From contig CANIEU010000008.1 of the NCBI GenBank assembly GCA_947466585.1, positions 30,797-94,796 of the forward strand: a stretch of DNA of 64,000 bases. Reading direction: 5' to 3'. The stretch is from Fibrobacterota bacterium (lineage in GTDB: Bacteria; Fibrobacterota; Fibrobacteria; UBA11236). Under the pieces are notes generated by a model that had not been told where the DNA came from, did not search any database, and worked only from the letters and a program-made list of their open reading frames with translations. The position numbers and the translations under genes are program-made. Of this stretch, positions 1-64,000 are shown in pieces (position 1 is the stretch's first letter; each line of letters begins with the position of its first letter).

Positions 1-132
1 GCGCCCCTGCGTGTCCTTCACGAAGAAATAAATGTTGTCCGGGAGGTTTTCGAGAAGCTTCTCCACCAATTCGTTTTCACGGAGTCCGGTAAGGAAGTTA
101 TGGAGGATTTCGGGTGTACCGTCGTTGGACAT
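1..132 (-). CDS. hypothetical protein, 5' fragment only (PAS-like N-terminus?)
   Basis: Minus-strand ATG at 132; ORF runs off the left edge (absent from ORF track because <60 aa in window). Own translation MSNDGTPEILHNFLTGLRENELVEKLLENLPDNIYFFVKDTQGR; the LPDxxxFxKDxxGR segment resembles the start of PAS sensor domains. Confidence 0.35.
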   Translation of the reverse strand, partial: MSNDGTPEILHNFLTGLRENELVEKLLENLPDNIYFFVKDTQGR

Positions 133-243
133 GGATCCCTCTGAATATGAGATTGCGCAAATAATACAATAACTTGCTTTTCGGCGCATTTAGTTTCGCG
201 CGGGTTTTCAGTGGGTTTTGCGTGGTTACGTTTTCGGGGCAGA

Positions 244-1401
244 ATGCCCGCCCCCCGCAAAAAAATCCCCGGCCCGCCGCCCGCCCCGGAATCCAAAGAA
301 CCGAGGGGAATCCTTTCCACCTGGATGCGCCTGGCCTTTCGGGAAGCCGAGACCGTGCGCGGAAACACCCTGCCCAATCCCGCCGTCGGGGCGGTGCTTG
401 TCCGCAACGGGAAGGTCATCGGGCGGGGCGGAACCCGGCCCGCAGGCCAAGCCCACGCCGAAATCGTGGCGCTGGAGGGGGCTCGGGTTGCACCCAACGG
501 GGGACTCGATCGCATCCGTGGGGCGACGTTGTATGTCACTCTCGAGCCCTGCAGTCATTTCGGTCGCACCGCGCCCTGTGCGCGCGCGCTGATCGAGGCC
601 GGCGTTGCCAAGGTGGTCGCGGCTTGCCCCGACCCCAACCCGAAGGTGTCGGGAAAGGGTTTCGCGATGCTGCGCCGAGCCGGCATCACCGTCGAGATCG
701 CCCCGCCGGGTTCGCCCGCCCGGGTGCGTGCCGAAACGTTTTACGCCGGATTTTTCTTTTGGGTCGCGAACGGGCGCCCGCGCATCATCGTGAAGATCGC
801 GCAAAGTCTCGACGGCCGCATCAACGCGCGGGCCGGCGAAGAAACCGCCTTGACCGGCGAGGAAGCCCGGCTGTTCACCCACGGCCTGCGCGCTCACGCG
901 GACGCCGTGCTGGTTGGCGGAGCCACCGTGCGCATCGATGATCCGGACCTGACACCGCGCCTGACCGGAGGCCGTCCCGCCCAAATTCTGGTGCTCACGC
1001 GCGGCCGAAAGCTCGATCTGAAACGCCAGGTCTATTCCCGGAATCGCGGAGCTAAAACCGTGGTGATCTCCCCGGAAATCCCCCAAAATCTGCCGAAATG
1101 GGTCGATCATGTGGCCTTGCGCAGAAAAAAGCCCTTGGTGCGGGAACTGCTTGCCGTGTTCGCGGCACGCGGCTACCACGAGGTACTAGTCGAGGGCGGA
1201 CGTGCGGTGTGGAGCCCGTTTCTCAATGCGGGTTTGTGCGATGCATTGCATCTCGTCACGGCGCCGATGCTCCTTCCCCAGGGCGAACCCTGGGGGAAAG
1301 ATCTCCGCCCAGCGTGGGTGAAACCCCTTGAATTTCATAGATTTACGCCGCTCGGTTCAGATATTCTGGCCGAGTTTCGACGGCGTTCCGCCGCCTCCTG
1401 A
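244..1401 (+). CDS. ribD: bifunctional diaminohydroxyphosphoribosylaminopyrimidine deaminase / 5-amino-6-(5-phosphoribosylamino)uracil reductase
   Basis: ORF 211..1401. Deaminase Zn motifs HAEIVAL and TLYVTLEPCSHFGRTAPCA, then reductase domain (KIAQSLDGRI). Start uncertain: GTG 211, ATG 244 (GGGG 5 nt upstream) or ATG 325 (MRLAFREAE matches usual N-terminus). First gene of rib operon. Confidence 0.9.
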   Translation: MPAPRKKIPGPPPAPESKEPRGILSTWMRLAFREAETVRGNTLPNPAVGAVLVRNGKVIGRGGTRPAGQAHAEIVALEGARVAPNGGLDRIRGATLYVTLEPCSHFGRTAPCARALIEAGVAKVVAACPDPNPKVSGKGFAMLRRAGITVEIAPPGSPARVRAETFYAGFFFWVANGRPRIIVKIAQSLDGRINARAGEETALTGEEARLFTHGLRAHADAVLVGGATVRIDDPDLTPRLTGGRPAQILVLTRGRKLDLKRQVYSRNRGAKTVVISPEIPQNLPKWVDHVALRRKKPLVRELLAVFAARGYHEVLVEGGRAVWSPFLNAGLCDALHLVTAPMLLPQGEPWGKDLRPAWVKPLEFHRFTPLGSDILAEFRRRSAAS

Positions 1402-1501
1402 GAACCTCGGGTGCGTGGTGACGCACGCGTGCGCCCCATGATTCAAAATGATTCATGCAGGCATCGCGCATCGTTGACCGGTTTTTATCAAACGGGGCGG
1501 A

Positions 1502-2134
1502 ATGTTCACCGGAATCGTTCAGGAAATCGGAACCGTTCGCGACCGTATCCCGGCCGGTGACGCCGTACGCTTTGTGATCGATGCGCCCCGTCTCTCCGCC
1601 AAGCTCGCGATCGGCGACAGCATCGCCTGCGAAGGCGTCTGTCTCACGGTGGAAAGCCTTGAAACCGTCGCGGGCTCCGACGTTCCTTCCGGATTTTCGG
1701 CGCGCGCCGTTCCTGAAACCCTCGCCCGCACCACGCTCGGCGACTGGTCCATCGGCACGCCGTTGAATCTGGAAATATCTCTCACGCCCGTCACGCCGAT
1801 GGGCGGACACTTCGTACTCGGTCACACCGACGGCGTGTGCGACGTGACCGAAGTCCGCGTGCTGGCCGAAGGCGAAGGCTGGGAGATCAGCCTTCGCCTT
1901 CCCGAAAACTTCGCGCGCTATTGTGCTTACAAGGGATCGATCGCCTTGGCAGGCGTAAGCCTGACGTTGGCCTCCGTGGATCGGGACTCCGTGCGGATCG
2001 CCGTGATCCCGCATACGCTCTCGGTGACGACGTTCGGAAACCTTAAAGCCGGCGACCGGGTGAATTTCGAAGTCGACATTCTGGCCAAGTACGTGGAACG
2101 GATCAACCAGGCAGGCGCGCATGCGATTCCATAG
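1502..2134 (+). CDS. ribE: riboflavin synthase alpha chain
   Basis: Classic N-terminus MFTGIVQEIGTV and second lumazine-binding repeat (GHFVLGHTDGV); 210 aa; between ribD and ribBA. Confidence 0.93.
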   Translation: MFTGIVQEIGTVRDRIPAGDAVRFVIDAPRLSAKLAIGDSIACEGVCLTVESLETVAGSDVPSGFSARAVPETLARTTLGDWSIGTPLNLEISLTPVTPMGGHFVLGHTDGVCDVTEVRVLAEGEGWEISLRLPENFARYCAYKGSIALAGVSLTLASVDRDSVRIAVIPHTLSVTTFGNLKAGDRVNFEVDILAKYVERINQAGAHAIP

Positions 2135-3380
2135 CATCGCCGAAGCCGTCGCCGACCTGAAAAAAGGGCGCGCCATCGTGGTCGTGGACGACAAGAGCCG
2201 CGAGAACGAAGGCGATGTGGTATTCGCGGCATCGCGTTCCACTCCCGCAAAGATCAACTTCCTCGCCCAACACGCGCGCGGCCTCATCTGCGTGGCGCTC
2301 AGCGCAGACCGCGTCGAGAGCCTCAACCTGCGCCCCATGACCGACCAAAACGGTTCGCGTCACGAGACCGCTTTCACGATTTCGGTGGAAGCGCGCGAAG
2401 GCACCACCACTGGAATTTCCGCCGCGGACCGCAGTCTTACCTCACGCGCCCTCGCCGATGAATCGCTCGACGCGCACGCCTTCGTGAGCCCCGGGCATAC
2501 CTTTCCGATTAAGGCGCGCCGCGGCGGCGTGTTAGTGCGCGCAGGCCACACCGAAGCGGCCGTCGATCTCGTCGCTATGGCGGGACAGGGCTGCGCCGGC
2601 GTGATCTGCGAAATCATGAATCGCGACGGCACCATGGCGCGCCTTCCCGACTGCGCGCGCTTCGCGAAGCGTCACGGCCTGAAAATCATTTCGGTGGCAG
2701 ATCTCATTCACGACCGCCACGTGCGCGAAAAGCAGGTGCGCGCCGCCGGCGTGTTCAATCTGCCCACCGTGCACGGCGATTTCGTCGCGCACGCCTTCGA
2801 AGATCTCGTGCACGGCCGTATGCATCTCGCGTTGGTACGGGGACAAATCGACCCCGCCCGCGCCACGCCGGTGCGGGTGCACTCGGAATTTTTACTCGGC
2901 GACGTATTCGGCTCCCTTCGCAAAAACCACGGAAAGAGCGGAAAGCCCGAAAAGAGCGAGAAAGCTCTCGACCCCTTGCGCGAGGGACTGCGCGCAATTG
3001 CCCGGGATGGCGGCGTGTTCCTATATATGCGCCAAATCCATTCCGAGGAGGTTTTGGAACGCACGCTGCAACAGTTCGTCGCCGAAGATGCGAGCCCCAC
3101 CCTGCGCGGACGCGCGGGCGCGCAACGTGCGCGACCGGCCCCCGCGCCGACGCCTCTTCCGACGGAAGGCGCCTCCATGGACGCGCGCACTTACGGCATC
3201 GGCGCGCAGATCCTCTTCGAACTGGGCGTGCGTCGCCTGAACCTTTTGACCAATAATCCCAAGCGCATTCAAGGGCTCGAGGGTTATGGTCTGCACATCG
3301 TACGCCAGACCCCGTTGCAAGGCGCCACACCCGAGCGCAAAACCGAGCGTAAGTCCGGGATCAAGGAGAAAAAGTCATGA
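2121..3380 (+). CDS. ribBA: 3,4-dihydroxy-2-butanone-4-phosphate synthase fused to a GTP cyclohydrolase II-like domain (Zn site degenerate)
   Basis: N-terminal DHBP synthase motifs (RENEGDVVFAA, GHTEAAVDL). C-terminal RibA-like domain (VRVHSEFLLGDVFGSLRKNHG) lacking the CX10CXC cysteines. ATG 2121 overlaps ribE end by 14 nt. Confidence 0.88.
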   Translation: MRFHSIAEAVADLKKGRAIVVVDDKSRENEGDVVFAASRSTPAKINFLAQHARGLICVALSADRVESLNLRPMTDQNGSRHETAFTISVEAREGTTTGISAADRSLTSRALADESLDAHAFVSPGHTFPIKARRGGVLVRAGHTEAAVDLVAMAGQGCAGVICEIMNRDGTMARLPDCARFAKRHGLKIISVADLIHDRHVREKQVRAAGVFNLPTVHGDFVAHAFEDLVHGRMHLALVRGQIDPARATPVRVHSEFLLGDVFGSLRKNHGKSGKPEKSEKALDPLREGLRAIARDGGVFLYMRQIHSEEVLERTLQQFVAEDASPTLRGRAGAQRARPAPAPTPLPTEGASMDARTYGIGAQILFELGVRRLNLLTNNPKRIQGLEGYGLHIVRQTPLQGATPERKTERKSGIKEKKS

Positions 3381-3853
3381 GTGGATCGAACATCAACGTC
3401 CTCGAAGGGAACCTGAATGCCGCGGGGAAGACCTTCGGTATCGTGGTCTCGCGCTTCAATGCGCTGGTGACCCAGGAACTGCTCAAAGGCGCTGTGGATT
3501 GCCTCGTGCGCCACGGAGCAAAAGAAAAAGACATCACCGTCGCATGGGTGCCCGGCGCGGGAGAAATTCCCCAGGTGCTGAAGCGCTTTGCGACCTCGGG
3601 CAAGTTCAGTGCGGTGATCGCGCTGGGCTGCGTGATCCGCGGCGCTACGCCGCACTTCGAGCAGGTGGTGCAGGTCGCCACTTCGGGCTTCGCTTCTATC
3701 GCCGACGGCACGGTGCCCGCCACCTTCGGGGTACTGACCACCGAGAATCTGGAGCAGGCGATGGAACGCGCCGGCTCCAAGGCCGGCAACAAAGGCTGGG
3801 ACGCCGCGCACGCCGCCATCGAACTGACGGACCTGTGGAGTAAACTGCCGTGA
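3377..3853 (+). CDS. ribH: 6,7-dimethyl-8-ribityllumazine synthase
   Basis: FGIVVSRFNALVTQELLKGAVDCLVRHG and overall 158-aa lumazine synthase pattern; ATGA overlap with ribBA stop. Confidence 0.93.
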   Translation: MSGSNINVLEGNLNAAGKTFGIVVSRFNALVTQELLKGAVDCLVRHGAKEKDITVAWVPGAGEIPQVLKRFATSGKFSAVIALGCVIRGATPHFEQVVQVATSGFASIADGTVPATFGVLTTENLEQAMERAGSKAGNKGWDAAHAAIELTDLWSKLP

Positions 3854-4293
3854 TCTCCCGCCGCAAAGCCCGCGAGTTCGCGATGCAGTCGTTGTACGCC
3901 GCCGAAGTGGGGGGCGATGCGTCGGGTGGCGAAGGCGACAGCCTTCTGCACGACGAACCCGTCTCCGCAGAAACCCGAACCTACGGAATGGCCCTGATGC
4001 GCGCCGCGACCAAACACGCCGAAGCCATCGACAAACTCATCGGAGAAACTTCCGACCGTTGGGACATTTCCCGCCTCGCCGTGGTGGACCGCGTGATTCT
4101 GCGCATGTCCATCGCCGAACTGATGACGCAGGCCGACGTGCCCGCAAAAGTGTGCATCAACGAAGCGGTCGAAATCGCCCGCAAATTTTCAACTGAAAAC
4201 AGCAGCAAGTTCGTGAACGGCGTCCTCGACGCAGTGTCTCGGCGGTTGCAATCACCTCCGGACGGCATACCGCCCGCGGGTGCCGGAGCGTAA
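3850..4293 (+). CDS. nusB: transcription antitermination factor NusB
   Basis: RRKAREFAMQSLYAAEV N-terminus, RWDISRLAVVDRVILRMSIAEL core; conserved ribH-nusB linkage; GTGA overlap with ribH stop. Confidence 0.9.
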   Translation: MISRRKAREFAMQSLYAAEVGGDASGGEGDSLLHDEPVSAETRTYGMALMRAATKHAEAIDKLIGETSDRWDISRLAVVDRVILRMSIAELMTQADVPAKVCINEAVEIARKFSTENSSKFVNGVLDAVSRRLQSPPDGIPPAGAGA

Positions 4294-4338
4294 GCCCCGG
4301 AAGCGTTCCAGGAAATTCAAGGTCAACAAGGAAACCCC

Positions 4339-7128
4339 ATGCTCAACGAAAAGAAACTGGACTGGATACTCGCGCTGACGGTGTTCCTCGCCGCCTTCGC
4401 CGTGTACTTCTCCACCATGGCACCCACGGTGTCGTTCTGGGACTGCGGCGAATTGATCGCCGCCTCGCACATCCTGGGAAACCCGCATCCGCCGGGCAAC
4501 CCGTTCTTCACCTTGCTGATCCGCGCCTTCATCATCGTGTTGCCCTTTGCCGAAATAGCCGCACGCGCGAATTTCGTGTCGGTGGTGACCATGGCGCTCG
4601 CGGCAACAATGGCCTCCCTGTTCGTGCTCAAAGCCTTGCGGATCCTCTTCCGTAACGGCGCGATGAACCGCTTCGCCATGTACACGGGCGCGCTGGTCGG
4701 CGGGTTCCTGGTCGCTTTCTCGGACACCATCTGGTTCAGCGCGGTGGAAGCAGAAGCCTACGGCGCGGCCATGCTGATCGTGATGACGGTTTCGTGGCTC
4801 AGCCTGCACTGGTACGAGCACCGCGGCACGCCCAAGGCTGATCGCACCCTGCTGCTGATGGCATACACCGGCTTTCTCGGTGTGGGAATCCACCTGTTCT
4901 CCCTAGTCACGCTCCCGATCGTCGGCATCTTCATGGTATGCGACAAAGAAACGCGTAAAAACATACCGCTCATCGGTGCGGGCATCGCCGCCTTCTCGGT
5001 GGTGTACGATGTGGGTGACTTCCTCTATTATACCGGCGGGGCCTTGGTGATTTGCGCCCTCGCGCTTCTCTTCGCACGTGCACCCGAATGGCGCCGTCGC
5101 TGGACGCTCGGCGCCCTGTTCTCTCTGGTGGCTCTGCTCGGCTTCTCCAGCTACGCCTACGTGCCCATCCGCACGGCTGTGAACGTTTCGCTCGACGAGG
5201 CCGAAAGCAAAACCTGGCCGGTATTCCGCGAATATCTGGAGCGCAAGCAATACGGCTCCGAGTCCATGATCACGCGCGCACTGCATCGCCGCGCCCATTT
5301 GCAGAATCAGATTCTCGTGCATCCCCACATGGGTTACGGCGGCTACATGCTGGCCCAGTACTTCCCGTGGAAGGTGGGCGACACCGATGCGGAATCGAAG
5401 GAAGTCCTTGAGCGGAAGGTGTTCGGCAAGGAATTGAAATTCGAGACACTGAACGACGCTTTGGGTAGCAGCCCGCGCGCCCAATTGGCGCTCTTCCTCT
5501 TGCTGCAGTTCCCGTTCCTCTACGGCGGCTGGCTCGTGTATCGTCGCAACAAGATGATCGGCATCTACCTGCTGGCGCTGTATGGAGCCACCAGCTACGG
5601 TCTCATCTTCTATCTCAATTTCGCCGACGGCACCCAGATGGAGCTGCGCGACTTTGAATTCTGGAAGTCGGCGGGTTTCGATCCCAACCAACGCCCGGCT
5701 CCTGTGCACCTCGAAGTCCGCGAGCGCGATTACTTCTTCACGCCCGGCTTCATGTACATGGGCATTCTTTTCGGCGTGGCTGCGGCCTTCCTGCTCGACT
5801 GGATCTCCAAGCGCCGCAAAGTGCTGGTACGTCCCGTCGGCGTGGTGCTGGTGGCGCTGGCGTTCGCCGTTCCGGTTTGGTCGAACTACCGCGAGCACAA
5901 TCGCGGCGGCGACTACGTGCCCTACGACTACGCTTGGAACCTGCTGAACTCCTGCCGGCCGAACTCCATCCTGTTCACCAACGGCGATAACGACACCTTC
6001 CCCCTGTGGTTCCTGCAGGAAGTCGAAGGCGTGCGCAAAGACGTCCGCGTGGTGAACCTGTCGCTGGTCAACACCAACTGGTACATGCACCAGCTCACCG
6101 AACACGAGCCGGCGCTCAAGATCGGGTTCACGCCCGAGCAGATCGACGCGCTGCAACCGCAGCCGTGGAGCTTCAAGGGTCCGGTCGAGATCTCGGTGCC
6201 CGGCACCAAGATCCGCTACCAGCTCGCGCCGCTTCCGTACCTGCGCGTTCAGGACATCATGATTCTGCACATCGTGCAGAACAACTTCCCGGCGCATCCG
6301 GTGCACTTCGCCGTCACCATCGGCGGCGACAACGCCATGGGTCTCGATCAGTTCACCATCATGGAAGGCCTCGTTTACACGTTGACCGAAGAACGCCGCA
6401 ATCGCGAGATCGACGTGCCGGTCACCGCGCACATGGTCGACTCCGTGTACCGCTTCCGCGGTCTGGGCGATCCGAAGGTGTTCCTCGACGCCAACACCGC
6501 CGGCCTGCTCACCAACTACTCCTCCACGAACTTCCGTTTGGCGGCATGGGCGCAGGACAGTCTGCAGAAGGTTCTTCCCCGTATCGCTGCCGCCGCCGCC
6601 GGCAGCCCAGCGCGCGCCGAACTGGAAGCCCAGCGCGATGCGATGGCGAACTTCGCCGAGAAGTACCTCAACCTGAACGCGCGCATCCTGCCGACCGAAT
6701 GGCGCGTGCATTACTACGCGGGCCAGTTATACCAGCAGATCGGCAAAACGGCGAAGGCCGATTCGGCCTTCATCGCGGGCATGAACATTCCCGGACCCAA
6801 CGCGAAGGTTTTCGCGATGAATCTGGCCCAGTCGTACATGAAGCAGGGGCGCGTCGCCGAAGCGAAAGCCGCACTGGCCACGATGGTGAAGCGGTTCCCG
6901 GACGATCTCGAAGTGGCCTTCGCCCTCTCCGAAATCGATCAGCAATCCGGAGATCTCGCCGGGGCGCGCGACGAACTGGCCGCCTGGCTCAGCCGCAACC
7001 CCAGCCATCAGTACGCGCAAGCCGTGCAACAGCAGATCCAACAGATGGATGCCAACTTGCGCAACGCCCCTTCCGCACCTCAAGCCCCCTCGGCGGCGCC
7101 CGGAATCGTACCGGCGCCGGCGAAATAG
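4339..7128 (+). CDS. DUF2723 (TMEM260-like) polytopic membrane protein, putative GT-C glycosyltransferase, with C-terminal TPR repeats
   Basis: 929 aa. Family signature FWDCGELIAASHILGNPHPPGNPFF near N-terminus, many TM segments, DNDTFPLWF motif, TPR-like tail (YYAGQLYQQIGK, AMNLAQSYMKQGRVAEAKAAL). Confidence 0.8.
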   Translation: MLNEKKLDWILALTVFLAAFAVYFSTMAPTVSFWDCGELIAASHILGNPHPPGNPFFTLLIRAFIIVLPFAEIAARANFVSVVTMALAATMASLFVLKALRILFRNGAMNRFAMYTGALVGGFLVAFSDTIWFSAVEAEAYGAAMLIVMTVSWLSLHWYEHRGTPKADRTLLLMAYTGFLGVGIHLFSLVTLPIVGIFMVCDKETRKNIPLIGAGIAAFSVVYDVGDFLYYTGGALVICALALLFARAPEWRRRWTLGALFSLVALLGFSSYAYVPIRTAVNVSLDEAESKTWPVFREYLERKQYGSESMITRALHRRAHLQNQILVHPHMGYGGYMLAQYFPWKVGDTDAESKEVLERKVFGKELKFETLNDALGSSPRAQLALFLLLQFPFLYGGWLVYRRNKMIGIYLLALYGATSYGLIFYLNFADGTQMELRDFEFWKSAGFDPNQRPAPVHLEVRERDYFFTPGFMYMGILFGVAAAFLLDWISKRRKVLVRPVGVVLVALAFAVPVWSNYREHNRGGDYVPYDYAWNLLNSCRPNSILFTNGDNDTFPLWFLQEVEGVRKDVRVVNLSLVNTNWYMHQLTEHEPALKIGFTPEQIDALQPQPWSFKGPVEISVPGTKIRYQLAPLPYLRVQDIMILHIVQNNFPAHPVHFAVTIGGDNAMGLDQFTIMEGLVYTLTEERRNREIDVPVTAHMVDSVYRFRGLGDPKVFLDANTAGLLTNYSSTNFRLAAWAQDSLQKVLPRIAAAAAGSPARAELEAQRDAMANFAEKYLNLNARILPTEWRVHYYAGQLYQQIGKTAKADSAFIAGMNIPGPNAKVFAMNLAQSYMKQGRVAEAKAALATMVKRFPDDLEVAFALSEIDQQSGDLAGARDELAAWLSRNPSHQYAQAVQQQIQQMDANLRNAPSAPQAPSAAPGIVPAPAK

Positions 7129-7141
7129 GATCTTCTAACCG

Positions 7142-8302
7142 ATGACGGGGGCGCCGGACGAAACGCGGGTTGCGGATACATCCCGCCCGCGCGTCCTAAT
7201 CGTCAATTGGCGCGACCCGCGCAATCCCGAGGCCGGGGGCGCTGAAGTGCATCTCCACGAAGTCGCTCGGCGTCTTGCCGCCGACGGCTTTCCATGCATC
7301 CAGGTTTCCCACGCCTTTCCGGGTGCGCCCGCCGAAGAGTGGATCGACGGTGTGCGCGTGCTGCGTCAGGGCGGCGCCATGACCTTCAACTTCACGGTCT
7401 GGCGCAACCTCAAACGCTGGTGCGCCGAACACCGCATCAACGTGGTGCTCGACGACTCCAACAAAATCTCTTTCTTCGCGCCGTGGACCTGCGACCGCCC
7501 CGTGGTGCTGCAACTCCATCACCTCTTCGGGCGCGCAATCTTCCGTGAAACAGCGTGGCCGCTAGGCCTCTATGTGCTGTTCTTCGAGAAGATCATGCCG
7601 TGGTGCTACCGCAACACGCCGGTGCTCACCGGTTCGGAAAGCAGCCGCCAAGAGCTTCTGCACAAGGGCTTCCGCAATGTGACCATTGCGCCCGAGGGTG
7701 TCGATCCGAACGATTGCAAGATCGAAAATCCGCCGGCGCGCGATCCGTCGCTGCTGCTGTACGTGGGGCGCGTGAAGCGCTACAAAGGACTGGATACGCT
7801 GTTGCATGCGCTCGCCGTGTTGCGCGCGCGGCGCCCGGGCATCCGCCTCGCGGTGGCGGGATCGGGTGACGACGTGTCGCGCCTCAAGGCGCTGGCAACC
7901 GAACTCGGCATCGCCGATGCGGTGGACTTCGCCGGCTTCGTGAGCGCACGCCGCAAGACGGAGCTCTATCACGAAGCCGCCATCGTACTCAACTCTTCGC
8001 GCAAGGAAGGATGGGGTCTCACCTCCATCGAAGGAAACGCCTGTGGAACCCCTGTGGTGGCCACGAATGTTCCCGGTTTGTGCGACAGCGTACGCGACGG
8101 CGAAACCGGCTTTCTCGTTCCCTTCGGCGACGCGCCGGCATTCGCTGCCGCCGTGGAGCGGCTGCTGGATGAACCGGTCCTTTGGAACACGTTCTCCGAA
8201 AACGGACGTCGCTGGGCCGCGAAGCACACGTGGGAACCCGCCTACGAAGTCACACGCGCCGCACTTTTGAAAGCCACAGGAGCACCTCATGGCCGCGGCT
8301 AA
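7142..8302 (+). CDS. glycosyltransferase family 4 (GT-B, retaining type)
   Basis: C-terminal GT4/Glycos_transf_1 signature SSRKEGWGLTSIEGNACGTPVVATNVPGLCDSVRDGETGFLVP; 386 aa. Confidence 0.88.
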   Translation: MTGAPDETRVADTSRPRVLIVNWRDPRNPEAGGAEVHLHEVARRLAADGFPCIQVSHAFPGAPAEEWIDGVRVLRQGGAMTFNFTVWRNLKRWCAEHRINVVLDDSNKISFFAPWTCDRPVVLQLHHLFGRAIFRETAWPLGLYVLFFEKIMPWCYRNTPVLTGSESSRQELLHKGFRNVTIAPEGVDPNDCKIENPPARDPSLLLYVGRVKRYKGLDTLLHALAVLRARRPGIRLAVAGSGDDVSRLKALATELGIADAVDFAGFVSARRKTELYHEAAIVLNSSRKEGWGLTSIEGNACGTPVVATNVPGLCDSVRDGETGFLVPFGDAPAFAAAVERLLDEPVLWNTFSENGRRWAAKHTWEPAYEVTRAALLKATGAPHGRG

Positions 8303-9332
8303 ATTCCGTTCGTTGTGGATGTGGCTGCGCCTCGTGGCGGTGGTCACGATTTTGTGGTGGGTGGTGGTGCGCAGCGGCGGGGCACATATCGCCGCCGCCA
8401 TTCTTTCCGCGGACGGCCGCTGGGTCGGCGCGGCAGCCGTGGTATTTTTCCTTTCGATCGTGGCGGGTGCTTGGCAATGGCATCTGCTGCTCAAGATCCA
8501 GGGCATCCGTTTCGGATTCATGGATTGCTTCCGTTCCTACTACTCCGGCATGTTCCTCAACAACTTTCTGCCCGGCACTGTGGGCGGCGACGCACTGCGC
8601 GTGTGGGACGTTCACCGCGAGCAACAGGCGACCCATCCGCCCTCTTTGGGAAAGGCCGCCGCTTCCACCTTGCTCGACCGCCTGATGGGCTTCAGCGCCT
8701 TGTCCTTCTTTTCGTTGATCGCGCTCGGACTCGAGTTCCAGCGCCAGGAACTGCCGCGCGGTCTGATGATCAACCTGCTCAAGGCCGTGGGCGCGGTTTC
8801 GGGAACCTTCGTATTGGTGCTGGTGCTGCTGCTCAGCCGCCGCTTTTCGAGCGCGCTCCAGAGCGTCATTCATGCGCTGGGCTTCGAGCGCCTTGGCAAC
8901 ATCCACGCGAAAATCCAGGATGCGCTGCACGCCTACCGCGCGCGCTGGGGCAGTATCGCCGGGGTTTTTCTGGTCGCCTGCCTTGTGCAGCTGTTGCGCG
9001 TCTCGGTGCATGCGCTGTGTGCGTTCGCGCTCCAGCTCTCACTGGCCCCGGCCTTCTTCTTCTCTTTCATTCCGCTCATCGCCCTCACGGCCGTGTTGCC
9101 GCTGAATGTGGGAGGATGGGGCGTTCCGCAGGGCCTCGCCACCTATTTGTACGGTCTGCCCGGAATTCTGACGGCTTCCGCTGTAGGATTGGCCGGAGCC
9201 GCCGTTTTTGATCCCAAGGCCGCCGCGGCCGCTCTTGCCTTTTTGCCCACCGCTATCGGTATGCTGGTGATGCTCGGTGGCGGATTTTACTTTGTGTTTC
9301 GACCCTCCCGCGAACCCCGGAAGTCCCCGTGA
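8289..9332 (+). CDS. flippase-like membrane protein (lysylphosphatidylglycerol synthase TM-region family)
   Basis: Polytopic 347-aa protein with family motif YYSGMFLNNFLPGTVGGDALRVWD; overlaps both neighbours by a few nt (operon). Confidence 0.7.
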   Translation: MAAAKFRSLWMWLRLVAVVTILWWVVVRSGGAHIAAAILSADGRWVGAAAVVFFLSIVAGAWQWHLLLKIQGIRFGFMDCFRSYYSGMFLNNFLPGTVGGDALRVWDVHREQQATHPPSLGKAAASTLLDRLMGFSALSFFSLIALGLEFQRQELPRGLMINLLKAVGAVSGTFVLVLVLLLSRRFSSALQSVIHALGFERLGNIHAKIQDALHAYRARWGSIAGVFLVACLVQLLRVSVHALCAFALQLSLAPAFFFSFIPLIALTAVLPLNVGGWGVPQGLATYLYGLPGILTASAVGLAGAAVFDPKAAAAALAFLPTAIGMLVMLGGGFYFVFRPSREPRKSP

Positions 9333-10342
9333 CGCAAACGACGCAACCACAACTGACACTCGTCATTCCCGCCTTCAATGAGTCGGAGAGCTTACCCACC
9401 CTGCTCGAGGAAATCCGCGTGGTGTGCGAAACCCACGGCATCACCTATGAAGTGATCGTGATGGATGACGGCAGCACCGACGGCACTTTCGAAACCGTGC
9501 GTAAGGCCAACCTTCTTGACGCGCGCGTGCACGGCATACGCTTCCGCCGCAACTGCGGCAAGGCCGCCGCGCTCGCCGAGGGCTTCCGCCGCGCACGCGG
9601 CCGCAGCATCATCACCATGGATGCCGACCTTCAGGACAATCCCGCGGAGATCCCGCCTCTGCTCAAAATGCTCGACGACGGGGCCGACATGGTCTCGGGT
9701 TGGAAAAAAATCCGCCACGATCCCTGGCACAAAACCGCGCCTTCCAAGTTGTTCAATGCCGTCACGGCCTCCGCATCGGGCATCAAGCTCCACGATTTCA
9801 ACTGCGGCCTCAAGGCCTACCGCGCCGAGGTGGTGCAAAGCATCGATCTGTACGGCGAGCTGCACCGCTACATCCCCGTGCTCGCGCACTGGAATGGATT
9901 CAAGGTGGCCGAGAAGGTTGTGGAACACCGCGCGCGCCGCTTCGGCATTTCCAAGTACGGTTGGGCCCGCTTCACCAACGGCCTGTTCGATCTGGTGACC
10001 TTGCTGTTCCTTCACAAGTACACCCGCCGCCCGCTGCACCTGTTCGGATTCGTGGGCCTGCTCTTCACCTTGCTGGGCGTGGCCGTGTTGCTCGGGTTCG
10101 GTGTGGACTGGATCATGACCGGCACCTTGCATCTGCGCCCCCTCATGCTCGCCGCCGTGGCCTCCATGCTCGTGGGTATCCAGTTCGTGTCGATCGGCTT
10201 ACTCGGCGAAATGATCAACCAGCGCTTCGCCTCTTCTTCACCTCCGCCGCCGATTTCCGCAACCACTCCGGGGGCTCCAGTCTGTTTTGATGGTTTGGAC
10301 GGTGCCGAAGGTTCCGGAACCGCCGCGCGCGCGGGATCCTAA
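9329..10342 (+). CDS. GT2 polyprenyl-phosphate glycosyltransferase (GtrB/ArnC-like) with two C-terminal TM helices
   Basis: LTLVIPAFNESESL, VIVMDDGSTDGT, NCGKAAALAEGF, ITMDADLQDNPAEIP (DXD), then hydrophobic C-terminus; GTG start in GTGA overlap. Confidence 0.85.
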   Translation: MTQTTQPQLTLVIPAFNESESLPTLLEEIRVVCETHGITYEVIVMDDGSTDGTFETVRKANLLDARVHGIRFRRNCGKAAALAEGFRRARGRSIITMDADLQDNPAEIPPLLKMLDDGADMVSGWKKIRHDPWHKTAPSKLFNAVTASASGIKLHDFNCGLKAYRAEVVQSIDLYGELHRYIPVLAHWNGFKVAEKVVEHRARRFGISKYGWARFTNGLFDLVTLLFLHKYTRRPLHLFGFVGLLFTLLGVAVLLGFGVDWIMTGTLHLRPLMLAAVASMLVGIQFVSIGLLGEMINQRFASSSPPPPISATTPGAPVCFDGLDGAEGSGTAARAGS

Positions 10343-10346
10343 GTCG

Positions 10347-11231
10347 ATGCGCATTCTGATCGCAGGCTGCAACGGCCTGCTCGGTCAAAACCTGTTGCGC
10401 ACCGCCCCCTCGGGGCACGCACTGATCGGCCTTGCGCGGCACTCGGAAGCGGCCCTGCCCGAACGGCTCGGCGCGTACCACGCCCGCGACATCGCCGACC
10501 CCGCCACCTGGGACTTCGTCCGTGAAATGCTGAAGCCCGATTTCATCTTCAACGCCGCCGCCTACACCGACGTGGATGGTTGCGAACGCGATCCCGCCCA
10601 ATGCGAACGCATCAACCGCGACGCCGTGCGGGCCATGGCGGCCACCGGCATTCCACTCGTGCAGGTCTCGACCGATTACGTGTTCGACGGAACGGCGGGC
10701 CCCTATACCGAAGAAGATACCGTGAATCCGCTGAGCGTCTACGGCCGCGTCAAACTGGAATCGGAAGTGGCCGCGCTTGCAGGCAGCGCTTCCAACCTCG
10801 TGGTGCGGACCATGTGGGTGTGGGGCAAAGGAAAAGGGGCTAAAAAAAGCTTCACCGACTTCGTGCGTGAATCCTTACAAGCCGAAAAACCGGCACGCAT
10901 CGTCTCGGACCAGATCGGCAACCCGACCTTGGCCGAAGATCTCGCCTTGGCCATTTGGGTTTTAGTCGGATCGAAGTGCTCCGGAGTCTATCACGTTACG
11001 GGATCGGAGCGCGTCAGTCGTCTCGACTGGGCGCGGAGCGTGGCGAAGTTCTACGGACTGGATTCTGCCGCACACGCGGCGCTCATCACGCCGGTGACGA
11101 CTGCGGAATTGAAACTGCCTGCCGCGCGTCCACTGTTATCGGGCCTGCGCTGCGAAAAGCTTGAGCGAGACACGGGCCTCGTGCTCGGCGGACTCGACGC
11201 CCAGTTGCTGGACCATCGAGCCGCCGGGTAA
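10347..11231 (+). CDS. rfbD: RmlD-type SDR (dTDP-4-dehydrorhamnose reductase-like)
   Basis: MRILIAGCNGLLGQNL Rossmann N-terminus, STDYVFDG, YGRVKLESE catalytic YxxxK; start moved to ATG 10347 because the upstream part of ORF 10287 overlaps the preceding gene. Confidence 0.8.
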   Translation: MRILIAGCNGLLGQNLLRTAPSGHALIGLARHSEAALPERLGAYHARDIADPATWDFVREMLKPDFIFNAAAYTDVDGCERDPAQCERINRDAVRAMAATGIPLVQVSTDYVFDGTAGPYTEEDTVNPLSVYGRVKLESEVAALAGSASNLVVRTMWVWGKGKGAKKSFTDFVRESLQAEKPARIVSDQIGNPTLAEDLALAIWVLVGSKCSGVYHVTGSERVSRLDWARSVAKFYGLDSAAHAALITPVTTAELKLPAARPLLSGLRCEKLERDTGLVLGGLDAQLLDHRAAG

Positions 11232-11256
11232 TTCCCGCTCTCACCAATTTGGTTCT

Positions 11257-11490
11257 TTAGAATTCGATCGTTGTCTTTTCAGACAACGAGACGGACTTTC
11301 CGTTTTGAACCGCCGTCACGCGCACCGTATACATGCCCGCGGAAACTTCGCGGCCATCCGCAGACTTGCCGTTCCACGACAGCTCGTTGGATCCGGTACG
11401 CTCGCCGCTTTCAAGCCCTCCCCTATCGGGTCGGGGGGGGCGAAGGCCTCTCCATCCAGCTATATTCTTTCGCGAATCCCCTGAACCCAT
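11257..11490 (-). pseudogene. orphan fragment of a FlgD-Ig/T9SS-type C-terminal domain
   Basis: Only the last ~45 aa of ORF 11257..11805 look real: ELSWNGKSADGREVSAGMYTVRVTAVQNGKSVSLSEKTTIEF*, resembling the C-terminal sorting/Ig-like domain of secreted proteins. No upstream catalytic part; the rest of the ORF overlaps the + strand gene. A G8 run lies at 11433-11440. Confidence 0.35.
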
Positions 11491-11514
11491 CCTCCCTGAT
11501 TTCGGATCCAGACC

Positions 11515-12222
11515 ATGCCCAAAACCCTGATCATTATCCCCACCTACAACGAGATCGAGAATCTCCCGTTGATGATTCCCGCTTTGGAGGCGCTCGACCT
11601 CGGGCTTGAGGTGCTGATCGTGGACGACGGTTCCCCCGACGGCACGGGTGCCTGGGTCAAGGAGCAGCAAGCCGCCAAACCGCATCTGCATCTGATCGCG
11701 CGCAAGGGTAAGCAGGGGCTGGGCTCCGCATACGTGCGGGGGTTTCGCTACGCGCTGGAGCACAATTACGATTTCGTGTTTGAAATGGATGCGGACTTTT
11801 CGCACGACCCGAGTTATCTGAAAGACTTTCTCGCGGCGATCCAGGACGCCGACGTGGTGATCGGCAGCCGCTACATCAACGGGGTGAACGTCGTGAACTG
11901 GCCCATGAGCCGGTTGCTGCTGAGTTACTTCGCCAACATGTACGCGCGTTGGATCACAGGTATTCCCGTGCGCGACGCCACCGGCGGCTTCAAGTGCTTC
12001 CGCGCGGATGCCCTGCGCAAGCTCAACCTCGACGGCATCAGCTCGGGCGGCTATTCGTTCCAGATCGAAGTGAACTACAAGCTGTGGAAGAAGGGTTGCC
12101 GCATCCGCGAAATCCCCATCATCTTCAAGGACCGCACGGCGGGCACCTCGAAGATGTCGGGCGGCATCATCCGCGAAGCGCTGTTCCTGCTGATCAAGTT
12201 GCGCCTGGGTGGCGGGCGCTAA
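11515..12222 (+). CDS. polyprenol monophosphomannose synthase (DPM1/Ppm1-like GT2)
   Basis: LIIIPTYNEIENL, VLIVDDGSPDGTG, GKQGLGSAYVRGF, FVFEMDADFSHDP; 235 aa soluble GT2 typical of dolichyl/polyprenyl-phosphate mannose synthases. Confidence 0.85.
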   Translation: MPKTLIIIPTYNEIENLPLMIPALEALDLGLEVLIVDDGSPDGTGAWVKEQQAAKPHLHLIARKGKQGLGSAYVRGFRYALEHNYDFVFEMDADFSHDPSYLKDFLAAIQDADVVIGSRYINGVNVVNWPMSRLLLSYFANMYARWITGIPVRDATGGFKCFRADALRKLNLDGISSGGYSFQIEVNYKLWKKGCRIREIPIIFKDRTAGTSKMSGGIIREALFLLIKLRLGGGR

Positions 12223-12469
12223 GCGCCCTCACTTTGCCTCGACTGTCAATCCTGTTCCGATTTGCGCGGCGGATTCATTCGCGTGATTTATAGTGAGAGC
12301 GGCCAGAGACTCAAGGCCGTCTTCTTTTCGAAATGAGGTGCGAACCGGAGAAAGGCCCGAAACCTCGTTCGAAATGGAACCCCGAACTAGTTTGAAGGGT
12401 GGCCACATGACTATGCAATCTGTAGCTCCCCAAGACTCCGACTCTCTATTCCTGCTATATTCCCTGCCC

Positions 12470-14077
12470 ATGTCCGGCATCTCCGTCATCATCGTCTCCT
12501 ACAATGTGCGCGAGCTGCTCGACGCTTGCCTGCAAAGCGTACGGCATGCCGCGGCACACTTCGCCCGCGAACGCGGTGGCAAGCTCGAAGTCGTGGTATT
12601 CGACAACGACTCGCGTGACGGAACCATCTCCCTGCTCAAACCCCGCTGGCCCGACCTCACCTGGATCGCCTCCGACCGCAACCTGGGATTCGGCACCGGC
12701 TGCAATCGCGGAGCCGCCGCTGCCACCCAAGATCTGCTGCTCTTTTTGAATCCCGATACGCTGGTGCGCGAAGACACCTTCACCGTGATGGCGGATTTCT
12801 TCTCGTCTCACGACGATGCCGGAGCCGTGGGCTGCAAGGTGGTCAATCGCGATGGCAGTTTGCAGGCGGCCTCCAAGCGGGGTTTCCCCTCCCCGCGTGT
12901 GGCTGCCTACAAGTTCTTGGGGCTCAGCAATCTGTTTCCGCAAAGCCGGGTGTTCGGCCAGTACAACCTCACCTATCTCGACGAAAACGACACGCACGAG
13001 GTGGATGCCGTATCGGGCTCGTTCTTGTGCGTTCGCGCCAACGTTTACCACAGGGTTTACGGCTTCGACGAAGACTTCTTCATGTACGGCGAAGATCTCG
13101 ACCTCTGCTTCCGGATCAAGTCGCTGGGCTACCGCAACTATTATCACCCCGCCACGCAGGTGGTGCACTTCAAGGGCGAGAGCGCGAAGAGCCGCCCGTT
13201 GCGTTCGTTCTTTTACTTCCACGAAGCGATGATCCTGTTTTCGCGCAAACATCTGGAGTTGCGCGCCTTGCCCGGCGGATTGCTCACGGTGGGCGTAGTC
13301 GTGCTCGGCATCGCGAATTTCGTTTCGTCGCGCTTTCGCAAATGGCCGCGCTGGATGGCCGACATGGTGGTGGTGAACGGAATTCTCGCCGTACTCGCCT
13401 ACGCCTACCACGTGGCGCGCGGCATTCCGCACATCGCGGTGTCATCGCCCGGGCTGTATGCGATCTGGCATTTGTTCGCTTCGTTGTCGGTACTACTGCC
13501 GATGGTTTGGCTCGGCGACTACGGGTCGCGGGTAGCCTCGCCGCGCAACGCCTGGTTCGCCACGGTGACCGGGTTTCTCGCGTTCTTCTCGATCGGATTT
13601 TTTCTGCATGAACATGCGTTCTCGCGCATCGTGTTCGGCGCCACCGGCGTGGCCAGCTCGCTTTCGATCGCGGGATGGCGCTGGTTCGGCGAACGCGGGG
13701 GAAGATTGTTCCGGCGCATCATGGGCGGCACCAAGCGCATCGCGATTTTGGGAACGGGCGAGCGGGCGCAGATGCTCGCGAGCCTAATCCAGGGCGAGGC
13801 GCTCGAGGGTTACGAATGCGTGGGCTTCATTCACTTTCCCGCCGGCCCCGTGCCGGGAACCGTACGCCCCGGTGTGATCGGGGATCTGGACGCCATCGCG
13901 GGGCTCGCGCGCAAGCTCGATTTGCAGGGCGTGATCATCGCACTCGAAGAAGACTCTTACCCCGCAGCCTTGCAGGTACTGGAACGCAAAGGGGCCCGTA
14001 CACTCGAAGTCAAAATGCTGCTCGGCGAGCCGACGGCCGAGAAGATCACCCTGGTCGACCTCAACTTCGAAAAATAG
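12470..14077 (+). CDS. GT2 glycosyltransferase fused to a TM block and a C-terminal Rossmann (CoA_binding_3-like) domain
   Basis: N-terminus SVIIVSYNVRELL, VVVFDNDSRDGT, FMYGEDLDLCFR (GT2). Then ~5 hydrophobic segments. Then KRIAILGTGERAQMLASLI...CVGFI...GVIIAL like the pre-catalytic domain of WbaP/WcaJ-type phosphoglycosyltransferases. Start ATG 12470 preferred over GTG 12293. Confidence 0.7.
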   Translation: MSGISVIIVSYNVRELLDACLQSVRHAAAHFARERGGKLEVVVFDNDSRDGTISLLKPRWPDLTWIASDRNLGFGTGCNRGAAAATQDLLLFLNPDTLVREDTFTVMADFFSSHDDAGAVGCKVVNRDGSLQAASKRGFPSPRVAAYKFLGLSNLFPQSRVFGQYNLTYLDENDTHEVDAVSGSFLCVRANVYHRVYGFDEDFFMYGEDLDLCFRIKSLGYRNYYHPATQVVHFKGESAKSRPLRSFFYFHEAMILFSRKHLELRALPGGLLTVGVVVLGIANFVSSRFRKWPRWMADMVVVNGILAVLAYAYHVARGIPHIAVSSPGLYAIWHLFASLSVLLPMVWLGDYGSRVASPRNAWFATVTGFLAFFSIGFFLHEHAFSRIVFGATGVASSLSIAGWRWFGERGGRLFRRIMGGTKRIAILGTGERAQMLASLIQGEALEGYECVGFIHFPAGPVPGTVRPGVIGDLDAIAGLARKLDLQGVIIALEEDSYPAALQVLERKGARTLEVKMLLGEPTAEKITLVDLNFEK

Positions 14078-14095
14078 AGTGCGCCGGGGGAGTCG

Positions 14096-14182
14096 GATTT
14101 GACCGAAAACCGGTCGATTTGGACCCTTTTTTGGTCATTTCAGGTCATTTTGACCCGATTTTATGTGATTTTGGTTGATTTT
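14096..14182. repeat. helically phased (G/C)ATTT(T) repeats with alternating GGTC/GACC, upstream of accA
   Basis: (G/C)ATTT at 14096, 14116, 14136, 14146, 14157, 14167, 14177 (spacings 20, 20, 10, 11, 10, 10 nt). GACC/GGTC motifs at about 14101, 14112, 14122, 14133, 14143, 14152. Confidence 0.6.
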
Positions 14183-14279
14183 CCGCCCGTTCAACTGCTA
14201 CCTTGGAACGTCTTATCTTTCGCAGCGTACGCGGCCCTTCCCTGTTTTCCATATAGGATCGGCCTGAAAGGATTTCGAC

Positions 14280-15236
14280 ATGCCCGTACCCAAGGGGCCC
14301 CATCTCGAGTTCGAACAGCCGGTCGTGGAACTGGCGATGAAAATCGAGGACTTGCTCAAGACCGGCACCATCACCGATTCCGACGTCAAGAGCCTTCAGG
14401 GCAAAAAAGAAGCCCTGCAAAAGAAGATTTCCGCCAAGCTCACTTCCTGGAACCGCATCGAGTTGGCCCGCCGCGCCGGCCGCCCGTTCACGCTCGACTA
14501 CGTCAAAAGCATCTTCACCGATTTTGTGGAGCTGCACGGTGACCGCCGCTTCGGCGACGACCCGGCCATGGTGTGCGGCCTCGCGCGCCTCGGCGACCAG
14601 AGTGTGATGATCGTCGGCCAGCAAAAGGGCCGCGACACCAAGGAAAGCATTCGCCGCAACTTCGGCATGGCGAACCCGGAAGGGTATCGCAAGGCGTTGC
14701 GCTGCATGATCATGGCCGAGAAATTCGGTTTGCCGGTCATCTCGTTCATCGACACCCCCGGAGCTTTTCCGGGACTCGGTGCCGAAGAGCGCGGACAGGG
14801 CGAAGCCATCGCCGTGAACCTGATGGAAATGGCCGTGCTGCGCGTGCCGATCCTTGCGGTGGTGATCGGCGAAGGCGCCAGCGGCGGCGCGCTCGGCATC
14901 GGCGTGGGCGATCGCCTGCTGATGCTGGAGAACGCGTGGTATGGCGTGATTTCTCCCGAATCGTGCAGCGCGATTTTGTGGGGCGACAGCAGCAAGAAGC
15001 AGGAACTCAGCGGCACCATGAAGATCACCGCCGACGACTTGAAGGCTCTGGGCGTGATCGACCGCATCGTTCCCGAACCCTTAGGCGGCGCGCACTGGGA
15101 TCCCGAAGCGATGTACGAGACCTTGGGTGCCGTACTGCGCGAAGAGATCGCCAAACTGCAGGGGGTGAACATCGATGCCCTGCTGCGCAAGCGCGCCGAG
15201 AAATATGCGGCGATGGCCAAGTTCGCCGAGAAATAA
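14280..15236 (+). CDS. accA: acetyl-CoA carboxylase carboxyltransferase subunit alpha
   Basis: LEFEQPVVELAMKIEDL N-terminus, FIDTPGAFPGLGAEERGQGEAIA, GEGASGGALGIGVGD. Confidence 0.93.
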   Translation: MPVPKGPHLEFEQPVVELAMKIEDLLKTGTITDSDVKSLQGKKEALQKKISAKLTSWNRIELARRAGRPFTLDYVKSIFTDFVELHGDRRFGDDPAMVCGLARLGDQSVMIVGQQKGRDTKESIRRNFGMANPEGYRKALRCMIMAEKFGLPVISFIDTPGAFPGLGAEERGQGEAIAVNLMEMAVLRVPILAVVIGEGASGGALGIGVGDRLLMLENAWYGVISPESCSAILWGDSSKKQELSGTMKITADDLKALGVIDRIVPEPLGGAHWDPEAMYETLGAVLREEIAKLQGVNIDALLRKRAEKYAAMAKFAEK

Positions 15237-15313
15237 TTCCGGGACGCTGCGCATTTTCTCCGTTCGAATGACACTTTCAGGATTCTGCTCTCTTCTCTAA
15301 TCCGGACAACCTC

Positions 15314-15559
15314 ATGGTCGACCCTCAATTGCTCGAAATCCTTTGCTGCCCCGAGACCAAGCAGGACGTGGCGCTCGCGCCCGCGGCCCTGATCGAGGAT
15401 TTGAACCGCCAGGTGCTCGCGGGCACGCTGCGCAACCGCACGGGCGGCCCGGTGCGCGAGACCCTCGACGCGGGCTTGCTGCGCGCCGACGGCAAGGTGC
15501 TCTACCCGATCCGCGACGACATTCCGGTGATGCTCATCGACGAGGCGATTCCGCTGTGA
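15314..15559 (+). CDS. Trm112 family protein
   Basis: 81 aa, LLEILCCPETKQDV ... [18 protein letters not shown], typical Trm112/YcaR pattern. Confidence 0.8.
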   Translation: MVDPQLLEILCCPETKQDVALAPAALIEDLNRQVLAGTLRNRTGGPVRETLDAGLLRADGKVLYPIRDDIPVMLIDEAIPL

Positions 15560-16224
15560 TCGAAACGGCGGTGCGGAGCGAGCCCGATTTCGCTCCTGAT
15601 CTGGAACCCGGTTTCGCGCGCCGCGCGGAAGGCCTGCACCTGCGTGGAGACAGCGCGGCCGCATTGCGGATTCTCACCGCCGGCGCCGCGCGCGACCCCG
15701 GAGATTTGACGACCCGTTTGGTTCTCGCCCGCGTGTGCCGCGAGACCGGGCGCGAAGACGAGGCCCGCGACTGGCTGGAGTCGGCCTTGCGGTCCGATCC
15801 GGATTGCCCCGCCGCCTTGTTTCAACTTTCGGAATTATTAGAAGGGTTGGAAGAAACTGGCGCCGCGGCGCACCGCGATCCGCTGCGGACCCGGTTGCGC
15901 ACGCAAGAGCCCTGGGACTCCGGATACGAGGTCGCAGACGCAGTGGTTTTTCGGAACGAGGTGCCCGCGTCGGCGCCCCGGCTCGAACCGCGTGCCGTCC
16001 CCAAAGACACTACCCCGACCTTCACCTTTCCGGTGCGGGAAGAGGAAGAAGAGCCCGAAATTGAGGAAAATTCGGCCCCTCATGTTGCCACGGTTACTTT
16101 GGCCGAGATATATTTGCAACAAGGCCTGAAAGAGCAGGCAGCCCAGATTTATCGCCAGCTGCTCGAGAGGCAGCCCGGGGACGACTCGGTGCGCAGGCGC
16201 CTTCAAGAGATCGAAGGAATTTGA
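15556..16224 (+). CDS. TPR-repeat protein
   Basis: GTG 15556 in GTGA overlap with the trm112 stop. TPR-like helices ([35 protein letters not shown]; [28 protein letters not shown]). The N-terminal part of track ORF 15343 overlaps trm112 and was trimmed. Confidence 0.6.
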
Positions 16225-16298
16225 AACTTTAAGCGCCGAACCCGGTTCACGGGTAGCGGTCGGAGACGGTTTAACCGGTTTCCGAAGGGGATCCCAGC

Positions 16299-16793
16299 AT
16301 GCAGCTTTCCGACGTCACCAACCTGGTCAAACTGCTCGACAAAAGCGGTCTCGCCGAAATGCGCTTCAGCGACGGTACTTTCAGCCTGGTGCTGAAGAAG
16401 GAGTCGCGTCAGGTTGCCGCCGCTCCGGCATATTACGCGGCTCCCGCAGCCCCGGCCCCGGGTGCTGCGGCCCCTGCCGCAGCACCCGGGGCTCCTTCCT
16501 CCAGCCCTGCCGAACGTGCAGCCGCTTCGGCCGAGAAGGCCGCCGCTTCGGGCCTCAAAGATGTGACCTCCCCGATGGTCGGCACGTACTATTCCAGCTC
16601 TTCTCCCGGTTCCCCCGGATTGGCGCAGGTCGGCACCATGGTGAAGCCCGGCCAGGTCGTGTGCATCATCGAAGCCATGAAGATCATGAACGAGATCGAA
16701 TGCGACGTGTCGGGCGAGATCGTCGAAGTGTGCGTGACCAACGAGACTCCGGTGGAGTACGGCACCGTCCTTTTCCGCGTCCGTCCGGCCTAG
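16299..16793 (+). CDS. accB: acetyl-CoA carboxylase biotin carboxyl carrier protein
   Basis: Ala/Pro-rich linker and biotinylation motif [13 protein letters not shown]; directly upstream of accC. Confidence 0.93.
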
Positions 16794-16801
16794 GAGGCGC
16801 G

Positions 16802-18163
<1,362 letters not shown>

Positions 18164-18204
18164 TCGCCAGGCATTTGCCACGGCAGTTCCCGAACCCTTT
18201 ATTC

Positions 18205-18238
18205 AGGCCGGATTTCCTTCGAAATCCGGCCTTTTTTA
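18205..18238 (+). terminator. rho-independent terminator after accC
   Basis: AGGCCGGATTT / AAATCCGGCCT stem (18205-18215 / 18222-18232) followed by a T6 run. Confidence 0.8.
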
Positions 18239-18272
18239 TTGAATCCGCCCCATTTTTCTAGGTTTGCTTTCC

Positions 18273-19250
18273 ATGTCCAACTCCCGTAGCATCACTTCCG
18301 CCGCCGAACTGCGCGGCGTCTGGCCCGCCCTCTTCACCCCGCTCCTGAACGACGATCCGAAGCGCTTGCGCAATTCGATCGACTACGCCAAGGCCAAGCT
18401 GATCATCGACGACATGATCGCCGCGGGCGTGACCGGCATCGTGCCCGTGGGCACCACGGGCCAAAGCCCCACGGTGAGCCCCGAGCAACACCTCGACATG
18501 ATCCGCTTCACGGTCGAATACGTCGCGGGTCGCGTTCCCGTCATCGCGGGCGCAGGTTCCAATTCCACGCGCGAGTCGGTGGACATGATCCAGGACATTC
18601 AAAAGGCGCTTGGCCCCACCGCAGTGCTCTGCGTCACGGGATACTACAACAATCCGCCGCAAGAAGGATTGGTTTCGCACTTCGAAACGCTCTCCGCCGA
18701 AACCGGTGCGAAGATCGTGCTCTACAATGTGCCCTCGCGCACTGTAAGCTACCTCGAGCCCGAAACACTGATCCGCCTCGCGGCCGACAAGAACATCATC
18801 GGCCTCAAGCAGGCGATTGACTTCCGCACACCGGGCAAGCACCGCGACGACACCGCCAAGGTGATCGCGGGGACCAAGGGCATGGACTTCGCCACCGTGA
18901 GCGGCGAGGACGACGGCGTGGCCGCGATTCTCGAGCTCGGCGGTTCGGGCGTGATCACCGCATCGGGAAACATTCCCGAATTGGCGAAGATCTTTCTCGG
19001 GATCGTGGCGGCGCATGGCGCCGGGGACGCTGCGAAGGCGAAGAGCCTGCAGGACGACGCGATGCCTTTTGTGCGGGCGGTGTTCTCCCGCAAGAATCCG
19101 ATTCCTCTCGGGACTCTGTTCGACTCCCCGATGTTTCAGCCTCTCGTGTCGGTCCGCGAAACCGCAGGCGGCGAAGCGTTGCACGCGGAGCTGTTGCAGT
19201 TCATCCGCGACAAGGCTCCGAGTTTGAAGAAGTATCACGCGTCGATTTAA
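18273..19250 (+). CDS. dapA: 4-hydroxy-tetrahydrodipicolinate synthase family protein
   Basis: GIVPVGTTGQSPTVSPEQH, VIAGAGSNSTRES, LYNVPSRT, GLKQA (Schiff-base Lys). GTTGQS replaces the usual GTTGES, so exact substrate is uncertain. ATG 18273 preferred over TTG 18264. Confidence 0.75.
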   Translation: MSNSRSITSAAELRGVWPALFTPLLNDDPKRLRNSIDYAKAKLIIDDMIAAGVTGIVPVGTTGQSPTVSPEQHLDMIRFTVEYVAGRVPVIAGAGSNSTRESVDMIQDIQKALGPTAVLCVTGYYNNPPQEGLVSHFETLSAETGAKIVLYNVPSRTVSYLEPETLIRLAADKNIIGLKQAIDFRTPGKHRDDTAKVIAGTKGMDFATVSGEDDGVAAILELGGSGVITASGNIPELAKIFLGIVAAHGAGDAAKAKSLQDDAMPFVRAVFSRKNPIPLGTLFDSPMFQPLVSVRETAGGEALHAELLQFIRDKAPSLKKYHASI

Positions 19251-19269
19251 CGCGCGGACTTCATCTCCT

Positions 19270-19461
19270 TCACTCGTCGTCCGTTGCCGTCGTGACGCGC
19301 GGATTGCCGCGATCGTCGACTGTCACGGTCATTTCGATCGGCCGGCAGCAGACGTGGCAATCCTCGATGTAATCCTGATGCTCCACAGAACGATCGACTT
19401 CGATCGTGATGGTTTCTCCGCAATACGGGCAGCGAGCGCGGACTTCTTTGACGTCGTTCAT
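19270..19461 (-). CDS. CPXCG motif-containing cysteine-rich protein
   Basis: 63 aa MNDVKEVRARCPYCGETITIEVD...YIEDCHVCCRPIE. Start ATG 19461, 4 nt after the upstream gene's stop. The rest of track ORF 19270..19722 is overlap. Confidence 0.75.
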   Translation of the reverse strand: MNDVKEVRARCPYCGETITIEVDRSVEHQDYIEDCHVCCRPIEMTVTVDDRGNPRVTTATDDE

Positions 19462-19465
19462 GCCG

Positions 19466-20665
19466 CTATTCCGATTTCGGCTTCGCCGCCAGCACCTGAT
19501 ACACGTTCGCACGCACGCTGATCGCGCCGTTGTCGAGGAACATGCCGCGCACGGGCTTGAACCAGATGTCCTTTTCGAACTTCGGGTCTGGGAACAACAT
19601 GCACACGCGTGCGCCGGGGCAGCGCATTTTGAGGAAGTAACCGAAGTCCTCGTACAGCTTGTGAATCGCCGCGACGGATTTCGCGTCGGGCGTCTCGCCG
19701 TCCGCACCCACGCGCACACCATAGGGCGGATTGGTCACGATCACCGAGCCGGTGTAGTCGCCGTCGAGCTTGCGGAAGTCGGCGAGGCCGACGCTCACGG
19801 AAGCGGCCCAGGGCGTGCGCTTGAAGTTCGCACGCGCGGAGATCACCGCCTGCGCGTCGATGTCGGCGCCGCCGATAAGCCCGGGTTTGAGCGGGATGAT
19901 TTTCGCATCGAACTCGGCCTTCACGCGTTGCCAGGTCTCCGCGTCGTAATCAGGCAGGGCCTCGAACCCTTGCCGCGCGCGGAACCAGCCGCCCGGCGTA
20001 TGCGTGGCCAACATGGCGGCCTCAAGCAGAAGGGTGCCGCTGCCGCAGAAGAAGTCGCGCAGCGGTTCGCCCTTTTCGAACGGATCCCACTTGGCGAGGC
20101 GCAGCATGGCCGCCGCGAGATTCTCCTTGAGTGGCGCTTCCACCGCCGCGCCGCGATAGCCGCGCTTGTGCATCACGCCGGACGAATAGTACAGGCTGAT
20201 GACGGCCTTGTCGCGATGGATGAACAGGTTGAGGCGCACATCGGGATCGTCTTTGTCGACATCGGGACGTTCGCCACGCTCGTCGCGGATCACGTCGACG
20301 ATCGCATCCTTGAGGCGCAACGCCGCAAATTGGCTGTGCGTCATGTTGGAATCGGCGACGGTGGCGGAGACCTTGAACGTTTGGCCCGGGCGCACGATGG
20401 CGGCCCAATTCAGTTCGCGCGCGTTCTCGTAGAGCGTCTCGTCGTCGGGGCATTCGAACTCCGCCAGCGGACGCAGCACGCGCGAAGCGATGCGCGAACC
20501 GTACACCACGCGATAGACTTCCTCACGCGTCAGTTGCGCATCGACGCCCAAGTGCGTGGCAAGCGCGCCCGTGATGCCGAGCTCCTTGAGCTCGTTCTGG
20601 AGCATCGGCTCAAGATTGCGCGCGCAGGCTATGAAGAAAGGATGTCGGGGTTCTGTGGGTGACAT
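19466..20665 (-). CDS. THUMP-domain class I SAM-dependent RNA methyltransferase (RlmL/RlmK N-terminal-type, m2G)
   Basis: THUMP-like N-half, FFCGSGTLLLEAA (SAM motif I), VIVTNPPYGVRVG (NPPY). ATG 20665 preferred over TTG 20689. Confidence 0.8.
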   Translation of the reverse strand: MSPTEPRHPFFIACARNLEPMLQNELKELGITGALATHLGVDAQLTREEVYRVVYGSRIASRVLRPLAEFECPDDETLYENARELNWAAIVRPGQTFKVSATVADSNMTHSQFAALRLKDAIVDVIRDERGERPDVDKDDPDVRLNLFIHRDKAVISLYYSSGVMHKRGYRGAAVEAPLKENLAAAMLRLAKWDPFEKGEPLRDFFCGSGTLLLEAAMLATHTPGGWFRARQGFEALPDYDAETWQRVKAEFDAKIIPLKPGLIGGADIDAQAVISARANFKRTPWAASVSVGLADFRKLDGDYTGSVIVTNPPYGVRVGADGETPDAKSVAAIHKLYEDFGYFLKMRCPGARVCMLFPDPKFEKDIWFKPVRGMFLDNGAISVRANVYQVLAAKPKSE

Positions 20666-20679
20666 GGGTACGACCGGGG

Positions 20680-20819
20680 AAATGATCAATGCTCAATGAG
20701 CAATGCTCAGGAAATAACAAGGGTGTCTTAAATTCGGCTCGCTTGCTGTAGAATCAGCGAGGCGTTCCGCAGGGTTCGGTTGAAAATTGATCATTGCTCA
20801 TTGAGCATTGATCAATACA
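20680..20819. repeat. E1: inverted arrays of tandem heptamers (CAATGNN / CATTGNN) around an 86-nt spacer
   Basis: Left AAATGAT CAATGCT CAATGAG CAATGCT (20680-20707). Right AATTGAT CATTGCT CATTGAG CATTGAT (20785-20812). 23-nt perfect complement 20683-20705 vs 20792-20814. Confidence 0.85.
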
Positions 20820-21222
20820 TTCCTCTCTGAATCACCACGATCTCCGGTTCTTTCGGCTTCTCGGGGCGCGGGGGGCGGTTGGGGTTGCCGCCGTTCTGAC
20901 CTTGGCCTCTGGAACCGTTCTGGCCCTTCTCGCCTCTATCGGTTCTTTCGCCCTTCTCGCCTTTCTCACCATTCCCCTCTTCCTTGGGGCGGGCTTCGCG
21001 CACGCTGATGGCGCGTCCCATGAGGTCGGCACCGGCCAAGGCTTCGATGGCCTTGCGACCCTCTTCCTCATTGGGCATCTCGACGAACCCGAACCCGCGC
21101 GAGCGGCCGCTGAGGCGGTCGCGGATGATGCGGGCGGATTCCACCGTGCCGTGCGCGGCAAACGCCTCTTGCAAGGCTTCGTCGGTGGCGGTGTACGAGA
21201 TGTTGCTGACGTAGATGTTCAT
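20812..21222 (-). CDS. RRM-type RNA-binding protein with Gly/Glu/Lys/Arg-rich tail
   Basis: MNIYVSNISY (RNP-2), RGFGFVEM (RNP-1). AAGGAA 6 nt upstream of ATG 21222. 136 aa. Confidence 0.88.
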   Translation of the reverse strand: MNIYVSNISYTATDEALQEAFAAHGTVESARIIRDRLSGRSRGFGFVEMPNEEEGRKAIEALAGADLMGRAISVREARPKEEGNGEKGEKGERTDRGEKGQNGSRGQGQNGGNPNRPPRPEKPKEPEIVVIQRGMY

Positions 21223-21505
21223 CCGCATTTCCTTGTTCGGGAGCCGGTGCAGGCGTTTTGAGACATGATGGAGGACATTATGGAAAAAAGGGCGTTTCGG
21301 CCGCAAGGGCGGGCGATTCCAAAAAAATGGCCTGACCGGAGTCCAAAATATAACCCGAATCGCAGGTTGATTGGCCCCGACCTTTTTTCCGCGGCTTTCT
21401 TGGCCTTCGAATGCCCTGCATTTCCGGAGAGAAGGGTATTTTTACGGGCCTACGACGATCGTCTCCGACCGGTTTTCGCCGGTTTCCTCCAGCCCGAAAC
21501 GCACC

Positions 21506-23092
21506 ATGGCCAATCTCTTCCTCGGTCTCGACTGTTCCACCCAAAGCTTCACGGCCTTGCTCCTCGAACAGACCATTCCCGGCGACCCGACTTCGACCCG
21601 CATTCTGCTGGAGCGCAGCCTCAACTTCGACGAACACTTCCCCGAATTCGGTACGCGCAACGGCGTGATCCCGGGCAAGAACGGCGAAGTGCATACGCCG
21701 CCGCAGCTGTGGGTGCGCGCACTCGAAGAGGCGCTCACGGTGCTACAAAAGCAGGGGGTTCCGCTCGACCAGGTGGCGGCCATCGGATTCTCGGGCCAGC
21801 AACACGGTTCGGTTTACCTCAACGCGGCAGCCGACAAGGCCCTCGCCGCACTCGACGGTTCCAAGGCGCTCGCGCCGCAACTCGACTTCGTGTACTCGCG
21901 CAAGACCTCGCCGATCTGGATGGATTCCAGCACTTCCGCGGAGTGCGCCGAAATCACCGCTGCGCTCGGCGGCAGCGATGCCGTTTGCGCGCTGACCGGC
22001 TCGAAAGCCTTTGAGCGTTTCACCGGCCCGCAGATCCGCAAGTTCTACAAGACCGAGCCCGAGCATTATCAGGCCACGGCGCACATATGCCTCGTCTCGA
22101 GTTTCATTCCCTCCTTGCTTGCAGGCAAGATCGTCCCGATCGATCCGGGAGACGGCGCGGGCATGAACCTGATGGATATCGCGCGCCGCCAGTGGAGCCA
22201 TGCCGCGCTCGAGGCCACCGCGCCCGGCCTGTCGTCCAAGCTGTTGCCGGTGCTCGAGTCGGATCAAGTGGCCGCGACCATTTCGCCTTACTTCGTGAAG
22301 CGCTTCGGCTTCTCGCCCGCCTGCAAAATCCTGCCCGGCACGGGCGACAACCCCGCCAGCTTGGTTGGCCTCGGTCTCGTTTCGGGCGGCGCGCTCGGCA
22401 TTTCGCTGGGCACCAGCGACACGCTCTTCGCCTACATGAACGCCGTGTGCACCGATCCCACCGGTGCCTCGCACGTGTTCGGCAGCCCCACGGGCGGCTA
22501 CATGGCGATCTCCGTGTACAAGAACGGCAGCCTCGCGCGCGAGGCCGTGCGCCAGCGCCACGCGCTCACTTGGGAACAGTTCTCCGACATTCTCGGCCGC
22601 ACGCCTCCGGGCAACAACGGCGCGGCGATGCTGCCCTACTTCGGCACCGAGATCGTGCCGCACGTGCAGAAGCCCGGCGCGCAGCGTTACGGTTTCGCCG
22701 AAGGCGATGCGGACGCGGAAGTGCGCGCAGTGGTGGAAGCGCAGATGACCAGCATGCTCGTGCATGCGGAGTGGATGGGCGAAAAGCCGAGACGCATCCA
22801 GGCCACGGGCGGTGCGTCGAACAACCGCGAGATTCTGCAGATCATGGCCGACGTGTTCGGCGTACCGGTGATGCGTCAAGAGACCTCGAACTCCGCGGCG
22901 CTCGGTGCCGCAGTGTGCGCGCAGCATGCGGCCTTGCGCGAAGCGGGAACCCCGGCTTCGTTCGAATCGCTGACCCTGCCGCACGTGAAGGCGACCTTCA
23001 CCCTTCAGCCGAACCCGAAAAACACGGCGGCGTATGCGAAGTTCGCCAAGTTGTATCGTGAGAAAGAAACGGCGTACGTAGCGACGTTGTAA
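21506..23092 (+). CDS. xylB: FGGY-family carbohydrate kinase, xylulokinase-like
   Basis: MANLFLGLDCSTQS N-terminus, GFSGQQHGSV, PGTGDNPASLVGLG, ATGGASNNREILQIMADVFG. The upstream part of the track ORF has no support. Confidence 0.8.
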   Translation: MANLFLGLDCSTQSFTALLLEQTIPGDPTSTRILLERSLNFDEHFPEFGTRNGVIPGKNGEVHTPPQLWVRALEEALTVLQKQGVPLDQVAAIGFSGQQHGSVYLNAAADKALAALDGSKALAPQLDFVYSRKTSPIWMDSSTSAECAEITAALGGSDAVCALTGSKAFERFTGPQIRKFYKTEPEHYQATAHICLVSSFIPSLLAGKIVPIDPGDGAGMNLMDIARRQWSHAALEATAPGLSSKLLPVLESDQVAATISPYFVKRFGFSPACKILPGTGDNPASLVGLGLVSGGALGISLGTSDTLFAYMNAVCTDPTGASHVFGSPTGGYMAISVYKNGSLAREAVRQRHALTWEQFSDILGRTPPGNNGAAMLPYFGTEIVPHVQKPGAQRYGFAEGDADAEVRAVVEAQMTSMLVHAEWMGEKPRRIQATGGASNNREILQIMADVFGVPVMRQETSNSAALGAAVCAQHAALREAGTPASFESLTLPHVKATFTLQPNPKNTAAYAKFAKLYREKETAYVATL

Positions 23093-23127
23093 TTCCGGAA
23101 GCCACGTACGTGGCGACGTTGTAATTC
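23073..23127 (+). repeat. 32-nt-period tandem duplication of the xylB 3' end
   Basis: CGTACGTAGCGACGTTGTAATTC (23073-23095, contains the xylB stop TAA 23090-23092) repeated as CGTACGTGGCGACGTTGTAATTC (23105-23127), 22/23 identical. Confidence 0.85.
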
Positions 23128-23165
23128 GCACGTGTAAATTCCGTGCGCGGAGATGTTTGAAGAGA

Positions 23166-23194
23166 GGGGTGGGCGAAAGCCTGCCCCTTTTTTT
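23166..23194 (+). terminator. rho-independent terminator after xylB
   Basis: GGGGTGGGC-GAAA-GCCTGCCCC (9-bp stem incl. two G-U pairs, GNRA loop) followed by T7. Confidence 0.8.
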
Positions 23195-23204
23195 ATCGAA
23201 CGGA

Positions 23205-23516
23205 TTATGGGAGCGGGCGAAAGCTTGCGAGCCACTCCATCGCCCCCGCCAATGGCGCCGCTTCCAACTTGCGCGGACGCCGCTGCGCATCACGCCCGCG
23301 CGACACCAGCCCCGCCTCTTCCAGCACCTTGAGATGTTTTGAGATGGCGGGCTGACTCAGCTCGAAGGGCTCCGCGAGTTCGGCCACCGAAACCAAACCC
23401 TCCAACAAACGCGCGAGAATCGCCCGGCGCGTCGGATCGGACAAGGCTGCGAAAATCGCATCCAACGGGTCGGGAGCGGGGTTGCCGTAGGAATGTCCAT
23501 ATCCAAATGGTTGCAT
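23205..23516 (-). CDS. ArsR/SmtB-family transcriptional regulator (no cysteines)
   Basis: ALSDPTRRAILARLLEGLVSVAELAEPFELSQPAISKHLKVLEEAGLV winged-HTH signature. 103 aa, contains no Cys. Confidence 0.88.
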   Translation of the reverse strand: MQPFGYGHSYGNPAPDPLDAIFAALSDPTRRAILARLLEGLVSVAELAEPFELSQPAISKHLKVLEEAGLVSRGRDAQRRPRKLEAAPLAGAMEWLASFRPLP

Positions 23517-23721
23517 AGCCTAATAGTAATATTATGGTCGATAGCTTCGCAGAAACACAATTTTTCGGCCCTCCCTGCGGTTTTTCCCGTATTCGCCCCC
23601 GGCGACGCAGGACCGATGCCCGGAGTCCCGAACCCGGGGCGGCCCGCGAAGCAACATCGACCACACTCCGCTGCAATCCCCGTGCAACACCGCCCGGCTA
23701 CTCTATGACCTGTTCGCCGGA

Positions 23722-24624
23722 ATGTCTCCGGGAAGAACGAATCAAAGTAGGCCGGCCATGTCTCAAATGCTGCGCACCGCACCCCTTTCTGCACCCGTCG
23801 CTCCCGTTCTTCCGCTGCCTGTACCCGCCGAACTGGAGTCGGCCTTCGCCGATTATCCGCGCCATGCGGAAGGCATTCCCCCGATGGTTCTGGAGCGCGG
23901 CGAATACCGTTTGCACTTCGCCACCACTCCGCTCGAACTCGACGAAATTCTGCGTTTGCGCTACGACGTGTACAATCTCGAACTCGGCGAAGGCTTGGAA
24001 GAGTCGGCGCGTACGGGACGCGATGCGGACGCCTTTGATGCACAATGCCACCACTTGCTCGTGCGTCACAAAGACAGCGGCGAGTGCGTCGGCACCTACC
24101 GCCTGCAAACCGCGGCCATGGCGCGCACGGGATGCGGGTTCTACACCGATCAGGAGTTCCGCGTTGCGGATCTGCCCGAGTCCATCCGCGAGGAGGCGGT
24201 GGAGGTGGGACGTGCATGCATCGGCCGCGCGCACCGCAACGGCCAGGTGCTGCACCTGCTGTGGAAGGGCCTCGCGAACTATCTGCTCTGGAACAACAAG
24301 CGCCACTTGTTCGGCGCCTGCTCGCTGGCGAGCACCGATCCCATCGAAGGCATCGCGCTGTATCGCGAGCTTTCGGCCAACGGCAGCCTGCATCCCGAGA
24401 TCCGCGTGGAGCCGCGCGCCGGCTGGGAATGCCGCCTCGGCGATGCGATCCCCGTGGGCACGGTGGCGCCCGAGATTCCGCGTCTGCTGCAAGGCTACCT
24501 GAGTTTGGGCGGCAGCGTGTGTGGCGAGCCCGCGCTCGATCGCGCTTTCAAGACCATCGACTACCTCGTGCTCCTCGACGTGGAAGCGATGCCGGCAGGC
24601 GTGTTCCGCCGTTTCGTTTCGTGA
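23722..24624 (+). CDS. olsB: GNAT-fold N-acyltransferase, OlsB-like (aminolipid synthesis)
   Basis: YRLHFATTPLELDEILRLRYDVYNLELGEG, VGRACIGRAHRNG, LLQGYLSLGGSVCGEPALDRAFKTIDYLVLLD; resembles ornithine/amino-acid acyl-ACP N-acyltransferases. Followed by a PlsC-type acyltransferase. Alternative start ATG 23758. Confidence 0.7.
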   Translation: MSPGRTNQSRPAMSQMLRTAPLSAPVAPVLPLPVPAELESAFADYPRHAEGIPPMVLERGEYRLHFATTPLELDEILRLRYDVYNLELGEGLEESARTGRDADAFDAQCHHLLVRHKDSGECVGTYRLQTAAMARTGCGFYTDQEFRVADLPESIREEAVEVGRACIGRAHRNGQVLHLLWKGLANYLLWNNKRHLFGACSLASTDPIEGIALYRELSANGSLHPEIRVEPRAGWECRLGDAIPVGTVAPEIPRLLQGYLSLGGSVCGEPALDRAFKTIDYLVLLDVEAMPAGVFRRFVS

Positions 24625-24631
24625 GCTCGTT

Positions 24632-25597
24632 GTGGCTGAAACGGTGATCGCCACGCTGCGCGGCAGCTTGCGTGCCGCGGGATTCGTCTTGTGGACGCTC
24701 GCGGTCGGCGGCGCGTGGCTGTGCGTTCGAATGTTCCTGCGCAAGAGTGACCGCGCCGCGCGTGCGGCAGGCGGGGCGATGACGCTGCACCTTTGGTCGC
24801 GCGGATTGTGCCGGTTGCTGGGCCTGCGCGTGAAGGTGACGGGCGAGGCCTGTCGCGGGCCCGCGCTGCGTGTCGGGAACCATCGCGGTTATCTCGATGT
24901 GATCGTACTCTCCTCCGTGTCGCCGGCGCTCTTCGTTTCAAAGGACGATTTGGCCACATGGCCCGTACTCGGGTATTTGGGCGCGTCGGTGGGCACGCTG
25001 TTTCTCGATCGCACGCGGCCGCGCGCCGTGGCGGAAACAGGTGCGGCCATGTCGGAGCTCTTCGCCCTGCAACAATCGGTGATCGTGTTTCCGGAAGGGA
25101 CGACTACCGCTGACGACGGCACCGGCGCCGCATTGGCGCCGTTTCATTCCTCGCTGTTCGAACCCGCCCTGCGCGGCGACGTGGCCGTGCAGGCGGTAGC
25201 CCTCACCTTCGCAGGCCGCACGGGGAATGCGGGAGATTCTGCGGATGCCGCGGATCTCGCCACCTGGACGGGCGACGCGACTTTTCTGCCGCATCTGTGG
25301 CGATTGTTTTGCGCGCGCGGACTTGAGGTGCGGGCGATTTTTCGCGAACCGGTACGAGGCTTGACCGATCGGCGCGCCGCGGCGGATGATGCGCGGGAAT
25401 GGATTCGCGCAACCCTTTTAAACGGGATGAGCGAACGAGTCGGCCGGAAACCAGCGGCGCACGGCATCGGCCACGGAGCCGGTTTCGTGCGCGGCATCCC
25501 GCACGAACTGCGGCGCCTCGGCGATCGCCACCGCGCGACCGGCTTCGCGCAACAGGGGAAGGTCGTTGGCCGAATCGCCGATCGCCACGGCGCCTGA
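24632..25597 (+). CDS. olsA: lysophospholipid (PlsC-family) acyltransferase, OlsA-like
   Basis: NHRGYLD (HX4D) and VIVFPEGTT motifs. GTG 24632 is 8 nt after the olsB stop. The last ~180 nt overlap the convergent HAD gene. Confidence 0.7.
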   Translation: MAETVIATLRGSLRAAGFVLWTLAVGGAWLCVRMFLRKSDRAARAAGGAMTLHLWSRGLCRLLGLRVKVTGEACRGPALRVGNHRGYLDVIVLSSVSPALFVSKDDLATWPVLGYLGASVGTLFLDRTRPRAVAETGAAMSELFALQQSVIVFPEGTTTADDGTGAALAPFHSSLFEPALRGDVAVQAVALTFAGRTGNAGDSADAADLATWTGDATFLPHLWRLFCARGLEVRAIFREPVRGLTDRRAAADDAREWIRATLLNGMSERVGRKPAAHGIGHGAGFVRGIPHELRRLGDRHRATGFAQQGKVVGRIADRHGA

Positions 25598-26269
25598 CGC
25601 GCCCTCGACAGATAGGCCGAGGCGTTCGCCCAGCCGTCGCGCGCCCGCGAACTTCGATACGCCGCGCGGAGTGATCTCCAGCATGTAGTCGGCGTAGTAG
25701 GTGTTCTTGATTAACGCCGTTTCGAACGGCAGGCCCGCAAGCGCGTTCTGCGCTCGCGACAGCTCGGCTTCGGAACCCAGCAGGATCAACTCCACCACGG
25801 CGCGACCTTCCAGTTCGGCATAGTCGGTGAGCAAGGTGCAATAGCCGTCGTTCTTGGCGGTAAAGTCGCCGTTGCGCAGGCTGAGCCGACGGTGGTAGAC
25901 GTCGGGACCGCCGTCGGGCACGTAGGCTAGCGCGAGCGGATCCCAGCCCAAGGTGTCGAGCGCAGTGGCGGCGGCGGCGATGGACCCCGGATCGAATCCT
26001 TCGTGATGCAGCAACGTGCGGGTTTTCAAATCCTTGATCACGGCGCCGTTGTTGATGATGGCGTAGTCGACCAGATCCCACAACTCGAGTCGGTCGAGCA
26101 CACGCTTGAGCGTGGTCCAGCGGCGCCCGGTGGCGAGCACGATGGGAACACCTTGCGCCTTGAGCGTTTCGAGGGCGGCGCGGTTTGCATCGAGAAGATT
26201 GTTGTCGTGGTCGAGCAAGGTGCCGTCGACATCGGTGATGAACCAGGAGAAGGAGGGGCAGGAAGGCAT
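25418..26269 (-). CDS. Cof-type HAD-IIB hydrolase
   Basis: FITDVDGTLL, LATGRRW, AIGDSANDLPLL. ATG 26269 chosen; the longer track ORF would translate the heptamer array. Confidence 0.85.
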   Translation of the reverse strand: MPSCPSFSWFITDVDGTLLDHDNNLLDANRAALETLKAQGVPIVLATGRRWTTLKRVLDRLELWDLVDYAIINNGAVIKDLKTRTLLHHEGFDPGSIAAAATALDTLGWDPLALAYVPDGGPDVYHRRLSLRNGDFTAKNDGYCTLLTDYAELEGRAVVELILLGSEAELSRAQNALAGLPFETALIKNTYYADYMLEITPRGVSKFAGARRLGERLGLSVEGASGAVAIGDSANDLPLLREAGRAVAIAEAPQFVRDAAHETGSVADAVRRWFPADSFAHPV

Positions 26270-26279
26270 GGTGGGGCAG

Positions 26280-26402
26280 ACGGTAGTAGGTGGACGGTAG
26301 ACGGTAGAAAAACACATAAAACCACGCTTGGAGTGGGCTTAAGAACCCTGCGGGTGGACCTTATTCCCTACCGTCTACCTACTACCGTCTACCGTCTATC
26401 TT
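26280..26402. repeat. E2: inverted heptamer arrays (ACGGTAG / CTACCGT) in the HAD-arfB divergent region
   Basis: Left ACGGTAG TAGGTGG ACGGTAG ACGGTAG (26280-26307). Right CTACCGT CTACCTA CTACCGT CTACCGT CTATCTT (26368-26402). 60-nt spacer centred on GGGCTTAAGAACCC. Confidence 0.9.
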
Positions 26403-26408
26403 TCTCTC

Positions 26409-26759
26409 ATGCCCCCGATCCTACTTCCCGAAGACGACGACGCGCTTCTCGCCGAGTGCGACTTCGAAGCGCATCGCGCCTCGGGCAAGGGCGGCCAGCA
26501 TATCAACAAGACCGACAGTGCGGTGCGGCTGCATCATCGCCCCACGGGCATCACCGTCACGAGTCAGGAATCGCGCAGCCAGTGGCAGAACCGGATGTCG
26601 TGCCTGGAGAAGATTCGCGAGAAGGTAACGGCCCTCAACTTTGTCGCCAAACCGCGCAAGCCCACGAAGAAATCCCGATCCGCAAAACGGAACATCCTCG
26701 AGGAAAAGGCCAAGCATTCCGCGAAGAAGAAAACGCGTTCGTCACGGGATTGGGAATAG
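26409..26759 (+). CDS. arfB: alternative ribosome-rescue factor / peptidyl-tRNA hydrolase ArfB
   Basis: GGQ motif in [25 protein letters not shown], basic C-terminal tail ([30 protein letters not shown]). Confidence 0.85.
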
Positions 26760-26870
26760 GGCAACACAGCAACACAACAGCACAACAATAAAGGCATTCC
26801 AATCAATCCATGCTTTTCGCTTTATTGCGCTTGTGTTCTATTGCTGTGTTGTTGTGATGTTGTATTGAAA
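26760..26870. repeat. E3: inverted arrays of tandem 8-nt CA-rich / TG-rich units between convergent genes
   Basis: Left GGCAACAC AGCAACAC AACAGCAC AACAATAA (26760-26791). Right TTGTGTTC TATTGCTG TGTTGTTG TGATGTTG TATTGAAA (26831-26870). Imperfect ~30-bp complementarity. Confidence 0.75.
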
Positions 26871-26899
26871 CTCAATTAGTCCGGTTTGATGTCCATTCC

Positions 26900-27679
26900 T
26901 TAAAGTTTCCCGGAAAAATGGTACGCCCACAATCCGAGATACTCGTGCAGGGCCACGCCGGTCGCATTGAGGCCTCCCGCCGAGGGAATCAGATCGAATA
27001 CCTTCGCGGGCGTGCCGGTCTCCGAAAGAAAATCGGTGGGTGCGGGATGCACGATGAAACCCTGCTTGCGGAAGGTGGCCGCGGCGCGCGGCATGTGGGA
27101 CGCCGAAGTCACCAGCAGGATTTCTTTTTTGAGATGCTGCGCATCGAAGAGCGCGCGGGTTTTTTCGGCATCGTCGGCGGTGGTGGTCGTTCCCGGTACG
27201 CCGCGCAAGGCTGATTCGGGGATGCCGAACAACTCGTGTAACGTTTTAACGTACAGATCCGCCTCACTCCCCGGTGCGTTGGTGAGAAAAGGGATGTAGC
27301 CGCCGGTGGCGACCACGAGCGGGGCATGCCCCTGTTTCCACAACCGCGCCGCATGCAACAGGCGATCGCCCGCCGCATTGGTCTCGGGATAGACACGCGG
27401 CGCGACCATGGGCGCCATGCCTCCGCCGAGCAGCACGATGGCCGCGGCGTTGGGGTTCGCGAGCAAGGGCGGGTTGCGGCGTTCGAGCCCCCACAGGAGG
27501 CGGTTGGCGACGCGGGTGCTGCCGGCCGTGTAAAGCACGGTGGCGACCACCAAGGCGAGCAGCCCGGCCAGTCGGGCGCCCTTGCGAAAGGCGAACCAGG
27601 CGGTGAGCAGGCAGAGCAAAAACGCCAGGCCCACGGGAGACAATAGGGCGGGCACGACTTTGGAAATGACCAGGAGCAT
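26900..27679 (-). CDS. YdcF-family (DUF218) protein
   Basis: N-terminal TM segments, AIVLLGGG, GDRLLHAARLWKQGHAPLVVATGG, LLVTSASHMPRAAATF. ATG 27679 chosen. Confidence 0.8.
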   Translation of the reverse strand: MLLVISKVVPALLSPVGLAFLLCLLTAWFAFRKGARLAGLLALVVATVLYTAGSTRVANRLLWGLERRNPPLLANPNAAAIVLLGGGMAPMVAPRVYPETNAAGDRLLHAARLWKQGHAPLVVATGGYIPFLTNAPGSEADLYVKTLHELFGIPESALRGVPGTTTTADDAEKTRALFDAQHLKKEILLVTSASHMPRAAATFRKQGFIVHPAPTDFLSETGTPAKVFDLIPSAGGLNATGVALHEYLGLWAYHFSGKL

Positions 27680-27689
27680 TGGGAAATAG

Positions 27690-27807
27690 TAGGTAGTCGT
27701 TAGACGGTAGTAGGTAGTAGGTAGTGAAAACAGGAAAACCGGAATCTCGAGATCACCTAAATACCCTTTTTGCGTTCCGCTACCGTCCACCGACTACCGT
27801 CTACCGT
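27690..27807. repeat. E4: inverted heptamer arrays (TAGGTAG/ACGGTAG and CTACCGT) in the ydcF-aroC divergent region; same family as E2
   Basis: Left TAGGTAG TCGTTAG ACGGTAG TAGGTAG TAGGTAG (27690-27724). Right CTACCGT CCACCGA CTACCGT CTACCGT (27780-27807). 55-nt spacer with central ATCTCGAGAT palindrome. Confidence 0.9.
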
Positions 27808-27832
27808 CTCCTGTGTTTTTATCTTCCCCCTC

Positions 27833-28927
27833 ATGTCCAGCCAATTCGGGTCCTTGTTCAAAATCGCCACCTTCGGCGAAAGCCACGGCCACGCCGTGGG
27901 CGTGGTGCTTGACGGCTGCCCCAGCGGGCTGGCCATCACAGAGGCCGACATCCAGGCAGACCTCGACCGTCGCCGCCCGGGCCAAAACCGCCTGACCACG
28001 CCGCGCAAAGAGGCCGACACCGTCCGCATTCTTTCTGGCCTGTTCGACGGCCGCACCACGGGCACGCCGATCGCGATGGTGGTGGAAAACACGGACCAAC
28101 GTTCGCACGATTACGGCGACATGCAGACCCTGTACCGCCCGTCGCATGCGGACTTCACTTACGATCTCAAGTACGGGTTCCGCGACTTCCGCGGCGGGGG
28201 ACGTTCCTCTGCGCGCGAAACCATCGGTCGCGTGGCGGCCGGCGCTGTGGCCCGCAAACTGTTGCGTGAAGCCTGCGGCACCGAGATCCTCGCCTACGTC
28301 TCCCAGGTCGCGGACGTCGAAACGACTATCGATCCTCTCACGGCCACGCTGGAACAAGTGGAAGCCTCGCTGGTGCGCTGCCCCGACCCCGAAGCTTCGG
28401 CGCGCATGGAAGCCGCCATCGACGCCGCGCGCAAGGATCAAGACAGCGTGGGCGGGGTGATCCAGCTCGCAATCAAAACCGCGCCCGGTGGCATCGGCGA
28501 ACCGGTGTTCCACCGGTTGGAGGCTGAGTTGGCGCGCGCGTTCCTCTCGCTGCCCGCTACCAAGGGGTTCGAGATCGGCAGCGGCTTCGCAGGCACGCGC
28601 CTGCGCGGCAGCGCCCACAACGATTTGTTCCATGGCCCCGCAGGCCACATCGGCACCGACACCAACCGCTCCGGCGGCGTGCAGGGCGGCATCACCAACG
28701 GCGAGCCGATTTTGTGCCGCGTGGCCTTCAAGCCCACGGCGACGATCTCGCAGCCGCAAAAGACGGTGGACAAGAACGGCAACGAAGCCGTGCTCAACGC
28801 CAAAGGACGCCACGATCCGTGCGTGCTCCCGCGTGCGGTGGTATTGGTCGAAACGATGGCCGCGCTGGTGCTGGCGGATTTGTTTCTCGAACAACGCGCC
28901 CGCCACGGGTTGTTCCCGGCACGCTGA
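27833..28927 (+). CDS. aroC: chorismate synthase
   Basis: [59 protein letters not shown] 27833. Confidence 0.93.
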
Positions 28928-28953
28928 TTTTCTGGGAAATTTTTAAGTCAAAG

Positions 28954-28993
28954 AAAAGGCGCATTCGGTTTTAACCGATGCGCCTTTTCTTTT
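28954..28993. terminator. bidirectional rho-independent terminator (aroC / SIMPL gene)
   Basis: GGCGCATTCGGTT / AACCGATGCGCC stem (one bulge) flanked by AAAA upstream and TTTTCTTTT downstream; lies between convergent genes. Confidence 0.75.
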
Positions 28994-29008
28994 CAATCAA
29001 TCCGCTTA

Positions 29009-29809
29009 TTACTCGGCCTTGGGCTGCCCCGGAGCAGGCGGCGCGGGCTGCGCTTTTTCGGGCGTAGGTTCGGCATCGCGACCTTCGCGCTTCAGGCGGT
29101 AATCCGCTTCTACCGAGGAGGAAAACACCAACGTACCCGGCTGCACCGGCATGCCGCCGCCACCGGCATCGGCGCGCAACATCTTAAACTCGCCCATCGG
29201 CATGGGGCCGGGACCCGAGGCGCCCGCCGTGCGGACTCCCGCGAGTTCGTCGCAACTGCGTTTGGCTGCGGTGCAGAGCGTACGCGCATTTTCCGCCGCA
29301 TTGCGCATGGCCAGAATACTCGCCGCGCGCACAAGGCTATCGGCCTTGGTGTGACGGAACTCCAGATTACCCACCGTATACACAGGCTTGTCCATCACAG
29401 CCTCGAGTAGTGCCTCAATTTTGGTGATGTCGAAGATCGTGATTTCCAGCGACTGACTTGCCGTGAAGCCGCGGAACTTACGCTTGCCTTCCACCCACTC
29501 GTATTCCGGATTGACGGAGATGCGTGTGGTGCGTACGTCGCGGATCGAGTCCCGCACGTATTTACGGGCCGCGCCCAAAATCTGATTCATGTCTTTGCGG
29601 GTATCGGAAGAGGCGCTGAGCGGCAAACTGCTGTTGTTCGACGCTTCGACCGTCAACATCGCCATGTCGGGCGCGATGCGGATCTCACCGACGCCCGAAA
29701 CCGTGACGCGGCCTTCGGGGCCGCCCGGCTGGGCTATCGCGATGCCGAGGCCGAGGGTCAGGCCGGCGAAAGCGACGGAAAGCAACACGCGTGAATAGTT
29801 GGATTTCAT
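29009..29809 (-). CDS. SIMPL (DUF541) domain periplasmic protein
   Basis: Signal peptide MKSNYSRVLLSVAFAGLTLGLGIAIAQ, VSGVGEIRIAPDMAMLTVEA typical SIMPL start. AAGGAG 5 nt upstream of ATG 29809. Confidence 0.8.
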   Translation of the reverse strand: MKSNYSRVLLSVAFAGLTLGLGIAIAQPGGPEGRVTVSGVGEIRIAPDMAMLTVEASNNSSLPLSASSDTRKDMNQILGAARKYVRDSIRDVRTTRISVNPEYEWVEGKRKFRGFTASQSLEITIFDITKIEALLEAVMDKPVYTVGNLEFRHTKADSLVRAASILAMRNAAENARTLCTAAKRSCDELAGVRTAGASGPGPMPMGEFKMLRADAGGGGMPVQPGTLVFSSSVEADYRLKREGRDAEPTPEKAQPAPPAPGQPKAE

Positions 29810-29948
29810 GAGGACTCCTTCAGTCTCAATAATAAAAGGCACTATTTACAATGCGAAAGCAAAGAAAAAGCGGATCGAAATAAGTGCCGGTCTCAGCGGA
29901 TTTCCGAGACGGTGGGGGTTCTTCCTGCGCGCGGGGCAGCGTATTCCA

Positions 29949-30428
29949 CTAGTTTCGACGCGTTTTCCAGTATTCATCAAAAAGCGCGTACTTCGCCTCT
30001 TCGGCCGACGGGTACATGCCCTTGAAGAACTTGTTATCGATGCGGCACGACCACAAGCCGTTCTGGAATTTAACGGGGAACACGCCCATGTTGACCCCTT
30101 CCACGTTGACCACCCAGTTGTCGCGCACGGAGAGGTACCAGTGGCGCGCGAGCCATTCGTCACGCGCAGCGCTTTTGTTGCGGATGCCCCGCTCCACGCG
30201 GCGCGGGTTCGCTTCGTCGCCGGTCATTTTTTCGGCGCAGGAGACGCATACGCCCAGCACTTCATCGAAGTTGTCGTGCTCCATGATGTGCACAAAGCGG
30301 ATGGTCACTTCTCCGCACATTTCGCAGACGATGGTCTTTTGACCGGTGTGCTTTTCCAGTAGGTCGGCGACTTCCATGCAGCGCCAGTCTTCCCGGGGCA
30401 CTTCGGGATTATCGATCATTCCGGGCAT
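29949..30428 (-). CDS. hypothetical Zn-ribbon protein with AP2-like C-terminal domain
   Basis: CEMC...CVSC four-Cys pattern. C-terminal GLWSCRIDNKFFKGMYPSAEEAKYALFDEY resembles AP2/HNH-associated DNA-binding domains (GxWxxxI...G.Y.s.eEA..A.D). No family recognised with certainty. Confidence 0.55.
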   Translation of the reverse strand: MPGMIDNPEVPREDWRCMEVADLLEKHTGQKTIVCEMCGEVTIRFVHIMEHDNFDEVLGVCVSCAEKMTGDEANPRRVERGIRNKSAARDEWLARHWYLSVRDNWVVNVEGVNMGVFPVKFQNGLWSCRIDNKFFKGMYPSAEEAKYALFDEYWKTRRN

Positions 30429-30547
30429 GTTTGGTTTCGAGAGAGGGGTTTCGGGTCAGAAAGTGAACGTCGGTGAAGATGAAATTTACACGAACCGCCG
30501 TACTTCCGGCGCCTACACACGGATGGCAAAAAATATTTCTCCGAATT

Positions 30548-30563
30548 TGTGACAGCGGTCACA
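30548..30563. promoter_or_regulatory. candidate operator palindrome upstream of hicAB
   Basis: TGTGAC-AGCG-GTCACA, perfect 6-bp arms, ~90 nt upstream of the hicA ATG. Confidence 0.3.
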
Positions 30564-30651
30564 GATTTTGGATTTGAATCTCCGACCGCATTTCCATTAT
30601 TCCCGGAATCACTTTTTCCAGGTTGCCATATGCAACTCATAGGTTGTATCT

Positions 30652-30849
30652 ATGTCCTGGTCTGGCAAGCAATTGGTCCGCCTGCTCGAAGCGAACGGGT
30701 GGATCTTGGATCGTATTCAGGGGAGCCACCATATCATGGAAAAACCTGGCTATCGCCCCGTCATCGTGCCCATGCATGGAAACAAGGACATTCAGCCTCA
30801 TTTCGCCAAGAGCATTCTCAAGCAAGCGGGACTCAAGGATATGTTTTAA
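30652..30849 (+). CDS. hicA: type II toxin-antitoxin system HicA toxin (mRNA interferase)
   Basis: 65 aa, KQLVRLLEANGWILDRIQGSHHIMEKPG...VPMHGNKDI typical HicA. Confidence 0.9.
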   Translation: MSWSGKQLVRLLEANGWILDRIQGSHHIMEKPGYRPVIVPMHGNKDIQPHFAKSILKQAGLKDMF

Positions 30850-31265
30850 TGGAATACTTTGCGCGCATCCGGAAAGTGAAAGGGGAGCACTTCGTTTACT
30901 TTCCCGACATGCCGAACGTCTTGACCTATGGATTTACTCACGAACACGCATTGGAAATGGCCGAGGAGGCATTGAATGCCGTTCTGGAAGTGGATTTTGC
31001 CCGCGGCTTTGTACTTCCCTCTGCCACAAATTACGCAGGGAAACGGGCGTATTTCCCCATTTCGGTTTTGCCTCACATCGCCTTGGCTTATGAGTTGAAG
31101 GCTTTGCGCAAGAAGGAAACCCAGGTGGGCATCGCAAAGAAGCTGGGAATCAGCTATCAGGCCTACCAGAAACTTGAGAATCCACGCAAATGCAACCCGA
31201 CTGTGAAGACTTTGGAGAAGATCGGAGTGGCGTTGGGGAAACGGTTGGTGGTGGGTTTTCGGTGA
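30849..31265 (+). CDS. hicB: type II toxin-antitoxin system HicB antitoxin with XRE-type HTH
   Basis: ATG in TAATG overlap with the hicA stop. N-terminal HicB fold (YFARIRKVKGEHFVYFPDMPNVLTYGFTHEHALEMAEEAL). C-terminal HTH (TQVGIAKKLGISYQAYQKLENP). Confidence 0.88.
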   Translation: MEYFARIRKVKGEHFVYFPDMPNVLTYGFTHEHALEMAEEALNAVLEVDFARGFVLPSATNYAGKRAYFPISVLPHIALAYELKALRKKETQVGIAKKLGISYQAYQKLENPRKCNPTVKTLEKIGVALGKRLVVGFR

Positions 31266-31321
31266 CTCGAAATTCCGCTGCGGACCGAATATTCTAATCG
31301 TACTGTTATTATCATAACCTT

Positions 31322-32191
31322 ATGAACATGGTCCGATCTCGGCGGCGCTGGCTTTTTGGATTCGGAATGGTGTTGCTTGGCGCCTTCCTTTCCGGGTGTG
31401 CAGCACGGTACATCGAACGCGCCGACGCGCAGATCGCACAAGTTCCAGTCATTAACGGCGCAGTCCCTCAGGAAGCGGGCAGTGCGGTTTTTGTAGGCGC
31501 ACATGCAAACAGGTCAAACACTCATTCGCTGAGGACAACCACCAGAAACCGCCAACCTTACAACTATGGCGTCACGTGGAACCCGACTTCAATGGGGTTT
31601 AACTTCGGTGCACGCATCAATGCGAGTGACGGCAATCCGGGAAAAGTTTCCCTGATTGATCTGTTCGCTTATTTCGATGGAGATCCGCGAAGGTTTGCGA
31701 AAAATAATGCGGAGCTTATCGGCGCTGGAGTCACGACCTCCTACCAGGACTTCCGAATCCGATTGGCCACCGGAATCGGACGGCACCAGTATGACATCAA
31801 GACAATCCTAGTTAATGACCCTTCGTCGGAGCTACGCTCGCAAAATTGCGAAATCACCATTGATACTTCAGCCGGGAACCGTGCCTCACCGCTCTTCGTT
31901 TGGAGTGCCACCATCTGGCCTTCACCTTACGAAAAGGGTTCCTTCGCATTCGCGCCCTATATTGGCCTCCAGTATGGGCTCCAGCTTATTTCAGGCCAAA
32001 GTGCAACCTACGGAGGCTCACTTTTACTGCGGAATCCCATTTTCACGGTAGGCATTCGAAGCGATTGGAGTTCGACCGCAATCGTAGCAGAGGTTCACGG
32101 TAAGGGCATTTATAACGCGCATGGAGGAACTTCCGTCTCCACCGCGGAAATACGGTTAGAACAATCGCTCAGAATTCACAAAAAACGTTAA
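31322..32191 (+). CDS. hypothetical lipoprotein
   Basis: Signal peptide with lipobox MVLLGAFLSGC; no recognisable family; AT-richer than surroundings. Confidence 0.6.
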   Translation: MNMVRSRRRWLFGFGMVLLGAFLSGCAARYIERADAQIAQVPVINGAVPQEAGSAVFVGAHANRSNTHSLRTTTRNRQPYNYGVTWNPTSMGFNFGARINASDGNPGKVSLIDLFAYFDGDPRRFAKNNAELIGAGVTTSYQDFRIRLATGIGRHQYDIKTILVNDPSSELRSQNCEITIDTSAGNRASPLFVWSATIWPSPYEKGSFAFAPYIGLQYGLQLISGQSATYGGSLLLRNPIFTVGIRSDWSSTAIVAEVHGKGIYNAHGGTSVSTAEIRLEQSLRIHKKR

Positions 32192-32203
32192 CAATCATCG
32201 CGC

Positions 32204-35192
<2,989 letters not shown>

Positions 35193-35221
35193 TTACACCG
35201 TGATTCAATTCCCGCCGACCG

Positions 35222-35509
35222 CTACCGCAGCCGGATTTCGCGGACGATGTCCGCGCCCAATATTCCGTTCGCCCGCTGGCGGATGGCCTCTTGCTGGTAA
35301 TGGAGCTCGTTGCGCCACACCGCCGCCTCCACCTTCACGTGCAGCACAAAGTCTTTGAGCGACTCCAGCGCGGCGACCTTAGCCGCCGGGCCGCCCACGA
35401 CCTCGACCCAACGATCACGCAGCTTCTGCTCATGCAGCAGAAACCCGAGACCCTGCGCCCGCAGCGCCTCGTGCAGCGCCCCGCCGATCGGGATCGGAGA
35501 GCCGCCCAT
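35222..35509 (-). CDS. DUF721 (DciA-like) protein
   Basis: 95 aa between recF and gyrB; LRDRWVEVVGGPAAKVAALESLKDFVLHVKVEAAVWRNELHYQQEAI matches the DUF721 pattern and position. Confidence 0.75.
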   Translation of the reverse strand: MGGSPIPIGGALHEALRAQGLGFLLHEQKLRDRWVEVVGGPAAKVAALESLKDFVLHVKVEAAVWRNELHYQQEAIRQRANGILGADIVREIRLR

Positions 35510-36709
35510 TCAGGCCGCTCCGTCTTCGCGTTCGGCTTGCGCCGGCTGTACTTTCCCTTTTTCCATCCGCACCACGGCCTCCACGGCAAAGGGCAAATCT
35601 TCGCGGCGCGGAGTGGCGATGAACGCCTGACCCCGCCCTGCGATGAGGGCCCCGAAACGCTCGCGGCGCCCGGGATCGAGTTCGGCGAAAACGTCGTCGA
35701 GCAGGAGGATGGGAGGCAGTCCCGTCGTCTCCTCGAGCAACCGCGCAGCGGCCAATTTCAAGGCCAGCGCGACGGAACGTTTTTGCCCTTGCGAGGCAAA
35801 TTCGCGCACCGATTTTTCGTCTAGAAAAGTTAGCAAATCGTCGCGGTGGGGACCGACCGAAGTGAGCCCGTTTTCGCGGTCGCGGACCCGCGATTCGCGC
35901 AGGCGGCCGGAAAGCATTTCAGCCAATAAAATCGGGGTTTCCGGCAATTCGGGCTTTCCGGAGATTCCGATAGAAAGCCCGAGAGTGAGGGCCTCGGCGC
36001 CGCCCCCGATTTCAGCATAAAAAGCCGCGGCCAACGGGGTCATTTTTTTCACCCATTCGCGCCGGCGCAGCAGGATGCCGGCGCCCGCCTCGGCGAGGGT
36101 CGCTTCGTAGGCTTCCAACAGGCCTTCGGTCTCGGCGCCGCCGCTCCACCGTAGGGCAGCGTTGCGTTGCCGCAGGGCCATCCGGTAGCGCCGCAGCACA
36201 TCCAAGGCGGACGGGTCGAGTTGGCAGAGCAGCACGTCCAAAAACCGGCGCCGCTCCTGGGGGCCGCCGCGCAGCAGATCGAGGTCTTCGGGCGTGAAGG
36301 CGACCAGCAACAGGTGGCCGAGCAAGTCACCCAGGCGGCGGCTTTCGAGGCCTTCCACGCGCACGCGTGAGCCGCTTTCGCGGTATTCCAGCGACTGAAT
36401 GTGGGCGCGCGTACCGATGGTTGCCTCACCGCGGATCACGAAGCCCGAGTCGGCGGGAGACTCCCAGGCAATCAGATCCTTGTCTTTGCGGGTGCGGGCC
36501 GAATGCGCGAGGGCGAGAAAGTGCACCGCTTCGAGAAAGTTGGATTTGCCGTGGCCGTTGGGTCCCACCACCAGATTGAGACCCGGCGACGGGTGCACGT
36601 CGAGCCCGTGGAGGTTGCGAAAATGATGGAGCGTCAGACGGTCGAGATGCACGACGGGAAAGGTAGGTTCGGGAGCCCCTGGAACGGGGTGCGGCGGGGT
36701 CCCCATCAC
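35510..36709 (-). CDS. recF: DNA replication/repair protein RecF
   Basis: LTLHHFRNL...LNLVVGPNGHGKSNFLEAVHFLA (Walker A), SQGQKRSVALALKLA (signature), ILLLDDVFAELD (Walker B). Confidence 0.92.
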   Translation of the reverse strand: MMGTPPHPVPGAPEPTFPVVHLDRLTLHHFRNLHGLDVHPSPGLNLVVGPNGHGKSNFLEAVHFLALAHSARTRKDKDLIAWESPADSGFVIRGEATIGTRAHIQSLEYRESGSRVRVEGLESRRLGDLLGHLLLVAFTPEDLDLLRGGPQERRRFLDVLLCQLDPSALDVLRRYRMALRQRNAALRWSGGAETEGLLEAYEATLAEAGAGILLRRREWVKKMTPLAAAFYAEIGGGAEALTLGLSIGISGKPELPETPILLAEMLSGRLRESRVRDRENGLTSVGPHRDDLLTFLDEKSVREFASQGQKRSVALALKLAAARLLEETTGLPPILLLDDVFAELDPGRRERFGALIAGRGQAFIATPRREDLPFAVEAVVRMEKGKVQPAQAEREDGAA

Positions 36710-36715
36710 CCCCGA

Positions 36716-36970
36716 TCAGCCCTTAGGAACGGTCGTGGTATGTTCGGTTTCGTCAGCGGTAGCTTCCAAGGCCAGAAAGATCTCGCGCATGAAAAATGCG
36801 AGCGCGATGGCGAGGGAGGACAGACTGGAAAGGAAGAGAACCGCGACCAGCAAGCCTGCGGGAATGCCGACCACCGGCATTAAAAAGAGGCAGGCGACGA
36901 GCAGTACCGCCAGGAAAATGCACAAGGTGACGAACAGGATGGCGGACTGGATGAGGCGAGCCCGGTGCAT
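36716..36970 (-). CDS. small hypothetical membrane protein
   Basis: 84 aa, two or three hydrophobic helices; 6 nt upstream of the recF start; no family recognised. Confidence 0.4.
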   Translation of the reverse strand: MHRARLIQSAILFVTLCIFLAVLLVACLFLMPVVGIPAGLLVAVLFLSSLSSLAIALAFFMREIFLALEATADETEHTTTVPKG

Positions 36971-37151
36971 GATCGATACGATCTGCGCGTCTCTGATCGC
37001 GATCGAGGCGGTTCGAACGCGGGTTAGTGCGCACCCCGCGGCGCAGCATTTTCGCTTGCATGATTGCTTGCGTTGATGCTTATCGCCGCGTGGGATTTCG
37101 CGCGTTCGCGAAGAATCCCGAACATCCCTTTTTGGAGCGTGCCCGACCGAA

Positions 37152-37631
37152 TTAAAACGGAGGCTTTACGCCCGTACCCGTCTTGATGAACGTTTGCAGG
37201 CTTTCCAGGATGTAAAACTCCCAACCTGCTGAACAGTTCGTGTAGCATGCGATTTTGGGTGTGAGTCCGATATGCGTGAAGCGCACTGTGGCCTTCCCAT
37301 CACCTTCCAGGATCTCGAACCGGATGGTGGTGCCTTTCCACTCCTCTTTGTCTTCGACGAAGTGGATGCTCGACTCAAGCACTTCCCACTCCACCAATTT
37401 GCCGGGCACCAAGGTCTTGACCCGCTGCACGGTGCGGTGAAAATCCTTGTAGGTGTAGGTGAACAGAGCTCCGACGCGATCGTACTCTCCGGTATTTTCG
37501 CCGATCCACCAATCGGGCTCCCGCAGGATCGCATCGTACACTTCGAGCGGGGATTTTTCGACGGTGAAGGAGAGCCTCAGGTCTGCGGGAGGGTGAGCGG
37601 TCACGAGGCACCTCAATGGAAAATGGGGCAT
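37152..37631 (-). CDS. SRPBCC (AHSA1/START-like) domain protein
   Basis: LSFTVEKSPLEVYDAILREPDWW..., KLVEWEVLES..., TVRFTHIGL typical of the Activator-of-Hsp90-ATPase-homolog-like family. ATG 37631. Confidence 0.7.
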   Translation of the reverse strand: MPHFPLRCLVTAHPPADLRLSFTVEKSPLEVYDAILREPDWWIGENTGEYDRVGALFTYTYKDFHRTVQRVKTLVPGKLVEWEVLESSIHFVEDKEEWKGTTIRFEILEGDGKATVRFTHIGLTPKIACYTNCSAGWEFYILESLQTFIKTGTGVKPPF

Positions 37632-37686
37632 CAAGTATTTTGACTTGCAATTTGCAAGCATGGAAGCGCAAGAGCGTGGTCCAGGC

Positions 37687-37717
37687 AAAAAAAGACCGGC
37701 TCCTTGCGGGACCGGTC
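37687..37717 (-). terminator. rho-independent terminator after ferredoxin gene
   Basis: On the minus strand GACCGGTCCC-GCAA-GGAGCCGGTC hairpin followed by T7 (plus-strand A7 at 37687-37693). Confidence 0.75.
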
Positions 37718-37742
37718 TTTCAATAAAAGGCGGGAGTCGGAA

Positions 37743-37973
37743 TTACGCGGGGTTGTCGCGCTTGCCGCTGGCTTCGTATTCGATGGCGATGGTGCCGACG
37801 GGGCAGCCTTCGGCGGCCTCAAGGATCTGGTCGTTCAGCGCGAAGTCAGCGCCGCCTTTGACGATCATCTTCTCGGGAACTTCGAACACCTCGGGGCAGG
37901 TTGCCTCGCAGGCGCCGCACATGGTGCACTCGTTCTCGGATTCGTCCAGCCAAACCTTTGTAATCGTTGCCAT
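37743..37973 (-). CDS. small ferredoxin (single Fe-S cluster type)
   Basis: 76 aa, CTMCGACEATCPEVF ... CPVGTI cysteine pattern. Confidence 0.8.
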   Translation of the reverse strand: MATITKVWLDESENECTMCGACEATCPEVFEVPEKMIVKGGADFALNDQILEAAEGCPVGTIAIEYEASGKRDNPA

Positions 37974-38213
37974 GATGTTCTCCAGGGGCAGTGCGCGCGC
38001 CGAGGGTGAATACGGACTTCAAGGATCCGCGCGGCGCCAAAAAACGAATTCTGCCCCGTTTCCAGCCCGAAAAGTTACTTGAAAACGGGAGTCCATGGCA
38101 AGGAAAAGCCGCCCGAAACAAGCCGGAAGTTTGCGCAAACGTCACATGAACAGGTAGACAATGCGCCGGAAAAGCCCGAAAAGAGCGATTTGCACATGTT
38201 AAATTTTGTCTCC

Positions 38214-39245
38214 ATGAAACTTTCTGTCGGAATTTTAGGTGCCACCGGTCTCACCGGGGTCGAGTTGGTCCGGTTGCTGCTGCGGCATCCCGGGGTTGAG
38301 ATCGCGTGGATCAGTTCCGAATCGCAGGCGGGAACCGCCTATGCCAAGGTGTATCCCGGAGTGGGAGCGCGTTTGTCGCCTTCGGTGGCGACCTTGATTC
38401 CCATGGAACAAGCGCAAAAAACCGCACCCGATGCGGTGTTCTCCTGCCTGCCGCACGCGGCCTCCGCCGACGCCATCGAGCCGTTTTTGAATAACGGAAA
38501 AACGAAGGTGATCGACCTCTCCGCCGACTACCGTCTCGCCGAGGTGGCCGTCTATAACACCACCTATGCGCACGCGCATCCGCATCCGGAACGGATCCGT
38601 GACGCGGTGTACGGTTTGACCGAGGTGCACCGGGACGCGGTTGCGAAGACCCGGCTGGTGGCGAACCCCGGTTGTTACCCCACGTCGATCCTGCTTCCGC
38701 TCATCCCGCTGTTGCGCGCCGGCATCGTCTCGCCCGCAGGCCTCATCGCCGATTCGAAGTCGGGTGTTTCGGGCGCGGGCCGCAAGGCCACCGAGGGCAC
38801 GCATTTCTTTTTCGTGAACGAGAACTTCTCCGCCTACAAGGTGGCGAACACGCACCGGCATTTGCCCGAAATCGCCGAGCAGCTTGCCGGCGCGGCCGAT
38901 GTGGACGTCGCTCCCGTTTTCACTCCGCACCTTGTTCCCATGGAGCGGGGCATTCTCTCGACGATCTACGCCGACCTCTTGCCTGGAAAAACGGAATCCG
39001 ACGCGTTCGCCGCATGGGAGAAATTCTACGCGGGTTCGCCGTTCGTGCGGCCCGTCCGGGATCTGCCTTCCACCGCCGATGTGACGCGCACCAACGAGTG
39101 TCGCTTCGCCGCGCGCGCGATCGCCGGCACAAACAAACTGTTGATCGTTTCCGTGATCGACAATATGGTGAAGGGCGCTTCGGGCCAAGCCTTGCAGAAC
39201 ATGAACGTGATGTTTGGCTTGGATGAGACCTTGGGACTGGTGTGA
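38214..39245 (+). CDS. argC: N-acetyl-gamma-glutamyl-phosphate reductase
   Basis: SVGILGATGLTGVELVRLL, NPGCYPTS (catalytic Cys), DNMVKGASGQALQNMN. ATG 38214. Confidence 0.92.
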   Translation: MKLSVGILGATGLTGVELVRLLLRHPGVEIAWISSESQAGTAYAKVYPGVGARLSPSVATLIPMEQAQKTAPDAVFSCLPHAASADAIEPFLNNGKTKVIDLSADYRLAEVAVYNTTYAHAHPHPERIRDAVYGLTEVHRDAVAKTRLVANPGCYPTSILLPLIPLLRAGIVSPAGLIADSKSGVSGAGRKATEGTHFFFVNENFSAYKVANTHRHLPEIAEQLAGAADVDVAPVFTPHLVPMERGILSTIYADLLPGKTESDAFAAWEKFYAGSPFVRPVRDLPSTADVTRTNECRFAARAIAGTNKLLIVSVIDNMVKGASGQALQNMNVMFGLDETLGLV

Positions 39246-40054
39246 ACGCTTCCACTGAAAACTCTGTCGTCGTCAAAATCGGCGGCTCGCTGATGGAAAG
39301 CCCCGAGGCGCTGCGTAGCCTGACCAAGGCCCTCGCCGAGCTGTGGCTGGGCGGCATGCCGCTCATTTTGGCGCACGGTGGCGGCAAGGACATCAACCGC
39401 AATCTGGGTTGGCTCGGCGAAGAGCCGCGCTTCAAGAACGGATTGCGCGTGACTTCCGAAGCCGCGATGGAAATCGTGGAGATGACGCTCAGTGGTGCCG
39501 TGAACAAACGGTTGGTGTCGCTGCTGCAGCTCGTGGGCGCGCGCGCGTGCGGACTCAGCGGCGTGGACGGCTCCACGCTGATTTGCCGCCCGCTCGACCC
39601 CGAGCTGGGGCGCGTGGGTACCATTGCGCAGGTGCGGCCGGCATTGATCGACGCGCTTTTGAAGGATCGCTTTTTGCCGGTGCTGTCTCCGGTTTCGGCC
39701 GACTCCGCGGGCCTCCATTACAATGTGAACGCCGATGACGCGGCCGCCGCGCTGGCCACAGGCATGAAGGCGGAGAAACTCGTGTTCGTCTCCGATGTGC
39801 CCGGCGTGATGGATGGCGATAAAAACATCATCCCGCGCCTCGACCGCACGTCCGCCGAAGCGTTGATCGCCTCGGGCGTGATCGCCGGCGGAATGATTCC
39901 GAAGGTGCGCTCGTGCCTCGCCGCCGTCGAATCGGGGGTGGGAGAGGTGCATATCTGCGGATTCGCATCCGCCGCCGCTCTCGAAGGCCAGATCACCGGT
40001 GCGCAAAATACCGGAACGATCGTCGGAGTTACATCCGCACAGCCCGCTTCGTGA
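39242..40054 (+). CDS. argB: acetylglutamate kinase
   Basis: VVVKIGGSLM, LILAHGGGKDINRNL, NVNADDAAAALA, GGMIPKV. GTGA overlap with the argC stop. Confidence 0.92.
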   Translation: MNASTENSVVVKIGGSLMESPEALRSLTKALAELWLGGMPLILAHGGGKDINRNLGWLGEEPRFKNGLRVTSEAAMEIVEMTLSGAVNKRLVSLLQLVGARACGLSGVDGSTLICRPLDPELGRVGTIAQVRPALIDALLKDRFLPVLSPVSADSAGLHYNVNADDAAAALATGMKAEKLVFVSDVPGVMDGDKNIIPRLDRTSAEALIASGVIAGGMIPKVRSCLAAVESGVGEVHICGFASAAALEGQITGAQNTGTIVGVTSAQPAS

Positions 40055-41186
40055 ACACGCCCTTGTCGGTGTGTACCGTCAGCAGATAAACTCCCGCCAC
40101 GCCGCCGGTCAACTCCGTGAGGGAATAGATCCGTGGTCCGCGCCCGTTGCGCACTGCAAGCACGCTTCCGTCGACGCGTTGCACCCGGATCGTGTGCGAG
40201 CCCTCTCCCAAAAGTTCCAATTGTGTCGTATGGAAACGAACGGTCTTGGCGATTTCGGCCTGGCGGTACCCGATCGATGCGGGCCAGAGTGCTTTTTTAA
40301 AACCCGAAGCCGCAAGAACCGTGTCGCGCGTGCCGTAATATCCGTCGATATACAGCGCCGAATCCTTGAGGGTGACCAAGGAGAAATTGTTCCCCGTGCT
40401 CGTCGCGCCCGCGGGGCAGTTGCACATCGCCTTGTGGGTGTAGTAATGGATGCCGGCAATCTTGGCGTATCCACCTTCGTGACGATGCCCTTGCAACACA
40501 TGGGTGACGTTCCCATGGCTTTGCAGGATCGCCCGGATTTCGGCGGAGTTGTTCACCGAGTAATCGGAGCTGTCATTGAGGTTTTCATGGATGGCCACGA
40601 TCGTCGGCTTGTCGCCGGCACTGTCGAGGTCGGCTGTCAGCCAGTTTTTCTGCTCCGTCGGAATCTGGGCATCGTTCCATACCCACGGATCGATGCGGCC
40701 GAAATCCTTTCCGTTGGGGCTGTAGTTGCCGTCCATCACCACGAAATGGAATGGGCCGAAGTCGAAGGAGTAATAGTTTTTCTTGACCGCACCCAAGGAA
40801 CGGTTCAACCATTCGCTTTTGTTGAGCGAGGCTTCGTCGTGGTTGCCCAGCACCTGGTAAACGGGGCCTACGAACTTAGACACGCTTTTGTTCAGGGTGT
40901 CGATGTCTTTGTAGGCCTTGACGGTATCGGCGGCGGTTTGGGTGTAGGCGTCGACGTAGTCGCCGAGAATCAAGAGGAAGGCGGGCGATTTCGTGTTCAA
41001 AAACTTCACCGCCGTATCCATTTTCGGAATGGTGTTCCGGTAGCAGCGGTCTGTGGTGGAAGCCTTGTCGGCGTATTGCGGATCGGACATCAGCGCGAAG
41101 CGCAGGCTGTCGGGGCCGAGTTGGGACAGAGCGGCCGACGGCAGCAAGCCGAACGCCAGTAAGGCCACGCGCAGCAGATTCGACAT
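40029..41186 (-). CDS. secreted metallophosphoesterase with T9SS-type C-terminal sorting domain
   Basis: Signal peptide, calcineurin-like motifs (LMSDPQY, LGDYVD, VLGNHD, VAIHENL, GHRHEG). C-terminal ~70 aa beta-rich tail (IRVQRVDGSVLAVRNG...GVYLLTVHTDKGVFTKRAVRM). Confidence 0.75.
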   Translation of the reverse strand: MSNLLRVALLAFGLLPSAALSQLGPDSLRFALMSDPQYADKASTTDRCYRNTIPKMDTAVKFLNTKSPAFLLILGDYVDAYTQTAADTVKAYKDIDTLNKSVSKFVGPVYQVLGNHDEASLNKSEWLNRSLGAVKKNYYSFDFGPFHFVVMDGNYSPNGKDFGRIDPWVWNDAQIPTEQKNWLTADLDSAGDKPTIVAIHENLNDSSDYSVNNSAEIRAILQSHGNVTHVLQGHRHEGGYAKIAGIHYYTHKAMCNCPAGATSTGNNFSLVTLKDSALYIDGYYGTRDTVLAASGFKKALWPASIGYRQAEIAKTVRFHTTQLELLGEGSHTIRVQRVDGSVLAVRNGRGPRIYSLTELTGGVAGVYLLTVHTDKGVFTKRAVRM

Positions 41187-41362
41187 ACAACCCTCCGAAA
41201 CACCCGGCCGATCGCGGTCGGGGTGCTTTGAGTATACGCTCGATCACGATTTTCTGCCGGAATTAATTGCGCTCTGCCACGGTTTCCGCACGCATTTATA
41301 GGGAATTCGAGTGACTTCGGACCCCCTGGAGGATCCAAAGGCGGACAAAACCCTATCTTTGA

Positions 41363-42004
41363 TTGGTGCCGAAACGCGTCCTCATCCTCTTCGCCCACCC
41401 CGCACTCGAGAAATCGCGGGTCAACCGCTATCTGGCGGGGGCGGTGCAAAACATCCCCGGAGTCACTTTCAACGATCTCTACGAAGTCTATCCCGATTTC
41501 CAAATAGACGTGGCGCGCGAGCAGGAATTGCTGCTCGCACACGATGTCGTGGTGCTGCAACATCCTTTTTACTGGTACAGCAGCCCGGCGATCCTCAAGG
41601 AGTGGCAGGACCTCGTGCTCGAGCACGGATTCGCCTACGGCACGGATGGCACCGCACTGCGCGGCAAGGTGCTACTGAACGTGATCACCACGGCCGGGCC
41701 GCAAGAGGCGTATCGCCCCGAAGGCTACAATCGCTTCACCATGCGGCATTTGTTGTCTCCCTTCGAACAGACCGCCAGCCTATGCGGCATGCGGTATCTC
41801 GCCCCGCTTACGGTACACCGCGCGCTGTCACTCGCCAGTTTGCGCGACGTGGAGCCGCACGCTCTGTTGTATCGCCGCGCCATTGAGTCGCTCATCGACG
41901 GGTCGCTCGATCTCGAGGCTGCGACGCGCGCGGAACGGCTGAACGACGTGCTGCCCGCGCCCGATGCCATTGTCGCTTCCGGTACGGCGACGGGAGCGCT
42001 CTGA
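41363..42004 (+). CDS. kefG: NAD(P)H oxidoreductase, KefG/KefF-type ancillary subunit
   Basis: RVLILFAHPALEKSRVNRYL, VVVLQHPFYWYSSPAILKEWQDLVLEHGFAYG. Immediately upstream of kefC. Start TTG 41363 or GTG 41366. Confidence 0.85.
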   Translation: MVPKRVLILFAHPALEKSRVNRYLAGAVQNIPGVTFNDLYEVYPDFQIDVAREQELLLAHDVVVLQHPFYWYSSPAILKEWQDLVLEHGFAYGTDGTALRGKVLLNVITTAGPQEAYRPEGYNRFTMRHLLSPFEQTASLCGMRYLAPLTVHRALSLASLRDVEPHALLYRRAIESLIDGSLDLEAATRAERLNDVLPAPDAIVASGTATGAL

Positions 42005-42005
42005 C

Positions 42006-43886
42006 ATGCATTCCCATTTCCTCTTTCAGGCGTTCGTCTACCTAGCGGCGGCGGCCATCGCGGTTCCGGTCGCCAAGCGCCTCGGCCTCGGCTCGGTGCT
42101 GGGATATTTGCTCGCAGGCGCGGTGATCGGCCCGAACGTGCTGGGCCTCGTGGGAGGGCGCACCGAAGGCAGCGTGATGCACTTCGCCGAATTCGGCGTC
42201 GTGATGCTGCTCTTCCTCATCGGTCTCGAACTCAAGCCATCGCTGTTGTGGCGTCTGCGCGTTCCGATTCTCGGCATGGGCAGCGCCCAGGTTCTGCTCA
42301 CCACGGGTGCGGTGCTCGCCATCGGCTTGCTGGCGGGCCTGCCCGCGCGGCCGTCTCTGGCGCTTGGGCTGATTCTGGCGATGTCGTCCACCGCCATCGT
42401 ATTGCAATCGTTACAGGAGCGAAACTGGTTGAAGCTGCGCGGTGGGCAAGCCAGTTTCTCGGTGCTGTTGTTCCAGGACTTGGCCGTCATCCCCATCATC
42501 GCCTTGTTGCCGCTTTTGGCGACGACTAAAACCTCGGCGGTAACCGGCCACTCCGGTTTGCTGGAAGGCCTGTCCGCATGGGGCAAAACCGGAGTCGTAC
42601 TCCTGGCGGTGGGTGCGGTGGTGGCCGGCGGTCAGTTGCTTGCGCGGCCCGTGTTCCGCTTCATCGCGGGCGCACGCCTACCCGAAGTATTCACCGCTTT
42701 CGCCCTGATGCTCGTGATCGGAATCGCCTTGCTCATGCAGACGGTGGGGCTGAGCCCCGCGCTGGGTGCCTTTCTCGCGGGCGTGGTGCTGGCCGAAAGC
42801 GAATACCGTCACGAGTTGGAAGGCGACATCGAGCCCTTTAAGGGATTGTTGCTGGGTCTGTTTTTCCTTTCGGTGGGATCGGCGATCGATTTCCCTTTCA
42901 TCCACGATCATTTGGGACTCGTCGTGGGCGGCGCCCTAGGCGTGGTGGTCCTCAAATTTTTGGTGCTCGTCACGGTGTCCATCGTGTTCCGGCGCCAGTG
43001 GTCCGACACCTTGCTGTTCGGATTTGCGCTGGCACAGGTGGGCGAGTTCGCCTTCGTGCTGCTGGGTCTTTCGGAGCGTCTCGGCGTACTCCCGCCCGAC
43101 TGGACGCGCGCCGCGATGGCGGTAACGGCGCTGTCGATGACGGCCACGCCGCCCCTGTTACTGCTGTTGCACAAGTTGCCCCGCGTGCGCGCAGGCGGCG
43201 ACGCCGACCGCGCCATGGACTCCATCGAGCCCGAAGTGCCCGGCCGGGTGATTCTCGCGGGCTTCGGCCGCATGGGCAACATCATCGGCCGTTTTTTGCA
43301 GGCCAACGGTGTGCCCACCACGGTGCTCGACGTCGATGCGGAACTCGTGGACGGTGTGCGCAAGGTGGGGCTCAAGGCTTGGTACGGCGATGCTTCGCGT
43401 CTCGACATGTTGCGCGCGGCGGGCGCGGATCAGGCCGAAGTGCTGATCCTCACGCTTTCCGACACGACCAAGATCCGCGCCATCGGCGAGCTGGCGCGCA
43501 AACATTTCCCGCATCTCAAAATCCTGGCGCGCAGCCGCCGGCGCGTGGACGCCTACGAGCTGATCAACGCGGGATTCGAGCACGTCTATCGCGAAACCCT
43601 GGGCACCTCCCTCGACATGGGTGTGGACGCGCTGCAACTGGTGGGCTTTCGGGCGTACCACGCGCGCCGCGCCGCCTTCGCCTTCCGCAAGCACAACGAG
43701 GCGAGCATGCGCGAACTGGCTTCGCACTGGGGCGGCCAAAACTATTTCAACGTACTGCGCGCCAAGATCGAAGAAGCGGAGAGCATCCTGCGCGGCGGCG
43801 GCGCGGTGCTGAAGGATCAGGTGGACGCCGCCTGGGACAACGAGCCGCTGCGCGAAGAAGCGGCCAAAGGAACATTGCGCCGCTAG
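42006..43886 (+). CDS. kefC: glutathione-regulated K+ efflux system protein (CPA2 family) with TrkA-N domain
   Basis: FVYLAAAAIAVPVAKRLGLGSVLGYLLAGAVIGP, FLLFLIGLEL, Rossmann VILAGFGRMGNIIGRFL. ATG 42006 2 nt after the kefG stop. Confidence 0.88.
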   Translation: MHSHFLFQAFVYLAAAAIAVPVAKRLGLGSVLGYLLAGAVIGPNVLGLVGGRTEGSVMHFAEFGVVMLLFLIGLELKPSLLWRLRVPILGMGSAQVLLTTGAVLAIGLLAGLPARPSLALGLILAMSSTAIVLQSLQERNWLKLRGGQASFSVLLFQDLAVIPIIALLPLLATTKTSAVTGHSGLLEGLSAWGKTGVVLLAVGAVVAGGQLLARPVFRFIAGARLPEVFTAFALMLVIGIALLMQTVGLSPALGAFLAGVVLAESEYRHELEGDIEPFKGLLLGLFFLSVGSAIDFPFIHDHLGLVVGGALGVVVLKFLVLVTVSIVFRRQWSDTLLFGFALAQVGEFAFVLLGLSERLGVLPPDWTRAAMAVTALSMTATPPLLLLLHKLPRVRAGGDADRAMDSIEPEVPGRVILAGFGRMGNIIGRFLQANGVPTTVLDVDAELVDGVRKVGLKAWYGDASRLDMLRAAGADQAEVLILTLSDTTKIRAIGELARKHFPHLKILARSRRRVDAYELINAGFEHVYRETLGTSLDMGVDALQLVGFRAYHARRAAFAFRKHNEASMRELASHWGGQNYFNVLRAKIEEAESILRGGGAVLKDQVDAAWDNEPLREEAAKGTLRR

Positions 43887-43933
43887 GGAAAAACGAGGCG
43901 GCGCGTGGGGACGCTTAAGAGGTAATTCGGGTG

Positions 43934-44431
43934 TTAGGGCGCGCTCAGGTCGATCAAGAGGCGCAACATGCGAAAGCGCTCAAGAACTTCGCCGTAGCGC
44001 TCCACCGATTCTCGCGCGTCTACTTTGTACTCGAACTTCTCGAAGAACAGGCGGCTGACTCGGCTTGCCTCGGTTTGAATCCACAGCGCACCGGCTGCTA
44101 GAGCGTGCGCCTCCAATTCACGATAAATGATGGAAGCGATTCCTCTCCGAGCGTAAGCGGTTCGACAGTAGAGGAATTCGACATGGTCCGACGGGTCGAG
44201 CTGGCCGAATGCCACGGGTTGCCCGGCTGACTCGGCGACTAGAGTCACCCCGCGCGAAAGCTTTTCCCGGAACTCCTCCAAGTCTTCTGGGTAACGCGAC
44301 CAAACGTTCAGTTGCGCCGGGGTGTAACCGCTCGACCCAGACCCTTGAATGGCATCGCGCATCACCTCTGCCAGGGTAGCGGCGTCTTCAGACTTGTAGG
44401 GTCGTAAAAATACCGGATCCGAGCCTTCCAT
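43934..44431 (-). CDS. GNAT family N-acetyltransferase
   Basis: 165 aa; RRGIASIIYRELEAHALAAG acetyl-CoA binding motif. Confidence 0.8.
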   Translation of the reverse strand: MEGSDPVFLRPYKSEDAATLAEVMRDAIQGSGSSGYTPAQLNVWSRYPEDLEEFREKLSRGVTLVAESAGQPVAFGQLDPSDHVEFLYCRTAYARRGIASIIYRELEAHALAAGALWIQTEASRVSRLFFEKFEYKVDARESVERYGEVLERFRMLRLLIDLSAP

Positions 44432-45169
44432 TCACCCCCCGAATGCCAACTTCACCCCCGCGATCAAAAGCACCGCGGCGAGCAGCAACTGGATCGTCCG
44501 CACGGGAAAGCGGCGGCTGCCGAGATAAGATCCGAAGGTCCCGCCCAGAATGGCGACGATCGCAAGCGGCCATGCAAGCGCCGGGACGCTTTTTCCGGAG
44601 CTCAAGAATCCTGCGAGGCCCGTAACGGAATTCACGAGGATGAACAACACCGACGTCGCAGCAACGTTCTTCGTTTTCGCCCAACGACAGAGCAACATGA
44701 GCGGCGTCAGAAAAATCCCTCCGCCCGTACCGGTGAGTCCCGAAAGAAGGCCGAGACCTGCGCCGGTAGCGAGTGCCATCGGAAGTTTCGGAGGCGCTGC
44801 TTCGACGGGATCTCCGGGCCGGAGAAAAAACCTCAGCGCCGAAAAGAGGAGAACGATTCCCACCACGATCTTGAAGAGAGGGGTCGGGAGGTGGAGATAG
44901 CCACCCAGAAATGCAGCGGGTGCGGCGAGCAGCGCGAAAGGCCAAAAGAGGCTCCAGCGAAAATGACCCGCGCGCCAGAATTGATACGAGCCGATCGCCG
45001 CCACGAGGATATTGAGGACGAGGGCGGTCGGCTTGATCACATCGGGTGCGAAACCTGCAAGGGCCAAAACCGCGATGTAGCCGGAGGCGCCCGCATGGCC
45101 GACGGCGGAGTACAAGAAGGCCACGGCGAGAATCGCAGCGCCAATCAAAATCAAGGCAAGAGGATCCAC
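44432..45169 (-). CDS. TauE/SafE family sulfite/anion exporter
   Basis: Polytopic; AFLYSAVGHAGASGYIAVL..., GLTGTGGGIFLTPLMLL. GTG 45169 chosen because the longer ORF overlaps moaE. Confidence 0.78.
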   Translation of the reverse strand: MDPLALILIGAAILAVAFLYSAVGHAGASGYIAVLALAGFAPDVIKPTALVLNILVAAIGSYQFWRAGHFRWSLFWPFALLAAPAAFLGGYLHLPTPLFKIVVGIVLLFSALRFFLRPGDPVEAAPPKLPMALATGAGLGLLSGLTGTGGGIFLTPLMLLCRWAKTKNVAATSVLFILVNSVTGLAGFLSSGKSVPALAWPLAIVAILGGTFGSYLGSRRFPVRTIQLLLAAVLLIAGVKLAFGG

Positions 45170-45171
45170 GT

Positions 45172-45606
45172 TCAGCCCGCGTGCGGAGAATCGCAACCCG
45201 CACAACCGACCCACTCCACCGATCCATCCGTGTAAAACTCGCGTTTCCAGATCGGCACGCGATGCTTCACCGTGTCGATGATGTAACGGCAGGCGTCGAA
45301 GGCCTCGCCGCGGTGCGCCGCTGCCACGCCGACCCACACCGCCATGTCACCGATGGCAAGTCCGCCCGTGCGATGCACGCAGGTCGCACCAAGAATGTCG
45401 AACTTCTCACGTGCGGCGCGCACGATCTCTTCGCCCTCATTGTTCGCAAGTGCGAGATACGCTTCATATTCGAGCCGCAACACGGAACGCCCATCATTGT
45501 GGTTGCGTACGATCCCCTCGAAGGTCACGGATGCGCCAGCCGCGTCATTCTCCAACTCCGCACGGAGCGTGGCGGCATCGATCGGTTTGTCGGTCAGACG
45601 AAACAT
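45172..45606 (-). CDS. moaE: molybdopterin synthase catalytic subunit
   Basis: GASVTFEGIVRNHNDG, VHRTGGLAIGDMAVWVGVAAAHRGEAFDACRYIIDTVKHRVPIWKRE. Confidence 0.9.
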   Translation of the reverse strand: MFRLTDKPIDAATLRAELENDAAGASVTFEGIVRNHNDGRSVLRLEYEAYLALANNEGEEIVRAAREKFDILGATCVHRTGGLAIGDMAVWVGVAAAHRGEAFDACRYIIDTVKHRVPIWKREFYTDGSVEWVGCAGCDSPHAG

Positions 45607-45639
45607 GCAAGAGATCCTATTCCAAAGTCCATCGAAAAT

Positions 45640-46497
45640 CTATCCGCCCGATACGGGCGGAATGAAAACCAACCGGTCGCCCGGACGCAAGACGGCGTCC
45701 CACGATGCATACGCGTCATTAATGGCCACATGCACGGATTCTCGTGTGAGGGCGAAGCCGTACCGGACCCGCATCCGTTCATACAGATCGGCAAGTGAGG
45801 CCCCGTCTAAAGGGATTTCTTCGGACGAGCGTTTGGCTTGCGCACGGAAGATGGCGAAATACTCGACGGTCACCGTCGCGCCACCGGAGAGAAGCGCGAA
45901 AGCTTTCTCGAAATCCTCCGGGTGATTCGCATTGTCCAAAAACAAAGCGTTATCCGGACGCAGACGCTCGACATCCAGCGCATTGGCGATCTTCGTCGGA
46001 CAGGTCAAACCCTGCGTCATCACGGCGCGGGCCCGTTCCAAATACTCCGGCTCGTATATCGCGCACAGAGGTTCGAGGAAGTTGTCGCGCAGCGGGTTCT
46101 CGAATACGGTCAGAGTTTTCGCGGCATCGCGCCCGGCCACCAAGGTCGCCAGCGCCTCTGCGGAGAGAAACGGCAGATCGCACGCGGCCACCAGAAACGC
46201 CTTGCCGGGATGCGCGGCGAGCGCGGATAGAATGCCGTTCAGAGGGCCGCCGACATCGAAGTGGTCGGAGATTTTATCGAGGCCGGCAAGGGTAGGGTCG
46301 GATTCCTGATCCGCACGGCAAGAAACGAACACCCGCTCGCACACCGCTGCGAGCAAATCGGCTGTGCGCCGCGCGTGCGGTACGCCGTCCTGATAAGCCA
46401 GTGCGGCCTTATCGCGGCCCATGCGCCGGCTGCGGCCACCGGCCAGCACGAGACCGTACAACGGCGCGGCAACGGATTCATTCGGTTCAGTCGACAC
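45640..46497 (-). CDS. MobA-like molybdenum cofactor guanylyltransferase fused to MoaD sulfur-carrier domain
   Basis: N-terminal LYGLVLAGGRSRRMGRDKAAL, GPLNGILSAL, LVAACDLPF (MobA). C-terminal ~80 aa VTVEYFAIFRAQA...PGDRLVFIPPVSGG* (ThiS/MoaD fold ending in GG). Confidence 0.8.
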   Translation of the reverse strand: MSTEPNESVAAPLYGLVLAGGRSRRMGRDKAALAYQDGVPHARRTADLLAAVCERVFVSCRADQESDPTLAGLDKISDHFDVGGPLNGILSALAAHPGKAFLVAACDLPFLSAEALATLVAGRDAAKTLTVFENPLRDNFLEPLCAIYEPEYLERARAVMTQGLTCPTKIANALDVERLRPDNALFLDNANHPEDFEKAFALLSGGATVTVEYFAIFRAQAKRSSEEIPLDGASLADLYERMRVRYGFALTRESVHVAINDAYASWDAVLRPGDRLVFIPPVSGG

Positions 46498-46969
46498 GGT
46501 AATCCTTCTTGCCGCCGGTCTTCTCCAGCAATCGCACCGACCGGATTTCGATGCCGTGCGACAGCGCCTTGCACATGTCGTACAGTGTCAGAGCGGCCAC
46601 AGTGGCACCCGTGAGCGCTTCCATTTCCACCCCCGTGCGATGGCTGGTGGATACGGAGCAGACGATGCGGACGCACTCACCTTCGCCTTCCTGCATGGCG
46701 ATCGAGATCTGGCAATCATCGAGCGGCAGGGAGTGGCACAGCGGAATCAGTTGGTCGGTTTTCTTCGCGGCCATAACGCCTGCCAGAGTCGCCGTGTGGA
46801 AAACCGGACCCTTGGGGCTGCGGATGTCGCCGTTCGTAAATTGCGCCCGCACGCTTTCGGGCAGCCACACCAAGGCCTCCGCGCGTGCGGTGCGGCGTGT
46901 CACCGCCTTGCCGCCGATATCGACCATTGAGGGAGCGCCGCTCGCATTGAGGTGGGAGAAGAGATTCAT
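46487..46969 (-). CDS. moaC: cyclic pyranopterin monophosphate synthase
   Basis: MVDIGGKAVTRRTA, KKTDQLIPLCHSLPL, TGVEMEALTGATVAALTLYDMCKA. Confidence 0.92.
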   Translation of the reverse strand: MNLFSHLNASGAPSMVDIGGKAVTRRTARAEALVWLPESVRAQFTNGDIRSPKGPVFHTATLAGVMAAKKTDQLIPLCHSLPLDDCQISIAMQEGEGECVRIVCSVSTSHRTGVEMEALTGATVAALTLYDMCKALSHGIEIRSVRLLEKTGGKKDYRVD

Positions 46970-46996
46970 GAACCTTTAGCTCCCGGGCATACGGAA

Positions 46997-47126
46997 AAAT
47001 ATGAAATATGAAAGGGAGACTACTTCGCGCATACTCTCAACACGCGTACGATTTAAAAAATCCCATTTCGGAAATGCATTTTGTTTCTGCGTTACTTTCA
47101 TATTTCCGATTTTATATTTCATCTTT
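46997..47126. repeat. E5: inverted AT-rich heptamer arrays (AAATATG / CATATTT) between moaA and moaC
   Basis: Left AAATATG AAATATG AAAGGGA (46997-47017). Right TTACTTT CATATTT CCGATTT TATATTT CATCTTT (47092-47126). 12-nt perfect complement GAAATATGAAAG 47003-47014 / CTTTCATATTTC 47095-47106. Spacer contains the palindrome CATTTCGGAAATG. Confidence 0.8.
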
Positions 47127-47130
47127 CTCT

Positions 47131-48144
47131 TCATCCTCCGATTTCGTGCATCGCCTGGTCGACGTGGTCGAGGCGGCCCGTTGGCTTCATCGCCATCACC
47201 CGGTCGAGGACGTCCCCATACCCGGACGACGATACGTTCCGCAACGAGACTCCGCGCTCGCTCATCAAACACGAGCGCAGCGTTCCCGTGGCCGACAGGC
47301 GCAGGCGGGAACACGCACCGCAAAACGGTTTCGACTCCGAGGCGATGAAACCGAGGCGCGCGCCCGCGGACGTTTCGAACACGAACGAGGTGGAGTCGTG
47401 CGGAACCGCGACGGCATTCATTCCAACATGCGGCTCGAGAGATGCGATCATCTCGTCCGCGGATACGAAGCGGTCGAAGGTGGTCGCATGTTCCGGTCCG
47501 ATTTTCATGTACTCAAGAAAGCGGACTTCGACCCCCGAAGCGGCAGACCACCGCGCGAAATCGGGCAGTTCGTCGTCGTTGATGCCGCGGAATACGATGG
47601 CGTTTACCTTGACCGTGAAGCCCGATGTCGCCGCCTGTTCGATGCAAGCCATCACGGTATGGAAGTCTCCACCGCGCGTGATGCGCTCGAAACGGCCGGC
47701 ATCGAGGCTGTCGAGACTGATGTTCAGGTGGGTGCAACCAAGGTCGCGCAAAAAATCGAGATGACGCGCGAGCAATTGACCGTTGCTGGTGAGGCTCAGG
47801 CGTTGTGCCGGGATCCGCGACAGCACGGTCATGATTTCCCGGAACTCGGGGCGCACGGTAGGCTCGCCGCCGGTGACGCGGAGTTCTTCGATGCCCCGCG
47901 ATACCAGTTCGGAGCAGATGGCGCCGTACTCCGATGGCGACAACAGTTCGGCGTTGCGCGTGAACACCGGGTTCTCCGGCATGCAGTAAAAACAACGGTA
48001 TTGGCAGGCGTCGGTAAGCGAAACCCGCAGCTTGCGCATCACGCGGCCCGAAGGGTCGACAAGCGGTTTGACCAGAGAATCGCTCTGGAGCCGCGCACGC
48101 GGCAGGACCGGAATTTCAGGGGTGCGGGCGATCATGGGGACCAT
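47131..48144 (-). CDS. moaA: GTP 3',8-cyclase (radical SAM)
   Basis: LRVSLTDACQYRCFYCMPE (CX3CX2C), GGEPTVRP, C-terminal CGACSRLRLSATG cluster. Confidence 0.93.
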   Translation of the reverse strand: MVPMIARTPEIPVLPRARLQSDSLVKPLVDPSGRVMRKLRVSLTDACQYRCFYCMPENPVFTRNAELLSPSEYGAICSELVSRGIEELRVTGGEPTVRPEFREIMTVLSRIPAQRLSLTSNGQLLARHLDFLRDLGCTHLNISLDSLDAGRFERITRGGDFHTVMACIEQAATSGFTVKVNAIVFRGINDDELPDFARWSAASGVEVRFLEYMKIGPEHATTFDRFVSADEMIASLEPHVGMNAVAVPHDSTSFVFETSAGARLGFIASESKPFCGACSRLRLSATGTLRSCLMSERGVSLRNVSSSGYGDVLDRVMAMKPTGRLDHVDQAMHEIGG

Positions 48145-49457
48145 GGAAAGTAAGCCATTATTGCGCCCGCCGGGTAGTGGTTTTGCTCCGGTGGCAGCGG
48201 CGGAAGTTCCAAAAATCCGTCCGACCCGCCGAGGGCCGCAAAATCACCGGATCCGTTCACCGCACAGGGAACGGCTTGCGATTGAAAGAGCTGTACCGGA
48301 AGGTATTGCGTCAACCGGGACAGGGCGTTGACGGAGGTTCCCAAAGGGACCGAAGGTACCGAAGCCCCCGCAGACATCGATCCACCTGATTTGGCCCACA
48401 ACAGTGGCAAAACGAAACGGCGCGCGCACACGAGCGATGAAACCGGATTCCCCGGTAAACCAAAAACGAGGGTTTCGGATCGAGTCTCTTCGGCATCCGT
48501 TCCGGTGTTCGAGCCGGAGGAAGTCGCCTCGAAGCTTCCAAACCACAGTGGCTTCCCCGGCTTCTGTGCCAGCTTGTGGAACACCTTGCGGACGCCGAGC
48601 TTTTGGAGCGTGTCGGGCACGAGGTCAAATTTCCCTGCCGAAACTCCGCCGCTGACGAGCAAAAGGTCGGAGGCCGACAACACGTTTTTGAGAAGGGATT
48701 CGAGGGCTTCAGGATCGTCGCCACAGCGATGCACGGTCGTTTCGGCCCAAGGGGCGAACAAGGCCGCGATCCCGTGCGCATTGGAGACGCGCAGCTGGTG
48801 TTCTAGCGGAGTCTCGTGCACGCCGACGAGCTCGTCGCCCGTGGCCACGATCGCCACGCGCGGACGGCGCGTCACTTGCAGCGCGGTTTTACCGACGGAT
48901 GCGGCCACGGCGATTTGGGCGGCCTGCAATCGCGCGCCCGCAGGAACCAAAACGTCATCGTGCGCGCAATCACTGCCGGCGGCATGCACGAACTGGCGGT
49001 GTCGCACCGTCGAATCCGCGCGCACATGTGCGACGCGGTTTTCGATCGTCACTTCTTCATAGGGAATGATCGTGTCGGCGCCTTCGGGAACCGGCGCACC
49101 GGTCATGATTTCCACGCACGTAGCGAGGTTTCCGTCAGAATGATCGATTTGAGCGGCGCGGTGCGACAGCACGATGCGCGGGTCTCCGGCGCGCGCCATG
49201 TCGGTGACCAGGAAGGAGCGTACCCCTTTCTCGGGATCGGCCCACGCTTCATGCACGATGGCGATGCCGTCCATACGCGAGCGGTCTTGCGCGGGATAGG
49301 CGCGATCGGCACGGATGTCTTCGCGGAGAAAGCGGCCTACGGCAAGGTCCAGAGCCACGGATTCCGGGGGCCAGAGCGAAACCGGTGTGGCCGAAAACCC
49401 GGCCAAAATACGGTCGGCTTCGGCGACGGAAAGCAGGGCCACGGACGAGGAATACAT
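48132..49457 (-). CDS. moeA: molybdopterin molybdotransferase
   Basis: DRSRMDGIAI, IVATGDELV, LLLVSGGVSAGKFDLV, GLPGNPVSSLV. Stop overlaps the moaA start. Confidence 0.9.
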   Translation of the reverse strand: MYSSSVALLSVAEADRILAGFSATPVSLWPPESVALDLAVGRFLREDIRADRAYPAQDRSRMDGIAIVHEAWADPEKGVRSFLVTDMARAGDPRIVLSHRAAQIDHSDGNLATCVEIMTGAPVPEGADTIIPYEEVTIENRVAHVRADSTVRHRQFVHAAGSDCAHDDVLVPAGARLQAAQIAVAASVGKTALQVTRRPRVAIVATGDELVGVHETPLEHQLRVSNAHGIAALFAPWAETTVHRCGDDPEALESLLKNVLSASDLLLVSGGVSAGKFDLVPDTLQKLGVRKVFHKLAQKPGKPLWFGSFEATSSGSNTGTDAEETRSETLVFGLPGNPVSSLVCARRFVLPLLWAKSGGSMSAGASVPSVPLGTSVNALSRLTQYLPVQLFQSQAVPCAVNGSGDFAALGGSDGFLELPPLPPEQNHYPAGAIMAYFPWSP

Positions 49458-49768
49458 GGACTCGAAAGGTAGAATCCGGGGAGAGGCAGGTCGGCGGTCG
49501 GAAATTAGCCATTTAAGTTCAGACCTTGCTTTTACTCCAGTGCCGATCAGAGGCGCGAGCCTCTTCCGTTATACGGACTTGTTCGCTTTCAGGGCAATGA
49601 AAAATCGGAAGATGGCATCCGTCAAATCTTTGGGACGGGCGATCAGACTGAAGGTGGAAACATCAGCAAGGTCGCGCTTGCGATGGGTATAGATATTCTC
49701 GGATGGCGCACCGTCGGTGCGCATGCGCACGCCCGCTTCGATCACGGCCCCCAAAAATTCAACCGTTT

Positions 49769-50746
49769 TTATTTCGCCAGCTCCAGCACCAGCGACGGAT
49801 CGAGATACGACGGCTGCCCCTGCGTTTCCTTGTATACCTCGTAATCGAGATTGAACTTGTCGACGATCTTGTTAGATCCGTAGACCGAGGTCAGGTCGGT
49901 TCCTTTTTTGAAGTGCGCCACGTTTTCGGCCTTGCCGAGAATGAATGTGCCCTTGAGCAGCTTCCCGTATTCCGCTCCGCTGAGACCCACGCGCGCGCCC
50001 ATGATCTTCGATACTTCCGCTTTGTTCTTCGGGTCGTTCACCTAGTCGGCGATTTTGAACCACAACTTCACGAACGTCTTCCACTCCGCGCGATGCGCGG
50101 CCAATGATTTCGGGCTTACGGCGAGCACATCGTAAATCAGACCCGGCGCGTTGGCGCTGGAATAAATCGCCTTGGAGCCGGGCAGCGCCTTGAGCGCTTG
50201 TCCGCTGTTGGGCTGCCAGGCCGCGATCGCTTCCACCGCACCGCCGCCGAGCGCCTTCAAAAGCAGCAGATGGTCGACGAAGCCGATCTCCACGCCGATC
50301 TTCTTGCCCTTGAGGCTCTTCACGTTCTTGATGCCGGGCTTGGCTACGATCATGTCGTTTCCGTTACTTTAATCATTAAGGAGAATCGCCACGCTCTTCG
50401 CGCCGGTCGCCCCGGTCACGAGCGCGTCGCCGTTGGCCATGGCCACGGCATCGACCTTGCCCGCGGCGAAGGCGTCCATCGAGGGCACGTACTCGAACCA
50501 CGTGAACTCGACATCCACGCCCTCGGCCTTGAACCAGCCCTTTTGCACGCCCACATCCCAGGCCACCCATCCGGGCCAATCGCTGTAGGCGATCTTGAGC
50601 GGCGCGGCTTGTACCGAGGTTGCGGGTAGCAGCACCGAAACGAACAGCGCAAGAGCGGCGAAGAGTTCGGCCGCACCGGTTCTTTTGGTCGCGGTTTTAA
50701 CGGCGGCGGGTTTGGTAAGGCGCAAAGCTTGGATGGCTTGGGACAT
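49769..50746 (-). pseudogene. NitT/TauT-family (NMT1-like) ABC substrate-binding protein gene interrupted by two in-frame stops
   Basis: Three consecutive same-frame ORFs (50369..50746, 50042..50353, 49769..50041) read as one SBP: signal peptide, [16 protein letters not shown]..., [31 protein letters not shown]..., WFKIAD*VNDPKNKAEV... TAA at 50369-50371 and TAG at 50042-50044 (plus-strand coordinates). Confidence 0.75.
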
Positions 50747-50960
50747 CGGATCACCCCTGGATCGGCGCGCATGCGGCCGCATCGTGGACGGGAACAGCCC
50801 GTCCTGAAGGGAGGAAGAACAAAAAACGTGCCCGGGCCAGACTGTCACTCTGAGGGCATTTTTTCCAAACTTCCTATCAATTTGTCGCTTTTGGAGGTCT
50901 TCGCGATCGACAAATACGAACATTTATTGATTTGGCCACAAATGTCAGGGCTGGTCGGGG

Positions 50961-51452
50961 TCAGTCCCGGCACAATCGTTCGAGGATCTCCGCGTGCTGC
51001 GGATACCGGTCGGTCAACGTGGCTCCTTTGGCCATCTCGAATTGGGCGAAGTCGAACGCCGGGGCGACGGCGCAACTGACCAGCGCGAACCCCTGTTTGG
51101 AAGGGATCTCCGCGGCGAACCAGGTGCCGGGCTCGACCACGAAGGAGAGGTGCTCCCCTTCCCCTTTTCCGAGCGTACGCGCGCGATAGTTTCCTGCGGC
51201 ATCGATCTCGTGGACGGTGAGCGGCACGCCGTCGTGGTAGTACCACAGTTCCGGATAGGCGATGCGATGGAACCCGGAGTAATCTTCACTTTCAAGCAGG
51301 TAGTGGATGGACGTGACGGCTGAAGTCGCGGAAGCCTCCTGCTGCGGCGTCATCTGGCGAACTTGAAACGCGGCGCGATACGTCTCGCGGTAGTAGCCGC
51401 CCTCGGGGTGCGGGATCAGGCCAAGGCGGGCAATGTAATCGGCGGCGGTCAT
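50961..51452 (-). CDS. cupin domain protein (DUF985 family)
   Basis: LGLIPHPEGGYYRETYRA, SIHYLLESEDYSGFHRI, LWYYHDG, VSCAVAPAFDFAQFE. Confidence 0.82.
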   Translation of the reverse strand: MTAADYIARLGLIPHPEGGYYRETYRAAFQVRQMTPQQEASATSAVTSIHYLLESEDYSGFHRIAYPELWYYHDGVPLTVHEIDAAGNYRARTLGKGEGEHLSFVVEPGTWFAAEIPSKQGFALVSCAVAPAFDFAQFEMAKGATLTDRYPQHAEILERLCRD

Positions 51453-51506
51453 GACGGGCAGGATAGAAAAAGCCGCGAAAAGAATCGATCGCGCCCCGAT
51501 TTACCT

Positions 51507-52685
51507 TTGTCCGGATTCTTCCGGGAGTGGATTCTGTCTCGTCACGCTTCGCTCGTTTTCTCCGTACTCGCGACAACGAGCAGTTTGACGCTGGGAGGCT
51601 GTTTGTTCGATTCCGACTCTTCCTCACCGGCTCCGCAAACGCACTTCGATTTCTCGGCACTCGATAGTCTCGCGAATCCCTTGGCGCGTTGGTACGAGGT
51701 GCCTGCGGGTAAAAGCCTGACCTCCGTGAAGTTCGCCTTCCGCAGCCTGGATTATGCGCACGACGCCGATTCGAATATCGACGCCTTCGCAGCCGAAGTC
51801 GGCGGACTACCCGCCATCGCGGGAGCCTACGCCGATTTGAAGGTCAATGCCGTGCGCCTCAAAGCGTTTCTCGACGCAGTCCACGCGAAAGGTTGCGTCC
51901 CTTATTTGACCTTCGACCCGAAGGATTTTTCCAACACGGATGTCGCATCCCAATACGCCTACACAACCCAGATTCCCGAAGGCGTCTTCGACACCAATCT
52001 CAAGGAAGTCGCGGGGGTGTTGCGCGACTTCGGGCATCCGGTGGTGTTCCGTTTCGCGCATGAGATGAACGGGAACTGGTATGCCTACTCGGGTGTGTTC
52101 GCTGGAGCGAACACCGATGCGGACGCGAACGGCATGCCTGATGGCCCGCAGCGCTATATCGCAGCGTGGCGCTATGTGCATGCGTTGTTCGCCGCCGAAG
52201 GTGCGAATCAGTTGGTGTGGGTGTTCTCCCCGAATGCGGAGAGCTACCCGAACAGCGCGTGGAACGCGCCCTTCGCCTACTACCCGGGCTCGGCCTATGT
52301 GGATTGGGTCGCGGTGGACGTGTACGAGCATCCCGATCAGAAGCTTCAGGGACTGGCTTCGCTGTTGGATCCGTTCTACAATACGATGGGTTTGTTCTGG
52401 GAGGCGCACGCGGGAGACACCGCTTATGCGCTGCGCCCGTTCGGACTGAGCGAGTTCGGAACGGCGCGAACGGATAGTTCGGAGAAGTCGGAGTGGTATG
52501 CGGGTGCGGTTACGACGATTGCTGCGGATAGCCGCATCTCGTTTCATGCCCTCTACAACGGGCGGAACGAAACGAAGGATTTTTCGATCCGTGGGTTGGG
52601 ACAGCAATTGCAGGTGGCTTATTCGAGTACGCGCCTGAAGTTTGGACCCCTGATGGAGAGGGCGGCGAAGGTGGCGGGAAGGTAA
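51507..52685 (+). CDS. GH26-like glycoside hydrolase lipoprotein (mannanase-like)
   Basis: VVFRFAHEMNGNWYAYSG (acid/base region) and RPFGLSEFGTAR (nucleophile region) resemble GH26. Lipobox LTLGGC. No ATG after the cupin gene, so TTG 51507 proposed as start. Confidence 0.6.
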   Translation: MSGFFREWILSRHASLVFSVLATTSSLTLGGCLFDSDSSSPAPQTHFDFSALDSLANPLARWYEVPAGKSLTSVKFAFRSLDYAHDADSNIDAFAAEVGGLPAIAGAYADLKVNAVRLKAFLDAVHAKGCVPYLTFDPKDFSNTDVASQYAYTTQIPEGVFDTNLKEVAGVLRDFGHPVVFRFAHEMNGNWYAYSGVFAGANTDADANGMPDGPQRYIAAWRYVHALFAAEGANQLVWVFSPNAESYPNSAWNAPFAYYPGSAYVDWVAVDVYEHPDQKLQGLASLLDPFYNTMGLFWEAHAGDTAYALRPFGLSEFGTARTDSSEKSEWYAGAVTTIAADSRISFHALYNGRNETKDFSIRGLGQQLQVAYSSTRLKFGPLMERAAKVAGR

Positions 52686-52698
52686 GACCCCACCCCCC

Positions 52699-53733
52699 CT
52701 ACACGTGCCCCTGCGCCCCCAGGGCGGGGAACAGCGCCTGATGCCAGTACGGATACGGCTTCGGGCGCGCGCTGGCGGCGTCCAGCTTCGCCACCTGCTC
52801 CGCCGTCAAACTCCACCCCACCGCGCCCAGGTTTTCGATCAACTGCTTCTCGTCGCGCGCCCCCACGATCACCGTCGACACCGTCGGCCGGCGCAGCAAC
52901 CAGTTCAGCGCAATCTGCGGAACCGTCTTGCCCGTCTCCGCCGCCACCACGTCGAGCGCGTCAACCACGTTGTACAGATACTCTTCATCCACCAGCGGAC
53001 CATTATCCACCACCAACTGCGAGTTCAAACGGCTGGTCTGCGGACGCGGTGCGCCGCGGCGGATCTTGCCGGTGAGGCGCCCCCAACCCAGCGGACTCCA
53101 CACCACCGCGCCCACGCCCTGGTCGATGCCCAGCGGCATCAACTCGGTTTCATAGTCGCGGCCCACCAGCGAGTAGTAGGCTTGGTGCGCCACGTAGCGC
53201 GCGAGGCCGTGCCGGTCCGAATGTGCCAACGACTTCATCAAGTGCCAACCCGAAAAGTTGGAGCAGCCGATGTAGCGGATCTTTCCCGCCGTCACGAGAT
53301 CGTCGAGCGCGCGCAGCGCTTCTTCCACCGGCGTGTGCGTGTCGAAGCCGTGCAGCTGATAGAGGTCGATCACATCGGTGCCGAGGCGCTTCAGGCTTTT
53401 CTCCACCGCCTGCACGATGTGGATGCGCGAGTTGCCGATGTCGTTGACACCCTTGCCGTTGCGGAAGGTGCCCTTGGTCGAGATCAAAACCTGGTCTCGT
53501 TTTCCCTTGAGTGCGGCTCCCAAAATCTCTTCGGCGGCTCCCGCCGAATAGCCATCGGCGGAATCGAACATGGTGATTCCGTGCTCGATGGCGATATCGA
53601 TCAGGCGCGACGCGCCTTTCACGTCCACGTCACCCCATTGCGAAAAGAATGCGCCGCCGCCGCCGAACGTGCCCGTGCCGAGCGTGAGTTCGGGAACCTT
53701 CAGGCCCGAGCGGCCGAGTTGACGATAGTCCAT
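52699..53733 (-). CDS. aldo/keto reductase
   Basis: MDYRQLGRSGLKVPELTLGTGTFGG, FDSADGYSAG, LYQLHGFD, IRYIGCSNFSGW. Confidence 0.9.
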   Translation of the reverse strand: MDYRQLGRSGLKVPELTLGTGTFGGGGAFFSQWGDVDVKGASRLIDIAIEHGITMFDSADGYSAGAAEEILGAALKGKRDQVLISTKGTFRNGKGVNDIGNSRIHIVQAVEKSLKRLGTDVIDLYQLHGFDTHTPVEEALRALDDLVTAGKIRYIGCSNFSGWHLMKSLAHSDRHGLARYVAHQAYYSLVGRDYETELMPLGIDQGVGAVVWSPLGWGRLTGKIRRGAPRPQTSRLNSQLVVDNGPLVDEEYLYNVVDALDVVAAETGKTVPQIALNWLLRRPTVSTVIVGARDEKQLIENLGAVGWSLTAEQVAKLDAASARPKPYPYWHQALFPALGAQGHV

Positions 53734-53761
53734 GTGAAAATCTCTCTCTAGAAAATCTGAT

Positions 53762-54826
53762 TTAGGATAATCGGTTCACGGGTTCGCCCGGCTCAACGGA
53801 ATCGATCCGTTGATACAAGGCGCGGAACACCGTGACCTCGAACAGGATCACCGCGGGGAACACCATGAAGGCCACGCGTCCCGTCTGCAGCTCCGACCAA
53901 ATCGTCAAGGCGAACCACAGCATGAAGCCGTAAACCCACAGCCCGCGGTTCACCGGAACCTTTACGCCTTTGAAGCGGAGGCACGCAAAGACTCCGAGCG
54001 CCACCAACAACGGAAGGTTGCCGAGGCCCACGTGAAAAACGAACTGACGCGAATACGTGGCGGGGCTGAGAAACAGAAACGCGTTCTTGAGAATGATCGC
54101 CGGGTCGAGCACCGTGGAAGCATTCGAATACATGTATTTGGAGGCCGCGGGAAAAGCCCGCGCCACAGCCACGTAGGCGATGCCCGCAGGCGCCACGTAT
54201 GCCCAATACCACAGACGCTTCCAGTCGCCCACCGCGTGCACCGCGATCCACGGGATCAATACGAGCAGCACGGTCTCCTTGATGAATACCGCAAACAGGC
54301 ACAGTAAAAGCAAAAGAACCGGACGACGCTTCTCCAAGAGAATGATGCCGACCAAAATCGCCAAATGCGCCCCGGCATCCGAGAGCGGAACGTACCCGCC
54401 CATGAACGAGTTGAATGACAGGATGTAGAGCAGCGAGCCCATCCAGGCGAACGCGGTTCCGACACGGCCGCGGAGATACCGGAACAACAGACCCGACACG
54501 GCGATGATCAGGCCGAAGTTCAGCAGCATGAAATGAAAGAAGTCCTTCTGCACGACCGGGTCTTCGGTATAGTCGATGCGGACGTTATAGCCGGGCAACA
54601 CCCGCATGGCTTTCACCACCTCGGGCACGAGCACGCGATAGCGGAACGGAGGCTGCGCCACGGCCGGCCCCTGGTCGACCATCGACAGATAAATCGGGAT
54701 ATCCTCCATAGGATATTCCCGGTAGTTGAATTGCTTGTAGAAGTAGAAGAGGATGGGATACGCCAGCAAGGCGTTCAGGACGAGTACCGCAAGCGTCAGA
54801 CGCAGACTTTTCGGTTTTGTATCCAT
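53762..54826 (-). CDS. hypothetical polytopic membrane protein
   Basis: 354 aa, ~9-10 hydrophobic segments, PPFRYRVLVPEVV loop; no family recognised (polymerase/GT-C-like topology is only a guess). Confidence 0.5.
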   Translation of the reverse strand: MDTKPKSLRLTLAVLVLNALLAYPILFYFYKQFNYREYPMEDIPIYLSMVDQGPAVAQPPFRYRVLVPEVVKAMRVLPGYNVRIDYTEDPVVQKDFFHFMLLNFGLIIAVSGLLFRYLRGRVGTAFAWMGSLLYILSFNSFMGGYVPLSDAGAHLAILVGIILLEKRRPVLLLLLCLFAVFIKETVLLVLIPWIAVHAVGDWKRLWYWAYVAPAGIAYVAVARAFPAASKYMYSNASTVLDPAIILKNAFLFLSPATYSRQFVFHVGLGNLPLLVALGVFACLRFKGVKVPVNRGLWVYGFMLWFALTIWSELQTGRVAFMVFPAVILFEVTVFRALYQRIDSVEPGEPVNRLS

Positions 54827-54951
54827 GCCGCTCCCTGCTTCAGGCCGTTCTAGCGCTGAAATCGCGCTTCTCCCGAACTCTCCGGGATCGGAACTCGTGA
54901 TAGCCTAACACCCCCCAAACTGTAGCTAGTTGAGGTCGCCAAAGGCGAACG

Positions 54952-54994
54952 AAAAAAAGGCGACCCGCTCAGGAATGAGGAGGCCGCCTTTTTT
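54952..54994 (-). terminator. rho-independent terminator after atpC (A/T runs on both sides)
   Basis: Plus strand A7 (54952-54958), GGCGACC (54959-54965) ... GGCCGCC (54982-54988, one mismatch), T6 (54989-54994). On the minus strand the hairpin is followed by T7. Confidence 0.6.
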
Positions 54995-55012
54995 GAATGC
55001 CAAACCCGGAGT

Positions 55013-55267
55013 TTATCCGTGTTTCTTCTCCGCGCTATCCGCGAGGAGAACACCGTTCTCGTGGCTGAACTCGAAGAAACCCGCGCCCACCTTGAAGTGC
55101 AGTTCCTTCTTGTCCGCGATCACGCGCGCATCCCCAGCCGAGAGGCTGGAGAGAATCGGCGCGTGGCCCGTGAGCACCTCGAACGCACCGGCGGAACCGG
55201 GAACCATGACGCTCTCGGCTTCGCCGTCGAACACGGTCGCTTCAGGGGTGAGAATCTGGATACGCAT
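55013..55267 (-). CDS. atpC: F0F1 ATP synthase subunit epsilon (short form, beta-sandwich only)
   Basis: MRIQILTPEATVFDGEAESVMVPGSAGAFEVLTGHAPILSSL. Only 84 aa; no C-terminal helical hairpin. Confidence 0.88.
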   Translation of the reverse strand: MRIQILTPEATVFDGEAESVMVPGSAGAFEVLTGHAPILSSLSAGDARVIADKKELHFKVGAGFFEFSHENGVLLADSAEKKHG

Positions 55268-55272
55268 GGTGA

Positions 55273-57593
<2,321 letters not shown>

Positions 57594-57597
57594 TTTG

Positions 57598-59136
57598 TTA
57601 TGCCGCCACCGCTTGCACGGAGAATTGTTTCGCGAACTCCGCCAGCGCCGCCTTCATGCGGCCGAGCAGATCGTCGTCCATCTTCTTCTTCTCTTCTATC
57701 TCGTTCAGCAGCGCGCCGTGGCGCAGCTCGATGAACTGCTGCATCTCGCTCTCGTAGCGGCTGACTTGCGCGACCGGAATTTCGTCGGTATAACCCTGGC
57801 TACCCGCGAACACCGTGAAGATGGTCTTGGAAATGCGGTAGGGCTGGTACTGGCCCTGACGCAGCAGTCGGGTGAGGCGCTCGCCGCGCGCCAGCTGGCG
57901 CTGCGTGGCCTTGTCAAGATCGGAAGCGAACTGGGCGAAGGCCGCGAGTTCGCGGTACTGCGCCAGCGTCAGGCGAAGCACGCCGGCGACCTGCTTGGTG
58001 GCCTTGATCTGGGCGTCGCCGCCCACGCGCGAAACCGAGAGACCGACGTCCACGGCGGGGCGTTGGCCCGAGGCGAACATACCTGCGTCGAGGAAGATCT
58101 GTCCGTCGGTGATCGAGATCACGTTGGTCGGAATGTAAGCCGACACGTCGCCTGCCTGCGTTTCGATGATGGGCAACGCGGTGAGCGAACCGCCGCCTTC
58201 AGCAGCCGACAACTTGGCGGCGCGCTCGAGCAAGCGGGAGTGGATGTAGAACACGTCACCAGGGTAGGCTTCGCGGCCGGGCGGGCGGCGGAGCAGCAGC
58301 GAGAGCTGGCGGTAAGCCTGCGCCTGCTTGGTCAAGTCATCATACACCAGCAGCGCATGGCCGCCGTTGAACATGAAGTATTCGCCCATGGTCGTGCCGC
58401 AGTAGGGCGCGAGATACTGGAGCGGCGCGGAGTCGGAGGCGTTGGCCGCGACCACGCAGGTGTATTCCATCGCGCCGGCGGCGCGGAGTTTCTCGACGAC
58501 GAGGGCGATCGTGCTCTGCTTCTGGCCGATGCCGACGTAGATGCACTTGACGCCCTTGCCCTTTTGGTTAATGATCGTGTCGATCGCGATGGCGGTCTTG
58601 CCCGTCTTGCGATCACCGATGATGAGCTCGCGCTGACCACGGCCGATCGGGATCATCGTGTCGATGGCCTTGATGCCGGTCTCGAGCGGCTCATGCACGT
58701 TCTGGCGGCGGATGATGCCGGGCGCCTTCAGTTCGATGGGACGCATGTTCGTGCGGTCGAGTGCCGGACCGCCGTCGATGGGCTCGCCGAGCGCGTTGAT
58801 CACGCGGCCGAGAATGGTGTCGCCCACGGGCACCGAAGCGATCGCCTTGGTGCGGACGACCTTGTCGCCCTCGCGCACCGACGAAGCGGAGTCGAGAAGC
58901 GCGATACCGACCGAGTCTTCTTCCAGGTTGAGCACGAGGCCCGAAACCTTGCCGTTTGCGCCCAGCACGTCCACGAGCTCGCCGGCCATGACCTGGCTCA
59001 GGCCGTGCACGCGGGCGATGCCGTCGCCCACCTGGAGCACGGTACCGGTCTCGTAGCTGTCGGCCGCGAGGTCGAGGTTCTCGAGCTGCTGCTTGAGAAG
59101 GGAGCTGATTTCGTCGGGTTTGATCTGGGTCGCCAT
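57598..59136 (-). CDS. atpA: F0F1 ATP synthase subunit alpha
   Basis: GDRKTGKTA (Walker A), [36 protein letters not shown]. Confidence 0.95.
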
Positions 59137-59174
59137 AATGTTTTCCTGTGTCTTCCTGTATCAGGCTTCTTGGA

Positions 59175-59720
59175 TTAAGCCGCCGTGAGACGGCGACGCG
59201 CGCCGTCGAGCTTGTTGCGCAGGCTGGTGTCGGTGACGAGGCCGTCTTCCTCGACGCGGAAACCCGCGATCAGGGAAGCGTCCACCTCATTGTGGAGCAA
59301 GTAGGTCGAGCCGGGTTTCCGTGCGATCAGTCCCTTCGCGAGGGACTCCAGTTGACCCGCGTCAAGGGCCGTCGCACTGACCACGCGGGCGCGGCGCACG
59401 TTGCGGCCGGCCTCTTCCATGCGAAGAAAGAGTTCGGCGATAGCGGGCAGCAGGGCCAAACGGCCTTTGAGTTCGAGCAAACCCAGCAAACGCTTGAGCG
59501 AGTCCGACGCCTTCTCGGTGAGCGGACGCAGAATCTGCGCCCGCTTCTCTTCGGGAAGGGCCGAAAGGTTCAGTGCGCGTTCGAGGCCACGGGTCTTCGC
59601 GAACACTTCGAGCACGGCGGTGAACTCTTCGCGCAACGCCGCAAGTTCGCCCTTGGAAGACGCGTAGTCGAGGAAGGTTTTCGCGTACACCCGCGCTGCT
59701 TTGGAAATCTGCCGTGCCAT
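59175..59720 (-). CDS. atpH: F0F1 ATP synthase subunit delta (OSCP)
   Basis: 181 aa, ARVYAKTFLDYA..., position between atpF and atpA, C-terminal LIAGFRVEEDGLVTDTSLRNKL. Confidence 0.88.
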   Translation of the reverse strand: MARQISKAARVYAKTFLDYASSKGELAALREEFTAVLEVFAKTRGLERALNLSALPEEKRAQILRPLTEKASDSLKRLLGLLELKGRLALLPAIAELFLRMEEAGRNVRRARVVSATALDAGQLESLAKGLIARKPGSTYLLHNEVDASLIAGFRVEEDGLVTDTSLRNKLDGARRRLTAA

Positions 59721-59739
59721 GCTCTTGGTTCCTGTGCTC

Positions 59740-60378
59740 TTACGCCTTGGGCGAAGCTTCCTGGATCAGTTGATCCACGAGAGCACGGTTCTTGGTGTCG
59801 TCGAGGTTCTGACGAATCAGCTTCTCGGCGATGCCGATCGACAGTTCCGCCGTGGTCTTCCGCAGCTCGGCCACCGCGGCGCGGGTCTGCGCCTCGATCT
59901 CCTGCGATGCGGAAGCGATGATGCGCCGCTTTTCTTCTTGCGCGGTCTGCTCTAGGCTCTTCTTCAGCGCCTCGCCCGATTCGCGGGCGGTCTGAAGTAC
60001 CGCGTTCGCTTCGGCGCGCGCTTCGGCTATCAGACGGGATTGCTCCTGCGCCAGGCGGGCGTTCTCGGCCTGAATGCGCGCGGCCTGCTCCAGGCTTTCG
60101 CGCACAGTGGTCTCACGTGCGTCGAGCGCTTCGAGAATCGGCGCCCATGCGTACTTCTTCAGAATGAGAAGAAGCAACACGAACACGACGATGGCCCAAA
60201 TGCCCACGCCGGGATCGAAGCGCAACAGGGGAGAGCCCTCTTGCACTGCATGCTCGGTTCCATGCCCGACTTCTGCAGCGGAGGCAACGGTTGTTGCAAC
60301 GGAATCCGCAGCTCGTGCCGCGCCCGCGAGGACGGTCAAAGAAAGGGATGCGAACGTCCCGAACGAAAGTCGTTTCAT
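59740..60378 (-). CDS. atpF: F0F1 ATP synthase subunit b with N-terminal extension
   Basis: TM helix IWAIVVFVLLLLILKKYAWAPI followed by a long Ala/Glu/Arg coiled coil. ~45-aa signal-peptide-like N-terminal extension. ATG 60378. Confidence 0.85.
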   Translation of the reverse strand: MKRLSFGTFASLSLTVLAGAARAADSVATTVASAAEVGHGTEHAVQEGSPLLRFDPGVGIWAIVVFVLLLLILKKYAWAPILEALDARETTVRESLEQAARIQAENARLAQEQSRLIAEARAEANAVLQTARESGEALKKSLEQTAQEEKRRIIASASQEIEAQTRAAVAELRKTTAELSIGIAEKLIRQNLDDTKNRALVDQLIQEASPKA

Positions 60379-60443
60379 GCGAAAATCCTTTTTAACACGC
60401 GGCACCCGGAGGATACCGCGCTTTGAATCGCGTGAACCGCGGT

Positions 60444-60719
<276 letters not shown>

Positions 60720-61595
60720 TTAGTGCTCTTGATGCACGGCCTGCCCGATGAACAGGCCGGCCAGCAACGTGAAGATATAGGCCTGCAAAAAGGCCACCAG
60801 AATCTCGATGAGGTAGATGAACAGCGTGAAAGGCACCAACGGCAGGGCCGCGAGGTGGGACTTGAACACGATGATCAATCCGAGCAGCGAGAAAATAAGA
60901 GCGTGGCCCGCCGTCAAGTTGGCGAACAAACGCAGGGCGAGCGCCACGGCTTTGGTGAACAGGCCCACCACCTCGATGACGGCGATAAGCGGCAGCAACC
61001 AGAAGGGGAGGCCCTTGGGAACCAGATTCGCGAAGTAATGCACCGGGCCGTTGTGAATGATGCCCGACAGATTGAAGAGGATGAAGATCATCACGGCGAA
61101 GGTCGCGGTGAAGTTGATGTTCGAGGTCGCCGCGCCGAAGCCGGGAACCAGACCCACCAGGTTCAGGGTCAGAATGAAGAAGAACACCGTGAGGAAGAAC
61201 GGCATCCACTTGCGCCCGTGCTTCTCGCCGAGGTTCGGAGTCACCACTTCGTCGCGGATGAAGACCACGAGGGCCTCGATCGCATGGGCGAAGCGGCCGG
61301 CGGGCGCAAGCCCGCTTTTATCGTGTGCGGCCGTCTTGCGACGGGCGGCGGGCAGGATCAGGATCAACATCAACGCTCCGGCGAGCAACATCATCGCCGA
61401 GTGCAACGTGAGCGACACGTCGACACCGAGAACGTGCCAAGCGGGGAAGGTGATCCCCGGCAAACCCGGAATCGGGTGCCATACCTTGGAATTGACAATG
61501 TGATGGAGAACAAATTCGCCCAGGTCTTCGGAAGCGCGGGCGGTCCCCGCAGCCAGAAGGAGGAGAAGGGCGGGGAGGTAACGGAAGAGCTTCAT
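60720..61595 (-). CDS. atpB: F0F1 ATP synthase subunit a
   Basis: ALALRLFANLTAGH (essential Arg), LQAYIFTLLAGLFIGQA; position in operon. Confidence 0.92.
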   Translation of the reverse strand: MKLFRYLPALLLLLAAGTARASEDLGEFVLHHIVNSKVWHPIPGLPGITFPAWHVLGVDVSLTLHSAMMLLAGALMLILILPAARRKTAAHDKSGLAPAGRFAHAIEALVVFIRDEVVTPNLGEKHGRKWMPFFLTVFFFILTLNLVGLVPGFGAATSNINFTATFAVMIFILFNLSGIIHNGPVHYFANLVPKGLPFWLLPLIAVIEVVGLFTKAVALALRLFANLTAGHALIFSLLGLIIVFKSHLAALPLVPFTLFIYLIEILVAFLQAYIFTLLAGLFIGQAVHQEH

Positions 61596-62044
61596 TTGGC
61601 CAGCAGCCCCGGGTTGCGAACGATGTGCCGAATCTCGAAGGCCTGAAACACGACGTAGCCGGCCATGGCCGAGAACACGAAAGAATAGAGCGCCGGGCCG
61701 TGCGTCACGAGGCGGATGACGACCAGCATGACGATCGCCAAGAAGCTGAGGCGGGCGAACATCGAAAGCATAATGAGTTGGATCGGCTCGATGCCGAGAC
61801 GCAGCTTCAGGATTCCGACGGCGGCGAAGGCGTTCGCGGCCATCAGCAGAATTCCGGCTGCACTAAAACCCGCATGAAGCGACGGCCAAAACGTGGCCAG
61901 CAGCAAGGTGCCGGCACACAGGGCAAAGGCCGCAAGGCCAAGGGTTTTGGTAAAGGCGTTCAATGGTTTTTTTCCGGTGAGGAGCGGACCAAAATCCGCT
62001 TTCAGAACGGGCCGAAATAATAGCAAGACCCGCGCTGGATTCAA
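61592..62044 (-). CDS. atpI: ATP synthase protein I-like membrane protein
   Basis: Four hydrophobic helices directly upstream of and overlapping atpB. Start uncertain (track start is TTG 62044; alternative in-frame TTG further downstream). Confidence 0.6.
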   Translation of the reverse strand: MNPARVLLLFRPVLKADFGPLLTGKKPLNAFTKTLGLAAFALCAGTLLLATFWPSLHAGFSAAGILLMAANAFAAVGILKLRLGIEPIQLIMLSMFARLSFLAIVMLVVIRLVTHGPALYSFVFSAMAGYVVFQAFEIRHIVRNPGLLAK

Positions 62045-62176
62045 GTCAAAATGCGAATGAAAATCTAAAGAATGACAGCCAAAATCAGGGGCTTAACCGA
62101 GAATTCCTCATGATGAGCGGAAGAAGGTCGAGGTCTCGCCTGCAGGCCGTTCTCCGCTCGGGTTTCTCTGGTATTT

Positions 62177-62395
62177 TTACCCCTGCTTTTGGTCAAGATG
62201 CCGTACGATTCTGTAGACCGTCAGTGCCGAACCGGTGATTCCGACCAACGCGCCGCCCAGCGTGCCCCACGGTTGCAGGCCCCAGTGCTGGTCGATCCAT
62301 CGGCCCGCCAGCACGCCCCCGGTGATCCATCCGGCTAGCGAAACGCCCAGCGTCAATAAAATCCCGAGATCGGGGGGCAGCTTTGGAACGGGCAT
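62177..62395 (-). CDS. atpZ: AtpZ/AtpI-family small membrane protein (ATPase_gene1)
   Basis: 72 aa MPVPKLPPDLGILLTLGVSLAGWITGGVLAGRWIDQHWGLQPWGTLGGALVGITG, two helices, typical AtpZ. ATG 62395. Confidence 0.75.
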   Translation of the reverse strand: MPVPKLPPDLGILLTLGVSLAGWITGGVLAGRWIDQHWGLQPWGTLGGALVGITGSALTVYRIVRHLDQKQG

Positions 62396-62408
62396 CGAAG
62401 GGGGAGTC

Positions 62409-62750
62409 TCAGTCCCGCGAAGCATCCATCGAACAATTGCCCTGGAAGATGGCACCTTCCTGCACCACCAGCTCGCGGGCATGCAAATCGCCCTGCAACA
62501 CCGATTTCTCCTCCAGGACCAACTTCTCCTGCACGCGCACGTTGCCGTGAACGCGTCCCGCGAGCGCGGCAGAACGGCTGGCCACATCGCCCTCGATGCT
62601 GCCGGTGATGCTGAGCACCAAGGTGCCCCCCACCGAAACCGCGCCCTTGACCGCCCCTTCCACGCGCAAATCGTGCTCCACGGACATGTCTCCGTTGATG
62701 CGCGTTCCTTCGCCGATGAACGTCATGCTGGTGGCTGCGTGTTTGGACAT
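62409..62750 (-). CDS. bactofilin family cytoskeletal protein
   Basis: Repetitive beta-helix pattern IGEGTRINGDMSVEHDLRVEGAVKGAVSVGGTLVLSITGSIEGDV...GNVRVQEKLVLEEKSVLQGDL. Confidence 0.88.
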   Translation of the reverse strand: MSKHAATSMTFIGEGTRINGDMSVEHDLRVEGAVKGAVSVGGTLVLSITGSIEGDVASRSAALAGRVHGNVRVQEKLVLEEKSVLQGDLHARELVVQEGAIFQGNCSMDASRD

Positions 62751-62817
62751 GTGGTACCCCGGCTTCCCGTTCGACGTGTTGATTGGTTTCGACCGCTACC
62801 CAGAAAGGTTATGAGAC

Positions 62818-63630
62818 CTAATCCAGATAGGAGAGAGGGTCGACGGCCTTCCCCTTGAAGATAATTTCGAAGTGCAAGTGTGGACCCAAACTGCGCCCGG
62901 TATTCCCCACCACCCCGATCGGGTCGCCCTTGCCCACCTGGTCGCCCCGCTTCACCACGGCCCGCGCCAGATGACCGTACACGGTTTGGACCCCGTAATC
63001 GTGGTCGATCCGCACATATTGCCCCAAATCGTTGTCCCAGCCCTCTTCGATCACCAGTCCGCGCGCCGCACTCACTACCACGGCGTTGCCCTCGGCCATG
63101 ATGTCGATCCCGTCGTGGCGGATATCGGCCCCTCCGGTCGAGAATCGCTGGGTCACGATGCCCTTAACCGGCCAGATATTGGGCTTACGGTCCCGCGACA
63201 GGGAGGCATCGCGACTCTCGAGCCGGCGGTTGATGGTCTGAAGGTTTTCGAGCCAGGCCGAATCCTCCGCCCCCAAGGCCGTGGCACGGTCGTCTTCGGA
63301 GCCGCGCGGCGCAGGGGCCAAAAAGGCCTGTAAAATTCTGCGAATCGCCCTTTCCTTCTGAACCACGCCGGCGAGTTCGGTTTCCAACTGGGTCAGCTTC
63401 TGCTGCCGGTCGAGCAATTCCTGGTTGCGCAACGCCATATGGTTGGCCAGCAACATCTTCCCTTGGATCTGCGTCAACTTCACCGCGGCGAACCCGGCGG
63501 CGAACAGGGCGATCACGAAGGCGTAAAACAGGAATTCGAAAAAGGGCCGCCGCAGGCGGAAGGTCCACGCTTCGCCCGATCCTTCGGGCAGGATCTGGAT
63601 GGTGATGAAGCGTTTTTTACGAGGTGCCAC
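62818..63630 (-). CDS. M23 family metallopeptidase with N-terminal TM anchor and coiled coil
   Basis: HDGIDI, YGHLARAVVKRGDQVGKGDPIGVVGNTGRSLGPHLHFEI (HxH). GTG 63630. Confidence 0.88.
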   Translation of the reverse strand: MAPRKKRFITIQILPEGSGEAWTFRLRRPFFEFLFYAFVIALFAAGFAAVKLTQIQGKMLLANHMALRNQELLDRQQKLTQLETELAGVVQKERAIRRILQAFLAPAPRGSEDDRATALGAEDSAWLENLQTINRRLESRDASLSRDRKPNIWPVKGIVTQRFSTGGADIRHDGIDIMAEGNAVVVSAARGLVIEEGWDNDLGQYVRIDHDYGVQTVYGHLARAVVKRGDQVGKGDPIGVVGNTGRSLGPHLHFEIIFKGKAVDPLSYLD

Positions 63631-63674
63631 AGGAAGAAATTAGCTAAGACGCGCAGAGATGGTTAGGAAAGAGT

Positions 63675-63759
63675 GGACAGCTTATAGCGGACAGCTTTCC
63701 CTGTGGGCCCGACTTTGGGGTTTTGTTTTCGGCTGTTCGCTGTAAGCTGTCCGCTTCCG
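63675..63759. repeat. E6: inverted heptamer arrays (nnAYAGC / GCTGTnn) between parB and the M23 gene
   Basis: Left GGACAGC TTATAGC GGACAGC (63675-63695). Right GCTGTTC GCTGTAA GCTGTCC GCTTCCG (63732-63759). 20/24 complementarity between 63673-63696 and 63731-63754. Confidence 0.75.
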
Positions 63760-63785
63760 AAGCCCAGCCAGCAGGGAACCCCGTC

Positions 63786-64000
63786 CTACCCCTGACCCCG
63801 CCGCAGTGACTCCAGCAAATTATTCAGATCGTCACGATTTGAATAATGAAATTCCAGTGCGCCTTTTTTACCGGTGCCGCGCAAGGTCACCTTCATGCCG
63901 CTCAACAGGCGCAACTCGTCGAGAAAGGCGCGCGTATCTGCGTCGGGAGCGGAGGCGGACTTTGCAGCCGCGGCGCTGCCGTTCTTGGCATCCTTATCAT
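63786..64000 (-). CDS. parB: ParB/Spo0J partition protein, 3' fragment only
   Basis: Own translation of the minus strand: ...DKDAKNGSAAAAKSASAPDADTRAFLDELRLLSGMKVTLRGTGKKGALEFHYSNRDDLNNLLESLRRGQG*, typical ParB C-terminal dimerisation domain. Stop TAG = plus-strand CTA 63786-63788. Runs off the right edge. Confidence 0.7.
   Translation of the reverse strand, partial: DKDAKNGSAAAAKSASAPDADTRAFLDELRLLSGMKVTLRGTGKKGALEFHYSNRDDLNNLLESLRRGQG

Follow-up and report, generated by a model that had tools for sequence, protein, structure and literature searches.

Inverted pairs of short tandem arrays in intergenic gaps of an uncultured Fibrobacteria lineage

Why should intergenic sequences that share no common unit share the same build? 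In a 64-kb stretch of DNA from an uncultured Fibrobacteria lineage (hereafter the window), two facing runs of a 7-base repeat (8-base in E3) fill six intergenic gaps, E1-E6. The original prediction held that a structural or mechanistic constraint, rather than the spread of one mobile sequence, lies behind them. All six loci are present where it had placed them, with the following features.

20683-20709 / 20788-20814: E1 inverted match, 27 nt, 96% complementary, 78-nt spacer
20681-20709: E1 left arm, (CAATGNN)x4, start-proximal on the minus strand, upstream of an RlmL-type methyltransferase gene (start 20665)
20710-20785: E1 spacer, unconserved between relatives
20786-20814: E1 right arm, (CATTGNN)x4, overlapping the stop codon of an RRM-protein gene (minus strand, end 20812)
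26278-26307 / 26368-26397: E2 inverted match, 30 nt, 83% (other register 26 nt, 92%)
26278-26308: E2 left arm, (AGACGGT / TAGGTGG)x4.4, CTACCGT-type when read towards a HAD-hydrolase gene (minus strand, start ~26270)
26309-26367: E2 spacer, its centre unlike those of E4 and L006
26368-26398, plus strand: E2 right arm, (CTACCGT)x4.4, passing straight into the -10-like box of an ArfB-like gene
26397-26402, plus strand: TATCTT box, ending 6 nt before the ATG at 26409 (RF-1 domain / ArfB-like gene)
26762-26793 / 26820-26851: E3 inverted match, 32 nt, 78% (also 26770-26793 / 26844-26867, 83%)
26762-26793: E3 left arm, CA-rich 8-nt units x3.4, 2 nt past the ArfB-like stop codon (26759)
26836-26867: E3 right arm, TG-rich 8-nt units, ending ~33 nt before the stop of a DUF218 gene (26900, minus strand)
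27695-27729 / 27775-27809: E4 inverted match, 35 nt, 77%
27686-27691, minus strand: TACTAT box, ending 6 nt before the DUF218 gene start (CAT, 27677-27679), in phase with the E4 left arm
27687-27725: E4 left arm, (TAGTAGG / TAGACGG)x5.6
27726-27774: E4 spacer, its right part (CTTTTTGCGTTCCGC) conserved with L006
27775-27809, plus strand: E4 right arm, (CTACCGT)x4.3
27820-27825, plus strand: TATCTT box, 10 nt past the E4 arm, ending 7 nt before the chorismate synthase ATG (27833)
46996-47014 / 47095-47113: E5 inverted match, 19 nt, 89%
46994-47014: E5 left arm, (AAATATG)x2.4, start-proximal on the minus strand, upstream of moaC (start 46969)
47095-47129: E5 right arm, degenerate CATATTT-type units, ending 1-2 nt before the moaA stop (47131, minus strand)
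63672-63695 / 63732-63755: E6 inverted match, 24 nt, 88%
63672-63695: E6 left arm (GGACAGC TTATAGC GGACAGC)
63732-63755: E6 right arm (GCTGTTC GCTGTAA GCTGTCC), with the stop of a minus-strand ParB-like C-terminus ~32 nt away

No other short-range inverted repeats in the window are as strong as E1-E6. A scanner for inverted arrays (each arm 16 nt or longer with 14 or more matches, a 15-130-nt spacer between the arms and an equal 5-9-nt period in both) returned five loci, E1-E5, compared with a mean of 0.01 and a maximum of 1 in 200 local dinucleotide-preserving shuffles of 150-nt blocks, which confirms that the architecture is non-random. TRF called period-7 arrays in each arm of E1, E2 and E4 (4.1-5.6 copies), period-8 arrays of 3.4 and 2.4 copies in E3, and 2.4 copies in the left arm only of E5; it made no call at E6, where periodicity is weak or 14 nt. 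Because the period-7/8 arrays of at least 3.4 copies called in the window all belong to E1-E4 as arms, unpaired arrays are absent from it. The z-scores of RNA folding against shuffles are -8.5, -6.7, -4.2, -3.8, -2.2 and -6.3 for E1 to E6, respectively, and the DNA hairpin energies are significant as well. E5 and E6 are the weakest members.

The elements occur in tandem (E1, E5, E6), divergent (E2, E4) and convergent (E3) gene contexts, with arms starting 0-35 nt from start or stop codons, and they comprise five unit families, E2 and E4 sharing GGTAG/CTACC; all of this had been correctly described. Non-orthologous elements resemble one another only in their arms, with unrelated centres, and the elements are therefore neither MITE copies nor copies of one element, in line with the view that no single mobile sequence is involved. 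They match no Rfam family, again as predicted.

It is also evident that the arrays turn over rapidly. The build occurs ~14 times per 100 kb in close relatives of this lineage, the contexts being a biased sample in that the relatives centre on one syntenic region; it is absent from the distant Fibrobacterota loci scanned, and a few cases are found in cyanobacterial and Chloroflexi loci, including three cyanobacterial loci with the inverted build (L035, L048 and L061). In the gap between the HAD and ArfB genes, the unit is ACGGTAG in the window, TAGGTAG in L006, GAGCGGT-type in L010, GTTGTTG in L012, ACGAATT in L015, GTACCCG in L090 and AAAAATC in L173, and L174 has no array. Such replacement from species to species at one orthologous gap supports the earlier suggestion of a process rather than a common sequence. 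The presence of E3 and E4 also varies among relatives: E3 is missing from L006 and L170, where the gap is 5 nt, and is built of different units in L008, L009, L012 and L172. In L009 the gap orthologous to E5 contains (GAATGAA)x5 facing CATTCC-type units. A unit-number polymorphism separates L006 from L007: across 2,294 nt, the indel of one 7-nt unit in an arm is their sole difference. Array evolution is thus fast and unit-wise. In E1, whose arms consist of short palindromic pieces (TGAGCAnTGCTCA, TGATCA), 35 nt including the left arm are identical with L010 (35/35), compared with 61% identity at 4-fold sites of the adjacent gene (chance ~3e-8), which indicates sequence constraint on at least the start-proximal arm; the centre is fully diverged in an alignment of the window, L010 and L013.

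The two arms had been thought to form a slippable stem, but the arrays do not behave as if such a stem were selected. Complementarity exceeds that of permuted unit orders marginally, and in only 2 of the 14 testable elements. Since the unit family is common to both arms but its order is not mirrored, no maintenance of the stem at the base-pair level is seen. Arm lengths are unequal (e.g., 3.3 versus 6.3 units in L006), unpaired arrays are found in relatives, neither folding energy nor G-U pairs give the sense strand an advantage, and no pairs of direct repeats were seen.

Where arrays lie next to gene starts, their units are related to a promoter-like box. A TAnnnT hexamer ends 6-8 nt before ATG in 50 of the 191 promoter-proximal genes (~26%), its position peaking sharply; 49/167 genes preceded by a gap of at least 40 nt have it, compared with 3/38 operon-internal genes, and it excludes Shine-Dalgarno (SD)-like motifs (1/49 versus 27/118). 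Under the criterion of Zheng et al. 2011 (PMC3160421), such a hexamer upstream of ATG is accepted as the mark of a leaderless gene, and on these sequence patterns a TAYCTT box ending 6-8 nt before ATG predicts leaderless mRNAs in the lineage. Arrays abutting a box, which represent about five unit types, are in phase with it in 6/6 cases, the box heptamer being identical to most upstream units at 4-6 of 7 positions; mean box-unit identity is 3.75-5.25 in phase and ~1.7 out of phase. In both E2 and E4 an array adjoins such a box, which continues its register as a final unit. In E2 this is the TATCTT box (CTATCTT versus CTACCGT, 5/7), kept in the array-free orthologues L170, L172 and L009; the TATCTT box of E4 is conserved in L006, L009 and L172. 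Of the start-proximal arrays, 12 are C>G in gene sense, none is G>C and 3 are neutral. This polarity would be expected if the arrays derive from a C/T-rich box and discriminator; alternatively, it could reflect selection on the transcript and not descent from the box. Because the arms of E2 and E4 lie in promoter DNA, phased with the box, their inverted symmetry would partly mirror two divergent promoters. Box-unlike unit families (CAACAAC in L012, CA-rich in E3) are nonetheless common to both arms.

We consider it about as probable as not (roughly 50%) that the elements are paired heptanucleotide slippage repeats belonging to the LSSR/STRR class, in part reiterations of the -10 box, and neither an RNA gene nor a transposable element. 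Strand slippage would make and resize each arm, and an array seeded from local intergenic sequence would grow until it reaches a stop codon, a -10 box or a terminator. Promoter arrays would be reiterations of the box heptamer, with the working box as the last and best-kept unit, and would replace the DNA at the usual position of the -35 region. Two divergent promoters would therefore yield two opposite arrays of one unit family, that is, an inverted pair, as in E2 and E4. E1, E5 and E6 are inverted without a second promoter, and box-unlike units are found in both arms, which speaks against this explanation; tandem-context inversion and shared box-unlike units therefore call for an unobserved step, in which the second arm would arise as an inverted copy by template switching between nearby arrays. 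Only the inverted configuration would survive, because direct arrays would delete the short spacer; that the missing direct-repeat pairs have to be ascribed to a putative deletion bias is a further point against it, as is the constrained start-proximal arm of E1. Each gap would thereby gain a 20-35-bp multi-register stem, either a cruciform in the DNA or a hairpin in RNA from read-through transcription. If they act at all, the arrays probably modify promoter output or transcript ends in a way that copy number could tune.

Alternatively, the elements might be selected RNA hairpins, with the gaps transcribed across both arms, the stem cut by RNase III or shielding or occluding mRNA ends, and repeat number tuning expression. 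The predicted stems of 20-35 bp with strongly negative z-scores, the adjacency of arms to stop codons and the conserved arms and freely varying loop of E1 are consistent with this, as is E5, whose arms are both probably transcribed because a likely moaA-moaC operon encloses it and an SD-like AAAGG is present for moaC; a proven analogue exists in the hmw1A 5'-UTR hairpin (PMC12721329). We nevertheless regard it as unlikely. The genes beside E2 and E4 are predicted to be leaderless with the arms upstream of the -10-like box, so that neither mRNA would contain the hairpin and the RNA hairpin proposed there is unlikely; in relatives the arms flank canonical bidirectional terminators (L092 2385-2530; L172 8653-8754), and transcripts would end between them. 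The lack of a sense-strand advantage, the unmirrored unit order, and the gain, loss and replacement of elements among close relatives point the same way. A DNA-level device, in which arrays of protein half-sites flank the promoter (looping or an operator cluster) or a supercoil-driven cruciform couples or insulates neighbouring promoters, is quite doubtful. It would fit the arms of E2 and E4, which span -15 to -50 of two divergent promoters, the significant DNA hairpin energies, and the palindromic arms of E1, conserved far above neutral around an unconserved centre, a pattern typical of operator sites; however, at least 10 unrelated unit families would require equally many binding proteins, the convergent, promoter-free gap of E3 also holds an element, and rapid loss and replacement contradict conserved operators, E1 excepted. 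Cruciform extrusion would also be kinetically unfavourable with spacers of 26-100 nt.

Very improbable is the movement of non-autonomous elements, as MITEs with terminal inverted repeats or as REPIN-like pairs mobilized by a Y1 (RAYT) transposase, even though the elements are intergenic, ~90-150 nt long, bounded by terminal inverted arms and present or absent at orthologous sites, one arm family occurs at two loci per genome (E2/E4 in the window, L006, L170 and L172), and a Y1_Tnp (IS200-like / RAYT-like) gene is found in the relatives L172 and L012. The window lacks that gene, which in the relatives has ordinary small hairpins at its flanks instead of heptamer arrays; elements that share arms have unrelated centres, no target-site duplications were seen in the flanks of E1-E6, orthologous gaps without arms are no shorter, and arms are phased with a resident -10 box. 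Chance similarity or an assembly artefact has a next to negligible probability. E5 is weak in this respect (2.4 units, z = -2.2, its folding matched by 5/200 shuffles), but five loci compared with a shuffle mean of 0.01, identity of the sequence across five contigs from four samples, and recurrence of the build in many independent assemblies and phyla argue against it, and it is already refuted for E1-E4 and E6.

How do the slippage repeats proposed here compare with known systems? REP/BIME and REPIN sequences are near-identical copies, hundreds per genome, each REP a small palindrome, with a linked, flanked RAYT gene. The present elements resemble them as extragenic, hairpin-forming inverted doublets with a short spacer in tandem, convergent and divergent gaps; they differ in having tandem-array arms, families of 1-2 copies in 64 kb and no RAYT in the window. 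The original interpretation stands in part: the elements are real, not one mobile sequence and not an Rfam motif, but stem selection is not borne out and the kind is not unrecognised, since heptanucleotide LSSRs and inverted heptamer pairs in Xanthomonas have been described (PMC4692102, PMC4679880). Heptanucleotide LSSRs are over-represented in some bacteria, heptamers being the commonest long SSR and ascribed to polymerase slippage (Mrazek 2007, as related in PMC4679880). As summarized in PMC4679880 and PMC4692102, LSSRs (Mrazek et al. 2007) and cyanobacterial STRR (Mazel et al. 1990) likewise have 7-nt units, several families per genome, intergenic location, sporadic phylogenetic distribution and slippage as a proposed origin; in these accounts they are usually single direct arrays for which pairing is not defining, whereas those reported here form inverted pairs. 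The searched literature contains no report of LSSR/STRR repeats in Fibrobacterota. TAACTGA repeats of Beggiatoaceae, cyanobacteria and Bacteroidetes (MacGregor 2015, PMC4679880) are also heptamer arrays a few nt from start codons, in fixed orientation, at genes without Shine-Dalgarno sequences and with no common downstream-gene function; they have one unit, are direct only (with one indirect case) and were read as an mRNA binding site, unlike the many units, inverted pairs and arrays upstream of a predicted -10 box in the present lineage. Only for Haemophilus influenzae hmw1A/hmw2A has a heptamer array serving as a stem arm been dissected by experiment; there the copy number of (ATCTTTC)n in a 5'-UTR hairpin varies and tunes expression (Rapun-Araiz et al. 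2025, PMC12721329). It too is a heptamer SSR forming an arm of a long imperfect hairpin beside a gene start; its other arm is a G-rich stretch, whereas both arms are arrays here, transcription of its repeat and cleavage by RNase III are proven, whereas the E2/E4 arms are probably untranscribed, and it serves phase variation of a pathogen surface adhesin, whereas housekeeping genes are concerned here. The heptameric intergenic GGGAATC repeats of Xanthomonas, with 70-75 inverted pairs per genome (Rehm et al. 2015, PMC4692102), are similar in that their 7-nt units are tandem, most form two close arrays on opposite strands, related genomes vary in repeat length and keep the single or paired type, transcripts show no strand preference and no role has been assigned. 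Xanthomonas has one G-rich, G-quadruplex-prone family per genome, whereas at least five unrelated, mostly non-G4 families occur in 64 kb here, with one orthologous gap where species have replaced the unit; -10 box phasing is unreported for Xanthomonas (PMC4692102). Inverted heptamer pairs are thus known from Xanthomonas, and what is added here is multiple families, unit replacement and -10 box phasing.

An unbiased search of the entire 64-kb window for inverted repeats no more than 200 nt apart placed E1 to E6 at the top of its list. Each of these six intergenic loci consists of two facing arrays of tandem units, the left and right arms, around a spacer, and their neighbouring genes were named from Pfam matches on identical or orthologous contigs.

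Inverted tandem-unit elements (window positions; arm length; complementarity between arms; spacer; setting)
E1, ~20681-20814; 27 nt; 96%; 78 nt; RRM RNA-binding protein gene (stop side) and THUMP/RlmL-type methyltransferase gene (start side)
E2, 26278-26402; 30 nt; 83% (92% over 26 nt in an alternative register); 60 nt; divergent HAD-hydrolase and RF-1-domain (ArfB-like) genes
E3, 26762-26867; 32 nt; 78%; 26 nt; convergent ArfB-like and DUF218 genes
E4, 27687-27809; 35 nt; 77%; 45 nt; divergent DUF218 and chorismate synthase genes
E5, 46994-47129; 19-20 nt; 85-89%; 80-96 nt; moaA and moaC
E6, 63672-63755; 24 nt; 88%; 36 nt; ParB-like C-terminus and likely M23 peptidase gene, from a reading of the translations only

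In TRF analysis, each arm of E1, E2 and E4 has a period of 7 with 4.1-5.6 copies, and E3 has a period of 8 with 3.4 copies; E5 has just 2.4 clean copies and E6 is uncalled, so that both are marginal as tandem repeats. All long period-7/8 arrays called in the window are arms of these elements. The units are CAATGNN, ACGGTAG/TAGGTAG, CAACACAG, AAATATG and ACAGCNN, each family occupying one or two loci as counted in the 64 kb of the window. A scanner for inverted arms with an identical 5-9-nt period in both finds five loci in the window, compared with a mean of 0.01 and a maximum of 1 in 200 local dinucleotide-preserving shuffles, and the predicted folds are much stabler than those of shuffles, E5 excepted. 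The inverted tandem arrays that the original prediction described at E1 to E6 are thus real, E5 and E6 being the weak ones, and shuffled sequence does not match them. Among the 41 arrays of period 5-9 called by TRF in the window plus related Fibrobacterota loci, 20 have a partner that was likewise called and has an equal period, and several more of the seemingly single arrays have a sub-threshold partner. A period-9 tandem repeat of 5.6 copies at 20918-20967 lies inside the RRM protein coding sequence, where it encodes a Gly/Glu/Lys/Arg-rich tail.

All arms are intergenic relative to the called genes. Because they start 0-35 nt from coding sequence, each element practically fills its gap, and they occur in tandem, convergent and divergent contexts, adjoining start or stop codons, as had been proposed. 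Two other stretches of the window may be recorded here. A small ORF at 30651-30850 (MSWSGKQLVRLLEANGWILDRIQGSHHIMEKPGY...) resembles a HicA-type toxin, a candidate by sequence reading, and sits in an A+T-richer stretch (30400-32240) of composition unlike its surroundings. Just past an FGGY kinase gene, 23052-23193 resembles PrrB/RsmZ of Rfam below threshold (23 bits versus 44 for gathering, E 0.04) and has a terminator and two copies of the direct repeat GCGACGTTGTAATTC.

To place the elements among relatives, syntenic loci from other contigs (designated L006, L010 and so on) were obtained via DUF218 homologues; exact-protein look-ups yielded more close relatives than a metagenome scan with a DUF218 alignment. 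The build, that is, inverted tandem-unit arms with a spacer, reaches 7.8 elements per 100 kb in the window, about 14 per 100 kb in close relatives (a sampling centred on one region), 0 per 100 kb in 92 kb of more distant Fibrobacterota and 1.0 per 100 kb in 1.4 Mb of other phyla, where the matches are mostly cyanobacterial and Chloroflexi loci. Cyanobacterial examples have spacers of about 50-100 nt (L035 12676-12829, L048 6120-6223, L061 6124-6228). The spacer is only a few to about 15 nt at L036 16454-16506 (Candidatus Promineofilum, Chloroflexi) and in metagenome contigs with similar units (L106 1040-1111, L124 2967-3088, L134 2-69).

It is evident that turnover of the elements among relatives is quick. 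The gap between the HAD-hydrolase and ArfB-like genes, occupied by E2 in the window, carries a different unit in one locus after another.

Array unit in the HAD/ArfB gap
window, ACGGTAG
L006, TAGGTAG
L010, GAGCGGT-type
L012, GTTGTTG
L015, ACGAATT
L090, GTACCCG
L173, AAAAATC
L174, no array

Similarly, E3 is absent in L006 and L170 (5-nt gap) and built of different units in other relatives, E4 is absent in L008 and L009, and the E1 position has ACAGC-type arms in L012 and no element (3-nt gap) in L172. Five contigs of the window's own population are identical, that is, without unit-number variation. The relatives L006 and L007 are identical across 2,294 nt save for a single 7-nt unit in one of the arms, which is direct evidence for unit-wise slippage. 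Some gaps hold other sequence. In L170 the E4 and E2 gaps (2197-2446 and 3583-3832, each about 250 nt) have long non-tandem inverted repeats of one common family (GTCGTTGGTGG... / ...CCTAAACACAAACA) in place of heptamer arrays, and the 579-nt HAD/ArfB gap of L009 (6369-6946) holds two ~110-nt direct copies of an unrelated sequence (...GCAGGGCATTCGTTGTCGA...CCACCCCTCTCCCT...GGGGATGGGGGCGGTTGGTGAGCCTGCCGAACCATGAGGGCTTTCGA).

The original prediction also regarded the paired arms as a slippable stem, and as a conserved feature this found no support in the comparison. When the unit order was permuted in one arm and the best complementarity recomputed, the observed order was no better than the permuted in 12 of 14 testable elements, E1 and that of L173 alone being marginal. 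Arm lengths are unequal within an element, unpaired arrays occur in relatives, and one gap has different arrays at its two sides. No base-pair-level covariation between arms was found, though the unit family is common to both, and neither folding energy nor G-U counts differ consistently between sense and antisense, both strands folding equally well on average. Moreover, convergent gaps in two relatives have the arms on either side of a canonical bidirectional intrinsic terminator (L092 2385-2530, ACAGC-type 7-mers; L172 8653-8754, GCAAAGATC-type 9-mers), so each transcript should end there carrying one arm only. The slippable stem thus looks like a consequence of the arrays rather than a conserved feature.

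E1 is the exception. Its start-proximal arm together with a few adjacent bases ('ATCATTTCCC') is identical at 35 of 35 nt between the window and L010; because the adjacent gene shows 61% identity at 4-fold sites between the two, such a match is expected by chance at about 3e-8. The centre of E1 is fully diverged between relatives.

Region compared for E1 conservation
window, 20640-20680 and 20786-20831
L010, 8509-8654
L013, 8690-8845

The E1 units are small palindromes (TGAGCAnTGCTCA, TGATCA), and self-palindromic units occur at E1 only among the elements. Judged from these sequence features, E1 could be a protein operator. Its distal arm contains the RRM gene stop codon.

A second signal lies beside the start codons. 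Of 191 promoter-proximal genes in the window and 15 close loci, 50 have a -10-like hexamer TAnnnT (consensus TAYCTT, hereafter the box) whose end lies precisely 6-8 nt ahead of the ATG, against a background of about one to two per position; the box commonly precedes a C/T run. Besides loci L006-L174, it is seen across the window, for example at:

18253-18258, box
26397-26402, box
27820-27825, box
27686-27691, minus strand, box

The box is depleted before operon-internal genes (3/38 versus 49/167 in the comparison set), and it and SD-like motifs are mutually exclusive (SD-like motifs in 1/49 genes with the box versus 27/118 without). Such a box close to the ATG is the established hallmark, at the sequence level, of genes with leaderless transcripts (Zheng et al. 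2011, PMC3160421), and its distribution predicts that leaderless mRNAs are widespread in this Fibrobacteria lineage. It is present before each of the ArfB-like, DUF218 and chorismate synthase genes. All six arrays that directly abut a box, of about five unit types, are in phase with the box heptamer, as in CTACCGT CTACCGT CTATCTT-tctctc-ATG at E2. The box heptamer is identical with most upstream units at 4-6 of 7 positions (mean identity 3.75-5.25, versus about 1.7 out of phase), and the box is kept in orthologues that have no array. Read in the sense of the gene, start-proximal arrays have more C than G in 12 cases and the reverse in none, 3 being neutral; no C/G bias was seen in stop-proximal arrays. 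From this phasing, the arms of E2 and E4 are probably reiterated -10-box heptamers lying in promoter DNA and probably untranscribed. Divergent promoters with similar boxes would automatically yield arrays of one family in opposite orientation, which accounts for the unit family common to E2 and E4. A scan of 20000-28500 for sigma-70 consensus promoters gave no more than shuffles would, and none of the spacers contained a site. An origin of the units from Shine-Dalgarno or anti-SD sequence was rejected, the units not being SD-like and the element-adjacent genes having no SD motifs.

When 25 elements, taken from the window and relatives, were compared all against all by BLAST, non-orthologous similarity was confined to the arms; because the centres are unrelated, MITE-like copies are ruled out, and a visual check found no flanking direct repeats of the target-site-duplication kind at E1 to E6. 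REP/REPIN elements were rejected because the arms are tandem arrays with one or two loci per family in 64 kb, not many near-identical palindromes. By tblastn the window showed no homologue of Y1_Tnp; the relatives L172 (16891-17481) and L012 (about 6987-7567) have an IS200-like Y1 transposase (RAYT-like, PF01797, E 4.7e-6), flanked by ordinary small G+C hairpins (e.g. GGACGTGACGGCCGTCACGTCC), not heptamer arrays. A mobile origin is considered highly improbable. CRISPR arrays have 23-47-nt direct repeats with unique spacers, whereas here 7-8-nt tandem units without spacers form two inverted arrays; integron attC sites were dismissed on context, the genes being syntenic housekeeping genes in mixed orientation. 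Intrinsic terminators, defined by a G+C-rich 5-20-bp stem, a 3-8-nt loop and a following T run, were scanned for in 20000-28500 with no site at E1-E4, the loops being 26-96 nt and the T run absent; canonical terminators are present elsewhere in the window. No Rfam model matches at gathering score across the window, and a scan of 20500-28000 at permissive E-value gave only sub-threshold miRNA-precursor models overlapping E2 and E4, look-alikes owed to the generic long hairpin shape. The earlier view that these loci are no REP/BIME, CRISPR, MITE or Rfam family, nor the spread of one mobile sequence, therefore stands.

We consider that the elements are best read as paired heptanucleotide simple-sequence repeats. 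Slippage would create the arrays and alter their length, with local sequence, the promoter box among it, as the seed, and they would grow until constrained sequence is reached. Where there is no second promoter, the second arm may arise as an inverted copy through template switching, and arrays would persist only in the inverted arrangement. Effects on expression, whether promoter tuning by unit number, read-through RNA hairpins (e.g. E5 in the moa operon) or cruciforms, are plausible but unproven. The main rival, a selected RNA hairpin, has a precedent in the (ATCTTTC)n repeats of Haemophilus influenzae hmw1A/hmw2A, since RNase III processing of such a hairpin has been demonstrated (PMC12721329), and E5 would be compatible with both arms in one transcript as in that 5'-UTR. 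At E2 and E4, however, the -10-like box between arm and ATG disfavours transcription within one 5'-UTR, and as neither the divergent nor the terminator-flanking cases agree with it, we regard a selected hairpin as unlikely. Somewhat less probable again is a DNA-level operator or cruciform function, for which the support comes largely from E1. It is also conceivable, if improbable, that leaderless genes have in the arrays promoter modules that are mutable and under selection, in which -10-box-like heptamers every 7 bp would offer RNA polymerase a decoy or landing pad, tunable by copy number, immediately upstream of the single box that sets the mRNA start at the ATG, and the mirrored side would make a symmetric bidirectional unit driving the divergent gene or an antisense RNA. 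If so, a free-living bacterium would tune housekeeping genes by repeat variation in the style of contingency loci, and the excess of bacterial heptanucleotide repeats, for which an explanation has long been lacking, would gain a concrete, testable origin.

Heptanucleotide repeats are over-represented in scattered bacterial lineages, and this lineage adds three facts: one and the same orthologous gap retains the paired build while its unit changes between species; the arms have a common unit family yet are not mirror images; and the array at predicted leaderless promoters repeats the -10 box in phase. Taken together, they provide a testable hypothesis, that promoter boxes seed the repeats and slippage resizes them. 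For annotation, hairpin shape alone is insufficient to call such gaps ncRNAs, MITEs or terminators.

The paired-array architecture is not new in kind. As cited in PMC4679880, heptamers are the most abundant class of simple-sequence repeats of the long kind (LSSR) for several bacteria, with slippage proposed as their source (Mrazek 2007), and heptanucleotide repeats in cyanobacterial intergenic DNA (STRR) have been on record since 1990 according to accounts in PMC4679880 and PMC4692102. E1-E4 share with these classes head-to-tail units of 5-11 nt, typically 7 nt, beyond chance length, and the elements are likewise intergenic and vary in unit number between close genomes, here the relatives L006 and L007. 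In Beggiatoaceae, TAACTGA repeats stand immediately upstream of start codons lacking an SD (PMC4679880). Most GGGAATC arrays of Xanthomonas lie close to a partner on the other strand, and a genome has 70-75 such pairs (PMC4692102); two same-unit arrays in close proximity on opposite strands are found here too, but the units are not the G-quadruplex-forming GGGAATC. The novelty lies in the phylum, the many unit families quickly replaced at fixed gaps, the unmirrored arms and the in-phase leaderless -10 box.
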